Source: a virus (lineage: Duplodnaviria; Caudoviricetes). From it: a stretch of DNA of 61,359 nt. The position numbers were made by a program, and so were the translations under genes. The notes beneath the pieces were generated by a model. The model saw nothing but the letters and a program-made list of their open reading frames with translations. It did not search any database and was not told the origin of the DNA. The stretch spans positions 1 through 61,359 of the IMG/VR virus record IMGVR_UViG_3300037483_000835, one strand, 5' to 3'. Of the stretch, positions 1 through 61,359 are shown in pieces. How positions within the stretch are numbered: the stretch's first letter is position 1; each line of letters starts with the position of its first letter.

Positions 1-9
1 CTGGACCCC

Positions 10-558
10 ATGGAATCGTCCGGACTGGCCCGGAAGGTCGCCTGGTATATCGACGACCTCGTCGGCATGTACTACATGGGCGCGGCCGAGTACGAGTTCG
101 GGGGCATCCCCAACGCCATCCAGTATTTGACCAAGGCTGCCGATTCGACGACCGAGGTTGTCGTGCCCGCGGCCAAGATACCTCGAAACTTCTTCCGGGG
201 TAATCCGTACTACGACAAGGAAGGGGCTGAGCTGGAGCATCTCAAGGGCTTGAAGAAGTTGACCAAGGTTAAGAAGGCTCGATTGGCTGAGCTGGAAGCC
301 AAGGGCGCGCAAGCGCGGCCCGACCTCAAGCTCTTCTACGTGGGGCCGCAAGAGTACCTCCAGTTCATCCCCAGCCTCGTCGAGGACATGGTGGCCGGCC
401 GTCAACGCAACAAGAACGGCAACCATTTCCAGTCCCTCGCCGACCCGGTGACAGAATATGACCGGAATATCATCGGCTGGCTCTGTATCGACTATCCCTT
501 TTTCCTGGTGAAGGACGAGTCCGTCTTCAAGTCCCTTTGCCAGCTTTTCGGAGTGTGA
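10..558 (+). CDS. hypothetical phage protein (may extend beyond the window start)
   Basis: 182-aa ORF with an MGAAEYEFG motif, tightly followed by the next ORF. Confidence 0.7.
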   Translation: MESSGLARKVAWYIDDLVGMYYMGAAEYEFGGIPNAIQYLTKAADSTTEVVVPAAKIPRNFFRGNPYYDKEGAELEHLKGLKKLTKVKKARLAELEAKGAQARPDLKLFYVGPQEYLQFIPSLVEDMVAGRQRNKNGNHFQSLADPVTEYDRNIIGWLCIDYPFFLVKDESVFKSLCQLFGV

Positions 559-559
559 T

Positions 560-754
560 ATGAGACTAGCCGAGTGGTTCGACCCCAAGAATCCCGAGCA
601 CCTGAAGGCTTACAAGTGGCTCAACATAGTAGGCTCGTGGCCTCCCGCGTTCTACAAGGAGATGATAGCCGCGGGGGTCAAAATCGAAACGGGCTGGTCC
701 TACGGTGTTGCTTCGAAGCTGGCGGACGCGTACATTGCGGAGAAAGTACCGTGA
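560..754 (+). CDS. small hypothetical phage protein
   Basis: 64-aa ORF with upstream GGAG; its stop overlaps the GTG start of the ligase (GTGA). Confidence 0.7.
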   Translation: MRLAEWFDPKNPEHLKAYKWLNIVGSWPPAFYKEMIAAGVKIETGWSYGVASKLADAYIAEKVP

Positions 755-1836
755 ACAACTGGAACGTCATCGAAATCGAACCTACGCCTGCTCGTGGTAA
801 GTTCGTCAACAAGCTGCTCGACGACCCGAATTACGCCGCCGAGAAAAAGGAGGACGGCGACCGGCGTACTGGACAAATCTACTGGGAACAGCGCGAGCAT
901 GGCTTCCAGGTGCCCTTGATGCACTTCGCTGGCCGGCGGGTCTCCGTCGAGACCGGGAAGATGGCGGAGAAGAGCCAGAATGTTCCCCACATCACCCGGT
1001 GCCAGTCCGTGGCAAACTGGGGCTACGACAGCGCTTTGATGGAGCGACAAATCCGTCTTGCTGGCACGGTATTTGACGGCGAATGCGTTCTGCCGGCTGA
1101 ATTCGTGCGGCCTCTCAATGACCCCCGCGGAGGTCTATCCAAGTACGTGACCCGGGTCATGGGCTGTGGCACGTGGGAGAAAGCCCGCGAGCGCCAAGAA
1201 CAGTCTGTCGAGGATGGGGGCGTTGGCGGGAAGATGCGCTACTCAGTCTTCGACCTTCTCTTCTACCACGGACGAGACCTGCGTGATTTGCCACTCTGTG
1301 AGCGCCGCAAATGGCTCCTGGAAGCCGTCACCTGTCTGGGCAACCCCTACATCACAGCTACCGAGCATGTCGTAGAGGACAAACGCGCGTTCCTGGAGCG
1401 TACTCTGGACGCAGGCGACGAAGGCATCATCCTGAAGAAGCTGGATGCCCCGTACGGCCAACATCTCACCTGGGTCAAGCAGAAGGTCAAAATCAATGCC
1501 GATGTGGTTATCATCGGCTTCGACCCACCCGAGCAGTTCTCGAAGAAGGTAACCGGAGAAATCTCCGAGACCAAATTCTGGAAAAAGGGCTGGATTTCCG
1601 CGGTCCAGTTCGGGCAATACCGCGACGGCATTATGTGGCCTTGCGGCACCATGAGCGGCATGACGGACAAGTTCCGTGCCGAGCTGACCGAGAACCAGGA
1701 GAAGTACCTTGGGCGCGTCGTCGAGGTCGAGGCCAACGGCCGCGAGCCCACGGGTGCATTCCGGCATCCACGCTGGGAGCGACTCCGGGACTCCAAGACA
1801 GCGGCGCAATGCGTCTACGATCCGGACGAAACATGA
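751..1836 (+). CDS. lig: ATP-dependent DNA ligase
   Basis: Motif I EKKEDGDR (KxDGxR), FDGE, FDLL, EGIILK, WVKQK and OB-fold FRHPRW..R..K; start placed at GTG 751 rather than 574. Confidence 0.92.
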   Translation: MNNWNVIEIEPTPARGKFVNKLLDDPNYAAEKKEDGDRRTGQIYWEQREHGFQVPLMHFAGRRVSVETGKMAEKSQNVPHITRCQSVANWGYDSALMERQIRLAGTVFDGECVLPAEFVRPLNDPRGGLSKYVTRVMGCGTWEKARERQEQSVEDGGVGGKMRYSVFDLLFYHGRDLRDLPLCERRKWLLEAVTCLGNPYITATEHVVEDKRAFLERTLDAGDEGIILKKLDAPYGQHLTWVKQKVKINADVVIIGFDPPEQFSKKVTGEISETKFWKKGWISAVQFGQYRDGIMWPCGTMSGMTDKFRAELTENQEKYLGRVVEVEANGREPTGAFRHPRWERLRDSKTAAQCVYDPDET

Positions 1837-1958
1837 AACGCATCGGCGAGTTGGTGGCTACCGCAGCAGTAGGGTTCTTCGTCGCAGCAGGCATCATAAC
1901 ACTGCTCATCTGTACGTGGAGCATCGGCCATATGGCCAGAAAGGGAGGGGAGTCGTGA
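1833..1958 (+). CDS. small membrane protein
   Basis: ATGA overlap with the ligase stop; MKRIGELVATAAVGFFVAAGIITLLICTWS is one hydrophobic helix. Confidence 0.55.
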   Translation: MKRIGELVATAAVGFFVAAGIITLLICTWSIGHMARKGGES

Positions 1959-2185
1959 ACATCATCGGAATCGTCTCGAAGCAGAAGCGCATTGGCAACC
2001 AGGGGTCGTACTACCAGCTTACCACCGAAGCTGGGGTCGAGTTGGCCATCACCATGACTGAGTCCGTGAATTCGGGCGACGACGCCAAGGTCCTGGAGCC
2101 GCTCATCGGCAAGAAGATCGAGGCTGTCGGTATCATTCGCAAGGGCGTGTCGCAGCTCATGGCTTTTTCGGTCAAGATGCTGTAG
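1955..2185 (+). CDS. small hypothetical protein (possible OB-fold)
   Basis: GTG start after GGAGGGGAG; beta-rich 76-aa product. Confidence 0.55.
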   Translation: MNIIGIVSKQKRIGNQGSYYQLTTEAGVELAITMTESVNSGDDAKVLEPLIGKKIEAVGIIRKGVSQLMAFSVKML

Positions 2186-2214
2186 TATAGCAGAACATCT
2201 CCCAAGGAGAACAT

Positions 2215-2715
2215 ATGTCGCCCACTGAACGAGACTACCAGAGACACGACGAAATCAAGGCTGAGTTGATTGCGAAGATGTTCAATCAACTCATCGACGC
2301 TTCCAAGGAATATCTCACTGACGGAAGACGCTACATCTCATTCGACACGGTCACTGAACTCAAAGCCGTCACTGCGGCTTTTCTGGCCAACGAACGCGTC
2401 AAGGACCTCACACTGCCAGCAACTGGAGTTAGCGACAAAATCCTCAAAGAGGTCGTCGTTAGTTTCGATGGACAGGTCGTCTTCCGTAACGGGTTCAAGG
2501 ACCTCGACGACCGATTCAAGCACCCTGAGGTACTCGAACAGGCCGCGCGGCGCCGTCAGGCTGAGGAGTCCGCCGGAACATTGACCGTTACTCAGCTACG
2601 AGAACAGGTTAAGCAACTTCAGGACCAGGTCGATAGCCTGAAGAAGACGATCGACGGTATCCCGAACGCAGTCAAGCAGGCCATCGAGGAATACACGAGG
2701 CCCGTCTCCGGCTAA
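2215..2715 (+). CDS. hypothetical protein with C-terminal coiled coil
   Basis: AAGGAG RBS; heptads LREQVKQLQDQVDSLKKTID. Confidence 0.75.
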   Translation: MSPTERDYQRHDEIKAELIAKMFNQLIDASKEYLTDGRRYISFDTVTELKAVTAAFLANERVKDLTLPATGVSDKILKEVVVSFDGQVVFRNGFKDLDDRFKHPEVLEQAARRRQAEESAGTLTVTQLREQVKQLQDQVDSLKKTIDGIPNAVKQAIEEYTRPVSG

Positions 2716-2763
2716 CACAGGTTGCGCCTCTCGACGGATAATCCCTCGACTGGCGCTTAGTAA

Positions 2764-2851
2764 CCAGGATACATCGACGACATCGTCTAACGGTAAGACG
2801 CCCGACGGGGAAACGCGAGTTCGACTCTCGCTGGGTGTCGATGTATCCTGG
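2764..2851 (+). ncRNA. tRNA-like RNA lacking an anticodon loop, with a long closing stem
   Basis: D-arm GTCT-AACGGTA-AGAC (2785-2799), T-arm GCGAG-TTCGACT-CTCGC (2815-2831), 3-bp stub CCC-GAC-GGG in place of the anticodon arm, perfect 15-bp closing stem 2764-2778/2837-2851; intergenic. Confidence 0.75.
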
Positions 2852-2872
2852 GCAGTTGACAAGGAGAACGAT

Positions 2873-3118
2873 ATGACCGGACGAATCCTGTGCGTGGGTC
2901 GTAGATGTAACACGGTCGGCGAAGCTGTCGAAACTCGTACACCCACCAACCGCTTCTATGACTTCGATTCGGACCGGTATATCACAACCGGCGGTGAGGT
3001 AACGACGCGAATCCTATGGACCTTCGTCGGCGGTAACACCGAATCCGAAGAGTGGCCGAGCGGTCGAACCTACCTCCCAACGATGTGCCCGCGCTGCTAC
3101 AAGCCGACAAGGGGTTGA
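2873..3118 (+). CDS. small Cys-containing hypothetical protein
   Basis: AAGGAG RBS; CxxxxC and CxxC pairs. Confidence 0.65.
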   Translation: MTGRILCVGRRCNTVGEAVETRTPTNRFYDFDSDRYITTGGEVTTRILWTFVGGNTESEEWPSGRTYLPTMCPRCYKPTRG

Positions 3119-3143
3119 CGGCACTCTCCGGCTTTGGTAGTAT
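3115..3143 (+). promoter_or_regulatory. sigma70-type early promoter
   Basis: TTGACG-N17-TAGTAT; ATG at 3151 lies 7 nt downstream. Confidence 0.75.
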
Positions 3144-3150
3144 TCTGGTC

Positions 3151-3339
3151 ATGAACAAACTGACCGCCGACTACGTAGCCCACAAATTCGAACTGGCTAT
3201 TGCTGACGTCGTTCTCCAGGCGTCCTACGACCTGCGCGCTCATGGCGAGGACGAGATGGCCCGTCGAGTCTACGACCTCTACGTGTCTGGACGCTATATC
3301 GAGGCCGAGAAGCTCATTCGTAGCCGATTCCAGAAGTAG
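3151..3339 (+). CDS. small early hypothetical protein (probably leaderless)
   Basis: MNKLTADY... starts at the predicted transcription start. Confidence 0.6.
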   Translation: MNKLTADYVAHKFELAIADVVLQASYDLRAHGEDEMARRVYDLYVSGRYIEAEKLIRSRFQK

Positions 3340-3343
3340 GCAC

Positions 3344-3372
3344 TTGACGCGAACCCGACCGTCTGGTAAGGT
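3344..3372 (+). promoter_or_regulatory. sigma70-type early promoter
   Basis: TTGACG-N17-TAAGGT; ATG at 3380 lies 7 nt downstream. Confidence 0.65.
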
Positions 3373-3379
3373 ACCGCTC

Positions 3380-3589
3380 ATGAGCAAGATGACAAAGACA
3401 AACGCGGCGGACGTGAAGGTCGGCGACGTAATCAAATACAACGGCGTTTGCCACACGGTGCGTGGCGTGTTGAGCCGCCGGGTTCGCCGCCCCGCTCTCG
3501 AAAAGCACTTCGGGCGCCGCGTCACGATTCGCGTGGACGCCGGCTTTATCCCGCTCGCCGAAATCGACTCCATCTGCGTCGTTCGGTAA
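3380..3589 (+). CDS. small basic hypothetical protein (SH3/KOW-like)
   Basis: AADVKVGDVI motif; start at the predicted transcription start. Confidence 0.6.
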   Translation: MSKMTKTNAADVKVGDVIKYNGVCHTVRGVLSRRVRRPALEKHFGRRVTIRVDAGFIPLAEIDSICVVR

Positions 3590-3594
3590 TTCTC

Positions 3595-3852
3595 ATGGGC
3601 AAGACAACTACTCCGAAGTACGTGATGACGATGGACTGCAACGGCATCCGCGCTTCCGACTCCTGCTGGCGCGGGCGCGCGACCGAGAAGGCGCTCCGCG
3701 CTCACCTGGTCGCCTACAACGAGTCCCTGAAGACCGGCGGCGTCAACGAGCGCGTGGGTGAGATTTTCGGCCTGTGGAAGTCTACCGCTATCCACGGAAC
3801 CATCATCCGCAACGACAGCACGCGCGAGGTAGTCGCGGAGGTCACGCTCTAA
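3595..3852 (+). CDS. hypothetical phage protein
   Basis: MGKTTTPKY...; packed operon, strong GC3 codon bias. Confidence 0.65.
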   Translation: MGKTTTPKYVMTMDCNGIRASDSCWRGRATEKALRAHLVAYNESLKTGGVNERVGEIFGLWKSTAIHGTIIRNDSTREVVAEVTL

Positions 3853-4064
3853 TGCCACGATTTTGCCGAGTTCACCCCGAGGTCCGAATCTCCTCCGACG
3901 ACGAGATGTTCGACGGAGTCTGCGGCCGGTGCGAAATGGAGGCGAGCTACGAAGAGCCCGTCTCATGTATCGACTGCGATATCAACGACAACTGTCCAGG
4001 GTTCGAGTCCTGCCCGAAGCTCGACCACGGCAACGACGAATATCGCACAGCGCTAGGAGAATGA
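3852..4064 (+). CDS. small Cys-rich hypothetical protein
   Basis: TAATG overlap; CxxH, CxxC and CxxC motifs. Confidence 0.55.
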   Translation: MPRFCRVHPEVRISSDDEMFDGVCGRCEMEASYEEPVSCIDCDINDNCPGFESCPKLDHGNDEYRTALGE

Positions 4065-4420
4065 CCATGTCCGTCAAAAATATCGAAACGCGGTTCTCGT
4101 ACTCGAACCTACGAGTTCTCCATGTCTTCACCGGAATTCGTGAGCTTGGGTTCAACGAACGCGGCTCGTTCGTCATCAGCGCATGGACGACGGAGGTCGC
4201 ATACCATCGCGGTAGCTACTTCACGGTCATCCCCATCAGCCCCGTCGAGTATAGGCGCAAGTATCCGTCCGCCACCTCGTTCCGTCGAGAATGCAACAAC
4301 CTCACCGTCCTCGACGACTATGGCACGGAGTACGCCATTTACGCACCAGATCACGTCCTAGACGTTCTGGTCGCGGACTGTATCGCCAACGAGATTCCTG
4401 AGCAAACGGAGACGCCATGA
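4061..4420 (+). CDS. hypothetical protein
   Basis: AGGAG RBS and ATGA overlaps at both ends. Confidence 0.65.
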   Translation: MTMSVKNIETRFSYSNLRVLHVFTGIRELGFNERGSFVISAWTTEVAYHRGSYFTVIPISPVEYRRKYPSATSFRRECNNLTVLDDYGTEYAIYAPDHVLDVLVADCIANEIPEQTETP

Positions 4421-4683
4421 AGGCCATCTACAAGTACCCGCTCTCCGTCACCGACGAACAGCACATCCTGATGCCAGAAGGTGCAGAAGTATTGTCCGTC
4501 CAGACCCAGCACGGTGAGCCGTTCCTCTGGGCCCTTGTCAAAACAGACAAGCCAAATCGGCGGCGGACATTCCACATCTACGGCACCGGCAACCCTGTGC
4601 CCGATGACGAGGAAGCCTCCCGTTTCATCGGGACTTTCCAAATCCTGGGCGGTGGCTTCGTTGGTCACGTCTTCGAGAAGTAG
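4417..4683 (+). CDS. conserved small phage protein
   Basis: KAIYKYPL...YGTG...IGTFQ...VGHVFE pattern common in phage hypothetical proteins. Confidence 0.75.
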   Translation: MKAIYKYPLSVTDEQHILMPEGAEVLSVQTQHGEPFLWALVKTDKPNRRRTFHIYGTGNPVPDDEEASRFIGTFQILGGGFVGHVFEK

Positions 4684-4704
4684 GTCTCCGTCGAAGGGAT
4701 AATT

Positions 4705-4956
4705 ATGCATGCCGTGATGTTTGAGCCCCGATGCGCCAAAATCCACTGCCAGCACCCCGCATCAGACCATGTGGGCGGCAGGGGCGCCTGTAACTGGCCT
4801 AGCTGCGTGTGTTTCGAATTCGAGGCAGCAGTGCCCGCGGTCACGCCAATGAAGCCTCGTTTCGATTCGCTCTTCTTCTGCTACTGCTGCGGCCGACAAG
4901 GATGTACGGTGTCGAAGTGTCCGTACTTCAAGTCAGCCAAGCCTATCCAGAGCTAA
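4705..4956 (+). CDS. Cys/His-rich zinc-binding hypothetical protein
   Basis: CxHxxxxH...CxxxxCxC and further Cys clusters. Confidence 0.55.
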   Translation: MHAVMFEPRCAKIHCQHPASDHVGGRGACNWPSCVCFEFEAAVPAVTPMKPRFDSLFFCYCCGRQGCTVSKCPYFKSAKPIQS

Positions 4957-4959
4957 GGT

Positions 4960-7900
4960 CTACCAGGACTCCAGGCCGGCCCACCGTCTATTAACAGCCT
5001 CAGACAGATTGCCCGACACGCTACGAAGAGCCTGGAGCCGGCCCCACACCGCCTTGATGATGGTGTCGTCAACACCGTAGACCCTCATCTCTCGCTCGGT
5101 CATCTCGGGCGTGAAGTCCTCAACAAGCCACTTCTTGAGGATGTCATCCTCGTACTTGCCCAGACGCGGCATGTGCTTGATTCGCTCCTCGGGCGACTTC
5201 TTCTTAAAGTCAGAGTCCGGCGCGAACACGCGCAAGTAGAACGGAATAAAGCTCTTAGTGTCATGAGCAGGGTCGAACTTAGGGCCAGCCAGGGCGGCGC
5301 CGTGATCGATTAAAGCAACCGAGCCACCTTCGTTCACCAAAAGGTTTTGGCCGTGACTATCGGTATTACCCAGGATTCCATCCAGTAATGCCCATCGGTG
5401 AATCTGACCAGCCGAAAGATAAGGAGTCAATACTTCACGTCCCTTGTATTGCTTCTCCCGGTTTTTCTCGTCTAGAGACTTCCAGTCTGAGCCCAGCAGG
5501 CTGATAGCAGACCATTCCTGCGCGTTGACTATAATCAGCTCAGCGTGCGGGATAACTCCTCCGAGATGGACCTTATCCGCCACGTGCCAAAAGCACGCCT
5601 CACGACGGGGTTGACTCACCGAGCCATCTCGAGCGCCGGCTGCTGGAGACTGCTTCCCGCCTGGGGGCTTCAAGAGGAAAACCTTGCCTGAGTGAGGGTC
5701 GCGGCAAGCCATCGCGCCCCTCGAATGCTTACCGGACAACTTCAGATGAACCACGTTGCCGGCGCGTACGGCCCGCTCAACAGCTTCGGCAAAATCAACC
5801 GCCCTTTCGTTGCCAGGTTGAACAGAATGGATACCGATAGGCTGTGACCCCTCGGACTTTGATAGCGCCCGAGCCTTGCCACCCTGGAGCTGTACCACTG
5901 CGGCCAGCGCCCGCATATTCTTCTCAGAATCACCCAGGTCGACCGCATGCAACGCAGCACGCACCTCGTCGCCATAAACGGCCAGTCCCTGCTGGAACTT
6001 ATCCGCATCGAATCGCTTGCGCGCCAGGAAACACGCCGCCGCCAGGACCAGCTCAAATCGGTCGTTATGGCCAAGCTGTGCGAGGGCAGTGCGGTGCTCT
6101 CCGGGCTCGAGGTCACTGCCCGGCAGCGTCAACGCAGACAGCTCCGTCTGCTCCTTGCGCGGGCCTCCTTGGAATGGGAATTTGGGGTCACCAGACTCGT
6201 CCGGTCGATAATCTTTCTCTCCGTTAAACGCCGGCCCGCGTGAAAGAGACTCGCTCTTCCCGAATTTACGACCGGGCTGCGCCCACAACTTCTCGGCCTC
6301 CTCCGACTGCATATCACTGGGCAGTACCTTCTCACCCGTGGTGTTCTCGAAGTGCTGGTACATCGCGCTCGCGATACCCTTGCGCTGATGCTCGGGCTCG
6401 ACGTAAGTCAAATGCGGTATATTGCCGCCGTGACGCAGAGACAACCCAATAAGCGAACGTCCCACCTGTACGCCATTACGGTCGTGTGCGAGAACTTCCA
6501 GACCTGAGGGGTGAGGCTTCGACGAGATGGTGTAACCGAGGCTCGGGTCAAGGTCGCGCTTCTGGAAGGGCTTCCAGTTAATGGCGCCCTTAGGCTGGAT
6601 AATTTCGGCCTTGCCCGGCTGGTAGCTTTCATGGGGCTCGAAGAATACCTGCCGACCACTGTTCGAAACCCAAACTTTCTTCGCTGGCACGGCCCGCAGC
6701 TTAAATCCTTTTTGACGCAATTTACCGAGAGTGCCTGCACTGAACCACTCGACAGCATCCTCAGGCTTAACAAACCCAAAATTTACATCAGAGGGATGAT
6801 TATGCCATTCGTCCGTGCCCTGCCAGTCCTTAGTCGGGACTGGCCGTTTTGGCGTAACTTTTCCCGTACCGATACCTTCAGCGGCATAAGGGCCCCGACC
6901 CCAGTCATCCTCTATTCGATAAACTATACGAGGCTTCACCGGGTCATCATGTAATACGGCCATCTTCACCAATGGCTGCTCGCCCTTACTTAAACCGAAC
7001 GGACCTACCTCATGGAATGCCTTCGCCGCCAATTCGTCGGGATCATCGCCCACATTCGCAAGGTCGTCATACAGGTCCTTCGCCCAGCTCGCAGGACGAT
7101 ACGGACGGTAATTGTGGTAAGGAGGCTTCTTCGCGAACATCTTAGGATGCTTGAGCGAAAGGAGATGGGCCTTGGGATCGAACAGCTCCTTGCCTACCCG
7201 CAGCCACACATGCTCACCCTGGTCTTCCTTATCGCCATGTGGCCATGCGGCTGCGCCCGCATCCATCGCAGCCTTGACACCGCCTAGCGCCCCAATCCGA
7301 CGAACTACATCCGCTATACCACCACACTCCTTGTGTAGTTCGGGTGACAATTTGTGTACAACTTCCGTGGCGCGCTTCAGGTACTGGACCTGAGCCGAGT
7401 CGGGCTCTTCATTTACCGATACTGCCGGTCCCTTCCATTTCTGTTCAGGAGAAAGACCAGGATACATGTCAGCTCGTAGCGGTCCAGACTTCCCGTAGAC
7501 CGTCGCCATCTTTTGAAGATTCGCCGGTCGAATACCCGCAACCCTGACGTCGCCAGCTACTACGTCGTGTGGCCAGTAGACCCGGTCGTCGTAGTGCGTA
7601 GGCGGACTATCGGTCTCGAAGTAGACCAGCACATCACCCGCATCGCGGTCTTTCTCCCAAGCATGATAATGATAATCTTTCGCAGGATGCGCAAATACGG
7701 CTTGGCCGTCCAATATCTCGTCCGTAGGCTCGGTAGGAATTACCTTATCCTGGACGAGCCGACGAGCTTGGTCAAGGTTCTTGGCGCGGAAGAAGTAGCC
7801 CTGGTGCTCTTCGTCCTTCGAACGTTGCGACATCCATTCCCGTAGCTTCACCGGCCACCAGTCGGTTTCGGACTTGGCGAGAGGCTTGGGCCAGGGCTTG

Positions 7901-10122
7901 ATGAGATGTTGGGCGGCCTTACGAGCGGCGTAAGCGCGGCGGTCTCGAATAGCTCGCGCTAAGTCATGGTAGGGGTCGTTTTGCCATTGACCCTTGGGAC
8001 CAGGACCTACCTCAGTAGCGTGTGCCAGATACTCTTCGGGCGTCTGGTTCTTCTTCGGCCACGCCTTCGCTAGGACCTCGGGGTCGACAGTCTTGTTTCG
8101 ATACAGGGTCTCTCGAACGTCCTGATTCGGATGCAACGCAAGAGCCGCTACAGTGCTCGGAGCCAGACCCTTCGCCTGAGCGAGAATAGGCACAGCCGAG
8201 AATCCCTCGTTCGGGTGCGGAACCGAATCTAGGGCGCGCAACGTCCGGAGCTGTGAAATCTCCGACATCGGCGCTGCGTTCTGTCGGTGCGCCAGGTAGG
8301 GCAGCACTTCGAAAATGCCGTGACGTTCCGCAGCTTCAGTAAGAGCCTCGACAGCATCGTCACCGAGGTTGCGGTTCGCACCCATCTGCGCCAGGACTCC
8401 ATAGACACCATAAAAGCGCGCCTTGGTCGACAGAAATCGGTCGAGATCCGAATGGAACTTCTCATCCAGACGTCCACCCTTGTATTTGGTGTCGGTGTCT
8501 AATGGTTCTTTGCCAAACCCCCTCGCCACCTCGTCGCTCAGCTCGTTGATAAACTGCGCCGAGAAGGGGCCGGATGTGAACCGGTTGGAATCGATGTTCG
8601 GTACCTCGAGCGACGCCCGGCCGATACGGTCCGCTTGCTCCGACGTAATGTTGGGGTTCCGAAGCGCTACCGTACCTAACTGACCCATCGGGCCAGCATT
8701 TCGCTCAATACCAGATGGCGTCTGTTCGAACCCCGCCACGACCTTCTCCAGTACGTCCGGAGGCGAAAGAGGAGACTTGGCCAACTCATGAATAAAGTGC
8801 TCGGTTCTCGCATCTCCGGGCACATACTGACTTGCCAGCGTCCGTGCGGTGTCAGAAGTAGCCTGTGGGTGGCCCAATATACTCCCTACGCGGAGGGACA
8901 GCGGCGAGGTTGCAGACATCGCCAAAATCTTTTGGCTCAAGTCCTCAGTGGTCAGATTCGGGTTCTGAACGCTTGATGGCAGATTCGACGCCAGCGCCTG
9001 CTCGCGCGTGCGGAACTTAGTCTGTAGTAGGTGGCCCTCATTCAAATGAGGTACTCTCGTCCACGGCTTTCCGCCGGCCTGGGTAATGGCATCCAGAGTC
9101 TTAGGTCCTGCGCCGGAATGTTGTAGTATTTTAAGCGCGGATACTTCGCCGATATCCTCGGCCTTTGCCACATACCCAGCTAGCTCATCATCCGTTGCGC
9201 TATCATACCAGAGAGGACTCCTATGTCCACGAACCTGTTTTACATCGTGAGACTCGGCCTCAAACCGTGGCGTCGTGTGGGCAACTAAATACTCGTTCTC
9301 GTGGCCTGCATCACCTCCAGCGGCCTTGGGGCCATGCTGGTAACTATACCAAAGGTCCTTGAGGGGTACCCAGGCGTGATGCATATTAGAGCCAAATCCA
9401 CTATCTGCCAAATCACTCCATGAACTTAGAGCATGCTCATGGTCCATGATATCGGAATTTAGACCGCGAGTAAGAGCAACGTAAGGCTGGCCAGCGATAG
9501 TTCGGATATTGAGTCCGACCCCACGATTCAGCTCTGCGTGTAGCTTGGCCTTGTGGAGTAAAAGCTCCTCGGGGACACTTGGATGCTTCTTCATCCAGCC
9601 GTGCAAATCCGCCGGCACGAGATGACCATTCTTTTCGGAAGCCTTGCCCTTCTTGTGATGTTCCAAGAAAGCACTGTCCAGCCGAAGAGCGTCAGCAGGG
9701 TCATCATAATTATCGATATTGTTAATACGGTGAACAAGATACTTCATGAACACCGCAGCCGGCTGATGCGGTGTGAACTTATAGGCACGCCAGAGATGAT
9801 AAGGCTCCAGTCGCGTAAATTCCGGGTCACCCCGCAAAATGCGACCGGCCATATGTGAATCGGCCTCACGCTCCGAGGGGTTAAACTCGGCTCCCTCGTG
9901 AGACTTCCCCTCAATCCTAACTTTCGGCAGCTTCCGGTTCGGCGGGTCGAATTCCCGCTGGGCGTTTTCGTCCGCGCCCTTCAGAAACCTCTCAACGCCC
10001 TTATTCTGGCGCGCTAAACGCGAACCAATGGCTTCGGCGGGGGCTTCGTCAACCTGCCGCACACCGCTGGCCTCTTCGGTTGGAGGCGCGGCGGAGCTAA
10101 TCTTCTTTTTAGGGAGAGCCAT
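4960..10122 (-). CDS. giant polyvalent virion protein A (ADP-ribosyltransferase, helical repeats, Cys-His-Asp domain, GRGPY domain, GNAT, PI3/4-kinase-like)
   Basis: ART triad LTRG/SSWS/ENEYLV; ALRNPN-type repeats; EC..HVWL..DP; VEPEHQRKGIASAMY; LLKP..RE..DGILGNTDSHGQN..LIDHG. Confidence 0.85.
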   Translation of the reverse strand: MALPKKKISSAAPPTEEASGVRQVDEAPAEAIGSRLARQNKGVERFLKGADENAQREFDPPNRKLPKVRIEGKSHEGAEFNPSEREADSHMAGRILRGDPEFTRLEPYHLWRAYKFTPHQPAAVFMKYLVHRINNIDNYDDPADALRLDSAFLEHHKKGKASEKNGHLVPADLHGWMKKHPSVPEELLLHKAKLHAELNRGVGLNIRTIAGQPYVALTRGLNSDIMDHEHALSSWSDLADSGFGSNMHHAWVPLKDLWYSYQHGPKAAGGDAGHENEYLVAHTTPRFEAESHDVKQVRGHRSPLWYDSATDDELAGYVAKAEDIGEVSALKILQHSGAGPKTLDAITQAGGKPWTRVPHLNEGHLLQTKFRTREQALASNLPSSVQNPNLTTEDLSQKILAMSATSPLSLRVGSILGHPQATSDTARTLASQYVPGDARTEHFIHELAKSPLSPPDVLEKVVAGFEQTPSGIERNAGPMGQLGTVALRNPNITSEQADRIGRASLEVPNIDSNRFTSGPFSAQFINELSDEVARGFGKEPLDTDTKYKGGRLDEKFHSDLDRFLSTKARFYGVYGVLAQMGANRNLGDDAVEALTEAAERHGIFEVLPYLAHRQNAAPMSEISQLRTLRALDSVPHPNEGFSAVPILAQAKGLAPSTVAALALHPNQDVRETLYRNKTVDPEVLAKAWPKKNQTPEEYLAHATEVGPGPKGQWQNDPYHDLARAIRDRRAYAARKAAQHLIKPWPKPLAKSETDWWPVKLREWMSQRSKDEEHQGYFFRAKNLDQARRLVQDKVIPTEPTDEILDGQAVFAHPAKDYHYHAWEKDRDAGDVLVYFETDSPPTHYDDRVYWPHDVVAGDVRVAGIRPANLQKMATVYGKSGPLRADMYPGLSPEQKWKGPAVSVNEEPDSAQVQYLKRATEVVHKLSPELHKECGGIADVVRRIGALGGVKAAMDAGAAAWPHGDKEDQGEHVWLRVGKELFDPKAHLLSLKHPKMFAKKPPYHNYRPYRPASWAKDLYDDLANVGDDPDELAAKAFHEVGPFGLSKGEQPLVKMAVLHDDPVKPRIVYRIEDDWGRGPYAAEGIGTGKVTPKRPVPTKDWQGTDEWHNHPSDVNFGFVKPEDAVEWFSAGTLGKLRQKGFKLRAVPAKKVWVSNSGRQVFFEPHESYQPGKAEIIQPKGAINWKPFQKRDLDPSLGYTISSKPHPSGLEVLAHDRNGVQVGRSLIGLSLRHGGNIPHLTYVEPEHQRKGIASAMYQHFENTTGEKVLPSDMQSEEAEKLWAQPGRKFGKSESLSRGPAFNGEKDYRPDESGDPKFPFQGGPRKEQTELSALTLPGSDLEPGEHRTALAQLGHNDRFELVLAAACFLARKRFDADKFQQGLAVYGDEVRAALHAVDLGDSEKNMRALAAVVQLQGGKARALSKSEGSQPIGIHSVQPGNERAVDFAEAVERAVRAGNVVHLKLSGKHSRGAMACRDPHSGKVFLLKPPGGKQSPAAGARDGSVSQPRREACFWHVADKVHLGGVIPHAELIIVNAQEWSAISLLGSDWKSLDEKNREKQYKGREVLTPYLSAGQIHRWALLDGILGNTDSHGQNLLVNEGGSVALIDHGAALAGPKFDPAHDTKSFIPFYLRVFAPDSDFKKKSPEERIKHMPRLGKYEDDILKKWLVEDFTPEMTEREMRVYGVDDTIIKAVWGRLQALRSVSGNLSEAVNRRWAGLESW

Positions 10123-10128
10123 CGACCC

Positions 10129-10416
10129 TTAGATTACATCCTTCTCACTTGCCCTGGGCCACGGGTCTTCGCCTTGCTCGGCAGTGAGGTAATCCTCAGG
10201 CAGGAGATTTCGTTCGATGGGTTCCACGTAGGGCTCGACCGTCACCTGGTAGAGGTCGGTAGCGTTGAGCGCTGCAACAGCAGCGTCTAGATTAGCTGGA
10301 AAATCGGGATAAAAATGCTTCGCATATCCCAAAAGTCTATCCATCAGCTCACGCTCGCTCCCAAAGTACACCCTACGATGGTCACGTTCTAGGTCGTTAA
10401 TAGTCATCTTGAGCAT
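10129..10416 (-). CDS. hypothetical protein
   Basis: GGAGG RBS and upstream GTGATATAGT motif. Confidence 0.7.
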   Translation of the reverse strand: MLKMTINDLERDHRRVYFGSERELMDRLLGYAKHFYPDFPANLDAAVAALNATDLYQVTVEPYVEPIERNLLPEDYLTAEQGEDPWPRASEKDVI

Positions 10417-10494
10417 AAATCCTCCAAGGTACTATATCACGTTCGTAACAGTTCCTGGAGCCGTGTAAGCGTTTCCGGAGGCCCAGCCCATGTG

Positions 10495-10968
10495 TCAAGT
10501 AGAATGACGCAAAAACTGCGCGACAGCCTCCGCTATCTTGAGATGCTCTTCGACAGTTCCGTCATTCTTGACCACATTGGCCCTAAAAGAAACAACCGCT
10601 ATATTCCCGGGCTCATACCCCAGATTAGGGTCTATTCTGTCGAGTGAAGGAGAGCCGTCTTGACGAGGACCCTCGAAGACAAGACGAATCCCCAGGTAAG
10701 GACAAACGCCAGAGACCAGAGCCTTCTCCCACTCCACCCTCACATCCTCCACACTAATGGAGAAAACCTTGCCAAGGCGTTTGGCTCTATTTTTCGCTTG
10801 CAGCCACATGAATCTATCACGATTAGCCGCGCGCCAGGCCCTGCTGCGCTTTTTCTCGGTCTCTGGATGGGCACCTTGATAAACCTTCACACCAGCCTGA
10901 TGACAGGGCCTACATCTGCCGTTAGGATATCGCTCCGAGGAACCACACTTCTTACAGGGCCTACTCAT
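10495..10968 (-). CDS. HNH-type endonuclease with N-terminal zinc finger
   Basis: CKKC..CRPC, then CPY..SLDRIDP..GY..GN..S..AN..K; start ATG 10968 or TTG 10989. Confidence 0.8.
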   Translation of the reverse strand: MSRPCKKCGSSERYPNGRCRPCHQAGVKVYQGAHPETEKKRSRAWRAANRDRFMWLQAKNRAKRLGKVFSISVEDVRVEWEKALVSGVCPYLGIRLVFEGPRQDGSPSLDRIDPNLGYEPGNIAVVSFRANVVKNDGTVEEHLKIAEAVAQFLRHST

Positions 10969-11028
10969 ATCTACTAGATTACTGCTCAAGTTTTAGCAGC
11001 TAAAACTTGACGGCTCCGGCTATATCAC

Positions 11029-14000
11029 CTAGAGCCAACCCATGTGGCGGAATACCACGTCGTTATCACCATGAGCTAAATTAGATCGAACCTCTGGAGG
11101 CAGTCCCATCATAGCATCGACCCATACCAGCTCCGAGAACTCGTGGTCAGGGTCGAAGTCGGAATGTGGAGTCTGGTCTGAAACAGTAGTCTGGAACATG
11201 TACACCGGGATACCACCGGGCGCATTCGCTGCACCGAAAGCATGCATCGCCTCAGGAACGATACCAGCCTCCTCGTACAACTCTCGCACCGCGCCGGTAG
11301 CAGGGTCTTCACCGGGCTCGAGATGGCCGCCCGGCAGACAATACTTGCCGTCCTTCTGTCTCTTCCCTATCAAAATCTGAGCATTCTCGTTATAGACCAA
11401 GACACTCGCGGCGAGCGGCGGGTTCGAATCCTCGGCCTTCGCCATCGGCTGCGTGAGGACTTGATCCGTGACATGACCGATGGGCTGGTCCAGTTGCTCG
11501 TTCGCGAACCGAAACAGCTCGTCGGAGAAATCCTTGTGGACCTGTGGGTCAACCATCCAGCTCTTGATTTGCTGGTTCTCATCGCGGTCCGCAGCGTTCA
11601 CCGCCTGTAGCTTCTTGCCCAGCTCCGAATCCTCGTAGAGCGCCAGGTTGTAAGCGTTAACATGCGAAATGATGTCGCGGTTCTTCTTCAGCCAGTCCAT
11701 CGTGCGGCCGTACGTATTACGGTCCTCGCCCGGGAGTCCGACCATGATGTTGGGGATGAGGGATGAGCCCGCCTGGCGAATCTTCTGTGTCGCCTCGTTG
11801 ATGAGGGCCTCGTTCGCAGGCTTCTTGTGGGCCTTGAGGATGGGGTCGTTCACCGACTCGATACCCAACTCGACATGCCGGATACCGGCATCCCGGAGGA
11901 ACTCAGGTGTCATGCGCTTCATCTGCGCTGCGGTCGTCTGGATGACGAACCCCTTGAAATTGGGGTTTTGGGCTCGGATACGCTGATACAGCATTGGGAG
12001 CTGTACGTGGTTCGGGGCCTGACCAAACGTCTTATCGTTCAAGTAGATGAGGTCCGAGTCAAGGTGCTTACCAAAAGCGTCAGCCTGCTGAAGAACCTCA
12101 TCCATCGGCTTCTCGACTACTTGCTTGGGTACGCAACAGAACGTGCACTGGTGGCGACAGCCATCAGAGAGCGTCAACCGCGGGATAACCTTCATGCCTT
12201 GGAAGTGTCGGTAATCGTAGCCAGGCTTGTACTCGTGGCCCTCACTCTCGACAAACGACTGAACGCTCGGGTGGACCTGGACGTTCGGCAGCCCCTTGTA
12301 CATCGACATGTCGGTATAGCCGCCCACAGCAATATTCTGGCTCGGCACGGCCTCGGCTAGTTGACGGATGAACGGCGCGGTCACATCAAGCGAAGAGAAC
12401 GCCGCATTCTTGTAACCGGCGTGCTTCAGGAACTCAATAGCCTCCTTGGGGTCACGCACTGTGTAGTGGTCGACGTTCGGCATCGAATTGGCGATATGGG
12501 CCTGCCACTGAGGGACTTCCCAGAAATCTTCCCCGCGGTGATAACCTTCACGCTTTTGATATAGGCTATCGTAATAAGCATCAGACTGGTCTGGCTTACG
12601 GTCGCCCTGAAGGAGATGAGTCGAGAACTGGACCATCAAGGTTCGGCCAGCGTTACTCGGTTCGTGGTGCTGACGAACGTGAATGTTGGCCCCTCCTAGC
12701 GCCTGGGCGCCCCGAGGCTTCGCTTGAGCAGCCTGGGAGTAGTTCTGGTGCGGTGCGGTGACATGCGAGCCCTGAGGCTTAGTGTGGAAGCCTGGCGGGG
12801 TCTCTGGGTGGAGGTCTCCCGGCTCAGCCTTGCTCAGCAGCCTCTCACCAGGCAGGACATTATGCCATCCGTCATCTTCCTGCTTGCCTCGAGCATGGCC
12901 CTCCAGGATACGCAAGGTGGCTTCACGTAGCCCCGCCCGATGAGGCCCGCCGTCGTGCCATTCTTCATGCGGCTCCCAGTCTACCAACTCGACATGACCC
13001 AGGACCTTACCGTGACAATGGACCGTAGCGATAGCGGTGCCGGGCATGTGCGAAATGTTCAGCTTGTATCCCTCAGCATCGAGAGAGCCGGGGAGGGCGT
13101 GCTCCTGGAACGTATGCTGTGGTCGCTGCTCGCGCTGGTCTTCGTTCTTCCGCACCTCGTCTTTCCAGGTTGGTGCGGCGGGTACCTTTTTCTCAAGCTG
13201 ACGCTTCACCGAACCAAAAGTCTCGAACGTATTGTTACAGTGCGGACATTCACGGTACCCGCCACCCTTCGGCGAGTACGGCGCAACCGTGACATCCACC
13301 TCGGTATTACAGCTTGGGCAGCTCTTGAAGTAGTGTTGAGCTATGCTGGCCCTACCGACGTAATGAACGTTCTTTTGCGTCTTCAGCTCGCCATATTCGC
13401 CCGGTTTCATACCCAGCTTCTTCGAGGGTACGTCACGATACCCTACATAGAAGTGTCCCGGGAGCTTGCCCTCAGGCGACCCCAAGGAAATAACCGCCTT
13501 CGACTCAGGCTGCCAAATATGGATGGGCTCGCCGATGAGCGATTCACGCTTGGTTTCAACCTGGTCAGGACTCAAATCTCCGAGAAGACCAGCTTCGTAC
13601 GAAGGACAGTCCGAGTCTCGGGCGGGGTTGTTATTGTTGCACTGAAGCGCACCGCGGCTCGACACCAGCCTGGCACGCGCGCCGCACAGCTTACAATACT
13701 TCTTCTCTTGGGGTGTCCGGAGCCACTCGTGGAACGCCTCTTGGAGAACCTCGCTCGGATGCTTGCCACCGAAAAGGATATTGGAGATGGTCTTGTGAAC
13801 GTCCTCGTCGCCATACTCTTCAGCAGCGCGTTGCGCAGCTTCTTCAGGGTCTTCGCCAGCGTGGGCCGCCTGCTGGGCAGCTTGCCGAACAAAGGACTGA
13901 CCGAGGTCGGACTGTACCTCGTCGATGAAGATCCCTTGACCCTTGCCACCAGTGTAACGTACCCAGCCAATGCCTGCTGGGCCCACCGGGTGCGACGACT

Positions 14001-15573
14001 GCTGGCTCGCTTCGTACATCTTCTGGAACTTATCGTAAACCCCAGCCTTCTTCATCTTCTCGACCTGATCCAGAGTCGTGTTGAGTTGGAAGACCTTTGA
14101 ATCGTCGTCGGAGTGACGTTGTGCACCTTCCCACTTATCGTGCGTCACGTTGTAGGGAATGCGCTGCGAATTGTCGATAGCCTGCTGAAGGCCCGCAGCC
14201 GATATGTTGCCATTCTTAGCTCGGCCAGCACTCCAGTCACCCGCCGGCATCTGCTTCGGCGGCAGCTCCGTCTTGCCTTTCGAGAGGATGAAGTCGCGAG
14301 CTTGACGCAGCTTATTCGTACCGAAAGCTACAGCAACCTTATCATCAGCGAAGAGGTCTGGATTAGTCCAAGCGTGGCCGTCCTCCTGTAGCTGCTTCTT
14401 CAGTCGAGGGAAGGCGCGAATGTGTTCAGCCATCTGCTCCGGGCTGGAAATACCATTCCGGATTAAGTCATACGCCATCACGGAATCTTTGCTTTTGATA
14501 GCGTGGTCATGTAAGTCATCAGCTAAACCGGGAACCTGACCCACAAGACCCGAAGCTCGAGACGCTATCATCTCCGGGAAGCCGGCGTTAAATACCTCGT
14601 TCAAGAACTCCGGCTTATAGTGATGGTTCTTAGAGAGGAACTGATCCAGGTCCCGGTGGTCGAAGGTCTGCGGGTCGCCGTACTCCTCTTTTCTCGTACG
14701 TAACTGGTCTAGGATGAGCTTGTGATGTTCGGGGTAGGGGGTCTGTGTGATGGCGCGACCGCGGAGCCACTGGCCATCCTTCAGCTTGAACGCAGGGTGA
14801 GTGCCGCGGAGTAGTTCTTCGTATGCCTCTTCAGGCAGCCTACCCGGCTCGGTACTGAGCAGCTTCTGAATGCCGTTGACGGGCTCTTCATAAATGAGCC
14901 GGTCGCTATTCGGCGCAGCGACTTCACGGTATGCAGCATCGGTCAAGTCCTGCCAAGCGTCCCGAATCTCCGACTCGGACAATACATTCGCTGGACTCTC
15001 CTGCCCGGCATGAGCGCGCGCAGAGTATTCGGGCCAGGCACCTCTTTGGCCCAGGAGTTGGGCCCAGCCAATTTCCTTGGCGGCGTGACGACGCTGTTCA
15101 CCCGTGATTTCGCCCTTGTATATGCGCCTAGCTATACCCTCGGTCGAAGTCGTGCTCTTGGCTATCTTCGCGCGTTGCACCGCATTCTTAAACACGGGCT
15201 CCGGAAGCGGGGCGCGACTGTTCAAAAGCCCACCCGCGAACTTACCCATCTGCGGCCCCAGCAGATCTTCAGCCTCCCTTTCAGCCCAGGCATACTCCTC
15301 AGGAGTAATGTCACTATTGGCACCTGGACGCTCGCTAAACGGTACCTGCTCGTATTGGTCTCGAGGCTCGACAGGATGCGTTGCTCTGTAGGCTACGTCC
15401 CAGGCACGACCGGACGTGTTCAGGTCGACGGCGCTCATCATCATGAGCAGCGCTGGGCCATCAAACGACATGCCTGGCTCACCCAAGAAGCGACCCATGT
15501 CGTCCACGGGTCGACCTTTGTCGATGAAATTCTCTTTCAACCACTGAGCAGTGATAGTAGCTGGCCGGGGCAT
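11029..15573 (-). CDS. giant polyvalent virion protein B (EVQSD domain with Zn ribbons, radical SAM, Nudix hydrolase)
   Basis: IDEVQSD domain; GCRHQCTFC (CxxxCxxC) with ELGIES and IMVGLPGE; Nudix box GGHLEPGEDPATGAVRELYEEAG. Confidence 0.88.
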   Translation of the reverse strand: MPRPATITAQWLKENFIDKGRPVDDMGRFLGEPGMSFDGPALLMMMSAVDLNTSGRAWDVAYRATHPVEPRDQYEQVPFSERPGANSDITPEEYAWAEREAEDLLGPQMGKFAGGLLNSRAPLPEPVFKNAVQRAKIAKSTTSTEGIARRIYKGEITGEQRRHAAKEIGWAQLLGQRGAWPEYSARAHAGQESPANVLSESEIRDAWQDLTDAAYREVAAPNSDRLIYEEPVNGIQKLLSTEPGRLPEEAYEELLRGTHPAFKLKDGQWLRGRAITQTPYPEHHKLILDQLRTRKEEYGDPQTFDHRDLDQFLSKNHHYKPEFLNEVFNAGFPEMIASRASGLVGQVPGLADDLHDHAIKSKDSVMAYDLIRNGISSPEQMAEHIRAFPRLKKQLQEDGHAWTNPDLFADDKVAVAFGTNKLRQARDFILSKGKTELPPKQMPAGDWSAGRAKNGNISAAGLQQAIDNSQRIPYNVTHDKWEGAQRHSDDDSKVFQLNTTLDQVEKMKKAGVYDKFQKMYEASQQSSHPVGPAGIGWVRYTGGKGQGIFIDEVQSDLGQSFVRQAAQQAAHAGEDPEEAAQRAAEEYGDEDVHKTISNILFGGKHPSEVLQEAFHEWLRTPQEKKYCKLCGARARLVSSRGALQCNNNNPARDSDCPSYEAGLLGDLSPDQVETKRESLIGEPIHIWQPESKAVISLGSPEGKLPGHFYVGYRDVPSKKLGMKPGEYGELKTQKNVHYVGRASIAQHYFKSCPSCNTEVDVTVAPYSPKGGGYRECPHCNNTFETFGSVKRQLEKKVPAAPTWKDEVRKNEDQREQRPQHTFQEHALPGSLDAEGYKLNISHMPGTAIATVHCHGKVLGHVELVDWEPHEEWHDGGPHRAGLREATLRILEGHARGKQEDDGWHNVLPGERLLSKAEPGDLHPETPPGFHTKPQGSHVTAPHQNYSQAAQAKPRGAQALGGANIHVRQHHEPSNAGRTLMVQFSTHLLQGDRKPDQSDAYYDSLYQKREGYHRGEDFWEVPQWQAHIANSMPNVDHYTVRDPKEAIEFLKHAGYKNAAFSSLDVTAPFIRQLAEAVPSQNIAVGGYTDMSMYKGLPNVQVHPSVQSFVESEGHEYKPGYDYRHFQGMKVIPRLTLSDGCRHQCTFCCVPKQVVEKPMDEVLQQADAFGKHLDSDLIYLNDKTFGQAPNHVQLPMLYQRIRAQNPNFKGFVIQTTAAQMKRMTPEFLRDAGIRHVELGIESVNDPILKAHKKPANEALINEATQKIRQAGSSLIPNIMVGLPGEDRNTYGRTMDWLKKNRDIISHVNAYNLALYEDSELGKKLQAVNAADRDENQQIKSWMVDPQVHKDFSDELFRFANEQLDQPIGHVTDQVLTQPMAKAEDSNPPLAASVLVYNENAQILIGKRQKDGKYCLPGGHLEPGEDPATGAVRELYEEAGIVPEAMHAFGAANAPGGIPVYMFQTTVSDQTPHSDFDPDHEFSELVWVDAMMGLPPEVRSNLAHGDNDVVFRHMGWL

Positions 15574-18500
15574 CTACTCCTCCACCTTGCCTAGATTCAC
15601 GTAGCTTCCAGGCTCTCGCTTGCGCAGCGTATCCTGCCAGGTAGGCTTGCCCTGGTGCTGCCTACCTGTCTGGGTCGGCAAGTCTCCATAACTAGCTGGG
15701 CGCATCCCCAGCTTCTTCTGAGGCACGTCACGATACCCAACCATGAAGTGACCCGGCAGCTTGTCCTCTTGACGACCAAGCGAAATGGTAGCCTTCGACT
15801 CCGGCGTCCAAATGTGGACGGTCGTGCCCACGTGGCTCTTGCGGCCACCGAACTGAAACGTGGTGCCAGTGTGACGATTGTAACCCGTGCGGTCCGGCTT
15901 CTTCTCGTTGCGCAAATACTGGTGGAACGCTTCCTGGAGGACTTCACTCGGATGCTTACCACCGAAAACGATGTTCTTTATCTTTTGATAGTGTTCTTCC
16001 GGATAGTCCCGTTCAGCACGCTTGGCGGCCTCCGCGGGGTCCTGCCCTTGCTGGGCGGCCTGAGCTGCGGCCTGACGCACGAAGGACTGTCCAAGGTCGG
16101 ACTGTACCTCGTCGATATGAATGCCCTTCTCATCGCCAGTCCAGCGTACCCACCCTAGGCCCGCATTCTTACCCACGGGGTGGCCCGAGTTTGTAGACGC
16201 GTGGTGCATACGACGGAATGTCTCGTAGACTCCAGCTTCCTTCAACTTGTGAACCTGGTCCGTAGAGAGGTTGAGCTGGAAGACGTAGCTCGGCGCTTTC
16301 GAATGACGCTGAGCGCCCTTCCACGAACCCTCGCTCACACCATACTTAATGCCTGGAAGAGAATCGATATGCTCCTGGATTTTCTTCGCCGAAATGTTAC
16401 CGCCCTTGTCACGGCCAGCCTTCCAGTCGCCCGGGGGCAAGTCCTTAGGGGACATCGCCTCTTCGCCCTGAGCGATAATATGGTCTCGGAGTTGACGTAG
16501 CTTATTCGTGCCGAATTTCACCTCGACGTGCTCATCGTGCTGCGAGGACGGGTCGTGCCACCGAAGAGCTTCCTGGGCGGCCTTGCGCACGGACGCGTGC
16601 TTATCGTTTGATAGCTCCTCAGCCAGCTCCTGGGACGCAGACGGGTGTTCCGCAACGGCAGCACGAATCTCTTTCTTCTTACTCTTAGCGATTTCGGGCA
16701 GCATCTCCGTTGGGAAAGTCGGATTTCGTAAGGCATCCAACGTGCCTTCCGGGTATCGATTAAGAGTCTCGCGCAAAACGTCCGGATGCAAGTCCTTCTT
16801 GCGAGCGAGTATATGTCGCAAATTATGACTACGAGTATGCCGCAACAAGAAATCGATAGACTTCCGTTGTAGTTCCGGAGTAGTGGCAGCCTCAGCGACT
16901 CCACCGCCCACGGCGCTCACCGAAGGAACATGGATCGAGGATTCGGAGTCGTACCTATCAGCTTCATCGAGCAACGAGGACATCTGGTCATCGGTTAATG
17001 AGCCATTCGCTAAGGCGCTAGCGGTCTCCCAGTAACGATGATGCTCTTTAGGAAACTCACGAAGTATTCGAGTGGCAGTCTCGTTCTTCAACGGGGTATA
17101 CTTTACCACATCCGTCAACGTGTCCCAGGGCGCTAGCGACGCATGCTGACGCTCCATGACGTCGCCAGCCGTCTCCCCAGGGAGCACGCCATGAACGTAC
17201 GCAGGGGCCTTCTTCGCGTGGTCCAACATCATCTCGACGCGATGATTCGGCAGCCGACCTACGTCGTGATAAAAGTGGCCACTGCTCAGCGTCGGCATAA
17301 CGTGCTTAAACTCTTCATCCGTTAGCTTATTGTGACCGTAGCGAAGCCAGTCAGAAGCGGTATCGTTGGGCCATGCCGCAGGCGAAGGACGATTAGCTAG
17401 CTCAATGACCTGAGCGCGCTGCTCTGGATTCAACTTCTCGAAATACGTGTTAAGAAAGTGCTTAACGTTATTCTCAGACAGCTCTGGACGGTCGGCAGCG
17501 GCTGAACCCGGAACGTGCGGAGCTTCGTTGTGTCGAATAGAGATACGCTTCAGGAAATCGTTGACCTCCTCGGGATAGAGCTTGCCCTCGGTGGCGCGTT
17601 GATGCCATGTAGCACCCCATAAGTTTCGCGGCATCTGCTGGCCCGAAGCGATAAAACGCTGGCGCTCCTCTTCCAGAGCCTTTTCTCGAGCAGCCTCCGC
17701 AGCCGCCTGCTGTTCGGGACTAAGAGGCACGTCTTCGCCAATGCCCGGCAGACCGAGCTGGCCGGGTCCTGCGCGCACAGCCTTCTCGAGGACCTGCTCA
17801 TACTGTTCAAAGTCTTCGGGCGTCCAATCCTCGGACTTCACAAACTCGTGTTCCCTGTCGCCAGCCTCACGCTCTTGGAACCCGACTTCTTCCTTGATGA
17901 GGTAATCGTATGGCCCAGCGCCCTCTCTTTGCATTTCTGGCTGGTAGTCTAGACCATGCTTGCGCGCAAGGGTCAGATGAACACGATGTGCTGCCTCGCT
18001 GTGTTCCGACCCGACCACCTTACGAATGCCAAGGTTACGGCGCGCGTAAGCGTAATTCGCCTCATAAAGCGCCGTGCCTATACCAAGGCCCCGATGTTGT
18101 TTTTCGACAATAGAAGTGTCGATACCCAGGACCGGCTCGCCATCCTCAACACTGTGGTAGGTGGTGACTCGACCCGCTATCTTACCGAAGGGGTCGTACG
18201 CGCGAGCGATGATAGAACCAGTACGAGGGATGTGCTGTAGACGCAAACGATAGCCATTCGCCTGAATAGGCTGGGGCAGCACGTGTGTGAAATCGTGGAG
18301 CGACTCATTCGTGGTGGGGTTACGCGCCAGAATCTTGCCGGCGGGAATAACCGCAATGGACTTCTGAAGGTCACCCTCGCTCTTCTTCATCTTCGAAGGC
18401 AGGCGTGGGAGTTTCAGGTCGCGCGTAGGCTTCATCGTCGCGGCTACCGTGCGCATCACCTCGAAATTGCGGCGCATCAACTTGAAGAACTCGCGCTGCT

Positions 18501-20529
18501 TCTCCAGAGGGATACTCAACGCACGGTATATACTCTTACGAGACCGCTCATCCGTCAAGAACTGTTGGTGACTGGTGATAAACTCCTCGGGATTATCAGC
18601 CATTCCATAGCCGCTAACTCCCATCACCTTCTTACCAGCTTCACGGCCTTCGGGAGGAAGCTGGTCGATGACCTTTCGAATGACGAGCTGACGGGCTTCA
18701 TCACCATACTTCTGAGCTAGCTGACCGAAGACGCTATGCTGTGCTTCGTGCGCTCGTACACCTACCAGTCCGTGAACCTTGCCGCCCATAGCGACGCCGC
18801 TAACCATCCTCTGTGCGGGCGGAGTCGGGCTTTTCATGTTAGCTAGCGTGCCCATGATACCAAAGCCACGCTCCTTGGCCCGGTCGTACACATCTTCGCC
18901 GTGCTGTCGGCGGCGAGCGGGGTCGTCAGCAACGATGCCGCCGCTCTTCGACTCACGAGGGTCCGAAGCAAGCTGGTAACGAGCGCCGAAGATAGCGCGG
19001 CCACCCTTGCCGCGCTTCATGACACCTTGACCCTTCGGGTAGGTCATCGGCTCCTGTACGTCCGTTACGCCCAGTTTAGGAAATTTGATATAACCAACAG
19101 TCTTAGCCAGCTCTTGTAGCTCATCGTCTTCTTCAGACTTCTGGAGAGATGGCTTGACGCGGTCGATAAGTGTCTGAGCACGCTTCGAGGGCTTTCCGGG
19201 GTCGTAGTCCGGAGGCCCCACACTGAAACCCTTCGGCTTGGCTGACTCGTAGTCGGGACGCTCCGGGAACTGCTCGGCGGTGGGGTCGAGAACTACGCCC
19301 GTCTTCTTATGCTGAAGAAACCAGTGTGGCCCCTGGGGCATCGCCAAATGCATTCGCTCCCAGCCAGTGTTCTTACCGTCCAGCAGGTGAAATAAACTTT
19401 CGGTGGCTACGTAGCAGTGTCCGTGATACGGATTCGGGTTACCCTGGTACTCTGGCTTGAGTAAGTCCGGTGTCAAATTGGCACGAACCGCATCGAATAC
19501 GCGTTGAATACGCGCGGGGAGGTGTGGGTGCTTGACCCAACTCGGGGACTCGAAGCCTTGCTCGGACTTGTAGAATCCTCCTCGCACACCTTCGACATAA
19601 TCCTGCGACTCCAAATATCCTGGATGAGTGTCATGCGCAGGAGTTAGACCCACCGCTCTAGCGGCCTCGTCGCGATTGTAGAACTTGTCTTGATGGTCGA
19701 CGAATCCATCTTCCCAGTCCTCATACGGCTCTTGGGAATTCGGTCCCTCTGGTAGATAGTCGGGATTGTGAAAAACGGGACTTTCAACCACCTGGCCCGT
19801 CTTCCTATGTCGGAAGGCGGGTGTGCGCATCATCGCAGTGGGCGGCGCAGGAACAAATTCCCCCGGCTGGCCGGCGCTCGTACGAGCCATATCCCAGGCG
19901 CTGCGCGGGTCAGCCTTCTCTAGCTCTACTTCTTGATTTTGCTCATCGGTCTCCTCCTTCTTCAGCTTCCGGCCGGACAGCGCGTACTCGTACGGACCGC
20001 CACGAATTCCCTCTTCACGCTCATTCGGAAACCCAGGCTCGGGGTCATACTTCAAGCCGTGGCGACGAGCCAGGGACTCGTGAACTCGACGAGCCGCAGC
20101 GGTATGATAGCCTCCATCAACCTTCTTTACGCCCATCTTCTTATAGGCGTGGGCGTACATCGCTTCATACATCGCGCGACCAAAACCCTGGCCTCTCAGC
20201 TCAGCGGGGAGCATACCTAACGCATGGGGCGTGATGGCCTTCCCGTGCTGAACCAACACACCGGTCGTCTTGCCGATATTCTTGTCCTGGGGATTTTGCA
20301 GGTAGACATCCAGACCCTGAGAATCCGTGGTCAGATGAAGTCTATATCCCGCATTGTGCTGCTCCGGCTTCAGTAGGTGACTATAGTCCCAAGTGCCCGT
20401 GCCCGAAGAGAATCGACCCACGGGCAGGTCCTTGATAGCCATCTTGGCGAGAGGCTCACCATTCCATGCAGTCCAACACTCTTGGTCGCACAGGTCGGTG
20501 GGTGTGCCATCACAGTGTTCGCAGGCCAT
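15574..20529 (-). CDS. giant polyvalent virion protein C (two GNATs, Cys-His-Asp domain, zincin, helical repeats, EVQSD domain)
   Basis: LRGQGFGRAMY and HRGLGIGTALY; GHCYVA..HWFL..LDPT; HEAQH..EE; ALRNP/AEHP repeats; IDEVQSD. Confidence 0.85.
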   Translation of the reverse strand: MACEHCDGTPTDLCDQECWTAWNGEPLAKMAIKDLPVGRFSSGTGTWDYSHLLKPEQHNAGYRLHLTTDSQGLDVYLQNPQDKNIGKTTGVLVQHGKAITPHALGMLPAELRGQGFGRAMYEAMYAHAYKKMGVKKVDGGYHTAAARRVHESLARRHGLKYDPEPGFPNEREEGIRGGPYEYALSGRKLKKEETDEQNQEVELEKADPRSAWDMARTSAGQPGEFVPAPPTAMMRTPAFRHRKTGQVVESPVFHNPDYLPEGPNSQEPYEDWEDGFVDHQDKFYNRDEAARAVGLTPAHDTHPGYLESQDYVEGVRGGFYKSEQGFESPSWVKHPHLPARIQRVFDAVRANLTPDLLKPEYQGNPNPYHGHCYVATESLFHLLDGKNTGWERMHLAMPQGPHWFLQHKKTGVVLDPTAEQFPERPDYESAKPKGFSVGPPDYDPGKPSKRAQTLIDRVKPSLQKSEEDDELQELAKTVGYIKFPKLGVTDVQEPMTYPKGQGVMKRGKGGRAIFGARYQLASDPRESKSGGIVADDPARRRQHGEDVYDRAKERGFGIMGTLANMKSPTPPAQRMVSGVAMGGKVHGLVGVRAHEAQHSVFGQLAQKYGDEARQLVIRKVIDQLPPEGREAGKKVMGVSGYGMADNPEEFITSHQQFLTDERSRKSIYRALSIPLEKQREFFKLMRRNFEVMRTVAATMKPTRDLKLPRLPSKMKKSEGDLQKSIAVIPAGKILARNPTTNESLHDFTHVLPQPIQANGYRLRLQHIPRTGSIIARAYDPFGKIAGRVTTYHSVEDGEPVLGIDTSIVEKQHRGLGIGTALYEANYAYARRNLGIRKVVGSEHSEAAHRVHLTLARKHGLDYQPEMQREGAGPYDYLIKEEVGFQEREAGDREHEFVKSEDWTPEDFEQYEQVLEKAVRAGPGQLGLPGIGEDVPLSPEQQAAAEAAREKALEEERQRFIASGQQMPRNLWGATWHQRATEGKLYPEEVNDFLKRISIRHNEAPHVPGSAAADRPELSENNVKHFLNTYFEKLNPEQRAQVIELANRPSPAAWPNDTASDWLRYGHNKLTDEEFKHVMPTLSSGHFYHDVGRLPNHRVEMMLDHAKKAPAYVHGVLPGETAGDVMERQHASLAPWDTLTDVVKYTPLKNETATRILREFPKEHHRYWETASALANGSLTDDQMSSLLDEADRYDSESSIHVPSVSAVGGGVAEAATTPELQRKSIDFLLRHTRSHNLRHILARKKDLHPDVLRETLNRYPEGTLDALRNPTFPTEMLPEIAKSKKKEIRAAVAEHPSASQELAEELSNDKHASVRKAAQEALRWHDPSSQHDEHVEVKFGTNKLRQLRDHIIAQGEEAMSPKDLPPGDWKAGRDKGGNISAKKIQEHIDSLPGIKYGVSEGSWKGAQRHSKAPSYVFQLNLSTDQVHKLKEAGVYETFRRMHHASTNSGHPVGKNAGLGWVRWTGDEKGIHIDEVQSDLGQSFVRQAAAQAAQQGQDPAEAAKRAERDYPEEHYQKIKNIVFGGKHPSEVLQEAFHQYLRNEKKPDRTGYNRHTGTTFQFGGRKSHVGTTVHIWTPESKATISLGRQEDKLPGHFMVGYRDVPQKKLGMRPASYGDLPTQTGRQHQGKPTWQDTLRKREPGSYVNLGKVEE

Positions 20530-20538
20530 CCGGAACCT

Positions 20539-21405
20539 TTACACGTTGTCACAGAAAATTCTACGACCGAAGAGGGCTTTGACCTTGCCGCTCAGGCGCT
20601 TATATTTTGTCTCGAGACCCTCGATAGCCTTCGCGTAGACCTGGGGCCCAGGGTTTGATATGTTCTGAGACGTGCCGTCGATACCGAGGCCATAGGACGT
20701 GAGTCGGTTAGTCGCCTGGAGCCGTTCCAAGATGTCGATGGCTGCGCGGCAGCCCACTAGATCATTCACCACACGTGGAATGCGCCCCTCCTTGAAACCG
20801 GCGCGGTACTGAATAAGCCACCATCGAGCAATCCAGGAACGCGAGCCCATCAGCGCAATGAACGCCGCACCTCCGGCGCTATCCGCCGAGCCCACGATGC
20901 CGCCGCCCACGAAAGCGGGTTGCAACGGAATGATGTTGACCTGGCCCCTTTGAAGGCCGCCCGCTTCAATCCAGGTCGTCGGAATGAAGAAAATAGGGTT
21001 CAACGTGGCATCCGACACAAACAGCTCGATAACCTCGGTAACCGGAGCATCCGGCAGCATCATATGACCCATCGACTTGTAGAGGTTGAGGTCGAAGGGT
21101 AGCCGTTTCGATATCTCCATCGGTAGAATCTTGATGCGCATCTCCGTTTCTACATCAGCGATAGCGCCCGGAAGAAATTCCTCCTTCAGCTTCGTGTCAT
21201 CGATGTGATACCGAATTCCCGTAACCGGGTCTGGCATGAACGAATAGAGCGGGATACCGGTGAGGAATCGGTCCTTGAGCTGCTCCGGCGTGATGAGAGG
21301 TTCTACGCGAGTAACTGAGCCTTGGGCATCTGTGGCGCCATCAAGCTCATTGCCAAGAGCCGGGCGGTCCGACGTATTCGTAATGTCGCCGATAAAAATG
21401 GGCAT
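20539..21405 (-). CDS. probable head-completion/neck protein
   Basis: Position downstream of the capsid module; Y.AG...IP..V..L and S.GIDG.SQ..S patterns typical of head-tail adaptors. Confidence 0.6.
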   Translation of the reverse strand: MPIFIGDITNTSDRPALGNELDGATDAQGSVTRVEPLITPEQLKDRFLTGIPLYSFMPDPVTGIRYHIDDTKLKEEFLPGAIADVETEMRIKILPMEISKRLPFDLNLYKSMGHMMLPDAPVTEVIELFVSDATLNPIFFIPTTWIEAGGLQRGQVNIIPLQPAFVGGGIVGSADSAGGAAFIALMGSRSWIARWWLIQYRAGFKEGRIPRVVNDLVGCRAAIDILERLQATNRLTSYGLGIDGTSQNISNPGPQVYAKAIEGLETKYKRLSGKVKALFGRRIFCDNV

Positions 21406-21408
21406 GGA

Positions 21409-22212
21409 CTACACCACCGGGAAAGAAGGAGCAATGCTAATAGCGGATTCAGCCCATCCGGTCGTCACACGAGAATCAGGCGACAAAACGGGAGTGGACA
21501 CGGTAATCGAGGGACTCGACGTCGCCGTGATGGTAGCCGTGCGAACACCCGTGAGAAGAATGACGTTGCCACTAACCAACGCGGTCACGTTTGCAGTAGC
21601 CGAGTTGGTATTGATAACCGAAGCGAGGTTATTAGCCGTGATGGAATCCGTCCCGCCCACGTTGAACTGGGTGCCAGTAGCGCCTGCTGCAACGCACGTA
21701 AACGTGACGCCGTTAACGACTAGCTCGTCGTCGGGCAGTACGCCCACCAGGGTGGCCGTAGCGCTATAGCTCTGACGCTCAGTAAGCGTCAATATCATTC
21801 CGAACGTCCCAACCATACCGAAATCGGTGATGGCGACGTTGAAGTCGAACGGCTCGCCTAGCGGCACGAGGTTCGAGTAGTCGATGATGGGCCCTCCACC
21901 CGGGGCCGGAGCCACCTTGCCGTCGTTCGGCTGAATCTGAAAACGCCAAATCGACGGGTCTTGCGGGAAGGGCTGTGTCGCCGGGAAGGCGAGTTGCTTG
22001 CGTGGGTATACCGACTTCAGGGACACCAGCAGCGTTGAATTCGACGCCGGCATGAAACGTCGGCCAGGCGGATTGAATTCGCGGTCTTGGTCTCGGTCCA
22101 CGAGCTGAAAGTAAATATCAATCGTAGAGCCAGCACGGGCGGAAATCTGGTTCACGATACGGAACAGGTTAGCGCTCGACACGTCTTGTAGAAGCCGGGC
22201 AGACAAGAGCAT
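21409..22212 (-). CDS. virion structural protein
   Basis: C-terminal VNGVTFT..GTQFNVG..TANNLA module shared with 32021..33148. Confidence 0.6.
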   Translation of the reverse strand: MLLSARLLQDVSSANLFRIVNQISARAGSTIDIYFQLVDRDQDREFNPPGRRFMPASNSTLLVSLKSVYPRKQLAFPATQPFPQDPSIWRFQIQPNDGKVAPAPGGGPIIDYSNLVPLGEPFDFNVAITDFGMVGTFGMILTLTERQSYSATATLVGVLPDDELVVNGVTFTCVAAGATGTQFNVGGTDSITANNLASVINTNSATANVTALVSGNVILLTGVRTATITATSSPSITVSTPVLSPDSRVTTGWAESAISIAPSFPVV

Positions 22213-22250
22213 TTTGAGACCTCGCCTCCCTTAGATTGCTGTCCGCAAAT

Positions 22251-22278
22251 AAGAAGGGCCCGTTATCAGCGGGCCCTT
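22251..22278 (-). terminator. intrinsic terminator
   Basis: AAGGGCCCG-loop-CGGGCCCTT followed by CTTATTT on the minus strand. Confidence 0.7.
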
Positions 22279-22373
22279 GAGATATCGTTCTCTGGGACGG
22301 AGAAGCTGGCTCGAAGGGTCGACTTGGTGCTCAGCTCTCACCTTACTATATCACCCAGAAGGACGCTCCAGAA

Positions 22374-22607
22374 CTATGGGAGTCGGTCAGGTAATCGGCC
22401 ACACCGCTGGGCAACCTCTTCTTGAGCGTCGGTCGTCTGCCGAACGATGAAACTGAATTCGAAACCCAGAGCATTTAACGCAAGCGCGAGGTCCTGGGCC
22501 CTAATTGAATGACCTTGACACACGTCTTTGCCGTCAATGTATAAAGCTGCCCACTCGCCATCCTGTGTCTTCAGGATCGTAACGTTCATCATCTCAGCCA
22601 CCACCAC
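22374..22607 (-). CDS. hypothetical protein
   Basis: GEWAALYIDG..QGHSI motif typical of small phage proteins. Confidence 0.6.
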   Translation of the reverse strand: MVVAEMMNVTILKTQDGEWAALYIDGKDVCQGHSIRAQDLALALNALGFEFSFIVRQTTDAQEEVAQRCGRLPDRLP

Positions 22608-22783
22608 GTTAGAGAAATGCCCAGCGAAAAGCTACCGAACGAAATGAGGGAAATCCCCAACAGGCGCCAAAGGACCGTAGACGCTTCAGTCTCGATAGGA
22701 GCCAGCACACATGGACCCTCGTGTAAATAGGGCCTGATGCATCTATAACCAGCGGGAATGGGGTGACTCACATTATCCTCCAT
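22589..22783 (-). CDS. small membrane protein
   Basis: C-terminal hydrophobic helix. Confidence 0.45.
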   Translation of the reverse strand: MEDNVSHPIPAGYRCIRPYLHEGPCVLAPIETEASTVLWRLLGISLISFGSFSLGISLTWWWLR

Positions 22784-23032
22784 ATCAGTGCGGCTACTGA
22801 TATCAATATCCAGTATACCGCCAGGTAGCCCATCACTCGAGAGCCAAACCCGTTAGAGCTTTCGCGCTTCATGACTCAGAGTCGAATCCGAAAAGCCGGC
22901 GAATCCTAGCCAGGATGGTGGGTCTCTTGGGGATAAATCCAGGACAAAAGCACCCGTCAACCCCACACTCGTAGGCCCAGCCGACGTGCTCAGGCCGTCC
23001 ATGGTTACAGACAGCACACCTAAAATCCCGAT

Positions 23033-23368
23033 TCATGGCTTATTCCTCCAGTCACCAGGCCGACGATAGCCTTGGTACTTCTTGGGCATCTTCCGAGGGT
23101 TCACAACGGCATCGAGGGCATCCCGCGCTTGTCCGCGCGTGAAAGCATTGAAGGGACCGTGGCCGAATTCGTTCCGGTCAGGGGCTTCTGAGGTGACCAG
23201 GACCGATGTGGGGAACGGCCCCAGCGACCGGAAGAATTCCGTCGCGCTACGTCGGCCCTCGTGCGGCTCACCAACGCACACCGCACATGAGTAGGTCTCC
23301 GGCTCACGCCGATAGACGACGATACGGTGATTCGACCCACACTTCGAGCACGCCGTGTCTTTCATCAC
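23033..23368 (-). CDS. zinc-ribbon hypothetical protein
   Basis: CSKC..CAVC; GAGGAGG RBS, overlap with the SLT stop. Confidence 0.6.
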   Translation of the reverse strand: MMKDTACSKCGSNHRIVVYRREPETYSCAVCVGEPHEGRRSATEFFRSLGPFPTSVLVTSEAPDRNEFGHGPFNAFTRGQARDALDAVVNPRKMPKKYQGYRRPGDWRNKP

Positions 23369-24024
23369 TTCCTCCTCACAAACAACTTTGGTGCGTCGGC
23401 CGGTTTATGGCCATGCTTCTTCAATAGCTTCTTATAATGTGACATAACCTTCGGGACGAACACAGCGCCCTCTTCCGGCATCTCCTGTTCGTCTCGCTGA
23501 ACCGCCAGCGCCGTCCCCGGTCCCTGATTGTAGGCCAGTAGCACACTCTCCGGACGGCGAAACCCGTGCGATACAAGATGGTGCACGTATCTGATGCCAG
23601 CCCGGACATTCTCTACCGGGTCTAGAAACCTCTTCGCATCGGAGAACATCCGAAACGTCTTCGGGATGAGCTGCATCAGACCTCGAGCGCCTGTCGGTGA
23701 CTGGGCCTCCACGTCGAACCTGCTCTCGACCTCAATAAGAGCAATTACGAAGAGAGGGTCCACTCCTGTGCGGGCACACTCCTGAACAAGGGCTACTGCC
23801 ACTTCTAACGACTCCTCTGAAGTCAGCTTAGTGAGCCTGGGTTCGATTTCGTTCTTGATTCGCTCCACTTCCAGCTCATGTAACGAAGATTCAGGCTCGA
23901 CCACATCAACTCGAAATTCAGCAGAGTCCGTTCGGTTCACCGGGAGCCACATCGCGGTCATGGTGAGCACGACCAAAATAATTCGAAGTGGCCGGAATGT
24001 TACCTGCCAGTCGAAAATCTTCAT
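23365..24024 (-). CDS. soluble lytic transglycosylase (SLT) with N-terminal membrane anchor
   Basis: IEVES (catalytic Glu), GARGLMQL, NVRAG..Y, AYNQGPG. Confidence 0.9.
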   Translation of the reverse strand: MKIFDWQVTFRPLRIILVVLTMTAMWLPVNRTDSAEFRVDVVEPESSLHELEVERIKNEIEPRLTKLTSEESLEVAVALVQECARTGVDPLFVIALIEVESRFDVEAQSPTGARGLMQLIPKTFRMFSDAKRFLDPVENVRAGIRYVHHLVSHGFRRPESVLLAYNQGPGTALAVQRDEQEMPEEGAVFVPKVMSHYKKLLKKHGHKPADAPKLFVRRK

Positions 24025-24270
24025 TTAGCCTCCTAGTGTGATAACTCCGTCCACGACGTTGTCCTCGATGTGCGCATCCAGCTTCAGCTTCACACGAGAT
24101 ACGTCGACCTCCAAATTGAACCCTTCCGGCGTATTCTTCCCGACGAGCAACGTTGCTTCAAGCTGTCCACAAAGATAGGCACTACCGATGAGACGGCCTT
24201 GGTCGTCGACCACCCTGAGCGGGATGTGTGACGTCAGATTCAACTGAACGTTCTTCTGAATAAGCGACAT
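24025..24270 (-). CDS. hypothetical protein
   Basis: GAGGAGG RBS and upstream ATGATATAGTAG motif. Confidence 0.65.
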   Translation of the reverse strand: MSLIQKNVQLNLTSHIPLRVVDDQGRLIGSAYLCGQLEATLLVGKNTPEGFNLEVDVSRVKLKLDAHIEDNVVDGVITLGG

Positions 24271-24310
24271 ACATCCTCCTCACACTACTATATCATACCA
24301 GAAGGGGACT

Positions 24311-24649
24311 TCACGACCGAGCTGTTTTAGCTACGTACACATCAGCAGACGGAGTGTAAACCGGCACGTGAACCTGAGCTTCCACCAGGGCATTGGCGAC
24401 CACCTCGACCATTTTATCGAAGGTCGGGTCGAGGTCCATCTGAGCCGGCATAGTGACTTGGATGTATTCCGGAGTGAGCAAATCGACAAGCTTCAGTGCT
24501 TCCTCGATGTCGCCGCCTAGCACGAACGACCAGGCGACGGCGATATACGCCTTTTGCCGACTATCAGCATCAAGCGTTTGGAGTTGAGGCATAAGAAATC
24601 TCAACTCTCGTCGAATCTTCTCGGAAGCCAACACGTCCACGGTCTTCAT
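24311..24649 (-). CDS. hypothetical helical protein
   Basis: ATGA-coupled operon. Confidence 0.65.
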   Translation of the reverse strand: MKTVDVLASEKIRRELRFLMPQLQTLDADSRQKAYIAVAWSFVLGGDIEEALKLVDLLTPEYIQVTMPAQMDLDPTFDKMVEVVANALVEAQVHVPVYTPSADVYVAKTARS

Positions 24650-24867
24650 GCGTCCCTCTTCGGAGAGTCAACAAAGAATTTCACAGCGTCCTTACCCAGC
24701 TCCAGCTTGACTCCAGAAGAATTGTAAAACAGCCTAAACCCCCGGCCACACCTTACACAATCCACCAACTCAGGCGGATAGGGTACTGACTGCACTGCGC
24801 CACAGTAACAGCACGTACAGACCAATGGTAGTGAGTTACGACCGTGTACGAGAGTCAGATGACTCAT
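24646..24867 (-). CDS. zinc-ribbon protein
   Basis: CCYC..CVRC; ATGA overlaps. Confidence 0.6.
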   Translation of the reverse strand: MSHLTLVHGRNSLPLVCTCCYCGAVQSVPYPPELVDCVRCGRGFRLFYNSSGVKLELGKDAVKFFVDSPKRDA

Positions 24868-25058
24868 AAGCGAACCTTGAGGGGCTCTGTTTCGCAGTCC
24901 AGAGCGTCTTGTCCCTTTTTACCACCCAGCAACTCACCAATGACATCATCCAAGCATGCACGTGTGGCATTCGAGCGTTGCTGCATCGCCTGAGCCACAA
25001 CGCGGAGAGCATCCTTCAGGGGCTTGGTGGTCCGGGCCCTGTCGCAAATATCACACAT
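24864..25058 (-). CDS. small hypothetical protein
   Basis: MCDIC start with GGAG RBS. Confidence 0.55.
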   Translation of the reverse strand: MCDICDRARTTKPLKDALRVVAQAMQQRSNATRACLDDVIGELLGGKKGQDALDCETEPLKVRL

Positions 25059-25236
25059 CGCTGCTCCCTTGGGTCTTCTTCATCGTGATAACATCGAGTG
25101 TCTTGGTCAACTTCTTAACATCGTCCTTGAGCCAGTCAACTTCCTGCTCAAGCTGCCGAATTCGGTCTTTCAATCTCTCCACAGAAGCGTCAGCCATATC
25201 TTCACCCGGAGTTTCCGCTCGAATCCATGCGAGAAT

Positions 25237-26064
25237 CTATGCGCCCGTGCCCGCCGGCTGAATGTCGTCATCGGTGAGAACGTGCAACAGACCCTTGCCT
25301 ACGCCATTCTCCCACGCCTGGAAAAGGTCCTTCTTGTGCGGCCGGGCCTTCGAGAGTGGGCAGGCAACGTAGTCCTTCAAAGACTCGTCGCAATATCCCA
25401 TCCGGTGCTCACCACACTTCGGCTGCATGACGGCTGCCAGCTCAGGGACGGCGCATCTAACCGCAGCGCGCATGAGACCCACCATGAAACGAATCTCCCA
25501 CTGTGCACGATGGCAAAGCCGAAGGTCACAGATGTGGAGTAGTTCCGCGAAGTTCACCATCACCTGGAAGTTTGTCGGCATGGCGTTCGGCAGGATGAAA
25601 CGAGCGTCCTCGTTCGGGATGCCAGATTCACAGGCGTCCTGGTAGAGGTTCTTGATGTCGACCATCAATGCGTTGTACTTGGCCGAAAGCCGGTCGTCTT
25701 CCTCCCAGCTCTTCGGCTTCACGAAGTCGAACTGGCCGTCGTTCTTGTACTTCACGTAGCGCTGGGACTGCTGCTCGAATGAGATGCCGATGCGATGCCG
25801 AACGAACTGATGCGAGAGGGCGCGAGACACGTTACTGATACCAAACCAGAAAACGACCTGCTCGAGAGGAGAGTTGTGACCCGTCGCCAGGCGGTCATTC
25901 ACGAACTGCTTGATGGTCTCGGGGGCAATTTTACCTTCGGCGATTTCCGACCACACCTCGCGCGGGGCCTTGGATGTATAACATGTACGGTAAGCTCCGT
26001 ACAGCTTCGACATCGGGTCCTTAGCCACGTCGATGAGAATCACGTCCATGTTCGTCATATTCAC
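25237..26064 (-). CDS. thyX: flavin-dependent thymidylate synthase
   Basis: GHNSPLEQ, SRALSHQFVRHR..SFEQQSQRY, EDARFILP, LRLCHRAQWEIR. Confidence 0.95.
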   Translation of the reverse strand: MNMTNMDVILIDVAKDPMSKLYGAYRTCYTSKAPREVWSEIAEGKIAPETIKQFVNDRLATGHNSPLEQVVFWFGISNVSRALSHQFVRHRIGISFEQQSQRYVKYKNDGQFDFVKPKSWEEDDRLSAKYNALMVDIKNLYQDACESGIPNEDARFILPNAMPTNFQVMVNFAELLHICDLRLCHRAQWEIRFMVGLMRAAVRCAVPELAAVMQPKCGEHRMGYCDESLKDYVACPLSKARPHKKDLFQAWENGVGKGLLHVLTDDDIQPAGTGA

Positions 26065-26291
26065 ACTCCCAAGATAAAGCTAGTGATACGGATAGCTGCG
26101 CGCTCGAACCACGGCTTGGGATAGGGTCGTGCCATCGCCCCGTCCATATCAACCGGCCATGCCTTAAATCCCACGAAGTCTCCACCTTGCTGGGGATAGT
26201 AGTGGGGCTCGCCCAGGTTTGGCCGTTCCATCTGAACGCCCACGACGCCCGCCTTCGTCTTTCGACACACACCCCTGTAAGGTCGACCCAT
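26061..26291 (-). CDS. hypothetical protein
   Basis: AGGAG RBS; stop overlaps the thyX start. Confidence 0.55.
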   Translation of the reverse strand: MGRPYRGVCRKTKAGVVGVQMERPNLGEPHYYPQQGGDFVGFKAWPVDMDGAMARPYPKPWFERAAIRITSFILGV

Positions 26292-26637
26292 GATGTTCTC
26301 CTAAACGGACTATACCATCCGAGACAGCTAGCGTCCATTCAGCGACTTACAACAGTCGATAGAATCCCGACAACACAACCTGTTTAGGATATACGGGTGA
26401 ACCTTGAGGTTCCCGATAAACATGACTCGGCCACAAACAAGGCACGTGCCCATGGGGTCGGCGCGAGTCTCGCCACGCGGTATAGGGTCCGGGAAATACT
26501 TACTACACTCCAGTGCAGCCAGCAACATCTCCATATTTCGAACACCATCGCGGAGGAGCGCCTCCACATGCTCATGCCACGTCTCTTTCGTCTCCTCGGT
26601 CATCGGAGGAGCCTCCCAGCGTACCATACAGCCCATA

Positions 26638-27000
26638 TTATGCCTCCTCGATGATGCGGTTCGCCTGGTCGACGAGACCTTGGGCAGCAACGAAGCGTGC
26701 GGCGCCATACCTTTCAATGATGGCGTGCGTAATAGCTAGCTGGTTCCGCCGACAGCGGAGCAGGTAAAGCACCCCCAAAAACATGCCGGCCAGGAGTACC
26801 GTCGAAGTGAACCACCCACCCATGGAACGGCCCAGGACGGTCGCCAATCCCCCAAACACACCGATGACACCCAGAACCTTGAGGCCCACCGTAAGACCCA
26901 AATCAAGCCCGGTCGTGGCCACCACCGCTAGAAGCGCGGCAGGGTCAACCGGCTGGCGCATCGTATAAGCCATCGCATCTGAGAGGTCGTCGTGGTCCAT
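26638..27000 (-). CDS. membrane protein
   Basis: 2-3 hydrophobic segments; promoter motif directly upstream. Confidence 0.6.
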   Translation of the reverse strand: MDHDDLSDAMAYTMRQPVDPAALLAVVATTGLDLGLTVGLKVLGVIGVFGGLATVLGRSMGGWFTSTVLLAGMFLGVLYLLRCRRNQLAITHAIIERYGAARFVAAQGLVDQANRIIEEA

Positions 27001-27110
27001 GCCTTACTATATCATCCGAAGAGGAGCTTCGGTAGTAGGCACTTTCGACGTAGAACGAAACGAGCCTCCGACCGAAAACAGGCCGAAGGCTCGTAAGTTA
27101 CTCTAAATTG

Positions 27111-27184
27111 TCAGGGTGGCTGGATTCGAACCAGCGGCCTTCCGGTTCCGGGCCGGAAGCTCTACCAGGCTGAGCTACACCCTG
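27111..27184 (-). tRNA. tRNA-Pro(CGG), atypical (C33, A37, no encoded CCA)
   Basis: Full cloverleaf: CAGGGTG/CACCCTG acceptor, GCTC/GAGC D-stem, TCCGG-CCCGGAA-CCGGA anticodon arm, GCTGG-TTCGAAT-CCAGC T-arm; C1:G72 and A73 as in tRNA-Pro. Confidence 0.9.
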
Positions 27185-27280
27185 AAAGATTTACACGCGA
27201 GGCTTCGGGCTAGCGCCCGTGCCGCGTGGCTTTCGTGGGGTGTGGACAACCTGCATCATCGTAACGCCTAGATTACCGCT

Positions 27281-27832
27281 CTAGTAGATGTCCCGCCAGT
27301 TGAAGTAATCACGACGACCCGGGAAATGACCTTCCCAGTCCTCGTTGATGGTCTCCGAGCCCAGGAGCTGGTGGGTGTAGCGGCGGGCACCACGGTTGGC
27401 AGTGACACGTTCCCACTTCTTTCGAGAGCCGGCGTAGGGCTTCGCCTGGTAGGGGTGCCAAGCACAGACTGGGACGATAGTCTCAGCCTCGAGACGGTCC
27501 ACCTCGTGGTCCCAGGCCCATGCCTCCCAGGTCTTCATCGAGCGACCGGGCAGGGTGACAGGTCTGTAGTCCGTCATATTAGGGACCCAGCGCGGATACT
27601 GCTTATGGGTCAGACCCTTGCAATGAACCGTTCTGTAGGTGGGCTCCGGGCAAGGACCGAATTCGGCTACGACCTGGGCACGCACGTCATCATGGACACG
27701 ACGCCAGCTATAACCGCGGGCGCCATCCGTGATTTTGTACGCACGCATCGAACTGCGCTTCCCGGGAAGGGGAAGGTGACGACAACGGTAGGTTCTGGAC
27801 ATGACAAGCGCCTCCTTAGCGCTAATATACAC
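27281..27832 (-). CDS. basic hypothetical protein
   Basis: 183-aa ORF; likely start MSRTYR after AAGGAGG. Confidence 0.6.
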   Translation of the reverse strand: MYISAKEALVMSRTYRCRHLPLPGKRSSMRAYKITDGARGYSWRRVHDDVRAQVVAEFGPCPEPTYRTVHCKGLTHKQYPRWVPNMTDYRPVTLPGRSMKTWEAWAWDHEVDRLEAETIVPVCAWHPYQAKPYAGSRKKWERVTANRGARRYTHQLLGSETINEDWEGHFPGRRDYFNWRDIY

Positions 27833-27854
27833 TAGTCATGACCGCCCCTTTCTT

Positions 27855-27881
27855 AAAGAAAGGCCCGGTGTTACCCGGGCC
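27855..27881 (-). terminator. intrinsic terminator
   Basis: GGCCCGG-loop-CCGGGCC followed by TTTCTTT. Confidence 0.7.
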
Positions 27882-27920
27882 AATCGTCGTATGACTGCTC
27901 GCCGACTCGATGTCGTATGA

Positions 27921-28082
27921 TTACGCCTGGACCGGGGCTGGTGCCACCGGGACCACGTCGACCTTGCGCTCACGAGCAGGGCGACACTCCTTGCAGAATG
28001 CGCGCGGACGCCCGCGGCCCTTGCTCTGCTCGAACTCCTTGCCGCACTTCTTGCAAATCGCCTTCTTCGTCTCGTTCTCCAT
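27921..28082 (-). CDS. 53-aa zinc-ribbon protein with AT-hook-like GRGRPR (not in ORF track)
   Basis: AAGGAG RBS; MENETKKAICKKCGKEFEQSKGRGRPRAFCKECRP...; followed by a terminator. Confidence 0.7.
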   Translation of the reverse strand: MENETKKAICKKCGKEFEQSKGRGRPRAFCKECRPARERKVDVVPVAPAPVQA

Positions 28083-28179
28083 ATCACTGCTCCTTTCTAC
28101 GGTGTAGATTACTGCTCGGAATTCAGTTTGTCAACCACACAAACTACTATATCACGACGGGAAGAGTTTCGACAGAAAC

Positions 28180-28437
28180 CTACCAGGCAACTCCGAAAAG
28201 TCTAGTCTTAGTGATCGACTCATCCGTCGCTCGCACCACGTGGTCCCTGATGAGGACCATCAACGCCGGCATCAACTTTTTTCGACACCCAGAACAAATA
28301 TCCCACCGCTCCTTGAACGAAAGGGAATTACCCGCATCATCAACCTTCGTGTATCCCATAGTAACTTCTAGGTGCCGATTCGACGAATGGTCCTCTATCG
28401 GATCGTTACAACGGTCGCAGTTCACGGTTACGCTCAT
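28180..28437 (-). CDS. zinc-binding hypothetical protein
   Basis: CDRC..DICSGC; GGGAG RBS. Confidence 0.7.
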   Translation of the reverse strand: MSVTVNCDRCNDPIEDHSSNRHLEVTMGYTKVDDAGNSLSFKERWDICSGCRKKLMPALMVLIRDHVVRATDESITKTRLFGVAW

Positions 28438-28481
28438 CGTTTTCTCCCTAGTTCTACGAGTAGTCCTGCATAGTCTACATC

Positions 28482-28500
28482 CTACTATATCACGACGGGA
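28482..28500 (-). promoter_or_regulatory. phage promoter motif GTGATATAGTAG (representative copy)
   Basis: 19-bp exact repeat with 28144-28162; related copies at about 12 intergenic sites. Confidence 0.75.
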
Positions 28501-28509
28501 GGGTCGTTC

Positions 28510-28540
28510 AAAAGAAAAGGCCCCGCCGGAGCAGGGCCTT
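28510..28540 (-). terminator. terminator after the major capsid gene
   Basis: AAGGCCCTGC-loop-GCGGGGCCTT followed by TTCTTTT. Confidence 0.8.
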
Positions 28541-28566
28541 CAGAAACTTCGAGTTACTTCAGCCTG

Positions 28567-29988
28567 TTACAGAGCGCCGACGAGGCTGTCGATAAGCGCG
28601 TTCTTCCTGGGCTGGAACACGGCCAGCGTCAGGAACCGGAAGTGAGCCTCCGGCTGCGTAAGCTGGGTCACGGCCAGCTTGAGGCGCGAATACGGGGCCA
28701 GCTCTTTGAGAGCAGCAGTATCCGTCTGGAGCAGGTAGCCGGTCACGAAACCAGGGAGCTTATTCCCGAGGTCCGAGAACGCCGTGGTGCCCGAGATGGC
28801 GCTAACCACGCGACCGATGAACCGACAAGCCGCAGGGTTGCTGATGCTCGCGCGGTACACGTTGAAATACTGCGTGCCCGCCGGAGCGGCCGTGATAACC
28901 AGCGCAACGCTACCCACGCTGCCCGAAGCGACGTTCGCCGCGGAGCTGATGACCGAGGGGCTACCTTCGCCGGCCGCGTTACAAGCCGTCACGACGTAGT
29001 AGTAGTTGCCGGTCGCGAGAGAGCCACCCGTGGTGGACCCGGTCGCCGAGGTGATGGCGGCCTGCGCGGGAGCCTGCGGACGGGTACGAGCCCAGGTCGT
29101 CTTGCCGGAGAGGAAACGGCTCGACTCGATGGTCACAACGCCGTTCGACACGTGCTGACGCCGAAGGTCGGCACCAGTAGAGTCGGCAGTGCCGCCCTGA
29201 TTCACGAACACGCGCTGAATCGTATTCGCGCCGAACTGACCGATGACGGTCTTGTTGTACGCGCTAAGAACCAGCGGGTCCACCAGGAGACGGTCGGCCT
29301 CGCCGAGGTTCATCTGACTACGGACGTGCGAGTCTTCAACGTTGTACGGCGTGAGGAAGCCGCCGCCGTAGAGAACGACGCTCAGGTTCGAGCCGTACTC
29401 GTCGAACATCAGGTCCTTAGCATTCGTCTGGAAGTCCGATGCGCGAATCTGAGGGTCGAGACCCAGCATGTTCGGCAGGTTCGGAATAACCAGCGGGTTG
29501 CCGTCGAAGATACCGGCGTTGGAGAAGTCAGCCTTGCCGCGGAACACATCGAATTCCACGTCGCCAGCTAGCTTCTTCGCAGCGTCTTCAGCAGCGCGCT
29601 CGTCGCTCTTCTTGCCATCAACAGTCGCCACGAGGGTCGACACGACGGTGACAGTACGAGTATGCGAGTAGAACGCCATCGGAACAACAACACGCACGTA
29701 GTCGGAAGTCTCTTCCATTCCGACAGCGCCTTCGAGCTGAGCCGACCCGCCGAAGTTACCGTAGCTGAGCTGACGGTCGAACTGCGCGAGGGTGGACTTC
29801 ACACTCTCAACCTTCAGGACCTTCTGAAGCTTGATGTGCTTCTCGCTATAAGTCACGTTTTGCATGACCGGCGAGAGGTCCTCGATTTGCAGAGCCGAGC
29901 CCTGAACGAGGGTGGACGGAGCTGCGTTATACTGGCCAGCTTCGAGGGCCTTAACCAGACCCTGGAGGTTTTCGACGAGGGAGTTCAT
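28567..29988 (-). CDS. major capsid protein (Herelleviridae-like HK97 fold)
   Basis: N-terminus LVKALEAG...GSALQIEDL and EDA..KLA..VEF..F.G resemble Twort/K/A511-type capsid proteins; strong codon bias; follows the scaffold gene. Confidence 0.88.
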   Translation of the reverse strand: MNSLVENLQGLVKALEAGQYNAAPSTLVQGSALQIEDLSPVMQNVTYSEKHIKLQKVLKVESVKSTLAQFDRQLSYGNFGGSAQLEGAVGMEETSDYVRVVVPMAFYSHTRTVTVVSTLVATVDGKKSDERAAEDAAKKLAGDVEFDVFRGKADFSNAGIFDGNPLVIPNLPNMLGLDPQIRASDFQTNAKDLMFDEYGSNLSVVLYGGGFLTPYNVEDSHVRSQMNLGEADRLLVDPLVLSAYNKTVIGQFGANTIQRVFVNQGGTADSTGADLRRQHVSNGVVTIESSRFLSGKTTWARTRPQAPAQAAITSATGSTTGGSLATGNYYYVVTACNAAGEGSPSVISSAANVASGSVGSVALVITAAPAGTQYFNVYRASISNPAACRFIGRVVSAISGTTAFSDLGNKLPGFVTGYLLQTDTAALKELAPYSRLKLAVTQLTQPEAHFRFLTLAVFQPRKNALIDSLVGAL

Positions 29989-30018
29989 TGTTTTTCTCCG
30001 GTTCCTTGTGAAAGGTTA

Positions 30019-31101
30019 TTACTTCTTTTCCGTGAAGATGACCGACAGGTCATCCACACCGATTCGACGGCAGTAGAAGTCGGTAACGAGGTCGCGCTCT
30101 TTCTTCGACAGCTCAGAGTCAGGCATCGTCATCTTCTTCAGCTCGGCGTGCAGAGCCGCCGGGTTCGCCTTCAGGGTTGCGAAGTCGGGCCTGGCAGTAG
30201 GCTCGCTCTTCTTTAGGTCGCCCTGATAGGGGATAATATTGAGACCATTGATAGCCTTGCGCTTCGGCATCGTAAGAACTGCCGTAAGAGCTTCGGTCAC
30301 CTTACCGAGGTCGTCTTGAGTCTTCTTCAGTTCAGCCGCGAAGTAGGACTCGGACTTGCCCATCGGGGGCATACCGGGACTCGGAGGAGCTGACGGAGGA
30401 GCGCCCATTCCAGGACTCGGAGGAGCCGAGGGAGGCATTCCACCACCACCACCCGGAGGCATCCCGGCATCCGGAGGAGCGCCCATCCCTGGGGCCCCAC
30501 CTGGAGCACCGCCGGCTGCGCCTTGAGCAGCTTGCTCGATGGCCATCATGTGAGCCTGGAGGTCCTCGGGAGGAAGCTGGGAGTACATCTGAACCAGCTC
30601 TTCGAAGGAGGGGCCAGCCGCAGGAGCTTGCGCTTGAGCGTCGGGCGGAGCGCCTTCAGCCGGAGGAGCGCCCGAAGGGTCGCCTTCGCCAGGCATACCG
30701 GCAGAAGCACTACCTTCCATGGGCGGCCCACCAGCATCAGCACTAGGCGAACCACCAGCGGACGGAGGCGAGCCCTCGTCTCCCGCGGAGGGGCTAGCCT
30801 TGGTCATCTTGGTAGGAAGCATCCCACCACCACTGGAGCTGGTCTCGCCCTTGTTGATGGTTTGCGGGTCAGAGGTAGCGACATGTTCGCCGCTGCCCTT
30901 CGCGCCGCCTTCCTTGATGGTCTGGCCGTCACTGGTAGCGACGGTTTCAGAACCGTTAGACTTAGCGAGGGGCTTGCCCATCGCCTCTTCGTTCTTCAGG
31001 ATGGCCTTGAGCGAATTGCCAACTTCAGCAACTAGCGCCATCACGTCATCGCCCGGAGTCATGAAGCCGGGCTGAACATTAACCTTGGGAGCCATTTTCA
31101 T
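30019..31101 (-). CDS. capsid scaffolding protein
   Basis: Immediately upstream of the capsid gene; Pro/Gly/Met low complexity; many x-x-K-S/G-E sites. Confidence 0.75.
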   Translation of the reverse strand: MKMAPKVNVQPGFMTPGDDVMALVAEVGNSLKAILKNEEAMGKPLAKSNGSETVATSDGQTIKEGGAKGSGEHVATSDPQTINKGETSSSGGGMLPTKMTKASPSAGDEGSPPSAGGSPSADAGGPPMEGSASAGMPGEGDPSGAPPAEGAPPDAQAQAPAAGPSFEELVQMYSQLPPEDLQAHMMAIEQAAQGAAGGAPGGAPGMGAPPDAGMPPGGGGGMPPSAPPSPGMGAPPSAPPSPGMPPMGKSESYFAAELKKTQDDLGKVTEALTAVLTMPKRKAINGLNIIPYQGDLKKSEPTARPDFATLKANPAALHAELKKMTMPDSELSKKERDLVTDFYCRRIGVDDLSVIFTEKK

Positions 31102-31126
31102 ATGTCCTTTCTATGGACCCCGAGAA

Positions 31127-31612
31127 TTACAGGTTGCTCAGCGTGCCGTTGCGAAGATCGATATTGTCAACCGAAGCGCGCAGGGTGGCAGCGCCGGGGG
31201 TGGCCTGGAAGGGGAAGTCGGCGATGGCGATATTGCTGCCGGCAGCCGTCTCCGAGTAGAAATCGACGTGAGTACCGAGCGACAGAACCTTCCAGTCGAC
31301 GATAGCCCGCTCCTTCTCCGTGGTGCCTGCCGAGAAGGGCGTGGTGATGTCGTAGAGGATGGCGGCGATGTGGGGAGTATAAACAGTCTGCGTAAGACCG
31401 AGGCTGTCGACAGCACCGCTCGCGGGAGGTGCGGCGGGGCGGAGGCTGATGAGAGCCTTGACCGAGTTGTTACCACCGGCTGCGAGAGCGACCGTGACAT
31501 ACACGTCAGTGTTGCTATCGAACGCGATAGAAACGGTGTAGAGAGAACCGAGAACCATGCTGAGGGTATCAGCAATGTCCTGGGCCCAGCGCTGGCACTT
31601 TTGATTAGTCAT
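31127..31612 (-). CDS. virion structural protein (possible capsid decoration)
   Basis: Shares DSLGL.Q.VYTPHI with 32021..33148; lies in the head cluster. Confidence 0.6.
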   Translation of the reverse strand: MTNQKCQRWAQDIADTLSMVLGSLYTVSIAFDSNTDVYVTVALAAGGNNSVKALISLRPAAPPASGAVDSLGLTQTVYTPHIAAILYDITTPFSAGTTEKERAIVDWKVLSLGTHVDFYSETAAGSNIAIADFPFQATPGAATLRASVDNIDLRNGTLSNL

Positions 31613-31724
31613 GACCTTATATTCTCCTGGTAGACGGGAAATTGTCTGTGTACTTCTGGTCTAATGGTCAGATTAACGTCGTTACTCACGAACAGGTTTC
31701 ATCAAAAGACCTAATCTTAGTTCC

Positions 31725-31997
31725 ATGACCAGATGCCCTACTTGCAGAAAGAGAAAGTCGCTCGACACCAACGGACAATGCAGAGCGTGTAATAAGTCCA
31801 TGGGCCTAAAACGATGTCGTGGTCCATGCGGAGAACTGCTACCGTACCTAATCAGCTTTTATAGGCAGGGATCACAGTGCAAACGGTGCTACGCTGAATA
31901 TTACCTAAAGCACCGCGACGAAAGGCTCCGCTACCAGCAGAAATACGACGCCACAAAGCTGAAGCCGCCCTCCCGTAATGGGAACGCGGCTTCGTGA
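31725..31997 (+). CDS. multi-zinc-finger protein
   Basis: CPTC, CRAC, CRGPC, CKRC. Confidence 0.6.
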   Translation: MTRCPTCRKRKSLDTNGQCRACNKSMGLKRCRGPCGELLPYLISFYRQGSQCKRCYAEYYLKHRDERLRYQQKYDATKLKPPSRNGNAAS

Positions 31998-32020
31998 CTC
32001 CTCGTACTGTGGTACGTGAG

Positions 32021-33148
32021 TTATACCTGAGCTAGAATACCCCACGGGATATTACGTAGCACTGTCTTCAGAAGCGCGCCGTTAACCAGGTCGCTCTCCA
32101 CAATACCCGCCTTCTCGTAAATGAGCAGCGCGGTTCCTGTTGGGGAACACTCAGCGACGAGGATGTCTCGCAGCGTGGTGCTGGTTCCAGCCGCCGTAGC
32201 GTTCGTGCCACCAGAAAGAGTCGCGGTAGCGACCGTCATTCCGCCACCAGTCTCCGTAACCGGAATCGCATTACCGGAAACACCTACCGAGACAGCTCTG
32301 ATAGTTACAACCGCCAGAGCGGAGGTAGCCGTCACGACACCCACGATACCGGCAGTAGCCGAGGCAGCGATAGCAGCGGCCAGATTCACAGCGCTGGCAG
32401 TGAGGTCGAGAGCGCCGCCCAGCAGAGTTGCCGCACCCCATGTGGCAACGCCATCGTTGGTGGTCGTTCCGTAAACGTTCCCGGCCGTCCCCTTCTTGAT
32501 AGCGGTAACGGTAACGGTAGAATCCACGCCCACTCCACCAAGAGTGGCTACGGCCGTGACTTGGGTATTGAGAGTGCCGTTCGCGGTAATCGCAGCGGCG
32601 ATAGCGGTTGCCGAAGTGTCGTCATTTGCGCCTGCGGCAAAATCGACGCCCTCAGTCAAAACCGTTCCGTTGATGGTGACTGTGCTGCCGGCACCAAAAG
32701 CGGTGTCTGCGCCGCCGCCGATGGTCAGTACACCGGTAGCTTGCGTGCCGACCAGGTTCCACTGGTCTCCCGCAGCACCCGTATCAACCGCCGTGAAATT
32801 GTGACTGTTTACGGTGAGCAAATCACCGGAAGTCAAATCAGCAAGCAACGTAGCGGTGTCGCTGGCGGCAGTACCAGGCGCTCCCGCGTCGATGCCTAGC
32901 TTGGTGATATGTGGCGTGTAAACACTCTGGGCCAGACCAAGACTGTCGAGGGCGCCGCTAGCCTGAGCGGACTGGACCTCAAACTTCACGAGAGCGCTAG
33001 AACCCGGAGCAGACGTGACAGTGAGGTAGAGGTCGCCGCTGGCGTCATGCGCCGAGACAACCGGGAACGGATTCGCGGCCGAAGCGAGCCGTAGAATAAG
33101 GTCGTCGGTCAGTGCGCGGCCGAGCCGCTCGATTTTAATATTTGTCAA
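32021..33148 (-). CDS. virion structural/decoration protein with nested beta-rich domains
   Basis: Paralog of 31127..31612 with an Ala/Thr/Gly-rich insert; AAGGAG RBS, TTG start. Confidence 0.65.
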   Translation of the reverse strand: MTNIKIERLGRALTDDLILRLASAANPFPVVSAHDASGDLYLTVTSAPGSSALVKFEVQSAQASGALDSLGLAQSVYTPHITKLGIDAGAPGTAASDTATLLADLTSGDLLTVNSHNFTAVDTGAAGDQWNLVGTQATGVLTIGGGADTAFGAGSTVTINGTVLTEGVDFAAGANDDTSATAIAAAITANGTLNTQVTAVATLGGVGVDSTVTVTAIKKGTAGNVYGTTTNDGVATWGAATLLGGALDLTASAVNLAAAIAASATAGIVGVVTATSALAVVTIRAVSVGVSGNAIPVTETGGGMTVATATLSGGTNATAAGTSTTLRDILVAECSPTGTALLIYEKAGIVESDLVNGALLKTVLRNIPWGILAQV

Positions 33149-33171
33149 GGGAGTTCTCCTTGAACGCTAGA

Positions 33172-34116
33172 TTAGCGCTCGAAAGAGACCCAGCCCTCAT
33201 CCGAAAGACGAATACTCTTCGCCAACGCAGCTCGGGCCGTGAAACCGTACTGACGAGGAGCGACTAGGTCTCCGTACCATTCGATGAGCTGTTCCATTTT
33301 CATGAACGCTGCCCCATCCGGAGATAGACCAGCACTATTGGCGAGAAAGAAGACCGGAACGGGTCTGGCTCTATTATCGTGAACGAGTACCATCGGCGCT
33401 TCGGATTTCCCCATCCAAGACTGGGACGCGGTTCGAATCTGCATCGGCGATGTACCAGGCGGTACAGCCTGCTTCAAACCAGGAGGCAGGCCCTCGGGCT
33501 CCTTCGAAACAGGCACTTCACCAACAGAACCAGCCAAAAGAGAATGAGCGTGGGTCTGAGCCTGACCTGGAAGATAGCCAGCCCGTTTCTTTGCCGTCTT
33601 AGCGTGGATAAGAGCCTGCTCCGCATGTTCAGGATTATGACCGAATCCGATGCTCCCCGAATGGAAGTGTTGGCCCATCACGGGAGGTAGAGCCTCCAGC
33701 TCTGAACGCGCAGCGCGAGCGAAGGAATATGCTTGTTCGGGTGTGTCAAAGTGGGCGCGAAATTCATCCCCGCCGACTCGGAACAGCTTCCCTTTATTTA
33801 CCCGAGAAGCACGAGACAAAGCACCGCCCATCGCTTTGATAGCCTCGTCGCCAACCGACTGGCCCCACTTTTTGTTGATGGTCCCGAAATCGTTCGCATC
33901 GAACATTACATGCACGCCCTTACGAGGGCGGCTCTGGAAGTCTTCCCAGGCTAGCTTGTTACCAACGCCCTTAACCATCGAATCGGAGAACAGACGCTGA
34001 GCCAAGAAACGAGCAGAATCTGGAGCAACGGAGCGCATGGCAGCAAGGTGCTGGGCGAGTTCAGGTTCGACCTTGGAAAGCGGCATCTCGTGAATCTTCA
34101 CGCTAAAATCAGCCAT
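33172..34116 (-). CDS. GGDEF diguanylate-cyclase domain protein
   Basis: FDANDFGTINKKWGQSVGDEAI, FRVGGDEF, SIG. Confidence 0.9.
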   Translation of the reverse strand: MADFSVKIHEMPLSKVEPELAQHLAAMRSVAPDSARFLAQRLFSDSMVKGVGNKLAWEDFQSRPRKGVHVMFDANDFGTINKKWGQSVGDEAIKAMGGALSRASRVNKGKLFRVGGDEFRAHFDTPEQAYSFARAARSELEALPPVMGQHFHSGSIGFGHNPEHAEQALIHAKTAKKRAGYLPGQAQTHAHSLLAGSVGEVPVSKEPEGLPPGLKQAVPPGTSPMQIRTASQSWMGKSEAPMVLVHDNRARPVPVFFLANSAGLSPDGAAFMKMEQLIEWYGDLVAPRQYGFTARAALAKSIRLSDEGWVSFER

Positions 34117-34305
34117 TACAAGTCCCTTGGTACCGGGTCACCCGGGAAAATCTTCTCAGTGCCAGGCAGTGGCTCCACGCATGTGTTATCGGCTGCGACC
34201 TGAGCCATCCTAACCTCGAGTCTCCCTAGAGTCGTCTTGTGGCCCGCGTAGACACCCAAGAAAAACACAACGAAGAGAAGAATTGCCACGTAAATCAGAC
34301 GCATA
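34116..34305 (-). CDS. small membrane-anchored protein
   Basis: MRLIYVAILLFVVFFLGVYAG hydrophobic N-terminus; start approximate. Confidence 0.5.
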
Positions 34306-34308
34306 TTG

Positions 34309-34620
34309 CTACTCCTGGGGCCACGATTCACTACCCAACTCCAGCTCAGGCACAAGGTCCGCTCTTTTGCCTTGATTCAAGTCATCCTCTTTTACAAGCT
34401 CCCAGTAGGCAGACTGTCCGTTCTCCATGGACTGCATTCGGCGCAACTCACGGCCCGTTACCGGTCCCGATGGAAACATACCTTCCAAGGCACCGTCGTG
34501 GTCCTCCATTATCGTAAGGTCGCCACCGTGAATGGCGAAGCGACCCATAAGACGGTGCGTCTCGCCCTTCTCACCTTGCAGCTTACGGTAGAGCAACCAA
34601 ATACCTGGTTCAAGTGCCAT
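34309..34620 (-). CDS. hypothetical protein in the head module
   Basis: AAGGA RBS, directly after the protease polyprotein. Confidence 0.65.
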   Translation of the reverse strand: MALEPGIWLLYRKLQGEKGETHRLMGRFAIHGGDLTIMEDHDGALEGMFPSGPVTGRELRRMQSMENGQSAYWELVKEDDLNQGKRADLVPELELGSESWPQE

Positions 34621-34622
34621 GA

Positions 34623-37600
34623 TTATGTCATCCTTCCTAGCTCTGCGCCAGAGGGGGTGCGGTCTTCGGTTGCGGGGTTATGCGCAGCGGCTACGTCTTC
34701 GACGTTGGCTCGACCGTACGATGTCTCAAGGAATGGCGAGTAATACGCCGCACCCTTGGTTACCGGAGGATTCTTGAAGACGAAGGGCTTCCCGTCTGGG
34801 CTCTTATTTGCAAGACGATTCTGAAGAGCCCCCAGTCGGCGCACACTCTCAGCACGTTGCTTTTGAGGTACGCCTAAACGCTCCATCATATCGCCCAGCT
34901 TCTGCGGGTTTAGTTTTTGGGCCCAAGCTACGGCTTCTGGATGAAGAGGCTCCTCTACCCATTCGTTACCCGTGTTCGCCGACCAATAATGTGGAACGTT
35001 GGGAACTTCATCTTCCCCGTACATCGACAGCCCGTTATCGTTCAAGTGAATATACGGAGCTTTTTTCGGGGTAAGCATGTAGTTACCGGAGTGTCTATCA
35101 ACCTGGTCCAGTATCATATCCATCAGGGCCAACTTGTCAAGCTGCCCCATATGGCGTAGTCTTTCGATGGTCGCGCCATGCTCCGGATTCGACGGCTCGT
35201 AGTGTTCGACGTCCTCAACTCTACGCTGCGCAGAATAGGGCTGACCAGTCGTAGGATGGTGGAATACTGCCGTGGTAGGCACGTGCTGTCCCAGCTTAAA
35301 AAAGTTCTTCGCCAAGTTATGGAAAGTGGCCTCGCGATGCGCCGTAGTAAATCCTTCCTGATTAAATACGCCCAAATGCGAATTCATGGCGAAATTAGGC
35401 TTGACGTAGCTGATATGTCCAGCACGGCTCTGACGCCAGCCAGTCTCATTACCGGCTTGGGCAGCGCTCATACCTCGACGTTCACCAACCTGTCTAGGCA
35501 GCGCCTCCTTGGCAAGGTCCATTCCGTGTAACATCGCCTGCTGGTCTGGATGTTCAGAGAGTCCCGGAGCGCCATGCTTCTTTGCGTCCACCAACTGGAA
35601 GCCCAACCCCGACGCCTTCGGTTCCGAGTTGATGCGATAGGATTTCGCACCGGCCTTTACCTTCCTAACCGAACCACCATCGTCCACATGATGCCACTCG
35701 CTACCTATGTCTAGTAGCGGGAATTTGCCTTTATGCGGGCCCTCCAAAATCTCCAGCTCACCAGGGAACACCATCTTCCCGCTGAACGGAACCGCCTTCG
35801 GCTTCTTGACTTTGGGCTCGCCCTTCGCCAACTCTTGAAGCTGCTCGGCCAGGGCTTCGGCTTTAGCCAACTCCTTGTTATGTAGAACGGCCGGTATCAT
35901 AGTCGAATAAAGAGCGAGGGTCGCCGGCACAAAGCCGAATTGGTTCTCCAGCTCCTTTGTCGCATGCGCGACACGGGCGGCCATAGAACCGCCATCATCC
36001 ATCTCGTGCTTGATAAGACGATGGTCGTGCGGAATTCCGTACTTGGTAAGTACGCGCTTGACGGCATTCCAGAACACGCCGTGGTCGGTCTCGGCGTTTT
36101 TCGCCTGGCCACGCTCAAACCAACCACGACGCTTCTCGTGGGGTTGAATAGTCAGCCAGTGCAACCAAAAAGAAGGGAACAGGGCCTGTTCGCCTAGGTC
36201 TTCACCGAACTGCTGCTGAATCTTTGCGCGAGTGTGGGCGACGGCCGGATGATGAGCCAAATAATACTTGTCGATTTCGGCAAGCAAGGGCTCATTCTTC
36301 TCATTCCAGAGATACTTCTTCAACACGTCCGAGCGGGGGTCGGCAGTATGAAGACCAAACGTGTGACGGATAAAGTGGGTATCAGGAACCACGACGTTGC
36401 CAGCGCCCATCATACCGAGCAAATAACGGATAGTCTTTGGCGCGAAACCCTTAACGTCAGGGTCTTCGCCCTGCTTCTTTGTACCAGCTCGCTGCTTCAT
36501 GTCGTTGAGGAGGCCCGCGATGGTGCGCGCGTCCGTTCCATGTTTCGCAACCAAGTCAACGAGAGTCTCGTGTAGCTCGTGGTAGTTCTTTACTCCACCC
36601 CACTTCTGCGCTCCCAGACCGATGATGTAACGACGGCCCTCTTCAGTCCAAATGCCCGAGGTACGTTTCGCAAAATGGTCACGCTCCCAAGCGGGTAAAT
36701 GCTGCCCCTTAGAGATAGAATTCCACTCTTTAGCATATCGTGCCAACTCCTTGCGTGACAGCTCTTTCGTGGGATCAAGACCCTCGAAGCCGCCCTTGCC
36801 GGTCGGGGGGCCCATCATGTCCATCAAGTGACCATAGGCCAACTCTTGCATCGGCACAGCCGTATTGGGCGACATAGCGCTAAAGAGGGACGCAAGAGCT
36901 ACCATCTCCTGAGGGGCCTTCCCCGCCCGCATCGTCTTATGTACCATCACCCAATTCTTCAGCGCGGTGTCGTGGATATGATTCAGTCCAGGGTCTTTAA
37001 GAATCTCGCCATACCCCCGGTCATTAAGGTCTGGGATATAAACCTTGAATCGCCCATCCGCAGTGTGAAGAACGCCACCGCCGTGGTCGAAATAAGCTTC
37101 ACCGTGCTTCAGGCGCTTGCCTGTACGCACCTTAAACTCGGGCGATTCAGCCGGTGGAAGCGCAGGGCCCTCGTCGGTGACCACACCCATACCGGGCAAT
37201 CCCACTTGCTTCGGCGCTGCAACCGCCGCCTGAATACCTTTCAGCTTGTGTTCGTATTTCTTCTGCTTCGCCTTAAACGCAGTCGAACCGGTAGACATAC
37301 CTGAGCCCGAACGTGTAATACGACCACCAGGCTCCTGGACCTCTTCATCTTCGGCCTTTGCCAGCATCTGCTGCTTAGTTACCTTCCAGTCTCCGACAGC
37401 CTCAGCGAATCGATCTAGGAAGCTATCGCTTGCCTCGGGAAGAGAGTGCTTCGCGTACTCCTTAAAAGGACCGTGCTTGTCCGGGTCATAATCGCGAAGT
37501 GCGGCTTTAGCCTTAGCGGCAAATCCCACATCATGTAGCTCGCGACCGAAGTCCTCCCGCTGGAGAGCTGCGCCTCCCGTGAGCGAGCCCGGAGCGGCAT

Positions 37601-38300
37601 TGTAGTTACCGGCCGTAATGGTTTTGGCTAGAATGTTGAGACGGTCGGTCAAGTCGCTCACGTCGTGGATTTCGGGGTCGCAAGCGATGGTCGGGGAACC
37701 GCCGAGTCGGCGCTGGTCAGGATTTTCATGCTTCTTTGTGCCAATAAGGAACGCGAGCGGGTCCTCCGGCTGCGTAGACTCAGACACCTTCTTCGAATCG
37801 TCCTCACCATCGGAAATGACACCCGATATGGCGCTCTTATTCGCCGGTTTGATAGTGAGAGCCACCCTTCTCGCAATGGTCCTATCCAACATGGGACCGT
37901 TCTGTTCCAGAGTGGAACCTTCGATACTGTATCGGATAAGGATAGGCAGGCCCTTATTCCTGTAGTGACGGACCATGGCGGCACAGGCAACCGCACCAGG
38001 GTGCCCCTCGTCGTTGAATAGTTCCACCTTCCCGTAGATGAACGGGACCTGCACAAAGTCCCAATACTCTCTCTCTCGAGCGTTTGAACAATCACCCCGA
38101 GTGAAAATTTTCTTGGCGTACGTCACTCGGCCTACATGGTCGTTCGCGCTGTGGCCCGGGTCCTTGTCTCCAAGGTGCTCCCAATTTGCTGTGGCACGAC
38201 CAGCCTGAAGGTCGCTGATATCAGCACCCTTTATAACGACGATTTCGGCGCTGGAGTCGGGCTGCTCCGACGCAAAAACCCCGTCCAATATCATTCCCAT
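34623..38300 (-). CDS. prohead protease fused to capsid-arm mimic, HhH-GPD glycosylase-like domain and PI3/4-kinase-like domain
   Basis: N-terminal NWEH..YSIEG..VALTIKPAN (HK97/S78-type protease); GFAPKT..VVPDTHF; YVKP..HRE..DQVDRHSGN..LNDNG. Confidence 0.85.
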   Translation of the reverse strand: MGMILDGVFASEQPDSSAEIVVIKGADISDLQAGRATANWEHLGDKDPGHSANDHVGRVTYAKKIFTRGDCSNAREREYWDFVQVPFIYGKVELFNDEGHPGAVACAAMVRHYRNKGLPILIRYSIEGSTLEQNGPMLDRTIARRVALTIKPANKSAISGVISDGEDDSKKVSESTQPEDPLAFLIGTKKHENPDQRRLGGSPTIACDPEIHDVSDLTDRLNILAKTITAGNYNAAPGSLTGGAALQREDFGRELHDVGFAAKAKAALRDYDPDKHGPFKEYAKHSLPEASDSFLDRFAEAVGDWKVTKQQMLAKAEDEEVQEPGGRITRSGSGMSTGSTAFKAKQKKYEHKLKGIQAAVAAPKQVGLPGMGVVTDEGPALPPAESPEFKVRTGKRLKHGEAYFDHGGGVLHTADGRFKVYIPDLNDRGYGEILKDPGLNHIHDTALKNWVMVHKTMRAGKAPQEMVALASLFSAMSPNTAVPMQELAYGHLMDMMGPPTGKGGFEGLDPTKELSRKELARYAKEWNSISKGQHLPAWERDHFAKRTSGIWTEEGRRYIIGLGAQKWGGVKNYHELHETLVDLVAKHGTDARTIAGLLNDMKQRAGTKKQGEDPDVKGFAPKTIRYLLGMMGAGNVVVPDTHFIRHTFGLHTADPRSDVLKKYLWNEKNEPLLAEIDKYYLAHHPAVAHTRAKIQQQFGEDLGEQALFPSFWLHWLTIQPHEKRRGWFERGQAKNAETDHGVFWNAVKRVLTKYGIPHDHRLIKHEMDDGGSMAARVAHATKELENQFGFVPATLALYSTMIPAVLHNKELAKAEALAEQLQELAKGEPKVKKPKAVPFSGKMVFPGELEILEGPHKGKFPLLDIGSEWHHVDDGGSVRKVKAGAKSYRINSEPKASGLGFQLVDAKKHGAPGLSEHPDQQAMLHGMDLAKEALPRQVGERRGMSAAQAGNETGWRQSRAGHISYVKPNFAMNSHLGVFNQEGFTTAHREATFHNLAKNFFKLGQHVPTTAVFHHPTTGQPYSAQRRVEDVEHYEPSNPEHGATIERLRHMGQLDKLALMDMILDQVDRHSGNYMLTPKKAPYIHLNDNGLSMYGEDEVPNVPHYWSANTGNEWVEEPLHPEAVAWAQKLNPQKLGDMMERLGVPQKQRAESVRRLGALQNRLANKSPDGKPFVFKNPPVTKGAAYYSPFLETSYGRANVEDVAAAHNPATEDRTPSGAELGRMT

Positions 38301-38333
38301 GAAGTGACCGCCTGCGAAAAGGGTCCAGTCGGT

Positions 38334-38339
38334 AGATTA
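38334..38339 (-). promoter_or_regulatory. putative late promoter TAATCT (representative copy)
   Basis: Found shortly upstream of most structural gene starts. Confidence 0.55.
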
Positions 38340-38519
38340 GCTCTTGACGAATACTTCGGATTTCAGTAGGGTGCTCCTTGCGAGGCGATGCCGGCTCGCA
38401 CGCACGAGCGGCTAGGCGTGGGTGCGTCAAACCCAGATGACCTAGCCGACCCGAAAGGGGTAAGCCTCACTTGTTGGTTCGGGGCACCGAAGAACAAGGA
38501 CAGGCAGCCGGCCATACAT

Positions 38520-38882
38520 ATGAACGAGACCATCGTTTACCGAGTGCAGGACCGATTTGGAAGAGGTCCCTATCGCTGCGACGACATGAACGTAGCGCCA
38601 AACGTGGATTGGCTGAGACACCCCGCGCCGCGCGAAGACTTCGAGGTCTTCAACTGCCGAGAAGATGGTTGGTACTCGGCATTCATAGAGTTGATTCGGC
38701 CATACAAATTCGGATTTCCCACTCTCCAAGCAGCCTTCAACTGGTTCCACGAAGACGAACTCCAAGAAATGTCTCAGCTCGGATTCCACTTGGTCGAAAT
38801 CAAGGCTGAGTCAGTGGTAGTCTCGGACTCCGGACGGCAGTGCATTTTCATCCCACTTGACAAGTTCTACGCGAATATGTAG
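38520..38882 (+). CDS. stand-alone GRGPY-domain protein, paralog of a module in protein A
   Basis: IVYRVQDRFGRGPY..FGF..WF..GF..SDSGRQ matches protein A at about 6630-6935. Confidence 0.75.
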   Translation: MNETIVYRVQDRFGRGPYRCDDMNVAPNVDWLRHPAPREDFEVFNCREDGWYSAFIELIRPYKFGFPTLQAAFNWFHEDELQEMSQLGFHLVEIKAESVVVSDSGRQCIFIPLDKFYANM

Positions 38883-38885
38883 TAT
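38857..38885 (+). promoter_or_regulatory. sigma70-type early promoter
   Basis: TTGACA-N17-TAGTAT. Confidence 0.8.
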
Positions 38886-38911
38886 ACCGTAAATCAATCA
38901 AGGAGAAGTCC

Positions 38912-39172
38912 ATGAAGACGATCATTGCCCTGCTGGCACTCGCTCTCACCGCTTGTGGAGGTCCCACGGCCCTCTACGAGGGCGAGGCTCCGCCGCCCAA
39001 CTTCGACTGCGTCTGTCGCACCGAGGCTGATGCCCGGAACCAGAAGCCCGAGCTGTACTTGGGCTTTCATCTCGATGCCGACGAGTACCACGCAAAGCTG
39101 AACGAGGCTAGCCGCCTGTGCTTCCAGAAGATGGGCCCCTGCTCTTGTAGGTCCTGCTGGCCCATCGAGTAG
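38912..39172 (+). CDS. small lipoprotein
   Basis: Signal peptide with lipobox LTAC; AAGGAG RBS. Confidence 0.8.
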   Translation: MKTIIALLALALTACGGPTALYEGEAPPPNFDCVCRTEADARNQKPELYLGFHLDADEYHAKLNEASRLCFQKMGPCSCRSCWPIE

Positions 39173-39385
39173 CGAACAACATAGGAGATATTATGCGAAT
39201 CCCAGACATCCGTCGTAGGCCGTGGCAAAACATCGACTTCATGATAATCGGGGCGCTGGGCATGTTCGACGGACTGGCTAAGGTCCTTTCACTAGGCTTC
39301 GCTCAAACCAACGTCGAGATGAGCTACCTCTGCTGGCGCACCCAGCAGACGATGAAGCGACAGTAAGCAGCGGCGGGGAGAGCCG

Positions 39386-39414
39386 TTGACAAAATCCTCG
39401 TGGGAGGCTATAAC
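39386..39414 (+). promoter_or_regulatory. sigma70-type early promoter
   Basis: TTGACA-N17-TATAAC; ATG at 39421. Confidence 0.85.
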
Positions 39415-39420
39415 AGAACC

Positions 39421-39975
39421 ATGACAAACAACGAACTCATCGCCGCGCTCAAGGCTCTCCCCGCCGCGAATTCCGCTGCCATCCGCGCCATGCCGCAGGC
39501 CGAGCTGGAAACCATTCTCCAGGCCACCTACGACCTCTCGAACGAGAATAATCATCAGGAGTGGCTGTACATCTACGAGGCGGCTGGCGGCGAGGCAGCG
39601 TACAAGGCAATCCCCTACGGGTCCGAGAAGTTCAGCGACCTCATCCGGTTCGGCAAGCAGAAGGTCGCGGCCCGGCACCCCGAGTTCGTGGAGCTGGCGG
39701 CTCTCGTCCAGGACCTTCGCCGCTCCGTCATCAACCGCGAGCTGCGCCGCCGTTCGATGCTCGCCATGAAGGCCGCGAACACCACCTATCGCGCCGCCAT
39801 CGCCGTCGAGACTGGCGCCTACCAGGTCGGCGACAAGGTCCAGGTCCACGCCTTCGGCCACTGGTACGACGGCAAGGTCCTCAAGCTCGGCCGCACGGGT
39901 AAGGTCACGGTCGGCTACACCTCGGGAACCGGTACGTACCGCGAGAAGTCTGTCGGCAAGGACAAGATTCGCTAG
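39421..39975 (+). CDS. early hypothetical protein with C-terminal SH3-like domain
   Basis: YQVGDKVQV...G.WYDGKV; strong codon bias. Confidence 0.75.
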   Translation: MTNNELIAALKALPAANSAAIRAMPQAELETILQATYDLSNENNHQEWLYIYEAAGGEAAYKAIPYGSEKFSDLIRFGKQKVAARHPEFVELAALVQDLRRSVINRELRRRSMLAMKAANTTYRAAIAVETGAYQVGDKVQVHAFGHWYDGKVLKLGRTGKVTVGYTSGTGTYREKSVGKDKIR

Positions 39976-39982
39976 GAGAGTC

Positions 39983-40333
39983 ATGATTTGCCCCATCCAT
40001 AAATACTCCCTGGGTCAGTGCTCCTCCTGCGACACCGACCCGCGACCGATGATTCGATACTTCCTGAACCGCGATGAGCCGCTCCCCTCGGATGTGGCAG
40101 TCGTCATCAGCTACCAGGTCTGTCGACTCCCATCGCTCTCGCACCTGTACACGAAGACAGAAGTCTATAAATGGTATTTCAAAGATGGCGCCACGCTCGA
40201 GTGTCAGGAATGTGGCGCTATCTGGGGTAGCGACGACACGAAACCCGTCCACATGGACAAGTGTCCCGAATGCGGCTGGAGCAACAGCGACCAGACCACG
40301 TTCGAGGCGAACCTCGAGAAAGGGAAGTCATGA
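39983..40333 (+). CDS. zinc-finger hypothetical protein
   Basis: CxxH/CxxC pairs; AGGAG RBS. Confidence 0.65.
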   Translation: MICPIHKYSLGQCSSCDTDPRPMIRYFLNRDEPLPSDVAVVISYQVCRLPSLSHLYTKTEVYKWYFKDGATLECQECGAIWGSDDTKPVHMDKCPECGWSNSDQTTFEANLEKGKS

Positions 40334-40680
40334 CCGCTTGCGAATGTACGGAACACGCCGAGACCTTCTGGACTCTGGTAACAGACCTTGCCCACTGGGA
40401 ACTAGAGCTGTTTATCATGCTGGTTTTCGACGTGATTATCGGCATGATAGCTTGGCCGTTCGTCCGAAAGCACTGGGTACACCACCTGGCACACGACAAG
40501 GCTCACCCCGAAACAACCCCCACGCCAGGCATCGGGAAGTACGACCCGAAATTCGGCGCACGGACTACTAGCTCCCCGCAGGTAGCGCGGTTCCAGGAGG
40601 ATGGCCACGAAAACGAGACCGTCCTCGACTTCATCAATCGTGGCGGAATCGGCCGGTCTGGACCGGTGAGGCGAACATGA
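40330..40680 (+). CDS. membrane hypothetical protein
   Basis: ATGA overlap; hydrophobic LFIMLVFDVIIGMIAW. Confidence 0.6.
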   Translation: MTACECTEHAETFWTLVTDLAHWELELFIMLVFDVIIGMIAWPFVRKHWVHHLAHDKAHPETTPTPGIGKYDPKFGARTTSSPQVARFQEDGHENETVLDFINRGGIGRSGPVRRT

Positions 40681-40940
40681 ACAAGCCACGCGCAGGTCTC
40701 GGTACCATCATCGGGTTTAACACTACGCAGGTAGGATACTTCCTCGACTTCGAGCGTGGTGGGACTAAAGTCAGCCGCATAGTCGCGCCAGAGCTGGCAC
40801 GGCAGCTAGCTGAAGAATACGGTGTCCGAGACCGGCGGGGTGGAGGTAGGTCTACGATGAACAACCTCAAGGGAGCCGCATTCCGATATAGGGAGACTTC
40901 GCAAGGAATGCTCGTGGAAATCCAGGTTCTTCCGAACTAG
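40677..40940 (+). CDS. hypothetical protein
   Basis: ATGA-coupled, GAGG RBS. Confidence 0.6.
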   Translation: MNKPRAGLGTIIGFNTTQVGYFLDFERGGTKVSRIVAPELARQLAEEYGVRDRRGGGRSTMNNLKGAAFRYRETSQGMLVEIQVLPN

Positions 40941-40969
40941 TTGACAGCTCTGGAGCCGGGGAGTATATT
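40941..40969 (+). promoter_or_regulatory. sigma70-type early promoter
   Basis: TTGACA-N17-TATATT; ATG at 40976. Confidence 0.85.
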
Positions 40970-40975
40970 AACACC

Positions 40976-41242
40976 ATGAAGAAGACCTACCGTCACACCG
41001 CAGAAACCGACTACGGCACTTTCCGAGCCGACTTCACCGGCCAGCAATACCCTCTCGCGGTTACTTACTGCGGCTGGGGAGACATGCCCGAGGCTACCAA
41101 GCGTCGACTGAACGACAAGGAAGGCATTCTGTACGGATGGGCCCACGACGTGAAGCACGCGACCCAGCTCTTGGATGAGGCCATCGCCGAGGGATGCCTC
41201 AACCTCTTCATCGTGGCAGTCAACATCCGAGAGCTGCCGTGA
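40976..41242 (+). CDS. early hypothetical protein
   Basis: Starts at the predicted transcription start. Confidence 0.7.
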   Translation: MKKTYRHTAETDYGTFRADFTGQQYPLAVTYCGWGDMPEATKRRLNDKEGILYGWAHDVKHATQLLDEAIAEGCLNLFIVAVNIRELP

Positions 41243-41532
41243 CCGACTTACCCCAGCCCACCGACGACGAATTGCTCCTGGCATTCGTCGAAGACTGTCC
41301 CAGCATGGCCGTCGACAATTACCGGCGACGAGTCGGTATCAACTGGTATTCGAGTTACCTATTCGAGCACCTGAAGGAAGCCTGGCATCGTCGTATGTAC
41401 GATAAGGGCCCGCCATGAAGAAGTCGGAAGCTATCCGTATCGTACTCTCCTCGATTCATACCCGAGACTACGCGCTCATGCGCCTGATTTTGGGCGCAAC
41501 CAAGTCAGGCGTCCACGTCGACAAAAAGAAAG

Positions 41533-42048
41533 CTAACTCAAAGAAGGCTTGCCGTCGGTCTTCGCGACCAAAAGCTCTTCGGGAAGAGGAGTGATATCCG
41601 GCAGCGCTTCCGCCTCGACCGCCGGCTCATCTCCCTCGTCGACTTCGGGTTTCAGCACAGGAGCCGCTAAGGCAGCTCGTTGTGCCCTCACCTTGGCCTC
41701 GAGCTGTGCAGCTAAGACCTTCTGCTCCTTAACCCATGCGTCGAAACGGTCGACCCGGCTCAAAACGGCCATCAGACAGTCACGCATGGATGGGTATACC
41801 CCACCCATGGGCATTTCGGCCGGCCTGGAACGCTGCCAGGCCATAATAGGAGCGCGGAAGTCATAGCCCCACTGGGACATAATCGGGATGCCCTTACCGG
41901 CCATCTGTAGCGAAATACGGAAGCCTGGAAGGCGGTCCTGAGCCATCTCCAGAAGCTGCTCCAGGGTCGGTTCATTCATCGCTGAATTCCTCATCCCGGT
42001 CTGCGTGGACGAACTTGGGAGTATCCGCATCAGTGGGGGCTTCGTCAT
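41533..42048 (-). CDS. hypothetical protein
   Basis: ORF with acidic tail; GTGTTATAGTAA motif upstream; true start uncertain. Confidence 0.55.
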   Translation of the reverse strand: MTKPPLMRILPSSSTQTGMRNSAMNEPTLEQLLEMAQDRLPGFRISLQMAGKGIPIMSQWGYDFRAPIMAWQRSRPAEMPMGGVYPSMRDCLMAVLSRVDRFDAWVKEQKVLAAQLEAKVRAQRAALAAPVLKPEVDEGDEPAVEAEALPDITPLPEELLVAKTDGKPSLS

Positions 42049-42161
42049 TTAGCTGAACCTCTAGCGGAAAGGTATATGAACCGAAGCCCTTAACCTGGAC
42101 TCCATTAACGGTAAAACGGTCGATTCGAACTCGTACCTTCATAAATTACTATAACACGACC

Positions 42162-42190
42162 TTGACGAACCCGATTCTATCCTGTAGAGT
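42162..42190 (+). promoter_or_regulatory. sigma70-type early promoter
   Basis: TTGACG-N17-TAGAGT; ATG at 42197. Confidence 0.7.
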
Positions 42191-42196
42191 CTTTTT

Positions 42197-42502
42197 ATGC
42201 CTACCAACTACATCCGACGCTGCAACACTCCTCAGGAATCCAAGAAGGTCATCGCGGCCATGACCACCCTGGGCGCTACCGACCTCAGGCTGACGGCATC
42301 GGGCTACTGGCGGTGCACCAAAGACGGTGAAATCGCATATCTGGACCACCACGGAGTCAAGAAGATGCGTGGCGAGCGGATTCTGGTACGAGTTTCCACC
42401 AACGACGACACCGGCTACCCATGCTGGGAAGATTGCTGGGTCACTCCTGGCACCAGCGAATTCTCTACTGCTCGCCTGTACGTCGAAGGAACTCTTCCGT
42501 GA
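42197..42502 (+). CDS. early hypothetical protein
   Basis: Starts at the predicted transcription start. Confidence 0.65.
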   Translation: MPTNYIRRCNTPQESKKVIAAMTTLGATDLRLTASGYWRCTKDGEIAYLDHHGVKKMRGERILVRVSTNDDTGYPCWEDCWVTPGTSEFSTARLYVEGTLP

Positions 42503-42729
42503 CCCAACTCAAGCGCGGCGACAAGGTATCCTTCGTGCGCGGGATGTTCGGACGCTGGAACGGCAGGGTAGTAAAGACCTACCGAACCCGCGGCTCCCGC
42601 TACACGGGTGCTGGAGCTGGCTGCGAGATGGTCCTCGTCTCGTACACCCGCAAGAACGGCTCCTTCGGCCAGTACCGCGCCCAGCTCATCGATGTTCGGC
42701 CTCTTGACGTGGCCGAGACGTTCCTGTAG
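42499..42729 (+). CDS. small SH3/KOW-like protein
   Basis: GTGA overlap; LKRGDKVSF..G..GRW.GRV. Confidence 0.55.
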   Translation: MTQLKRGDKVSFVRGMFGRWNGRVVKTYRTRGSRYTGAGAGCEMVLVSYTRKNGSFGQYRAQLIDVRPLDVAETFL

Positions 42730-42732
42730 TAT
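42704..42732 (+). promoter_or_regulatory. sigma70-type early promoter
   Basis: TTGACG-N17-TAGTAT; ATG at 42740. Confidence 0.75.
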
Positions 42733-42861
42733 TACTGACATGGCCAAGACCAACGAAAAGCCGGCGCGTGAACCCTGGACCTACGTATGTGATGTATGCG
42801 GCAAGAAACACGTCATCGGCTGCAACCACGAGGCCGCCGTTCGTCTGGGGCAAGTGAAGCC

Positions 42862-43095
42862 ATGACCACATTCCCCAAGTTGAACCTAATCACGCTGCGC
42901 GCCGGTACGAAATTCATGGCCGAACTACCTGACGGTACCGTCTCAGCCGAGCGAATGCTCACAGAGAACACCGAAGCCGAGCTGGTTATCGGCGGCCCGG
43001 TCTTCAACGTTTACGACGTGGTGATGGACGGACAGGTAGTGGCCATTCTGGTCGACGTGAACGACGAAGTCCGAGAACTCGTAGCACCCATCTGA
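42862..43095 (+). CDS. hypothetical protein
   Basis: MTTFPKL..., ATGA overlap. Confidence 0.55.
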   Translation: MTTFPKLNLITLRAGTKFMAELPDGTVSAERMLTENTEAELVIGGPVFNVYDVVMDGQVVAILVDVNDEVRELVAPI

Positions 43096-43101
43096 GGCAA
43101 C

Positions 43102-43404
43102 ATGACCAAGACCGAGCTGTATTTCGGACGCAATTCACCCAACGGCCACATCGACGACAATCAATTCCGTGAGTTCCGCCGCCAGGAAATCGAATCGCGC
43201 TTCGAGGGCTTCTCACTCTTCGACGGGCTCGGCTGCTGGAAGGGTTATGCCGAGCACTGCAAGGTACTGGTCGTGATTTGGGACAACACCCACCAGAATC
43301 TATACGACAGCTACAAAATCGACGCCATTCGCTCGGCTTACGTCAAGAGGTTCAGTCAGGAGTCGGTGATGCGCGTCGACCAGGAAGTGAAGGTCGAGTT
43401 TTAG
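43102..43404 (+). CDS. DUF3574-like protein
   Basis: ELYFGRN..RF.GF..G.G.W..E..KVL..I..IR.AY..F.QESV.RV pattern. Confidence 0.7.
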   Translation: MTKTELYFGRNSPNGHIDDNQFREFRRQEIESRFEGFSLFDGLGCWKGYAEHCKVLVVIWDNTHQNLYDSYKIDAIRSAYVKRFSQESVMRVDQEVKVEF

Positions 43405-44825
43405 AGCGGCTTCAGGGGTATGTGCGTCATACCCGAACGGCGTGCGGCCTCGAGCTGTTCGTGTCCCTGGTCCACCAGCCACGTGCCGTTGCCCTGGTCC
43501 ATGGCGGTAACCGGCGGAACCTTGTGACCCTGACCACGGGCAAAATTGGCCTCGTGGAGGGAGGTCTTCCACTCCTCGTGATTGTTCGTCGGGATAACCT
43601 GAGCGATAGGGGCGCTTACCAGTCCCTCGTGTCCGGCCGGCGACCAAGTCTTCGTCTCGGGCTTCTCCTCGGCGAAGCCTGGCACCTCGTAGCCGAGAGC
43701 GCGGTAATGTGGCGCGAAGTCGTGGCGCGCAAGCGGGATAACCTGGCCGTTCTTGCGGTCGATGGTGAGTCCCGCTTGCTTCAAATATTTGTTACGCAGC
43801 ATGTCATCGTCGATGGGCTTGGCGCCCGAGACATGGTTGCGCTTCATCGGGATGGGCCGCGCGGTAGGCAACGACGGGTGATTCCAGATGACGTGCCCGC
43901 CATCCTCGCGCTCGACCGCCCAACCGTAGTGCTCGAGGGCTCGCTTGAGGTCGGCGTACTTCACGTCATACTTCATCAGCGGCTCGCCGAACTCGTCCTC
44001 GGTCTTGTTCAGCCCTAGTTTCTTCCGACGTGCTTCGAGACCTGAGGTGGGACGTTCCTTAAACCCGTGCTGATAATCGTACTCGCGATGGTCGGCGTGC
44101 ACCCAAGAGATACGACCTTGGCCATCGAACCCGAACCCGGGCAGGACGGTGGCTAGAGCACACCGGCAGTGTGGATGCATCAAGTGCCAACTTGGGACAT
44201 TCTCTCCTCGAATATGATATTCCGTTGACACCTCGCTAGAACGAAACACGCGCGGAGTGAATCCGTCCGGAAGCAAATGGACGCGTCGACACTCCTTACA
44301 CAAGGCCGTATCCTTCACCGGGATAAAACACACGACAGGGTCTTCGACGCCCAGGCCGTCATTCACCTGGTCTATCCCCTCTTTTACACCGATGGTCTGA
44401 GCGTGCTGAGTCTCGGAAGCAACGACCGACTGAACGCCGTTCTTGACCTTACCCCAAAGCTCGGCCAGCTCACCTTCGACAGCAGTATTCCAGTCCTCTG
44501 GCTTCAACTGGCCCTGGTCAATATCGTGAAGCAGACCTTGTAGCCGGCGCTTCGTGTCCGCCTTAGCCTGCGCACGATGCTTGTTGATGAAATCCTCGGC
44601 CACCGAGGCGATACCCTCAACGATTTCAGTATCTACTCTCCCGCCCTCTTCACTAACGGCCGCAGAAAAGATGCCGGGCAGCGTGAAATCATGGGTGTAT
44701 CCGATGAACAGCTTCTTCCCGGTGAACGCGCCGCCGAGCAAACGCGTAAGCAGGGTGTCGAATATATCATCCACCTCCGCGTCGATAGCCGCCCGTTGCT
44801 GGGCGTTCAGTCTAGGTACGGACAC
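43401..44825 (-). CDS. MuF-like minor head protein with C-terminal HicA-like and ParB/Srx-like domains
   Basis: CKEC..HPHCRC; L...GW...R..G.H..W.HP...IP...H; PPV...G.W.V.QGHEQ..AA...G...IP; follows the portal gene. Confidence 0.8.
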   Translation of the reverse strand: MSVPRLNAQQRAAIDAEVDDIFDTLLTRLLGGAFTGKKLFIGYTHDFTLPGIFSAAVSEEGGRVDTEIVEGIASVAEDFINKHRAQAKADTKRRLQGLLHDIDQGQLKPEDWNTAVEGELAELWGKVKNGVQSVVASETQHAQTIGVKEGIDQVNDGLGVEDPVVCFIPVKDTALCKECRRVHLLPDGFTPRVFRSSEVSTEYHIRGENVPSWHLMHPHCRCALATVLPGFGFDGQGRISWVHADHREYDYQHGFKERPTSGLEARRKKLGLNKTEDEFGEPLMKYDVKYADLKRALEHYGWAVEREDGGHVIWNHPSLPTARPIPMKRNHVSGAKPIDDDMLRNKYLKQAGLTIDRKNGQVIPLARHDFAPHYRALGYEVPGFAEEKPETKTWSPAGHEGLVSAPIAQVIPTNNHEEWKTSLHEANFARGQGHKVPPVTAMDQGNGTWLVDQGHEQLEAARRSGMTHIPLKPL

Positions 44826-44828
44826 GAG

Positions 44829-46979
44829 CTACCCCTTCTTAGGAGGCACAGCATCAGTCGCGATATCAGCAATGCGGCGGACCCTATGCTCCATATCACG
44901 CGCGAAGGACTCCATAATGGCCTTATTGGCGGCCAACGTGCGAGCGCGGAGGCGCTGCTTCGAAGGCGGCATATTGCGCTCACCCTTAGTTAGCAGATTC
45001 TCAGACTTCGATACCATAGACAGGAGCTGGTCAACACCGGTCGAGAGGTCGTCCCCTCCACCACCGCCCTGAGGAGGCGTCACGCCGCCAGCAGCGGCGC
45101 TAGCGTCCTGAGTAGGCTCAGAGGGCTGGCCGCCTGAGCCGCCGGCCGGAGGCTGGCCTCCAGGTCCTTGTGGCGGCGCCATGGCTGCCTGCTGTTGCTG
45201 CATAGCCTGCTGTTGCTGCATGGACTGCTGCTGTTGCTGCCAGAACGGGTTCTGATAAAACGCCAGAGAGGGGTCCTTGCTTGCCCCTTGTTTACCACAC
45301 CAGAATTCCAGAATCTCACCAAAAGTCATGTAAGACTGGATATACTGGTAGAACGTCGGGTTCAGCGGAATGTCGGCGCCCGTGAACTTCGGGAACTGCT
45401 TTTTCTCCAGCTTGCTTTGGATGTCGTTAAAGGACATCCACACGCCCATATCCTGCTGGATACGAACAGACTCCTTCTCCTCCGTGTCGACGTCCAATCC
45501 TATAAGCCTCAGCTTAACAACCTTGGCTAACTCGGGATCGATAAGAGGAAGGATGGAACTATTCAGGAAGTCCTCGAAAGAAGCAAGCAGCGGCCTGATG
45601 CCTACATCACGGGCGGCAGTCAGCTTGTACTCTTCGTTTGATTCGCTCAGAGCCTGGTTGTTAGTGCCGCGCGAAAGATGTTGATATCCAGGAAGCTCTT
45701 CAGGCGACATCTGGAAGGCCGCGAGGATGGTCCTGCAATTCGCATCGGCAAGGTACTGAAACTCCATATCCCGGCCGCCGCCGGAATCGATGGGAGCCCA
45801 GGTTAACTCATCCTCCGGGCCGATACCGAACACTGGCATGCGCCACGCGTTCTGTACCGAGTTAATCGAGGCGTTAAATTGTTGTTTGACCCCTTGTACA
45901 ATCTCAGGGTCGATATCTGCCGACTTAATGATAAGCATGCCGCGGGCTGCGCGGCCAGTCTGAAAGTAGAGTCGGTTATGATGCGTGATGTTGATGTGAG
46001 TCGTAACCGCAGTCAATGCCGTATCAAGCGGCGTGACCGGATAACCCATCTGCTCGATGTCTGTAACGTTATACGGAGAGTGAACGAGCATCTCTTGAGC
46101 GCCAAACGCCTGCATCGGCCGGCCCTCAAACACCTGGACCCAAGCGTACTCTTCGTTTTCGAACTTCTCCTTCTTCAGCTTTTCGTTCTTGAGGTTCTCC
46201 ATCAGTCGCAGGGCTGACTCACGGACCTGCTGATTGACTTCATGATACGGCGCGGCGTAATAAATCGTACCAGCGTCCGTAGGGCGGAACGAATGGAACT
46301 TGCGGCGTTCCTTGTCGTTCGGTGCATCGGGATCAGGCGTCCAAACAACTTCTGTGGCCATCCGACCGACGACTATGCAGTTGCGCGCCTGCATGTATAG
46401 ATATTCAGCGAACGAACACTTCTCTTGCTCGCTCCAGCCATTCGTATTACCACACGTCGACAGCAACTTCTCCGCACGGTTGATACGAGTCTGGAGGCGC
46501 TCCCGGCCCTCTTCGTCCAGCTTCTCTTCGATGTCCTTTTCAGTCTCTAGCTTGAAGCCCTTGCCATGCCGGTCGGCCTGTTTGCGGCCGAACTGAGCGA
46601 CGTGATTCGAACGCGTGTGAACAACGGCAGCAACGAGGTCATCCTGGATAGCCATACGCTTCAGTAGGCTGTCAGGAACACCTTGCAATTTCGGCCGATA
46701 AATACCAGCGTACTCAGTGATACGCTGTGGGTCACGTTCGAAAGCAAGACGCTCGAGGGAGTCATCAGGCCCATCTAGAGCATTCATCACGCTCTTTTGA
46801 AGCTTCGTGCCTACGGCCAGCTCGGCACGACCTAGAGGCGCTCCTTGGGAAGGGTTCACATATAGCGCACGCATGTTCGCGTGAACACGCTCTTGATTCT
46901 GAGACTTACGCAGGATACCAGCCGACCGCTCAACGGTTGGCAGCTCGGTCATCACGAGTCCGTCGAGGAGGCTTGCCAT
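44829..46979 (-). CDS. portal protein
   Basis: Portal-like G..PL..A, YF..G..RG.L, DMEFQ.L, AFQMSPEEL, GIRPLL; downstream of terminase; Gln/Pro-rich tail. Confidence 0.88.
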   Translation of the reverse strand: MASLLDGLVMTELPTVERSAGILRKSQNQERVHANMRALYVNPSQGAPLGRAELAVGTKLQKSVMNALDGPDDSLERLAFERDPQRITEYAGIYRPKLQGVPDSLLKRMAIQDDLVAAVVHTRSNHVAQFGRKQADRHGKGFKLETEKDIEEKLDEEGRERLQTRINRAEKLLSTCGNTNGWSEQEKCSFAEYLYMQARNCIVVGRMATEVVWTPDPDAPNDKERRKFHSFRPTDAGTIYYAAPYHEVNQQVRESALRLMENLKNEKLKKEKFENEEYAWVQVFEGRPMQAFGAQEMLVHSPYNVTDIEQMGYPVTPLDTALTAVTTHINITHHNRLYFQTGRAARGMLIIKSADIDPEIVQGVKQQFNASINSVQNAWRMPVFGIGPEDELTWAPIDSGGGRDMEFQYLADANCRTILAAFQMSPEELPGYQHLSRGTNNQALSESNEEYKLTAARDVGIRPLLASFEDFLNSSILPLIDPELAKVVKLRLIGLDVDTEEKESVRIQQDMGVWMSFNDIQSKLEKKQFPKFTGADIPLNPTFYQYIQSYMTFGEILEFWCGKQGASKDPSLAFYQNPFWQQQQQSMQQQQAMQQQQAAMAPPQGPGGQPPAGGSGGQPSEPTQDASAAAGGVTPPQGGGGGDDLSTGVDQLLSMVSKSENLLTKGERNMPPSKQRLRARTLAANKAIMESFARDMEHRVRRIADIATDAVPPKKG

Positions 46980-46982
46980 ATA

Positions 46983-47999
46983 CTAGTTCACCAGATATGC
47001 CAAAATCACATTTACGTTAAGTGACTGATCGCTTACGTTCTCGACTGATAGAGTAGTGAAAAAACCATAAGCCTCCGTCCATCCACCAACCGGCGCAGCT
47101 AGCGGGTCAGAAAACACCACCGGCCTCAAAACCTGCTGCCCCTGGGTCATATCGCCTGACTTGCTAGAGACCACAGCGATGCCGTCAACCTCAGCACGGA
47201 AGTACCCCAGAACTTCATCCTGGGCCACCGTGAGCGCTACTAGGGTAACGCCAGACAAGTCTGGCAGGGTGACTAAACTATCGACACTAACCCAGCCCTG
47301 TGCCGACTCCTTGACCGTCCAGACGCCAGCGTAGGCGGGTGCGCCCACAACGAGAACGGATGTCGCTGGATCGACCCTTTGAATATCCGTTGCGGCTACT
47401 GCGATGACCGTCTCCGCGGCGCCCACGGGGTCGGTAGCATCAACGCGCTTGAGAACTACCATCGCGCCTGGATTCGCACCCACAAACTTGGTGGTTACTA
47501 CAGTCCAAAATCCCTGATTCGAAGCGTCGAATGGGCCCGTATCCCCAAAACTGGAACCAGCGATGTAGACCTTATCGCCACGAGCGAGAGACATGCCGAA
47601 GTTAACAGGAGACACGGACGTGTCAGAAACGTTAATGCTGCCATCAACATTCTGAGTGACAACGTACGTGTTGCCCGGCGTTAATAGCACCGTACCCAAA
47701 CCGAGCAGAGGATTTGTAAGCGCACCGCCCGTATACCGAATCTGATAACGACCAGCCTTCGAGGGGTGGGCCTTCAAACTATAAAGAGCGCCCGCGGCGA
47801 TGCCTGAAACGACAGACACGTTCGCAAGAGTGAGAGTCTGCCCCGGGTCCACCACACGACGGTCGGACACCGCCTCTCGTGCCGACATACCAGAAGCGAA
47901 GCGTTCCCAGTCTACATAACGTTGCAGCGGCTCCGCTAGCTGGCCGGGAACTACATCTCCATAAATTTGAACGCGCGAGCTAATTCGGAGTAAGGGCAT
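46983..47999 (-). CDS. beta-rich virion structural protein
   Basis: Between terminase and portal; Val/Gly/Ser/Thr-rich. Confidence 0.55.
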   Translation of the reverse strand: MPLLRISSRVQIYGDVVPGQLAEPLQRYVDWERFASGMSAREAVSDRRVVDPGQTLTLANVSVVSGIAAGALYSLKAHPSKAGRYQIRYTGGALTNPLLGLGTVLLTPGNTYVVTQNVDGSINVSDTSVSPVNFGMSLARGDKVYIAGSSFGDTGPFDASNQGFWTVVTTKFVGANPGAMVVLKRVDATDPVGAAETVIAVAATDIQRVDPATSVLVVGAPAYAGVWTVKESAQGWVSVDSLVTLPDLSGVTLVALTVAQDEVLGYFRAEVDGIAVVSSKSGDMTQGQQVLRPVVFSDPLAAPVGGWTEAYGFFTTLSVENVSDQSLNVNVILAYLVN

Positions 48000-48029
48000 A
48001 CGTAGGGCCTCGGCCTCTTAGATTACAGC

Positions 48030-50024
48030 TCAATCGAACGAAGCGAAAAATCCACCCTTACGGATGTGGCGCTTATTCGAGTCAGAAGTTTCTCCGGGTC
48101 CCAAAATCTGCATCGCCGGCATCCCCTGTGTACTTCCAGCCATGCCGCCCGTCAGCTCATGTATCTTCGCGGCCATTTGTTGCTGTGGGGTCGGGAAAAT
48201 AGACTGAGTTATTCCTGGAACTCCCGGAGCATTCGCCGAAATACCACGAGCTATGATAACTCCAGAAGAACGCTCGAACGTATTAAACACCAGATACCGA
48301 AGAGCATCGTCAAGGTCGTCATCAACTTTGATAGGCTCGTCGGTCAAATTACCGATGGCGTCCTCCTTCCACCGATAGCCTTCAATACGCTTAGCAAGCA
48401 ACTCACATCCATCGTCGCCCTTGATGAGGTATAACTCGGGGTCCATCCCGGCGGGCGCTATCTTTTTGCGCACCGCCTCGATACCTCCAACGACATCCTT
48501 GTCCGTCTCTCGACACCTGTAGCCAGCACTCCTGAACATTTTGATATAAGCAGGATACGCGACGTCTGGCCACATGAGCGGAGAAAGATGCTTAATACGC
48601 CGGTCGCACACCTCAACGCACTGATGGGGCTCCAGTTCCGGAATCTCAAACGCATCCACGATGTAACAACGACGACCCACAATGAATGCTATAACTACCG
48701 CAAAGAAGTGTGTGAACCCGAAGTCCATACCACCTACGCACGGATAGCCGCGCTGCATGAACATCTGGATAAGTTGAGATTTGGTTACCGGAGCGATGGG
48801 CTTCTCGCCCGTGACCTCTTCCCACATCCGGTCCAGGGACAACATGTTCGCGACACGAGAGAAATTCGCGTAGATGGCGCCCGCATTACCGGGCTTGAGA
48901 CATAGTAGCTGAGCCTTCACCATCGCAATATCGCCAATTCGTTTCCACGAGGCGATGGTGTTGTAGGTGGGTTTCAGGGCAGCGGAATTAGACGTCTGGC
49001 AAGCAAGACGACCTTGACAGCCCGCAAAAATCTTACAGTTATTGAAACAGCCCCAGTACGCCTCATCCTGAGCGTAACTCTCGGCCTTCTTGGGGTCAGC
49101 GACCTGAAGCGTCTTGAACTCATCAGGTGTGATAGTCTTCAGTGTGTCGCTAGACCTGAACACGGTCAGCTTTGGCTTATCGGGTCGATGACGCTCATCT
49201 GGACATCGCTGAGTCACATCTAGGATGTTGTGGTGCCGTACCGCAGTGCCACGTTCCTCGGCGTGGTCAATCTCATCTTGGACTAGACCTCCAGAATACT
49301 TCCTCGAAGAAGTAAGAAGAGTGATTGGAGGTTGTTCGGTACCATCCTCCAGCTTCATCGTAGTGGGAATGAATAGAGCTTCGCGATATGCCTTCGGGTA
49401 CCGAATAAGGTCCAATTCGTCGACAACCATGAACGCGACGTGATCCGAGTTGGCCGACTGGGGAGTGTTGACCAGGATTTTGATGTAGTAGACGTACCGT
49501 CGATAATTGCCAGCCTGGGCCCTCCCGCCCATCTTCTTCCACTCATCGAGCGTCAAAATGTCACCCGTTGGTAGGTGCTCAAACCAACACACTGCAACGG
49601 TTCTCTTGTTGTCACCTACCTTAAACTCGGAGATTTCGTCGAAATCGAGAAAACGCTTGTAGTATTCCGCAGCCTTGTCTGATTGAGCCTCGATGGCGGC
49701 CATGTGCACAACAGAACGCCTCATGTGCAACATGGCCAGCAGCTCTAAGCAGCTTGCACCGAGAGTCTTGAAGGAGTCTCGAGAAGCGTACCAAAGGTAC
49801 GTAGACGGAGCCTTTAGGTCGTTGGCCACTCCCGCGTGGTAAATTTCCCAAATGGTATCGAGAGGAGAACCGGTCGAGCTGGCATCGATTTTCACATCCG
49901 GACAATCGAATTTAAGATAGCGACGCATCCACGTGCGGAGACCCTCCTTGGACGCACACGGAGTAAGCAACAGCTTTCTACGAAGCTGAATCTCGTCGTT
50001 GAGATCGCTAACAGAAAATGACAC
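48030..50024 (-). CDS. terL: terminase large subunit
   Basis: Walker A-like ASRDSFKT, Walker B VVDELD, nuclease GMDFG and DDLDDALRY. Confidence 0.88.
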   Translation of the reverse strand: MSFSVSDLNDEIQLRRKLLLTPCASKEGLRTWMRRYLKFDCPDVKIDASSTGSPLDTIWEIYHAGVANDLKAPSTYLWYASRDSFKTLGASCLELLAMLHMRRSVVHMAAIEAQSDKAAEYYKRFLDFDEISEFKVGDNKRTVAVCWFEHLPTGDILTLDEWKKMGGRAQAGNYRRYVYYIKILVNTPQSANSDHVAFMVVDELDLIRYPKAYREALFIPTTMKLEDGTEQPPITLLTSSRKYSGGLVQDEIDHAEERGTAVRHHNILDVTQRCPDERHRPDKPKLTVFRSSDTLKTITPDEFKTLQVADPKKAESYAQDEAYWGCFNNCKIFAGCQGRLACQTSNSAALKPTYNTIASWKRIGDIAMVKAQLLCLKPGNAGAIYANFSRVANMLSLDRMWEEVTGEKPIAPVTKSQLIQMFMQRGYPCVGGMDFGFTHFFAVVIAFIVGRRCYIVDAFEIPELEPHQCVEVCDRRIKHLSPLMWPDVAYPAYIKMFRSAGYRCRETDKDVVGGIEAVRKKIAPAGMDPELYLIKGDDGCELLAKRIEGYRWKEDAIGNLTDEPIKVDDDLDDALRYLVFNTFERSSGVIIARGISANAPGVPGITQSIFPTPQQQMAAKIHELTGGMAGSTQGMPAMQILGPGETSDSNKRHIRKGGFFASFD

Positions 50025-50674
50025 TACTTCTTCTCCAAGTGAGAACGAATCGCGTCCGCCTCCTCGGCAGTAAAGACGTGTCGAGAAGTCCCTTCAGAAG
50101 CCGTGAGCGTTACACTCGAGCCAGGCGCAGCCGTGACAGCGACAAGAGGGCCACCTTCTCCGCCCTTCGCAGGCTTGCCCGCCTCGAGCAAACGAGAGAT
50201 GGCCTCGATTATGGTCTTCTGGTCACGAATGGAGTCAGGCACGAGCCCGGAACCCTGAAGGTCCTTAGGGTCGCCCGTCTGCATGAACTTCTTCATCGCC
50301 ATGCCATGCTTTTTGTGCATCACCCCGAGTTGCAGGGTCATGAATCCCAGGGCTTCAGCAGCCATCTGCTTCACCCGCCCCGTCACCCCTCCCAGCAACT
50401 CACCTAGGTAAGCGTCCCTCCGCTCGTCCCATCTTCCATCAACTCTAGCTTTAAGCAAAAGACCTAGGTTAAGACCGGGATTGAGCGACAACATGTCCTG
50501 AATCGACATGCCATTCAGGTATAATTCAAACAGGCGCTTATTTGTCTCGGGACTCAGGTCTGGCTTACCAGACCGACAGTACCTTTCATATTCCGACAAA
50601 TCAGAGGGCAGCAGCCTGTCGAGAGCGGCAAGACGACCGCGTTCTGCAACCGCAATAGCTTCAGTGTCCGCCAT
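50024..50674 (-). CDS. probable terminase small subunit
   Basis: Directly upstream of terL; N-terminal HTH-like LFELYLNG.S..D then W..R helix. Confidence 0.6.
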   Translation of the reverse strand: MADTEAIAVAERGRLAALDRLLPSDLSEYERYCRSGKPDLSPETNKRLFELYLNGMSIQDMLSLNPGLNLGLLLKARVDGRWDERRDAYLGELLGGVTGRVKQMAAEALGFMTLQLGVMHKKHGMAMKKFMQTGDPKDLQGSGLVPDSIRDQKTIIEAISRLLEAGKPAKGGEGGPLVAVTAAPGSSVTLTASEGTSRHVFTAEEADAIRSHLEKK

Positions 50675-50684
50675 AATCCAAAGA

Positions 50685-51224
50685 TTACCGTTTTACGGGC
50701 AGAATAGGGCCCAGGTCTATATCATCGTCACGGCCGAACGGCTTCTTCTCCGTACGATACCGTTTGAATTGGGTCACGGCATCGGGGAACGGGGCGTCAA
50801 TGACTGACTTGGGCTGCGGCTCTAGCGGCTTTCGACGAGGGCCCTCGACCAGCATCTTGTACTTGCCGTTTTTCTTCTTACGGTTCATGATGTGGACTGA
50901 CCAGTCTTCTCCCAGGAGCTGTTGACACCATGCGACAAGACGCTCACTTCTCGTCTTCAGCTCCTCGGCCTCGGGCATCACCAAGAGCTGAAGATTGAAG
51001 TCGACCACATGGTCTACCTCGTTGACCCGTACCTCCACAAGGTATTTACCATCCTCACTCTGCTGAAGCTCGAACAGAAGCTGCGGCCAAAGGTAGAGCT
51101 GGGTCAATGCCATTTGCATGCGAGGGTCGTCAAACGGGATTCCCATCTTTATTAGCGTCCGCGTCCTAAGAGCGAACGCTGTCTCCTCGGGAAGAGGAGC
51201 CTGATTTTTCTGTTCATCAGACAT
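50685..51224 (-). CDS. hypothetical protein
   Basis: 179-aa ORF overlapping the nuclease stop. Confidence 0.65.
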   Translation of the reverse strand: MSDEQKNQAPLPEETAFALRTRTLIKMGIPFDDPRMQMALTQLYLWPQLLFELQQSEDGKYLVEVRVNEVDHVVDFNLQLLVMPEAEELKTRSERLVAWCQQLLGEDWSVHIMNRKKKNGKYKMLVEGPRRKPLEPQPKSVIDAPFPDAVTQFKRYRTEKKPFGRDDDIDLGPILPVKR

Positions 51225-52215
51225 TCAGTCGCTCACGGAGCATGTCCCGCAGGACGTTCGGAGAAGTGCCGAATTTAGGTCGATAGGAAGCGAGGTGTTT
51301 ACGCCATGCCACATCAATCCCTTCACTCTCACTTACCTTAGCCACACCTCGGTCAGTAGGGAATACACGCACGCGATATCCCCGACTTTGGAACTCCTGC
51401 TTTGCTGTCTCACAGAAGGCTCCCGTGCCACGAATATTAAGCAGCACCTTGTCGCCGGACCTCACCAGAGCTAGCTCGGCCTCGCACCGGTCGTCGTAGG
51501 AGTAGTCAAGCTGCCAGGTACGTCGGAGTACCTCGTCGGTCGAGAAAGACTTCTCGAAGCCTGCCTCGTTACCGAACCCGACGAGCCAGATAGCGCGCGA
51601 GGTGTTCGCGTCGCTCATTGTCTGCCACCGCGGGGAACCCGGGTACCACACCTTCCCGAAGTTGGCCGGCTTGTGGATGTGTCCCGAGATGATGAAGTGC
51701 TGCGGGAAGTCGTCGGGGTTCGCCACATCCTTGCCGTAAAAGGCATCCGCCTTGATGGGCTGGCCGTTGTCGTAGTGTCCGCCCTGGAAGGCCGCATGGC
51801 AAATCGCCACCCCCACACCAGGATGGGACTGAGCCGCCAGCAAGAGAGCCCTAGGGTCATGGTAGTACGGCAGGAAGAGGATGTCGTCCTCGACGGTGGG
51901 CTCATCGACGACGAGCACGTCATCTCGATGGACCTGCATCGAGTGGGACTTGCTCGATGCGTTTCCGGGACGGTCGTGGTTCCCGACCAACGCGACAACA
52001 CGTGCGCCGCGAACCCTCAAGTCGTGGAAGAACCCCATCCAGAACCGCTCGACATCCACGTGCTTGATGGCGTGGTTGTCATACTGGTCCCCGAGGAAAA
52101 TGACGAGACGAACGTCATGCTCCTCAACCTTGCCCAAGACAAAGGCCCGGAGGCGCTCGCAGTCCTCCAGGTCTTCGACCTTCGCGTGCACGTCGCCGAC
52201 GATTAGAGCGCGCAT
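51217..52215 (-). CDS. sbcD: SbcD/Mre11-like metallophosphoesterase nuclease
   Basis: GDVH, LGD, GNHD, SGHIH, YPGSP. Confidence 0.9.
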   Translation of the reverse strand: MRALIVGDVHAKVEDLEDCERLRAFVLGKVEEHDVRLVIFLGDQYDNHAIKHVDVERFWMGFFHDLRVRGARVVALVGNHDRPGNASSKSHSMQVHRDDVLVVDEPTVEDDILFLPYYHDPRALLLAAQSHPGVGVAICHAAFQGGHYDNGQPIKADAFYGKDVANPDDFPQHFIISGHIHKPANFGKVWYPGSPRWQTMSDANTSRAIWLVGFGNEAGFEKSFSTDEVLRRTWQLDYSYDDRCEAELALVRSGDKVLLNIRGTGAFCETAKQEFQSRGYRVRVFPTDRGVAKVSESEGIDVAWRKHLASYRPKFGTSPNVLRDMLRERLNV

Positions 52216-52535
52216 TACTCGTCCGGATGCTCTACGACGGGAGCGATACCGATATCCTTCGGCGTATCCACAATGACCACCTCGGCCAGAGGAATGAGGA
52301 TAGCCGAACGACCAAGCCCTAGATCAAAAGACTTCGCCCAAGGAGCGCGCACCGACACTCCCTTGCAGTAAATGGAGTCTCCGGTCTTGATGCCCTCGGG
52401 ACCGTCAGCCAGGGCCGTCGTCTTCAGTAGATGGTCATAATTGCCAACATACCGAACGCCTGACGCGGTCGTACTCACCATAGTGCCCTTCTCGGAAAAA
52501 GGCTCGGCCAGAACTCGGCCATCCACTGTCCTCAT
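52215..52535 (-). CDS. groES: GroES-like co-chaperonin
   Basis: GRVLAEP..TTASGV mobile loop, GIKTGD.I; 106 aa; GroEL in the same window. Confidence 0.7.
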   Translation of the reverse strand: MRTVDGRVLAEPFSEKGTMVSTTASGVRYVGNYDHLLKTTALADGPEGIKTGDSIYCKGVSVRAPWAKSFDLGLGRSAILIPLAEVVIVDTPKDIGIAPVVEHPDE

Positions 52536-53635
52536 AGCTCTATCCCCTTTAGCCTCAGTAATTTCCTATCCAACAGCGACAACCCCTGAATCGCATCCGA
52601 AACAACACGACGAGCCTCTGCCTCTTGAACTACTATATCCGGACGCCACTCGTCTCTCGCAGGATACTTCTCGATGAGGTTCGACCCGTCCTCGTCATCC
52701 CCCATAGGCAGAGAGGACGAGTGCAGCACTTGTGCAGCGGACAAGAGGTTTACTAAATCTCCAACAGATGTCATCGGGTCTGGCTTCGATTTCTTAACGA
52801 TACCATCTACCTTTTCCTGCTCCAGCCGGTCTACTTCTCGTTCCTTGTTGTCGATTTGCTCAACCTCATTTAACCGCTTACACACCTCTTCCAGATCGAG
52901 AGGGCCGTCATGTCCCATGCGTCCGATAATTTTCCTGGCCCTATAGATTCTGCGTTTATCAGGCGGGAAGAAGTGGATGAACGTTTCACTGTTGGACTCG
53001 ATCAGATTGCCCAGCATGCGACCGATTAACACCGCACGAAAACGTCTATGGTACGGACCGACGTACTTATCGATGCCCTCCAAGAGACCCACGAAACAGG
53101 TCTGGTTCATGTCCATGTAGTTCAGATGACTCCTACTGTTACGCTCCAGGAACATGCGTGCCTGCGAAATAGCTAGCGGTAAATTACACTCAGCCAGCTC
53201 TTTCCTGATGTCCTTCACCTTTTCCGCTATGGCCATCAGCGCCTGGCCAGCCTTGGTGGTGCCCCAAGGCATCTGTTTCAGAACAAAGTCGATAAACTGA
53301 TAGTTGATGTTGAACTGATAGAGTCGGAGGTGGTCCTTCTCCTTGAGAACCGGAGAAATGGAAGCCTTGAATGTTGTGTCGCGCTCCCGGAAGTAAGGCC
53401 GGGCCATCAAGATATTTCGCTTTACAACCAGGATATGGTCGATAAACGCCTTGTAGGCGTCAGGGCCCCACTTGTGACGTACTAACATCATTCGAAAACG
53501 CTTCTCCAGTGTCACTAGTCTTTCCACTTGATGCTTCTGAAGCTCCGCCGTATTCTTGCCATGCTCCGCAATGATGGGTCCGAGCTTGGCGATGAATTCC
53601 CGAAAGTGCTCGTCGTGCTGCTGGTCGTGTCGCAT
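52532..53635 (-). CDS. phage sigma70-family factor, truncated in region 4
   Basis: Region 2 LAECNLPLAISQA..DMNQ..GLLEGIDKY; ends at AIQGLSLLDRKLLRLKGIEL. Confidence 0.8.
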   Translation of the reverse strand: MRHDQQHDEHFREFIAKLGPIIAEHGKNTAELQKHQVERLVTLEKRFRMMLVRHKWGPDAYKAFIDHILVVKRNILMARPYFRERDTTFKASISPVLKEKDHLRLYQFNINYQFIDFVLKQMPWGTTKAGQALMAIAEKVKDIRKELAECNLPLAISQARMFLERNSRSHLNYMDMNQTCFVGLLEGIDKYVGPYHRRFRAVLIGRMLGNLIESNSETFIHFFPPDKRRIYRARKIIGRMGHDGPLDLEEVCKRLNEVEQIDNKEREVDRLEQEKVDGIVKKSKPDPMTSVGDLVNLLSAAQVLHSSSLPMGDDEDGSNLIEKYPARDEWRPDIVVQEAEARRVVSDAIQGLSLLDRKLLRLKGIEL

Positions 53636-53692
53636 CTGAACCCTTAGTTAATTGTGAAAAAGCTGCGTACGCCTCGGCCAATGTCATAATTT

Positions 53693-55246
53693 TCATGACC
53701 ATGTCACGTCCGGATAAAGATTCTTATACATGCTTGCTCGAATCAAACCATGCCGATACATCGGTGAAGGGGTCGCATCATCCTTCTCGTCGATATCAGG
53801 AGTGTCGTTGAAAGAACTGGTCCGAAGCATTGGCACGAAATCCACGAAATTGAATTCAGACTTCTTCCTGCCATCACGAAAAATGTGTCTACGAGTGCCT
53901 CGACCCACCGCCTGGGGAATACCGATAGGAGAGCACCCGCCCATGAGATTTATTATCGTCTCAGGCGTTTTAATATCCGTGCCAACGCCGATACAGCTCG
54001 TGCCCACGAGGATGGGGAACTCCTCATCGTTGAACTGGTCCGCTAAAGCTGAGGGGTCTGACTCCCAGTATTTCTCAGGTAGTCTCTTGCGGAGGTCGGG
54101 GTCGCTCTTAGAAGCACCGTGTGCAAACCTGGGGTCGAATTCCAGGTGACGCAGAAGATGCTGAAATTGCGTAATCTCCTCGACCTGAATGAGAACCTTG
54201 TGTTTCAAGTGCGTCACCGCCATGTTGGCTATCTTCGCCGCTTTCTCGATGATTCGCGGATTGTAGTAGTGGTGCTTGCGAGTCATCTTTATCACATCAA
54301 ACGACTCGAACTTGTCGTCACTTCGAACACGCACCATCTTGAAATGTGGCCGAGCCAGGAACCCCTTCTCAGCGCCCTCTTGAACCGACATCGTGTAAAC
54401 GATAGGACCTGTGATACCCTTGAGAATGATACCCAGACCATCGCCTCGTACCTGGGTAGCAGACACGAAGAATCGATAGGCTGCCTTCTTCGCAATGCCC
54501 ATACAAACCTTTTCCAGAGTCGAAGCGGGACACATATGAGACTCATCGACCATGAACACTTCACATTTCGACAGTGACTCCCACGCCTCTTCACCAGGCT
54601 CTAGCCTAGTGAGGGACTGGTAGGTCGCGATGGTCACCTGTCGGTCGAATTTCTTCTTTCCGTCTCCGTACTGACCCACGTATCGAGCACCTAGATACTT
54701 CGTAAAATCCTTAACAAGCTGCGCCAAGATAGAAGCACTAGGGGCCACAATGAGAGTCCGAAGACCTAGGTGGTGAGTCAAGTCCATCAAAATACGACTT
54801 TTACCTAGCCCGGTGCCCATCTCGATACCGGCATGCATAGCCTCCACCAGAGCCTTTTCGGCCGCGGTCTGGTAGTAGCGCTCCTCATGTTCCGGCTCTA
54901 CGGCCCAAGCCATCCCCTTGGGTTCTGGAGGGGTCACCAGACGCTCAACAGAAACCTTCGTCAGCAAGCCCTGAGCAAGCTGGTCCGTAAGACCGCTGTA
55001 GGTGTATGGACCATATCCATCATCAAACAGAATACACCTTTTGAGTTGCTCTTTTAGTTCATTCTTCCTAGCTTCCCAACCTTCAGGGTCGCCCCGCTTC
55101 CACCGAAAGTTCTTTTGGTGCTTTGAGATAAGGTACTTGATTCCGCCATCCTCAAACGTCAAAAAATCTCTGGCCCGACTCAAGAGAGCTGGGTCGAAAT
55201 CCTTCAAGCGAACGAGAGCTGGTTCAACGACGTTTAGCGAAGGCAT
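53693..55246 (-). CDS. superfamily 2 DNA helicase (UvsW/XPB-like)
   Basis: GTGLGKS, DESH, SAT, GVGTDI, QAVGRGTR. Confidence 0.9.
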   Translation of the reverse strand: MPSLNVVEPALVRLKDFDPALLSRARDFLTFEDGGIKYLISKHQKNFRWKRGDPEGWEARKNELKEQLKRCILFDDGYGPYTYSGLTDQLAQGLLTKVSVERLVTPPEPKGMAWAVEPEHEERYYQTAAEKALVEAMHAGIEMGTGLGKSRILMDLTHHLGLRTLIVAPSASILAQLVKDFTKYLGARYVGQYGDGKKKFDRQVTIATYQSLTRLEPGEEAWESLSKCEVFMVDESHMCPASTLEKVCMGIAKKAAYRFFVSATQVRGDGLGIILKGITGPIVYTMSVQEGAEKGFLARPHFKMVRVRSDDKFESFDVIKMTRKHHYYNPRIIEKAAKIANMAVTHLKHKVLIQVEEITQFQHLLRHLEFDPRFAHGASKSDPDLRKRLPEKYWESDPSALADQFNDEEFPILVGTSCIGVGTDIKTPETIINLMGGCSPIGIPQAVGRGTRRHIFRDGRKKSEFNFVDFVPMLRTSSFNDTPDIDEKDDATPSPMYRHGLIRASMYKNLYPDVTWS

Positions 55247-55824
55247 CCCAGTTTCCTCTCCATGACCTCGTAGTATGCTCGAGAGGCCCGTACATTCGAA
55301 GGACCAGCCAGCTCAATGACTTTTTCAGGAGGGACACCCGCCAGTTTCATGACCTCTTCAAGCTGAGTATCAAGGGCCTGAGACTGTTCAAAGCTATGAA
55401 CACGATTAGGGTCGTAGAGGTCTCCAGGCTTCACGGGATGACACCGGAAGAAGAGATCAAAGGCCGAAGCGCTCCTCCTAGCCCCACATACCACGTCCTC
55501 TTTTACCCGACCTTCGGGTGTCATATAAAGCAAAGCGAGGAAGGCGGCACAGTCGGTAATTACAATCGACTGTGTAGACGAAGTGGAAAAAACCAACTCC
55601 ATGTTCCTCTGTCGACGAAGAATCTCGTACTGGTCTCGGTCATCTAGGGGACGCGCCTCAGGCGCTCCCGGCTGAGATTCCTTGTATCTCTTGAATGCGA
55701 TATAAGCCCGAGCTTGCTCAGGCAAGAATTCAGCCACATACCCATCATCCTTGAGGGACGCGAAGAGGAGAGCAGCAGTAGTGGTTTTGCCAGAGATGGG
55801 AGCGCCTAGGAATCCGATGAGCAT
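55234..55824 (-). CDS. P-loop nucleotide kinase (AAA_28/NadR-like)
   Basis: GAPISGKTT, E.AR.Y, IVITD. Confidence 0.8.
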   Translation of the reverse strand: MLIGFLGAPISGKTTTAALLFASLKDDGYVAEFLPEQARAYIAFKRYKESQPGAPEARPLDDRDQYEILRRQRNMELVFSTSSTQSIVITDCAAFLALLYMTPEGRVKEDVVCGARRSASAFDLFFRCHPVKPGDLYDPNRVHSFEQSQALDTQLEEVMKLAGVPPEKVIELAGPSNVRASRAYYEVMERKLGCLR

Positions 55825-55917
55825 GGTTGTCCTCTGGTATACTATAACACCCGAGAGAACCTACATTTACGACTATCTTACGACGGAAGAGGCTCGCCCA
55901 GTGATATAGTAGCCTGA

Positions 55918-56028
55918 GGTGCTCCTGTAACCGAGTCTAGGAAAGTCGGTGCTCCTGTAGCGGAGCAGGGTGCTCCTGTAGCGGAGCAGGGTGCTCCTGT
56001 AACCGAGTCATCTGCTCCTGTAGCCGAG
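55918..56028 (+). repeat. five 18-bp direct repeats (iterons; putative origin)
   Basis: GGTGCTCCTGTA(A/G)C(C/G)GAG at 55918, 55948, 55969, 55990 and 56011 (last with 2 mismatches); 21-bp period for the last four. Confidence 0.85.
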
Positions 56029-56072
56029 TGTAAGAAGGACAAGTAGGTAAGAAGGACTAGAAGGAAGCGTTC

Positions 56073-56486
56073 ATGCGTGCCAAATTCAAGAAACTGATGA
56101 AAAAAGCTGGAGGTGATGGATGGACAGAAATACCTAATTGTCTTCTAATGGGAGACGACTGGCCTTCAGTAACCATGCCGCTTCAAGCAAGACATCGATG
56201 TATGCTCATAGCGCTCTTGGCACGAGATTATCATGGCGGGTTTTTCAAAGTCGGCTTGAGAACGCTGGGAGAGGCTACCGGTTTAGGTAACGACAGCATC
56301 ATCCAGACCACATCGGACCTTGAACAGCTCGGGCTAATTACAGTCAATAGACACAAGAGATGTACTAACGAATACTCCCTCGAAGGTTTCTACACCCGCT
56401 TCGTAGAACTAGCCCTCCCTAAAGCGCCCCCGGCTCCAACTCCAGAAGTCAAGCCATACATGCGCCCTGCCGATGCTACTTGGTGA
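56073..56486 (+). CDS. winged-HTH protein, replication-initiator-like
   Basis: WTEIPN..L, LRTLGEATGL...I...L.QLGLI.V; adjacent to the iterons. Confidence 0.7.
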   Translation: MRAKFKKLMKKAGGDGWTEIPNCLLMGDDWPSVTMPLQARHRCMLIALLARDYHGGFFKVGLRTLGEATGLGNDSIIQTTSDLEQLGLITVNRHKRCTNEYSLEGFYTRFVELALPKAPPAPTPEVKPYMRPADATW

Positions 56487-56523
56487 TATAGTAGACTGAA
56501 GGTTTACATCTAGAGGACTGCCC

Positions 56524-58374
56524 ATGGAATGGACGAAGGTTAAGTCGGTCGCAAAAAGAGTTGTGCTCCCCGGACCCGAGCTAAACGCTACGGTTCTCAA
56601 GACGATGAAGCGTATTTCGGATGTCGTCGGAGCCACTCTGGGGCCTGGAGGCCGGCCAGTTCTTATCGAGCGCCAAGAGTACGGGATGCCGGGAATGGTG
56701 ACCAAGGACGGCGTCACAGTGTTTCGTTCGCTAGGGTTCAGAGACCCCGTTGAGCACGCTGTTATGGAAAGTACGCGTGACGCAGCTACCCGAACCGTTA
56801 CGGAGGCCGGCGACGGCACGACCACGGCTACGGTTCTTTCGTACGCCCTCGTTCGCTACGCTCAGATGTATTTGAAGGACAACCCCAATGTATCTCCTCA
56901 GGCGCTAGTACAAACTGTTCAAGACGCCTTCGACAAGGTCATCGAGCCGACTATCAAGAAGCTGGCCATCAAGGTCCGATTTGATTCGCCTCGTGGGCAA
57001 CGTATTCTTCGAGATGTGGCGACGGTATCTGCGAATGGTGACAAGAAGTTAGCTGCCGCCGTCATGGAGGCATTTAACCTGGTTGGTGACAATGGCACGG
57101 TAACTATCGTCGAGTCATCGGGGCCTTCGGCCTACAAGGTCGAGCGCATTCACGGATTCCCTATTCCGATGGGGTACGAGGAGTCGTGCCAGAAGTTCAT
57201 GACCGCGTTCATCAACGACGGCGCAGCCAATCGTGTGCATCTGAAGAACCCTCAGTTCGTTCTGTATAACGGAACTTGCACTGATATGCAAAGCATGGTG
57301 GGTCTCCTGGAGAAGTTGCAGTTCTGTTGGCTCAACCGTCCTGGACAGCCGCACCATAACCCCTCCCAGCCTTTCATTACGTCCCCAAACGTAGTGGTGG
57401 TTGCTAACGGATTCAGCGAGTCCGTCTTGGGTACGCTCGCACTTAACATGCCAGAATCGGGGACAGTCAACGTGATTCCGCTGACTATCCCTCGAACCGC
57501 TATCCTAAATGGAGAGGTCCACTTCCTAGAGGACCTAGCGGCCATCACAGGCGCGTCTGTCATGAACCAACTTTCCCGTCCGCTCGACTCGTTTGAGTTG
57601 CCAGACCTTGGTAGGGTCGAGGTCAGGGACATTGACGGCAACGTGTCTCCTGGCGAATTCGAGATGTTCCGATTCCGCTCAACCATCATCGGTCGAAACG
57701 ACGAGGATGAGATTATCGAGCGCGCCGAAGCGGTTGAAGCCATGATTCAAAGCGCCCCTTCGGAATATGACGCGAGGTTGATGAAGGAGCGGCTGGCCTG
57801 CTTGACTGGTGGTATCGCTAAATTGACGGTGGTTGGTTCTTCGAACGGAGAGTTGCGCGAGCGCAAGGACCGGGCGGACGACGCAGTTCAAGCTGTGAAG
57901 GGTGCCATCAAGTATGGCGCTCTCCCAGGTGGCGGATGGACTCTTCTCCGAGTTTCGCAAGAGCTAGCCGAGCGTTATCCCAATAACGACATCGTCGCGC
58001 GGGTCTTGGAATCCGCCCTAGAATACCCAGTCCGAAAGCTATTCGAGAACACGGGAGCGCAAGACAACGACGTCAAAGCCCGAATCCGATATATTTGTCA
58101 CAAGATGTCGGGTATTGGAAGAAAGAGTCGTTACGCTGAGGTTCTGTCGCTTCCCGGCTATGAGCCAGTGAGGGCAACCAAGGCCGGCCTCCTCGATTCC
58201 GTGCCTGCTGTTCTGGAAGCTATCCGGTCTTCTATCAGTATCGCAGCCCTCATCGGCACCCTGGGTGGTATTGTGGTGTTCGAGCGCGACGAAGAACATG
58301 AGCGCTCAGAAGCGGCTGCGAACGAGGACTTCGTGAGAAATGCCGGAATTTCGCCTGCTAACGAGCGCTGGTGA
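56524..58374 (+). CDS. groEL: chaperonin GroEL
   Basis: TLGPGG, TKDGVTV, AGDGTTTAT, ERKDR.DDA, PGGG. Confidence 0.97.
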   Translation: MEWTKVKSVAKRVVLPGPELNATVLKTMKRISDVVGATLGPGGRPVLIERQEYGMPGMVTKDGVTVFRSLGFRDPVEHAVMESTRDAATRTVTEAGDGTTTATVLSYALVRYAQMYLKDNPNVSPQALVQTVQDAFDKVIEPTIKKLAIKVRFDSPRGQRILRDVATVSANGDKKLAAAVMEAFNLVGDNGTVTIVESSGPSAYKVERIHGFPIPMGYEESCQKFMTAFINDGAANRVHLKNPQFVLYNGTCTDMQSMVGLLEKLQFCWLNRPGQPHHNPSQPFITSPNVVVVANGFSESVLGTLALNMPESGTVNVIPLTIPRTAILNGEVHFLEDLAAITGASVMNQLSRPLDSFELPDLGRVEVRDIDGNVSPGEFEMFRFRSTIIGRNDEDEIIERAEAVEAMIQSAPSEYDARLMKERLACLTGGIAKLTVVGSSNGELRERKDRADDAVQAVKGAIKYGALPGGGWTLLRVSQELAERYPNNDIVARVLESALEYPVRKLFENTGAQDNDVKARIRYICHKMSGIGRKSRYAEVLSLPGYEPVRATKAGLLDSVPAVLEAIRSSISIAALIGTLGGIVVFERDEEHERSEAAANEDFVRNAGISPANERW

Positions 58375-58640
58375 TGCCTCTATATTACTTACGGTGTCCG
58401 GTGTGTAAGACTGCTCAAAGACGGATTCTTTCGCCAGAAGAGGCGAAAGGTCCTCTTGCTTGCAAGAAGGAGGGGTGCTCGGGTAAGCCTCGCCGAATGC
58501 CTAGGCCGCCTACCTCGATGCTGAAAGAGGTTGTAGACAATGGGCTGATGCCTAAACGGTTAGAGAATTTCACTGACGGCCAGGAACTCACCAAGGCGCG
58601 CTCGGTGATGGATTTTACGAAACCTGATTGGCAGAAATAG
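58371..58640 (+). CDS. FmdB-like zinc-ribbon protein
   Basis: MPLYYLRCPVC...CKKEGC. Confidence 0.7.
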   Translation: MMPLYYLRCPVCKTAQRRILSPEEAKGPLACKKEGCSGKPRRMPRPPTSMLKEVVDNGLMPKRLENFTDGQELTKARSVMDFTKPDWQK

Positions 58641-58644
58641 AGGA

Positions 58645-58860
58645 ATGGTGATTATGTTATTCTACTGTCAAAGACCTACATGCGGACATCCAGAAGACGA
58701 ACATGACCACCTGTCCGGGAATACCTATCGTCGTGACTGCGAGGGTGGTTGTGACTGTCGCGACATGATTTATGACGATGAGGGCATACTTCACGGAAGC
58801 GTTCTGGAGTACGACCCAAAGAACGAATACGGCGCTGACATCTTGGAGTACACTCCATGA
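58645..58860 (+). CDS. small Cys/His-rich protein
   Basis: CGH...H...C...C.C, similar in pattern to 4705..4956. Confidence 0.55.
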   Translation: MVIMLFYCQRPTCGHPEDEHDHLSGNTYRRDCEGGCDCRDMIYDDEGILHGSVLEYDPKNEYGADILEYTP

Positions 58861-61079
58861 TTCCGACTATCAAACTACAGAGGCTGCTCGTCTCAAATCT
58901 CGGACCGTACGTGGGCGACCATGAGCTGGAGCTGCCCTCACATGGTTTACACATGGTCATGGGCGAGAATCTCGACACCGACGAATCTTCGGGCGCTGGC
59001 AAATCGTCATTCGTGGAAGCGTTTGCGTATGGGTTTGACTACTCGACCTTCAATGCCACCGACCTTCAGACCTGGGACTGGCTCACTAAAGAGCCTATGC
59101 AGGTAGGACTCGATTTCAGTGTGCGAGATATCGATATAGTTCTTCGCCGGGGCAAGAAGCCCAGTTTGAAAATAACCGGCAAGGATACGGTAACTAGCGC
59201 CAAGTCCGTAAAGGAAGAGCTAGGCCGACTCATAGGTGTACGACCCGAGATTCTCAAGGCGTTGACTTATCGTGCCCAGGGCCAGCCGGGACTATTTTTG
59301 TCAATGACGGACCAGGAGAAGAAGTCGTTCCTTACCGAACTACTCGGGCTTCAGATGTACGAGACTGAAGCTGACCGTGTCGTCAAGGTTATCACCGACC
59401 TCGAGCAGCAGGAGATTTCGAAGAAAGCTGTAGCTGACAGCCTGAAAGCCCAGATTCCGCCCGAGCCCACCCCGATGCCGGCGCTCGACATCCAGGGATT
59501 GGAACAGACCGCTTCAGGACTCGCAACCGAAATCGAGGCGGCCGAACACACGCTCCAGGATTTGAAGAGCGCTGACTCACGAGCGAGCCAAGAGCTGGCT
59601 GACCGCGCCCGCGCAGTGACTGCGCAGTGGACGCCCTACATCGAGAATCTTCAAGTGGCTCTCTACGAGCTGGAAAGCCGTCCGTTAAGCGTATCCCCTG
59701 CCGAGAAGCCCGAGCCTCCGACAGAGCTATCGGCGTTGAAGAAGAAGCTAGAGTTACTACGTCAGGGTATCGCGAAGACGAAGGCGGCCCATCAGGAAAA
59801 GTTGAGAGACCTGCGCAGCCAAGTCGCCGATGAACGAAATGAGGTGCACCGTCTGCGTAGTCACGCCCAGGGTCAGATTCGGGTAGCGACGGCAGAATTG
59901 GAACGTCTCCGGGGTGAGGTGGCCGTTCTGGAGACGATGATTTGCGACCGCTGCAAGCGTTCCTGGTGCGACGAGCACCATACGGCGACCTTGGTAGCGA
60001 AGCGTGGGGCCATCGAGGCGTGTCAAAGTGTGGTGAAGACGGCTGAGGCCGAGCTGGTTCATGCCAACGAAGCCGAGCATCGGATGCAAGAGGCCCAGCT
60101 CAATTTGACCTTCGCGGAAGGCGCTGACCCGGTTCCTGAGAAACTGGCCCAGGGCGAGCGTGACTTTGCACAGAAGGTGGCCGATACGGAAGCGGCTTAC
60201 AGGTCGGCCCTCGCCGAGGTGGAGCGACGACACGACGACCAGGTGCGCGTGTTACGCGCCGAGAAGCAAACTCAGGTTGCTGAGGCCAAAACAGCCGTCT
60301 CGAAGGCGGAAGGCGACTACATATCCGCTCTACATACGGCCCAGGAGATGACGGCTGAACACGTGCGGCTGCGTGAAAGCATGGGTGGAGCGAAGAGCTT
60401 GCTGGATGGCCTTCTGGCTGACCGGCGAGTCATCTCGGAGCGCATCATCTCCGCACAGGCTCGGCAACGTGACCTGGGCGCTCAGTTCAAGCGCGAGCTG
60501 GACGCGTTCACGAACGCTGTCGGTCGATACACCAAGGCCGGCATCGAGCATCAATCGGTGCTTACGAAGCTTGACCAGGAACGTGACTACCTGGGTGTTA
60601 TTCGCAGTTTCTTGGGGGCCATCTTCGACGAGACACTAAACCGTGTTGCGTTTTTGACGAATGAGCGTCTTGCGAAGGTCCCGAACGTCCAAGGTCTCAC
60701 TCTTCGTTTTATCTCCGAACGCGAGACCAAGACGACTAAGAACGTGCGTCAAGAGATTCGGCCCATCGTTGAGCGTGATGGACATGAAATCCCACTGAAG
60801 AGAACCTCGGGTGGCCAGTACACTGCCGTCGAGCTAGCCGTCGATTTGTCCCTCGCCGATGTTATCTCCGAGCGTACGGGCATCCTGCCTGGTTGGCTTA
60901 TTCTCGACGAGGCATTTAACGGGCTGCCGGTGAAATCGAAGAGCGCGTGCTTGGAGCTGTTGAAGGACGCTGCTGAGACCCGACTCATTCTCGTCATCGA
61001 TCACGCTACGGAATTTAAGGAACTGTTCGATTCCACGATTGTGGTTCGAAGTAAAGAGGGCCGTTCGGTCTTTGCGTGA
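58857..61079 (+). CDS. sbcC: SbcC/Rad50-like SMC ATPase
   Basis: Walker A SGAGKSS, coiled coils with CDRC zinc hook, TSGGQ signature, LILDE, IDH. Confidence 0.93.
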   Translation: MIPTIKLQRLLVSNLGPYVGDHELELPSHGLHMVMGENLDTDESSGAGKSSFVEAFAYGFDYSTFNATDLQTWDWLTKEPMQVGLDFSVRDIDIVLRRGKKPSLKITGKDTVTSAKSVKEELGRLIGVRPEILKALTYRAQGQPGLFLSMTDQEKKSFLTELLGLQMYETEADRVVKVITDLEQQEISKKAVADSLKAQIPPEPTPMPALDIQGLEQTASGLATEIEAAEHTLQDLKSADSRASQELADRARAVTAQWTPYIENLQVALYELESRPLSVSPAEKPEPPTELSALKKKLELLRQGIAKTKAAHQEKLRDLRSQVADERNEVHRLRSHAQGQIRVATAELERLRGEVAVLETMICDRCKRSWCDEHHTATLVAKRGAIEACQSVVKTAEAELVHANEAEHRMQEAQLNLTFAEGADPVPEKLAQGERDFAQKVADTEAAYRSALAEVERRHDDQVRVLRAEKQTQVAEAKTAVSKAEGDYISALHTAQEMTAEHVRLRESMGGAKSLLDGLLADRRVISERIISAQARQRDLGAQFKRELDAFTNAVGRYTKAGIEHQSVLTKLDQERDYLGVIRSFLGAIFDETLNRVAFLTNERLAKVPNVQGLTLRFISERETKTTKNVRQEIRPIVERDGHEIPLKRTSGGQYTAVELAVDLSLADVISERTGILPGWLILDEAFNGLPVKSKSACLELLKDAAETRLILVIDHATEFKELFDSTIVVRSKEGRSVFA

Positions 61080-61092
61080 TATAGTAGTGTGT

Positions 61093-61359
61093 ATGAGAGC
61101 CCTATCCGTTAAGCAAGCCATTGAGCTGTCCGAAGTCTGGAAGTCTCTTGAAAAGAGTACCGTGTTCGTGGCCCATAACGGCCGAGAGTTCCTAGTCGAG
61201 GGTCCCGAAGACCGCCAAGATCGTTGGCCCGAGACTGAAGACGACCAAGGTGTTTTGCGTATCTGGGTCGATAGCGAAGACGCTTGGATGTACGCTGAGG
61301 AGCAAGAAGAGAATTACGAACAGAGAATCCGAGTCATGCAAGTTGACGTGGAGCGACTG
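61093..61359 (+). CDS. hypothetical protein, truncated by the window end
   Basis: Open frame MRALSVKQAIEL... right after a GTGATATAGTAG motif. Confidence 0.6.
   Translation, partial: MRALSVKQAIELSEVWKSLEKSTVFVAHNGREFLVEGPEDRQDRWPETEDDQGVLRIWVDSEDAWMYAEEQEENYEQRIRVMQVDVERL

What the first reader, a model, noticed from the sequence alone, without database searches (positions are those of the whole stretch)
4960..46979. Capsid-packaged effector polyproteins punctuated by a prohead-protease cleavage code (hydrophobic-x-K|S/A/G-E)
Seen: a motif like the capsid N-terminal site LVK-AL recurs at domain boundaries of the head-module proteins. Protein A: LAKSE, LQKMA, LSKGE, LVKMA, FGKSE, LSKSE. B: VRKNE, LSKAE, MAKAE. 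C: LAKMA, LEKAD, FYKSE, LQKSE, LAKTV, MKKSE, LQKSI, FVKSE, LEKAV. Protease: LAKTI, LAKAE x2, LAKGE. GGDEF: LSKVE, MGKSE, LAKSI. Scaffold: LAKSN, INKGE, MGKSE, LKKSE. MuF: LNKTE. Portal: LQKSV, VSKSE, LTKGE. By eye the strict form hydrophobic-x-K-[SAG]-E occurs about 19 times in these proteins, and I noticed only one in non-virion proteins (VSKAE in SbcC). Known: Herelleviridae capsid proteins such as A511 Cps are matured at a Lys-Ser bond, and T4 gp21 and phiKZ gp175 cut internal head proteins at short motifs. Inference: the phage loads whole polyproteins into the prohead and cuts them into more than 15 free enzymes for injection with the DNA, a modular system in which any domain flanked by the motif becomes cargo.
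Basis: partly seen in the sequence, partly recalled or inferred. Interest (0 to 1): 0.95.

Follow-up and report, generated by a model that had tools for sequence, protein, structure and literature searches.

The report
Protease-site code in phage cargo polyproteins
A short peptide motif (hydrophobic-x-Lys-Ser/Ala/Gly-Glu) marks the joints between enzyme modules in giant head-associated proteins of a Myxococcus-phage-Mx1-like virus, and it most likely tells the capsid maturation protease where to cut them into separate cargo proteins.

Summary
In the window, [LIVMFYW]-x-K-[SAG]-E occurs 21 times in 7 head-module proteins, against 2.5 expected from shuffles (0 of 1000 shuffles reach 21). It occurs 2 times in all other ORFs (2.4 expected). 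Five control variants of the motif sit at expectation.

- **Unbiased test:** across five related genomes, KSE is the most head-enriched of 4671 tripeptides (60 vs 23, p = 9e-19).
- **Wider families:** the motif is 6.0-fold enriched in 157 related polyvalent proteins and 4.6-fold in 119 protease-fusion homologues.
- **Position:** sites are conserved in homologues, flank shuffled modules, and fall in AlphaFold linkers (6 of 7 strict sites at pLDDT < 50, which covers 13% of residues).
- **Protease:** the 1225-aa protein begins with an assemblin-fold domain related to the Peptidase_S78 protease of Bacillus phage SP-10, whose own head proteins carry the same motif.

Best reading (about 0.6): these are prohead-protease sites that dissect polyvalent cargo proteins. 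Cleavage, packaging and injection are inferred, not shown. This is a new variant of two known themes: prohead-protease processing of internal head proteins, and polyvalent proteins. Mx1 is cultured, so the idea can be tested directly.

The parts
44829..46979 (-). Portal protein (716 aa) with two strict sites near its C-terminus
   Evidence: Pfam Phage_portal and PHROG portal families. 50% identical to the Mx1 portal. A C-terminal site is also present in Mx1, G001, G005, L007 and phage SP-10.
45000..45014 (-). Portal site VSKSE (residues 656-660)
44979..44993 (-). Portal site LTKGE (residues 663-667)
43401..44825 (-). MuF-like minor head protein fused to a HicA toxin domain (474 aa). It has no strict site. 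LNKTE (residues 272-276, nt 43998-44012) lies where the 268-aa Mx1 homologue ends.
   Evidence: Pfam HicA_toxin at residues 291-353, 29 bits against a cut-off of 27. Residues 14-252 match the Mx1 268-aa protein. Residues 162-241 match SP-10 gp137. The LNKTE coordinates are my arithmetic.
34623..38300 (-). Protease fusion polyprotein (1225 aa): protease, linker, capsid-N-arm copy, HhH-GPD-like domain, PI4K/Fam20-like kinase fold
   Evidence: AlphaFold model at mean pLDDT 82. VIA-align matches. 296 homologues at E <= 1e-3.
37806..38300 (-). Prohead protease domain (residues 1-165; His42 and Ser125 in YSIEG)
   Evidence: hhalign to the SP-10 procapsid protease: probability 97.2%, E 3e-11. That protease is Pfam Peptidase_S78. 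VIA Z 10.6, rmsd 2.4 A over 121 residues to T4 gp21 (5jbl); Z 9.6 to VZV protease. H42, S125, E127 and G128 are invariant in 76 sequences.
37617..37631 (-). LAKTI (residues 224-228); Lys226 is invariant. It sits at the start of the copy of the capsid N-arm (residues 227-256, nt 37533-37622).
   Evidence: K226 is invariant in 76 sequences. It lies in the pLDDT<50 segment 225-256. The paralogy with the capsid N-terminus is seen.
37350..37364 (-). Protease-fusion site LAKAE (residues 313-317)
   Evidence: Lies in the pLDDT<50 segment 307-331.
35856..35870 (-). Protease-fusion site LAKAE (residues 811-815)
   Evidence: Lies in the pLDDT<50 segment 809-813.
35817..35831 (-). Protease-fusion site LAKGE (residues 824-828)
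   Evidence: Lies in the pLDDT<50 segment 822-833.
33172..34116 (-). GGDEF-domain protein (314 aa). Strict site MGKSE at residues 235-239 (nt 33400-33414), after the cyclase domain.
   Evidence: Pfam GGDEF at residues 56-175. The Mx1 'nucleotide cyclase' aligns with residues 1-193 only. Site.
30019..31101 (-). Scaffold-like protein (360 aa). Strict sites: INKGE 82 (nt 30844-30858), MGKSE 247 (nt 30349-30363), LKKSE 296 (nt 30202-30216).
   Evidence: It lies directly upstream of the capsid gene and has no family hit. The homologue in every relative examined carries 2-3 strict sites. At least 5 aligned L-x-K-[STAG]-[ED] columns appear in 9 sequences.
28567..29988 (-). Major capsid protein (473 aa). 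It has no strict site. The conserved N-terminal L-V-K-A-L-E-A-G (Lys13, nt 29944-29958) is the presumed maturation site.
   Evidence: phrog_752, E 2e-41. 56.5% identical to the Mx1 capsid. The K-A-[LMI]-[ED] column is conserved in 9 of 9 aligned capsids and in SP-10 (NLNKALEAG).
15574..20529 (-). Polyvalent protein C (1651 aa): GNAT, unknown domain, phrog_12251 module, HExxH module, GNAT, helical/LRV region, 330-aa domain shared with B
   Evidence: Pfam and PHROG hits. AlphaFold of residues 1-1200 at pLDDT 78. GNAT fold Z 11. Seven collinear homologues.
19561..19575 (-). C site FYKSE (residues 319-323)
   Evidence: Conserved as K[SNAT]E in 7 of 7 homologues that cover it. Lies in the pLDDT<50 segment 321-325.
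19132..19146 (-). C site LQKSE (residues 462-466)
   Evidence: Conserved as L-x-K-[SAT]-E in 8 of 8 sequences. Begins 2-6 residues after the point where stand-alone homologues of the module end. Predicted helical at pLDDT about 82, so it is not in a low-confidence linker.
18376..18390 (-). C site MKKSE (residues 714-718), followed by the invariant LQKSI (residues 721-725, nt 18355-18369)
   Evidence: Lies in the pLDDT<50 segment 709-721. Aligns with Mx1 MKKAE at residue 129.
17830..17844 (-). C site FVKSE (residues 896-900)
   Evidence: Lies in the pLDDT<50 segment 882-902.
11029..15573 (-). Polyvalent protein B (1514 aa): N-terminal regions, 330-aa domain shared with C, radical SAM (1135-1295), NUDIX (1386-1488)
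   Evidence: Pfam Radical_SAM E 9e-16 and NUDIX E 3e-19
15109..15123 (-). B site IYKGE (residues 151-155)
   Evidence: Conservation was not examined.
12823..12837 (-). B site LSKAE (residues 913-917)
   Evidence: Conservation was not examined.
11431..11445 (-). B site MAKAE (residues 1377-1381), directly before the NUDIX module
   Evidence: NUDIX alignments to five relatives start at residues 1381-1391. In four of those relatives the same module is followed by [LIV]-[QK]-K-[SA]-E.
4960..10122 (-). Polyvalent protein A (1720 aa): ends in a PI3/PI4-kinase-like module (1423-1720). phrog_1106 lies at 1066-1166, with a weak GNAT signal at 1235-1261.
   Evidence: The kinase module matches seven relatives' proteins.
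9157..9171 (-). A site VAKAE (residues 318-322)
   Evidence: Conservation was not examined.
7867..7881 (-). A site LAKSE (residues 748-752)
   Evidence: Conservation was not examined.
6979..6993 (-). A site LSKGE (residues 1044-1048)
   Evidence: Lies 19 residues before the start of the homology with ORF 38388-38882 and phrog_1106.
6250..6264 (-). A site FGKSE (residues 1287-1291)
5851..5865 (-). A site LSKSE (residues 1420-1424), before the kinase-like module
   Evidence: By alignment offset it corresponds to Mx1 LKKGE at residue 336 and L012 LAKSE at residue 147.

Best explanation
The window is a 61-kb piece of a Myxococcus-phage-Mx1-like myovirus whose head module is of the Herelleviridae (SPO1/SP-10) type.

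**The protease.** The prohead protease is an HK97-type, Peptidase_S78-related serine protease with catalytic His42 and Ser125. It forms the first 165 residues of a 1225-aa fusion protein.

**The site.** The protease most likely recognises hydrophobic-x-Lys-[Ser > Ala, Gly]-Glu and cuts next to the Lys. The bond is presumed to be Lys|Ser, by analogy with the capsid's conserved L-V-K|A-L-E.

**Where the sites occur.**
- In proteins that such proteases are expected to process: the capsid N-terminus, the scaffold-like protein, the portal C-terminal tail, and the protease itself.
- At the joints between modules of three 1500-1700-aa polyvalent proteins (A, B, C), of the protease fusion, and of the GGDEF protein.

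**Proposed course of events.** The precursors are co-assembled into the prohead. The protease fusion would enter through its copy of the capsid N-arm. The route for A, B and C is unknown. The activated protease then cuts the exposed linkers. This frees GNAT, NUDIX, radical-SAM, kinase-like, HhH-GPD-like and other modules, which would stay in the head and enter the host with the DNA.

**Evolution.** Modules travel together with their flanking site, so relatives reshuffle them freely.

**Shown here:** the motif, its specificity for head-module proteins, its conservation, its position at module borders and in predicted linkers, and the kinship and fold of the protease.

**Inferred:** cleavage itself, the scissile bond, encapsidation of A, B and C, and injection.
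For: 1. **Enrichment and specificity in the window.** 21 sites against 2.49 expected, 0 of 1000 shuffles reaching 21. The rest of the window has 2 against 2.38. Five control variants are at expectation.

2. **Replication in whole genomes.** Mx1 has 18 sites in the portal-to-sheath region and 14 elsewhere, against a whole-genome expectation of 14. Across five genomes, KSE ranks first of 4671 tripeptides for head-region enrichment (60 vs 23, 7.4-fold, p = 8.6e-19; the runner-up has p = 7e-8). Hydrophobic-x-KSE is 47 vs 8. All 24 non-head proteins of 800 aa or more in Mx1, G001, G003 and G005 (sheath, baseplate, polymerase, one terminase and others) have none, except one with 1 and one with 2.

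3. **Large families.** 302 sites against 50.4 expected in 157 polyvalent relatives. 199 against 43.0 in 119 protease-fusion homologues.

4. **Conservation.** The sites in C at residues 319, 462, 714 and 896 are kept in the 5-8 homologues that cover them. Inserted extra modules bring their own site. The scaffold-like protein has at least 5 conserved site columns, and the capsid K-A-[LMI]-[ED] is kept in 9 of 9 sequences. Lys226 of the protease fusion is invariant in 76 sequences.

5. **Module borders.**
   - The NUDIX module ends in [LIV]-[QK]-K-[SA]-E in 4 of 5 relatives, and it is preceded by MAKAE in B.
   - Stand-alone 118-131-aa homologues of module C333-470 end 2-6 residues before LQKSE.
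   - A strict site lies within 45 residues of module ends in 28 of 77 (C side) and 31 of 77 (N side) cases for that module, and in 34-58 of about 190 cases for GNAT. Random windows in the same proteins score 7-8%.

6. **Predicted linkers.** 6 of 7 strict sites in the two AlphaFold models lie in pLDDT<50 segments, which cover 13% of residues (binomial 3e-5). In 75 protease-fusion homologues, 63 of 131 sites map to those segments (15% of the length). A further 45 map to the loop at 760-769.

7. **Protease identity.** hhalign probability 97.2%, E 3e-11, to the SP-10 procapsid protease, which is Pfam Peptidase_S78. VIA Z 10.6 to T4 gp21 and 9.6 to VZV assemblin.

8. **Ancient pairing of motif and protease.** The SP-10 portal, protease and scaffold-like proteins carry the same motif (VSKSE, LKKSE, VSKSE, VAKSE, LTKGE).

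9. **Precedent for NUDIX as head cargo.** PHROG 'portal protein' family 15528 matches B's NUDIX module, which means some portal proteins are fused to NUDIX.
Against: - No experiment or read data show cleavage, packaging or injection.
- The window's protease has no direct Pfam, PHROG or PDB sequence hit. Its family link runs through one intermediate, SP-10.
- The capsid's own site is K-A-L-E, not the strict K-[SAG]-E. The rule is therefore looser than the motif, or the capsid is cut elsewhere.
- One strict site (C Lys464) lies in a confident predicted helix.
- Many module borders lack a strict site: 34 of 77 and 21 of 77 for module M2, and about two thirds of GNAT borders. BLAST HSP ends in A-C lie near sites only modestly more often than random (48% vs 34%, P = 0.018).
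- Some relatives' giant proteins have a single strict site: G001 1949 aa, G005 1308 aa, G002 1437 aa.
- KAE and KGE forms are only about 2.3-fold head-enriched.
- No capsid-targeting element was found in A, B or C.
- C carries its own HExxH module, which could act as a peptidase.
Confidence: 0.6

Rival explanations
1. The motif is a real, selected linker element, but it is not cut. It could be a docking or packaging signal bound by the scaffold, the capsid interior or the protease, or a flexible-joint cap. The polyvalent proteins would then work as intact multi-enzyme chains.
For: Cleavage is not shown by any search. N4 virion RNA polymerase and some plasmid polyvalent proteins are delivered unprocessed (passages of PMC5512222). 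One site sits in a confident helix.
Against: The motif also occurs in the scaffold-like protein, the portal tail and the protease itself. It is related to the capsid N-terminal site, which is conserved from SP-10 to this clade. These are the classes of protein that prohead proteases process in HK97 and T4 (passages of PMC9024508). A docking signal would not need to sit at nearly every joint of a chain.
Confidence: 0.15
2. The polyproteins are cut at the motif, but the pieces are not injected cargo. Either they act in the cytoplasm late in infection, with the polyprotein serving as an expression device, or they serve as a disposable internal core that is degraded and expelled like scaffold.
For: No targeting signal was found in A, B or C. 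Metabolic genes that are clearly not virion parts (thymidylate synthase, endonuclease VII) lie interspersed in the same gene block.
Against: Those interspersed enzymes carry no motif, while the polyproteins do. The domain repertoire (GNAT, kinase, NUDIX, ParB, ART-PolyVal in homologues) is that of polyvalent proteins, which are proposed to be packaged (abstract and passages of PMC5512222). S78-type proteases are thought to act inside proheads (recalled).
Confidence: 0.12
3. The cuts are made by a peptidase embedded in the polyvalent proteins (the HExxH module of C, residues 477-700), as proposed for zincin-like MPTase domains of polyvalent proteins. The prohead protease would not be involved.
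For: H594, E595 and H598 are invariant in 8 sequences. Iyer et al. 2017 propose processing of polyvalent proteins by zincin-like metallopeptidases (abstract and passages of PMC5512222).
Against: The module is found in only 22 of 157 relatives, and the motif is still 5.9-fold enriched in the 135 without it. BLAST finds no copy in Mx1, G001, G002, G003 or G005, where the head enrichment persists. SP-10 head proteins also carry the motif. The fold of the module was not identified here; the VIA list was filled by GNAT matches.
Confidence: 0.06
4. The motif is a by-product of composition, helical bias or the reader's post-hoc choice.
Against: The hypothesis-free tripeptide scan puts KSE first of 4671. 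The reversed, R-for-K, D-for-E, Q-for-E and shifted variants are at expectation. The enrichment replicates in independent genomes and in 276 database proteins.
Confidence: 0.01

Closest known systems
HK97-type (Peptidase_S78) prohead protease maturation of capsid, scaffold and portal, as in HK97 gp4 and the Herelleviridae procapsid proteases
   Same: The gene lies between portal and capsid. It has the assemblin fold and conserved His and Ser. It is profile-related to the SP-10 S78 protease. A presumed cut next to Lys at the capsid N-terminus matches HK97: the removal of the HK97 N-terminal domain by gp4 is in a passage of PMC9024508, while the Lys103|Ser104 bond is recalled. The motif is shared with SP-10 head proteins.
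   Different: Here the protease is the head of a 1225-aa fusion that carries HhH-GPD-like and kinase-like domains. The same site recurs inside three giant multi-enzyme proteins. No direct Pfam hit was found.
Polyvalent proteins of phages and conjugative elements (Iyer, Burroughs, Anand, de Souza, Aravind 2017, PMC5512222)
   Same: Many unrelated enzymatic domains sit in one chain, encoded among virion genes, with rampant domain shuffling. Homologues carry ART-PolyVal (PF18760), PF18814 and ParB domains. GNAT, kinase and GGDEF domains are named in that paper (passages).
   Different: That paper proposes processing by embedded zincin-like MPTase domains (abstract). It uses the word 'prohead' once in its main text, and I did not read that passage. 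Here a repeated short site tied to the capsid maturation protease marks the joints, and most relatives lack the HExxH module.
T4 gp21 with internal proteins (capsid targeting sequence), and the phiKZ/SPN3US proteases with ejection and inner-body proteins
   Same: An assemblin-fold prohead protease (VIA Z 10.6 to T4 gp21) cuts many head-internal proteins at a short motif. The products are injected with the DNA.
   Different: Those proteases cut after Glu: I/L-x-E for gp21 (passage of PMC12991175), and S/A/G-x-E for phiKZ (recalled). In SPN3US, all identified cleavages other than self-cleavage remove N-terminal propeptides (passage of PMC10052503). Here the motif centres on Lys and would dissect chains into several modules.
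MuF-toxin fusions and P1 Dar proteins (head-packaged effectors)
   Same: The MuF-like minor head protein is fused to a HicA toxin domain. Large head-packaged anti-defence proteins with N-terminal targeting are known in P1 (abstract and passages of PMC9024508).
   Different: Those cases have a single effector per carrier and no repeated internal protease sites. MuF family membership was not confirmed by Pfam here.
Polyprotein processing in eukaryotic RNA viruses and retroviruses
   Same: One chain and one viral protease, with short linker sites between functional modules.
   Different: This is an analogy only. The system here is a dsDNA tailed phage, and processing is presumed to occur inside the procapsid.

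Membership tests
Peptidase_S78 / HK97-type prohead serine protease | Sequence or profile similarity to family members | tested here: met
   The link is indirect. hhalign of the 76-sequence family profile against the SP-10 procapsid protease gives probability 97.2%, E 3e-11 over 172 columns. SP-10 matches PF04586 at E 6e-9, 36.6 bits against a cut-off of 21. The window protein has no direct Pfam, PHROG or PDB sequence hit.
Peptidase_S78 / HK97-type prohead serine protease | Assemblin-like protease fold | tested here: met
   Model residues 1-151 against T4 gp21 (5jbl_A): Z 10.6, rmsd 2.4 A, 121 aligned of 165. Against VZV protease (1vzv_A): Z 9.6, rmsd 3.0 A, 116 aligned. No HK97-family structure appeared in the 50 rows shown.
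Peptidase_S78 / HK97-type prohead serine protease | Conserved catalytic His and Ser | tested here: met
   H42 and S125 are invariant in 76 sequences. They align with SP-10 'NYDH' and 'FSIEG'. The third catalytic residue was not assigned.
Peptidase_S78 / HK97-type prohead serine protease | Gene placed between the portal and the scaffold/capsid genes | tested here: met
   The order is portal, MuF-like, (small genes), protease, GGDEF, scaffold-like, capsid. It is syntenic with Mx1 and SP-10.
Peptidase_S78 / HK97-type prohead serine protease | Proteolytic activity on capsid and scaffold, with cleavage after Lys | not testable with these tools
   Needs virion N-terminomics or co-expression.
Polyvalent proteins (Iyer et al. 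2017) | Two to fifteen unrelated, mostly enzymatic domains in one polypeptide | tested here: met
   B: radical SAM plus NUDIX. C: two GNAT domains, LRV, an HExxH module and phrog_12251. A: kinase-like plus phrog_1106.
Polyvalent proteins (Iyer et al. 2017) | Encoded among virion or packaging genes of a portal-terminase phage | tested here: met
   A, B and C follow the head and connector genes on the same strand. In Mx1 the homologues lie between the capsid and the tail sheath.
Polyvalent proteins (Iyer et al. 2017) | Mosaic, shuffled domain architectures among relatives, including signature domains | tested here: met
   Modules are found at many positions in hundreds of proteins. Homologues carry PF18760 ART-PolyVal, PF18814 and PF02195 ParB. 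The window's own proteins lack those signature domains.
Polyvalent proteins (Iyer et al. 2017) | Packaged in the capsid and delivered with the DNA | not testable with these tools
   Inferred from gene context only.
T4 gp21 / phiKZ gp175-type internal head protein processing | Cleavage motif ending in Glu at P1 (I/L-x-E or S/A/G-x-E) | tested here: not met
   The enriched motif is hydrophobic-x-K-S-E. K, S and E are each required: R for K, D for E and other middle residues are not enriched. The scissile bond itself is unknown.
T4 gp21 / phiKZ gp175-type internal head protein processing | Substrates lose an N-terminal propeptide or targeting sequence | tested here: inconclusive
   Stand-alone kinase proteins of relatives (L012 440 aa) have a site at about residue 147, which could mark a propeptide. 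A, B and C have multiple internal sites instead.
MuF (SPP1 gp7-like) minor head protein with toxin fusion | MuF domain followed by an effector domain | tested here: inconclusive
   The HicA_toxin domain is met. The N-terminal part matches the Mx1 and SP-10 proteins next to the portal, but no Pfam MuF hit was returned.

The most novel reading that the evidence does not exclude
In a large, mostly uncultured clade of Mx1-like myoviruses with Herelleviridae-type heads, the capsid maturation protease doubles as a polyprotein-processing enzyme. A portable 'module plus L-x-K-S-E tag' grammar lets any enzyme module be spliced into a head-packaged chain and released as a separate protein inside the capsid. 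One virion would then deliver a dozen or more free effectors (acetyltransferases, NUDIX, radical SAM, kinases, a DNA-glycosylase-like domain, a nucleotide cyclase, a HicA nuclease). The protease itself would ferry cargo through a copy of the capsid N-arm.
Probability: 0.45. Interest if true: 0.85.

Novelty: new variant of a known kind. Interest (0 to 1): 0.7.

Why it matters
How polyvalent proteins are processed and deployed is an open question. The only proposal in print that I found is autoprocessing by embedded zincin peptidases (PMC5512222; abstract and passages).

A protease-site code that is readable from sequence would do three things:
- predict the mature cargo proteome of a whole phage clade (296 protease-fusion homologues, and 1577 relatives of protein C, in public data);
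- explain why modules shuffle so freely;
- offer a natural design rule for loading and releasing foreign proteins in capsids.

Phage Mx1 is cultured and shares the system. One virion N-terminomics experiment could therefore confirm or refute the idea.

Tried and rejected
**Direct family assignment of the protease.** Pfam (E up to 10), PHROGs, phmmer against PDB sequences, and a profile search of PDB sequences all returned nothing for the N-terminal domain. Foldseek of the whole 1200-residue model returned only kinase matches. The assignment rests instead on hhalign through SP-10 and on VIA-align.

**Finding relatives.**
- tblastn of the scaffold-like protein against the phage collection: no match.
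- The search for related loci with B's 330-aa domain: none with the single sequence, one locus with the two-paralogue alignment.

**Rows and genomes I left out.**
- L015 is only a 32% match over 137 residues. I did not treat it as a relative.
- G002 was left out of the head-versus-rest counts, because my ORF picker chose opposite-strand ORFs over its capsid and portal.
- L006, L008 (identical to L007 in the shared part) and L014 were left out of the capsid and scaffold alignments.

**Weak or negative results.**
- BLAST HSP ends as a border test gave only a modest signal.
- The loose motif class was not significant.
- A search for the capsid-N-arm copy in A, B and C found it only in capsids and protease fusions.
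- The fold of C's HExxH module was not identified, because GNAT matches filled the VIA list.

**Literature.**
- I found no paper on Mx1 virion proteins or on a K-S-E prohead-protease motif with the searches.
- The A511/Herelleviridae Lys-Ser maturation bond and the HK97 Lys103|Ser104 bond remain recalled.
- PMC10054541 and PMC5646251 were opened and held nothing relevant.
- Supplementary files were not opened. The supplementary tables of the SPN3US papers, and the architecture files of PMC5512222, may hold cases I could not see.

Full report
**What the window is**

The held genome is the window itself, 61,359 bases. Nearly all genes from about 3 kb to 56 kb lie on the minus strand.

In transcription order they encode:
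- large terminase (48030-50024);
- a 338-aa protein;
- portal (44829-46979);
- a MuF-like protein with a HicA domain (43401-44825);
- a block of small genes;
- a 1225-aa 'protease' protein (34623-38300);
- a GGDEF protein (33172-34116);
- two Ala/Thr-rich proteins;
- a 360-aa scaffold-like protein (30019-31101);
- the major capsid protein (28567-29988);
- connector-region genes, interspersed with thymidylate synthase and a lytic transglycosylase;
- three giant proteins: C (15574-20529, 1651 aa), B (11029-15573, 1514 aa) and A (4960-10122, 1720 aa).

The closest named phage is Myxococcus phage Mx1, a 169.6-kb myovirus. Its capsid is 56.5% identical and it has the same gene order. Capsid, portal and the MuF-like protein also match Bacillus phage SP-10 of the Herelleviridae. 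The window is therefore a fragment of an Mx1-like myovirus with a Herelleviridae-type head module.

**The observation**

The strict form [LIVMFYW]-x-K-[SAG]-E occurs 21 times: in A (5), B (3), C (4), the scaffold-like protein (3), GGDEF (1), the protease fusion (3) and the portal (2). It occurs twice elsewhere.

Against residue shuffles of each protein:
- the 12 head proteins hold 21 against 2.49 expected, and 0 of 1000 shuffles reach 21;
- the other 48 ORFs hold 2 against 2.38 expected.

The reversed motif, Arg for Lys, Asp or Gln for Glu, and a shifted hydrophobic position are all at expectation. Of the 23 K[SAG]E tripeptides in head proteins, 21 have the hydrophobic residue at -2.

Thymidylate synthase, endonuclease VII, the transglycosylase and the connector proteins have none.

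I assembled the public Mx1 genome and three complete or near-complete IMG/VR relatives. I then compared proteins encoded between portal and tail sheath with all the others.

- **Tripeptide scan.** Of the 4671 tripeptides with enough counts, KSE is the most head-enriched by a wide margin: 60 against 23, 7.4-fold, Fisher p = 8.6e-19. The next best is PKP at 7e-8.
- **Each position matters.** Hydrophobic-x-KSE is 47 against 8. No other residue at the K, S or E position gives comparable enrichment. KAE and KGE with the hydrophobic residue are about 2.3-fold enriched.
- **Mx1 alone.** 18 strict sites fall in the portal-to-sheath region and 14 elsewhere, with 14 expected for the whole genome.
- **Large non-head proteins** (sheath, baseplate, polymerase) have essentially none.
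- **Public protein collections.** The motif is 6.0-fold enriched in 157 relatives of C (302 against 50.4) and 4.6-fold in 119 homologues of the protease fusion (199 against 43.0).

G002 was left out of the head-versus-rest counts because my ORF picker mis-called its capsid and portal.

**Position of the sites**

*Conservation.*
- In seven collinear homologues of C (49-56% identical), the sites at residues 319, 462, 714 and 896 are kept as L/hydrophobic-x-K-[S/A/T/N]-E.
- LAKTV (474) and LQKSI (721) are invariant.
- Extra modules inserted in some homologues end in their own site.

*Module borders.*
- Between the window and Mx1 the modules are reordered, with the sites aligned: C 714 MKKSE corresponds to Mx1 129 MKKAE, and A 1420 LSKSE to Mx1 336 LKKGE.
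- The NUDIX module is C-terminal in B and preceded by MAKAE. In four relatives it is N-terminal or internal and followed by [LIV]-[QK]-K-[SA]-E.
- Module C 333-470 exists as stand-alone 118-131-aa proteins that end 2-6 residues before the LQKSE site.
- Across the 157 relatives, a strict site lies within 45 residues of that module's ends in 28 of 77 cases on the C side (15 more are protein ends) and in 31 of 77 on the N side (25 more are protein starts).
- For GNAT modules the figures are 34-38 of about 190 on the C side and 54-58 of about 190 on the N side. Random windows in the same proteins score 7-8%.
- A cruder test with BLAST HSP ends in A-C is only modestly positive (48% against 34%, P = 0.018).
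- Many borders have no strict site.

*Predicted structure.*
- AlphaFold models of the protease fusion (residues 1-1200, pLDDT 82) and of C (residues 1-1200, pLDDT 78) place 6 of the 7 strict sites in segments with pLDDT below 50. Those segments make up 13% of residues (binomial 3e-5).
- The exception, C Lys464, lies in a confident helix that continues past the end of the module.
- In 75 homologues of the protease fusion, 63 of 131 strict sites map to those segments. Another 45 map to a loop at 760-769 (block mean pLDDT 50), where the window has LIKHE.

**The protease**

No sequence library recognises the N-terminus of the 1225-aa protein directly. Three other lines identify it:
- A profile of 76 family members aligns with the SP-10 procapsid protease at 97.2% probability (E 3e-11). 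The alignment includes the His (NYEH/NYDH) and Ser (YSIEG/FSIEG) motifs. SP-10's protein is a Pfam Peptidase_S78 member.
- The AlphaFold domain 1-151 superposes on T4 gp21 (Z 10.6, rmsd 2.4 A, 121 residues) and on VZV assemblin (Z 9.6).
- H42 and S125 are invariant.

After the protease domain and a disordered linker comes LAK|TITAGNYNAAPGSLTGGAALQRED. This is a copy of the capsid N-terminus, LVK|ALEAGQYNAAPSTLVQGSALQIED. Its Lys226 is invariant in 76 sequences, and the equivalent capsid Lys is conserved in 9 of 9 capsids. SP-10's protease and capsid share the same pair.

The rest of the fusion folds as an HhH-GPD glycosylase-like domain (Z 14.1 to Tm1821, 207 of 209 residues; helical folds need caution) and a PI4K-II/Fam20/CotH-like kinase domain (Z 17.6). 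The 'protease gene' is therefore itself a cargo-bearing polyprotein.

SP-10's portal tail, protease and scaffold-like protein also carry VSKSE, LKKSE, VSKSE, VAKSE and LTKGE. The motif thus goes with this protease lineage and is older than the Mx1-like clade.

**Mechanism proposed**

The simplest account has three steps:
1. The S78-type protease recognises hydrophobic-x-K-[S>A,G]-E in exposed linkers.
2. It cuts the capsid propeptide, the scaffold, the portal tail, itself, and the joints of the polyvalent proteins inside the prohead.
3. The freed modules then travel with the DNA.

The scissile bond is inferred to be after Lys. The inference rests on the capsid and protease K|A/T sites, which lack the Ser-Glu, and on recalled HK97 and A511 data. 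It is not shown.

Strict sites alone would give 15 fragments from A-C. Only about half of these have a recognisable enzymatic fold.

How A, B and C would enter the prohead is unknown. The capsid-arm copy is absent from them.

**Rivals**

- **An embedded HExxH module in C** could be the processing enzyme, as proposed for polyvalent proteins in general (PMC5512222; abstract and passages). However, only 22 of 157 relatives have it, the motif stays 5.9-fold enriched without it, and Mx1 and the four IMG/VR genomes lack it.
- **A non-cleaved docking or joint element,** and **cleavage without packaging,** cannot be excluded by computation.
- **A compositional artefact** is excluded.

**Comparison with what is known**

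- Prohead proteases that trim many internal head proteins at short motifs are known in T4 (I/L-x-E; passage of PMC12991175) and in SPN3US. In SPN3US, all identified cleavages except self-cleavage remove N-terminal propeptides (passage of PMC10052503).
- Head-packaged effectors with targeting sequences are known in T4 and P1 (PMC9024508).
- Polyvalent proteins are known as a class (PMC5512222).

What differs here is the combination. An S78-lineage protease is paired with a Lys-centred site, and that site is repeated at the joints of multi-enzyme chains. This implies polyprotein-style dissection rather than propeptide removal, and a module-plus-tag unit of shuffling.

I found no paper describing this for Mx1 or its relatives with the searches.

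**Verdict**

Site-like behaviour and the protease link are well supported; cleavage, packaging and injection remain to be shown.
- It is a new variant of known kinds.
- Interest is 0.7, because it turns the open question of polyvalent-protein processing into a single feasible experiment on a cultured phage.

Noticed in passing
window 37533-37631 (-) and 29890-29958 (-): The protease fusion carries a close copy of the capsid N-terminal arm (K-[AT]-[LI]-x-A-G-x-Y-N-A-A-P...A-L-Q-x-E-D). The copy is also present in the SP-10 protease. It may be the element that loads the protease, and whatever is fused behind it, into the prohead.
   Followed up: partly
window 36081-37100 (-) and 34722-35801 (-): Behind the protease, the fusion folds as an HhH-GPD DNA-glycosylase-like domain (VIA Z 14.1 to Tm1821; also resembles queuine-salvage DUF2419) and as a PI4K-II/Fam20/CotH/HipA-like kinase domain (Z 17.6). 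Homologues swap in GGDEF domains instead.
   Followed up: partly
window 43401-44825 (-): The MuF-like minor head protein carries a HicA mRNA-interferase toxin domain (residues 291-353). By eye only, its C-terminal stretch resembles a ParB/Srx-type motif (...DQGHEQLEAARRSG...). The Mx1 homologue stops where these extras begin.
   Followed up: partly
window 13339-14361 (-) and 15595-16542 (-): B and C share a 330-aa domain of unknown function at 58% identity (alignment A1). B's copy has a Cys-rich insertion. Relatives occur in G001, G005 and L016.
   Followed up: partly
window 18430-19101 (-): C residues 477-700 contain an invariant HEAQH (HExxH), suggesting a zincin-like peptidase module. It is present in 22 of 157 relatives. 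Its fold was not identified.
   Followed up: partly
G005 contig 54067-56071 (loci L034): Two adjacent proteins just upstream of the tail sheath repeat the unit ...M-[PA]-K-P-N-L-P-K-S-E four times. This looks like tandem modules that each end in the site.
   Followed up: no
L058 (Bacillus phage SP-10) 2657-7359: The portal tail, protease and scaffold-like protein of a classical Herelleviridae phage carry the same hydrophobic-x-K-S/G-E motif, and its capsid has NLNK|ALEAG. A family-wide survey of Herelleviridae was not done.
   Followed up: partly
window 20442-20529 (-): The public protein collection holds C as a 1622-aa product starting at Met30 (P0121). Homologues do have longer N-termini, with L-x-K-[AMS]-I at this place.
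   Followed up: partly
window 31127-31612 (-) and 32021-33148 (-): Two Ala/Thr/Gly-rich proteins between GGDEF and scaffold share a similar N-terminal half by eye (...SLGL[TA]Q[ST]VYTPHI...). They have no family hits and no motif. They may be decoration or head-fibre proteins.
   Followed up: no
window 10495-10989, 23365-24024, 25237-26064 (-): Endonuclease VII-like, lytic transglycosylase and thymidylate synthase genes sit inside the structural gene block. None has the motif.
   Followed up: no
window 38388-38882 (+): A plus-strand 164-aa ORF in the small-gene block is 31% identical to A residues 1027-1167, the phrog_1106 module. This is a stand-alone paralogue of a polyprotein module.
   Followed up: no
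window 56524-58374 (+), 58857-61079 (+), 574-1836 (+): A GroEL-like chaperonin and an SbcC-like recombination nuclease, both homologous to Mx1 genes. By eye, an ORF with a K-x-D-G ligase-like motif.
   Followed up: no

Follow-up and report, generated by a model that had tools for sequence, protein, structure and literature searches.

Head proteases of large myoviruses, such as T4 gp21, phiKZ gp175 and SPN3US gp245, are assemblin-fold serine proteases, and T4 gp21 is a protein of 212 aa. SPN3US gp245 removes its own 64-residue C-terminal propeptide, its reported cleavage sites end in Glu, and the SPN3US head carries many ejected proteins (PMC10052503). In addition, polyvalent phage proteins combining several unrelated enzyme domains with an assemblin-like peptidase in one polypeptide have been described among virion genes, with that peptidase at the C terminus. 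Kinase and GGDEF modules occur in these proteins, and their packaging into the head and delivery are predicted (PMC5512222). Furthermore, the T4 record notes that Alt is present in the capsid and enters the host with the infecting DNA.

Herein, an Mx1-like phage fragment of 61,359 nucleotides (the window; IMG/VR record IMGVR_UViG_3300037483_000835) was analysed, in which the putative capsid-maturation protease forms the N-terminal end of a 1225-residue protein that also contains a predicted DNA-glycosylase-like domain and a PI3K/PI4K-like kinase domain. In contrast to T4 gp21, about 1050 further residues follow the protease. The initial annotation, which proposed a protease carrying and self-releasing a base-excision enzyme and a kinase, was supported in its three-domain layout, whereas carrying and self-release of the cargo remain inferred. 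As assemblin-like peptidases within multi-enzyme phage proteins are already in print, the fusion principle is also less unprecedented than that annotation assumed.

Organisation of the protease-anchored polyprotein

One uninterrupted ORF was found on the minus strand between positions 34623 and 38300, within the head-gene block. It lies between the portal gene (44829-46979) and the major capsid protein gene (28567-29988), the position of head proteases, and the same order is seen in Myxococcus phage Mx1. The syntenic Mx1 homologue, annotated as 'putative prohead protease', shows 34% identity over 96% of the query, and 273 homologues were found at E<=1e-3 among 7998 scored candidates, so that a chance ORF can be excluded. 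In a 65-sequence alignment, three conserved blocks (aa 1-168, aa 396-810 and aa 959-1168) are separated by poorly conserved, gap-rich linkers. The features of the locus are as follows.

34623..38300 (-): whole ORF, 1225 aa, protease-anchored polyprotein
37797..38300 (-): aa 1-168, predicted capsid-maturation protease domain (assemblin / T4 gp21 fold)
37725..37733 (-): K190-H-E192, conserved K/R-x-E just after the protease domain, an inferred candidate self-cleavage site
37401..37661 (-): aa 214-300, segment whose first 50 residues copy the N terminus of the major capsid protein, a proposed (inferred) prohead-targeting element
37350..37358 (-): K315-A-E317 (LAKAE) in the variable linker 2, a weakly supported candidate cleavage site
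35871..37115 (-): aa 396-810, predicted HhH-GPD-superfamily (glycosylase-like) domain with an extra N-terminal beta-hairpin and C-terminal helices
36363..36461 (-): aa 614-646, helix-hairpin-helix with K622, then D640-T-H
36003..36011 (-): K764-H-E766 in a disordered loop between the glycosylase-like core and its C-terminal helices, a candidate cleavage site
35856..35864 (-): K813-A-E815 (LAKAE), conserved K-x-E after the middle domain, with a second K-G-E (aa 826-828) at 35817-35825
35427..35765 (-): aa 846-958, moderately conserved block (MID2) that travels with the kinase
34797..35426 (-): aa 959-1168, PI3K/PI4K-like kinase domain
34309..34620 (-): 103-aa ORF starting 2 nt after the stop
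33172..34116 (-): 314-aa GGDEF nucleotide cyclase
29839..29988 (-): first 50 residues of the major capsid protein, the original that aa 214-263 of the polyprotein copy

Predicted folds and conserved residues of the three domains

The N-terminal domain was modelled over aa 1-165 with pLDDT of 94 or more in most blocks. By structural comparison (VIA), the model matched only capsid-maturation proteases, namely T4 gp21 (5jbl_B) at Z 10.6 with an rmsd of 2.3 over 120 aligned residues, followed by 35 herpesvirus assemblin entries at Z 5.6-9.3, and then by unrelated MCE domains at Z 5.0 or less. H42, H100 and S125 were invariant in 65 of 65 sequences, as well as in a set of 31. However, no Pfam protease family matched (0 of 40 members at E<=0.1), hhalign to T4 gp21 gave a probability of 2.1%, and Foldseek E-values were weak. 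The domain is therefore an assemblin/gp21-like relative by fold only, and the 'S78-type' assignment of the initial annotation is imprecise.

The middle domain contains SAMSPN (aa 474-479), GFAPKT (aa 618-623) and VVPDTHF (aa 637-643), the motifs quoted in the initial annotation. Its model (pLDDT 89.1) matched HhH-GPD enzymes in all 22 top rows of a search against representative structures, the best being the Ogg2-type 8-oxoguanine glycosylase Tm1821 (3n0u) at Z 14.3, with an rmsd of 3.3 and 207 residues aligned of a 209-residue chain, while the next rows were unrelated at Z 5.3 or less. Endonuclease III, which shares the two-lobed helical fold, scored Z 6.9. The G.(G/A).KT...VPDTH stretch was aligned by hhalign with E. 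coli EndoIII residues 110-144, placing K622 on K120 and D640 on D138, although this alignment spans only 35 columns (E 0.0022, probability 12.8%). D640 is invariant in 65 of 65 sequences and K622 is conserved in at least 90%, and both are invariant in 20 of 20 domain sequences. The assignment rests on fold plus this one local motif, as Pfam HhH-GPD and PDB sequence profiles gave nothing, Foldseek E-values were weak and identity is 13% or less. Relative to Tm1821 and EndoIII, about 110 extra residues are inserted in the core, in addition to the N-terminal beta-hairpin and C-terminal helices. No cysteine is present, and thus no Fe-S cluster, as is probably also the case in the Ogg, AlkA and MagIII branches. 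The sequence family is closed, with 216 clusters, almost all inside large phage proteins.

The C-terminal domain carries the DRHxxN catalytic loop and a DFG-like D-x-G metal-binding motif at the spacing of the PI3K/PI4K/PIKK family (PF00454), with K967, E990, D1068-R-H-x-x-N1073 and D1088 conserved. A domain profile hit PI4KA (3.5e-4), mTOR (7e-4), ATM, PI3K-alpha and Vps34, and Pfam PI3_PI4_kinase matched 29 of 40 members (best 3.4e-6). Some relatives pass the Pfam threshold of 27.1 bits (the related proteins P0219, P0227 and P0167, with 29.4, 27.5 and 27.4 bits), but the domain from the window itself scores only E 0.11, below the threshold. Furthermore, the domain comprises only about 210 residues, lacks helical and FAT domains, and has the Phe of DFG replaced (IDHG/NDNG). 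The kinases described among polyvalent proteins are truncated Ser/Thr/Tyr kinases rather than PI3K/PI4K-like ones, and in the main text of that report the word 'glycosylase' does not occur and 'HhH' occurs once (PMC5512222).

Capsid-like segment, linker motifs and exchangeable modules

In the polyprotein, aa 214-263 copy the first 50 residues of the phage's own major capsid protein (phrog_752 major head protein, 2e-41), with 20/50 identical residues and E 8e-10 by BLASTP. An HMM of this segment hit the N terminus of 47 capsid-protein-like ORFs in the 77 loci examined. No capsid-protein mimic is described in the consulted passages of PMC5512222, its supplements and figures excluded.

The 'K motifs' of the initial annotation correspond to the five K-x-E triplets listed above. 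K-x-E was found to be about 2.2 times more frequent than in shuffles in linker 1 (52 of 65 sequences have at least one) and in linker 3 (56 of 65), and to be depleted in the folded protease, capsid-like and MID2 blocks, at 0.45-0.61 of expectation. These sequences are related, so the counts are not independent. Linker 2, where a cut would be needed to free the glycosylase-like domain from the capsid-like segment, shows no family-wide enrichment (ratio 1.09, 39 of 65). The triplets sit in low-confidence loops of the models: pLDDT is low at K190-H-E192 and below 50 at residues 383-388 of the middle model, around K764-H-E766. K764 is nearly invariant in 20 sequences, and K813 is at least 90% conserved. 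The related motif [AGS]K[AGS]E is enriched in this protein (3 against 0.38 expected) and in two neighbouring giant multi-enzyme ORFs (6 against 0.47; 2 against 0.27), and is absent from terminase, the capsid protein and ThyX. However, the K-x-E at capsid protein aa 59-61 is not conserved, so the motif is not validated on the classical substrate. The candidate motif has Lys at P3, whereas the T4 motif is probably L/I-x-E and that of phiKZ/SPN3US A/S/G-x-E.

The part behind the protease and the capsid-like segment is exchangeable among relatives. Among 72 distinct protease ORFs, 18 have glycosylase-like plus kinase modules, 14 kinase only, 10 glycosylase-like plus GGDEF and 5 GGDEF only, while four complete ORFs carry nothing beyond the protease and the capsid-like segment, which is kept even there. 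MID2 co-occurs with the kinase, and in one of the loci (L030) the kinase part is a separate ORF. The GGDEF cyclase (Pfam GGDEF 2.2e-12) is a separate gene here and in Mx1, but GGDEF is present in 8 of 10 relatives' C-terminal extensions, with blastp E-values of 1e-31 to 1e-41. Similarly, the 103-aa ORF matches the C-terminal extensions of 7 relatives (E 1e-9 to 4e-5), in which the homologous segment lies inside the polyprotein.

Possible roles of the fused enzymes

Altogether, these results are best explained, with moderate confidence, by a prohead serine protease forming the N-terminal domain of a multi-enzyme 'polyvalent' polyprotein whose cargo is loaded into the head. In this inferred mechanism, the capsid-protein-like segment lets the polyprotein co-assemble inside the prohead, by making the contacts to scaffold or to neighbouring capsid subunits that the real capsid N terminus makes. 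On activation, the protease would cut after Glu in the K-x-E sites of the flexible linkers, as T4-type head proteases cut after Glu, freeing the glycosylase-like enzyme (about 50 kDa) and the kinase (about 45 kDa). These enzymes would stay in the head and be ejected with the DNA into the next host, where the former would attack an N-glycosidic bond, most likely in DNA through a Lys-Schiff-base glycosylase/lyase reaction, and the latter would phosphorylate an unknown host substrate. Packaging, cleavage and ejection are all inferred, and carrying and self-release of the cargo are supported only by the conserved linker sites, the modular cargo in relatives and precedent. In T4, the cargo is probably separate from the protease, with a targeting peptide that does not resemble the capsid protein.

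A shared fold does not fix the substrate, and it remains possible, though doubtful, that the middle domain is not a DNA glycosylase but hydrolyses the N-glycosidic bond of a free or signalling nucleotide, as QNG1 does with queuosine monophosphate, or only binds DNA. QNG1/DUF2419 entries are among its structural matches (Z 8.9 and 8.2, and several Foldseek rows), no sequence-level link to any DNA glycosylase family was found, and the domain is fused or adjacent to nucleotide-centred enzymes, including GGDEF as well as NUDIX and radical SAM in a neighbouring giant ORF. On this reading, it would belong with the GGDEF, NUDIX and kinase modules as a nucleotide-signal interference set. In addition, Mx1 is not stopped by the M. 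xanthus CBASS / type III CRISPR island that stops Mx4, and countermeasures are suspected (PMC11506125). Nevertheless, the match to a DNA glycosylase at Z 14.3 is well above that to QNG1, and the DNA-binding helix-hairpin-helix is conserved together with the Lys and Asp at the EndoIII spacing of 18 residues, a pair that is likely the signature of bifunctional DNA glycosylase/lyases.

It is also unlikely, but conceivable, that the long extension is mainly an internal scaffold or core component, as may be the case in the herpesvirus protease-scaffold precursor, and that the enzymes act on phage DNA in the producer cell or the filling capsid, in repair, base modification or packaging quality control. 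The capsid-like segment and the helical stretches at aa 258-317 and 340-361 could be scaffold-like, the best structural match of the middle domain is a repair enzyme, a BFVD row weakly names a thymine-hypermodification enzyme (Pplase1, probability 0.38), and ThyX is encoded in the window. However, a separate Pro/Gly/Ala-rich 360-aa ORF sits directly before the capsid gene, in the usual scaffold position, the four cargo-free relatives indicate that the enzyme domains are dispensable for head assembly, and the companions of the domain (kinase, GGDEF, GNAT, ParB-like) are those of conflict-type polyvalent proteins (PMC5512222). Less likely still is a fusion serving expression only, in which the enzymes are made as one late polyprotein for stoichiometry, cut off in the cytoplasm and not packaged. 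Gene fission and fusion are frequent, as the separate GGDEF and L030 kinase ORFs illustrate, so that physical linkage to the protease is not obligatory. Against this, head proteases of this fold appear to be active inside proheads in T4 and SPN3US (PMC10052503), and late cytoplasmic enzymes would not need K-x-E linkers shared with the giant virion-type ORFs. Moreover, the cargo always lies behind the capsid-protein-like segment in the head-gene block, and the genes remain adjacent when split.

Genomic context and domain organization

The linear viral record is estimated to be 38% complete, and the ORF under study lies on its minus strand within a block of head genes, in the following order:
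48030-50024 (-), large terminase
44829-46979 (-), portal, followed by a few small genes
34623..38300 (-), the ORF under study, encoding 1225 aa and designated P0001
33172-34620 (-), a 103-aa ORF and a GGDEF protein (the latter at 33172-34116), followed by three ORFs without matches
30019-31101 (-), the last of these three, a 360-aa ORF directly before the capsid gene
28567-29988 (-), major capsid protein (phrog_752, 2e-41)
27110-27184 (-), a single tRNA-Pro (anticodon CGG), between the head genes and ThyX

The placement of the gene in the head module between portal and major capsid protein is shared with Myxococcus phage Mx1 and with T4. The 360-aa ORF has a long Pro/Gly/Ala-rich centre and five K-x-E motifs (1.7 expected), and although no family match was found, it is the likely scaffolding protein. 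Mx1 was the only hit in the phage collection searched, with 34% identity over 96% of the query; there the syntenic gene encodes 1239 aa and is annotated as 'putative prohead protease', although the Mx1 genome announcement does not discuss it. The family is nevertheless large, comprising 273 proteins at E<=1e-3 among 7998 scored candidates, many of them on contigs of about 160-180 kb. In contrast, searches with the whole protein yielded almost nothing: Pfam returned only PI3_PI4_kinase at E 0.11 (12.9 bits against a gathering threshold of 27.1), PHROGs and a phmmer search of PDB sequences returned no match, and the full-length profile against PDB gave only a chance row. A megablast search of positions 28000-40000 against phages also found no match.

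In a 65-sequence alignment, the following blocks of P0001 were conserved, whereas aa 169-213 (linker 1), aa 301-395 (linker 2), aa 811-845 (linker 3) and the tail were variable and gap-rich:
aa 1-168, predicted capsid-maturation protease domain
aa 214-300, segment resembling the N terminus of the major capsid protein
aa 396-810, predicted HhH-GPD-superfamily (glycosylase-like) domain
aa 846-958, conserved block termed MID2
aa 959-1168, PI3K/PI4K-like kinase domain

Predicted folds and sequence motifs of the three enzyme-like domains

The N-terminal domain was not recognized by sequence libraries. The initial annotation had named it an S78-type (HK97 type) protease; however, no protease family matched P0001 at E<=1, none matched any of 40 family members at E<=0.1, and the domain is not a member of Pfam S78. 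An AlphaFold2 model of aa 1-385, built with 65 sequences, was confident for aa 1-165. In a Foldseek search, the top rows were herpesvirus assemblins or T4 gp21, although the best E-value was only 2.6e-3. Realignment with VIA-align gave T4 gp21 (5jbl_B) at Z 10.6 (rmsd 2.3, 120 residues aligned) and 35 assemblin entries at Z 5.6-9.3, while unrelated MCE domains scored 5.0 or below. H42, H100 and S125 were found to be invariant in 65 of 65 and in 31 of 31 sequences. Alignment of the protease profile to T4 gp21 by hhalign gave a probability of only 2.1%, and hence no sequence-level support. The domain is therefore assigned as an assemblin/gp21-fold head protease by predicted structure and gene position.

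For the middle domain, the model of aa 380-830 reached pLDDT 89.1 and pTM 0.82. Foldseek was again weak, listing Tm1821 at probability 0.93 together with several QNG1 rows, and neither this model nor the N-terminal one gave a PDB match at E<=1e-3, so that both fold assignments rest on VIA-align and on the consistency of the rows. A VIA-align search of 48,161 representative chains placed the Tm1821 8-oxoguanine glycosylase first at Z 14.3 (rmsd 3.3, 207 residues aligned of a 209-residue chain), and the rest of the 22 top rows were MagIII, hOGG1, EndoIII-3, QNG1, Mag1, ROS1, MUTYH, NTHL1, MutY, AlkA, EndoIII, MIG and AGOG, down to Z 6.1. Only then did unrelated short helical matches appear, at Z 5.3 or less and on a different part of the model. 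Helical models can reach Z 13-14 by chance with this method; nevertheless, real kinship is supported by the origin of all 22 top rows from one superfamily, by the almost complete coverage of the top chain, and by agreement of a residue-level motif. This motif was obtained by hhalign of a 20-sequence domain-only alignment against E. coli EndoIII, a local match over 35 columns (E 0.0022, probability 12.8%) in which aa 614-646 align with EndoIII 110-144, so that K622 falls on K120 and D640 on D138. These would correspond to the Schiff-base lysine and the catalytic aspartate of EndoIII, consistent with the helix-hairpin-helix, Gly/Pro-rich loop and invariant Asp of the superfamily and with the hairpin Lys of its bifunctional members. 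Both residues are invariant in the 20 domain sequences, and in the 65-sequence alignment D640 is invariant in 65 of 65 and K622 in at least 90%. The domain has no cysteine, so no iron-sulfur cluster.

No sequence method linked the middle domain to known glycosylases. Phmmer gave no match, the domain profile against PDB sequences gave nothing relevant, and Pfam HhH-GPD was not hit at E<=10 by any of 20 domain sequences. A profile search of 1.84 billion representatives returned only the family itself, a closed set of 216 clusters at 50% identity (183 of them at E<=1e-30), almost all inside large phage-type proteins. These results define a phage-restricted, highly divergent branch of the superfamily, as judged by predicted fold, that sequence-based annotation misses completely. 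BFVD gave only weak rows, the best at E 0.013 and mostly uncharacterised phage proteins. In an ESM Atlas feature search with aa 396-770 (35991-37115), 27 of 30 named hits were viral clusters carrying Pfam DUF7178 (PF23802), but HMMER saw no relation and no paper mentioning this family was found. A search for shorter homologues gave a single hit, protein P0202 (598 aa), in which the domain is fused to an N-terminal GNAT acetyltransferase. In some relatives (L030:11432-13216, L030 being one of the related viral loci; proteins P0227 and P0105), the domain is interrupted by intein-like inserts with Intein_splicing scores just below the Pfam threshold. Several other relatives have inserts near profile positions 100 and 240 that Pfam does not recognise, and position 240 lies just before the Lys-bearing hairpin.

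The C-terminal domain is PI3K/PI4K-like on the basis of sequence. Pfam PI3_PI4_kinase (PF00454) matched 29 of 40 family members at E<=0.1 (best 3.4e-6), and three further relatives scored just above the curated threshold, while the ESM Atlas feature search gave PF00454 only as a lead. A 23-sequence kinase-only profile hit PI4KA (3.5e-4), mTOR (7e-4), PI4K2B, ATM, PI3K-alpha, Vps34 and PI4KB, with E 3.5e-4 to 8e-3 for PI4KA, mTOR, ATM, PI3K-alpha and Vps34. The match runs through the catalytic loop (DRHxxN) and the following metal-binding D-x-G motif. D1068 and D1088 are invariant in 23 of 23 sequences, R1069 and N1073 are conserved in at least 90%, and K967 is nearly invariant. This compact kinase-like domain is present twice in the phage, since a paralogue ends a neighbouring 1720-aa ORF at 4960-10122 (-) (hhalign 98.6%, E 7.5e-16), in which the catalytic loop reads DSH where DRH is usual. 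The same ORF carries a phrog_1106 domain shared with the small ORF 38388-38882.

Capsid-like segment, exchangeable modules and candidate cleavage sites

Residues 214-263 of the polyprotein align with residues 1-50 of the phage's own major capsid protein, with 20 of 50 identical and E 8e-10. An HMM built only from the polyprotein segment aa 212-300 found the N terminus of 47 capsid-protein-sized ORFs in the 77 loci examined, many of the remaining loci ending before the capsid gene. Furthermore, this segment is the only thing kept behind the protease in the shortest natural forms. A complex prediction of the capsid protein with aa 205-305, run without controls, returned no answer (score 0.00), which counts neither for nor against binding.

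To examine the variability of the downstream part, 76 related viral loci were collected, and five domain HMMs, together with the 103-aa and GGDEF proteins, were mapped onto them. There were 72 distinct protease-bearing ORFs including Mx1, of which 16 run off their locus; the complete ones include the architectures listed below.

Architectures found after the protease and capsid-like segment among complete ORFs, with counts
Glycosylase-like plus kinase (16 with, 2 without the MID2 block): 18
Kinase, no glycosylase-like domain: 14
Glycosylase-like plus GGDEF: 10
GGDEF only: 5
Nothing further (304-400 aa): 4

Pfam confirmed GGDEF in 8 of the 10 C-terminal extensions submitted, while one of the other two was an intein-like insert and one had no match. 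The 103-aa ORF and the GGDEF cyclase are separate genes here and in Mx1, but the fused regions of many relatives are homologous to them, and this gene-fusion link puts the cyclase in the same module. In addition, the kinase part is a separate downstream ORF in one locus (L030), in another locus (L055) the glycosylase-like domain sits in a protein without protease, and one relative (P0202) fuses it to a GNAT.

Candidate cleavage sites of the form K-x-E occur at aa 190-192, 315-317, 764-766, 813-815 and 826-828. The first, third and fourth are positionally conserved across the family and lie in low-confidence or loop regions of the models. Compared with shuffled sequences, K-x-E is enriched 2.2-fold in linkers 1 and 3 and depleted in the folded protease, capsid-like and MID2 blocks, but it is not enriched in linker 2. 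The narrower motif [AGS]K[AGS]E is over-represented in this protein and in two neighbouring giant ORFs, including the 1720-aa ORF (six against 0.47 expected), and is absent from most non-virion proteins tested. Because the sequences are related, these counts are suggestive rather than independent tests. Moreover, the K59-V-E61 of this phage's capsid protein, considered as an independent check of the motif, is not conserved in 46 aligned capsid N termini. Head proteases of this fold cut after Glu, as illustrated by SPN3US sites such as ARE-12 and E-124 (PMC10052503), and the T4 rule is probably L/I-x-E.

A proposed model of enzyme loading and relation to polyvalent proteins

The simplest reading joins these facts in a model in which the head protease is the anchor of a polyvalent polyprotein, the capsid-arm copy takes it into the prohead, the protease frees the cargo at linker sites, and the cargo is delivered with the DNA. 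Packaging, cleavage, ejection and substrates are all inferred. On this reading, the system would represent a natural and modular means of loading enzymes into a phage head, in which the protease and a 50-residue capsid-protein mimic are followed by exchangeable cargo, and for which minimal and loaded versions both exist in nature.

The model fits the published concept of polyvalent proteins (PMC5512222), as two or more unrelated effector-type domains are contained in one polypeptide encoded with the virion genes of a portal-terminase phage. That work mentions assemblin-like peptidases, but 'always' at the C terminus, whereas here and in all 72 related ORFs the peptidase is N-terminal. No description of the present architecture was found in the Mx1 announcement, in the main text of the polyvalent-protein paper or in further literature searches, although supplementary material was not covered and the domain-architecture catalogue of PMC5512222 may already list related architectures.

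A more far-reaching possibility, which appears unlikely on present evidence but is not excluded, is that Mx1-like phages use a previously undescribed loading principle, in which a copy of the capsid protein's own N-terminal arm, placed right behind the head protease, acts as a universal adaptor that draws whatever enzyme is fused downstream into the prohead, be it a divergent HhH-GPD N-glycosidase, a PI3K/PI4K-like kinase or a GGDEF cyclase. The protease would then free the cargo at K-x-E sites, and the delivered set would be a first-minute counter-defence kit aimed at host nucleotide-based immunity or at host DNA marks. Mx1 escapes a CBASS / type III CRISPR island of M. xanthus that blocks Mx4 (PMC11506125). 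This escape could be explained by such a kit and makes a counter-defence role worth considering, but it does not show it.

The other giant multi-enzyme ORFs of the window, which carry kinase, radical SAM plus NUDIX, and GNAT, also fit the proposed model. Beyond the 1720-aa ORF, two of these, together with a further ORF of the head-gene block, are as follows:
11029-15573 (-) and 15574-20529 (-), two giant ORFs that look like polyvalent proteins, one with Radical_SAM (aa 1135-1295) plus NUDIX (aa 1386-1488) and the other with GNAT (aa 764-851) plus LRV repeats
43401-44825 (-), a 474-aa ORF right after the portal gene that contains a HicA-toxin-like domain (aa 291-353, Pfam 1.1e-6), a possible portal-associated effector
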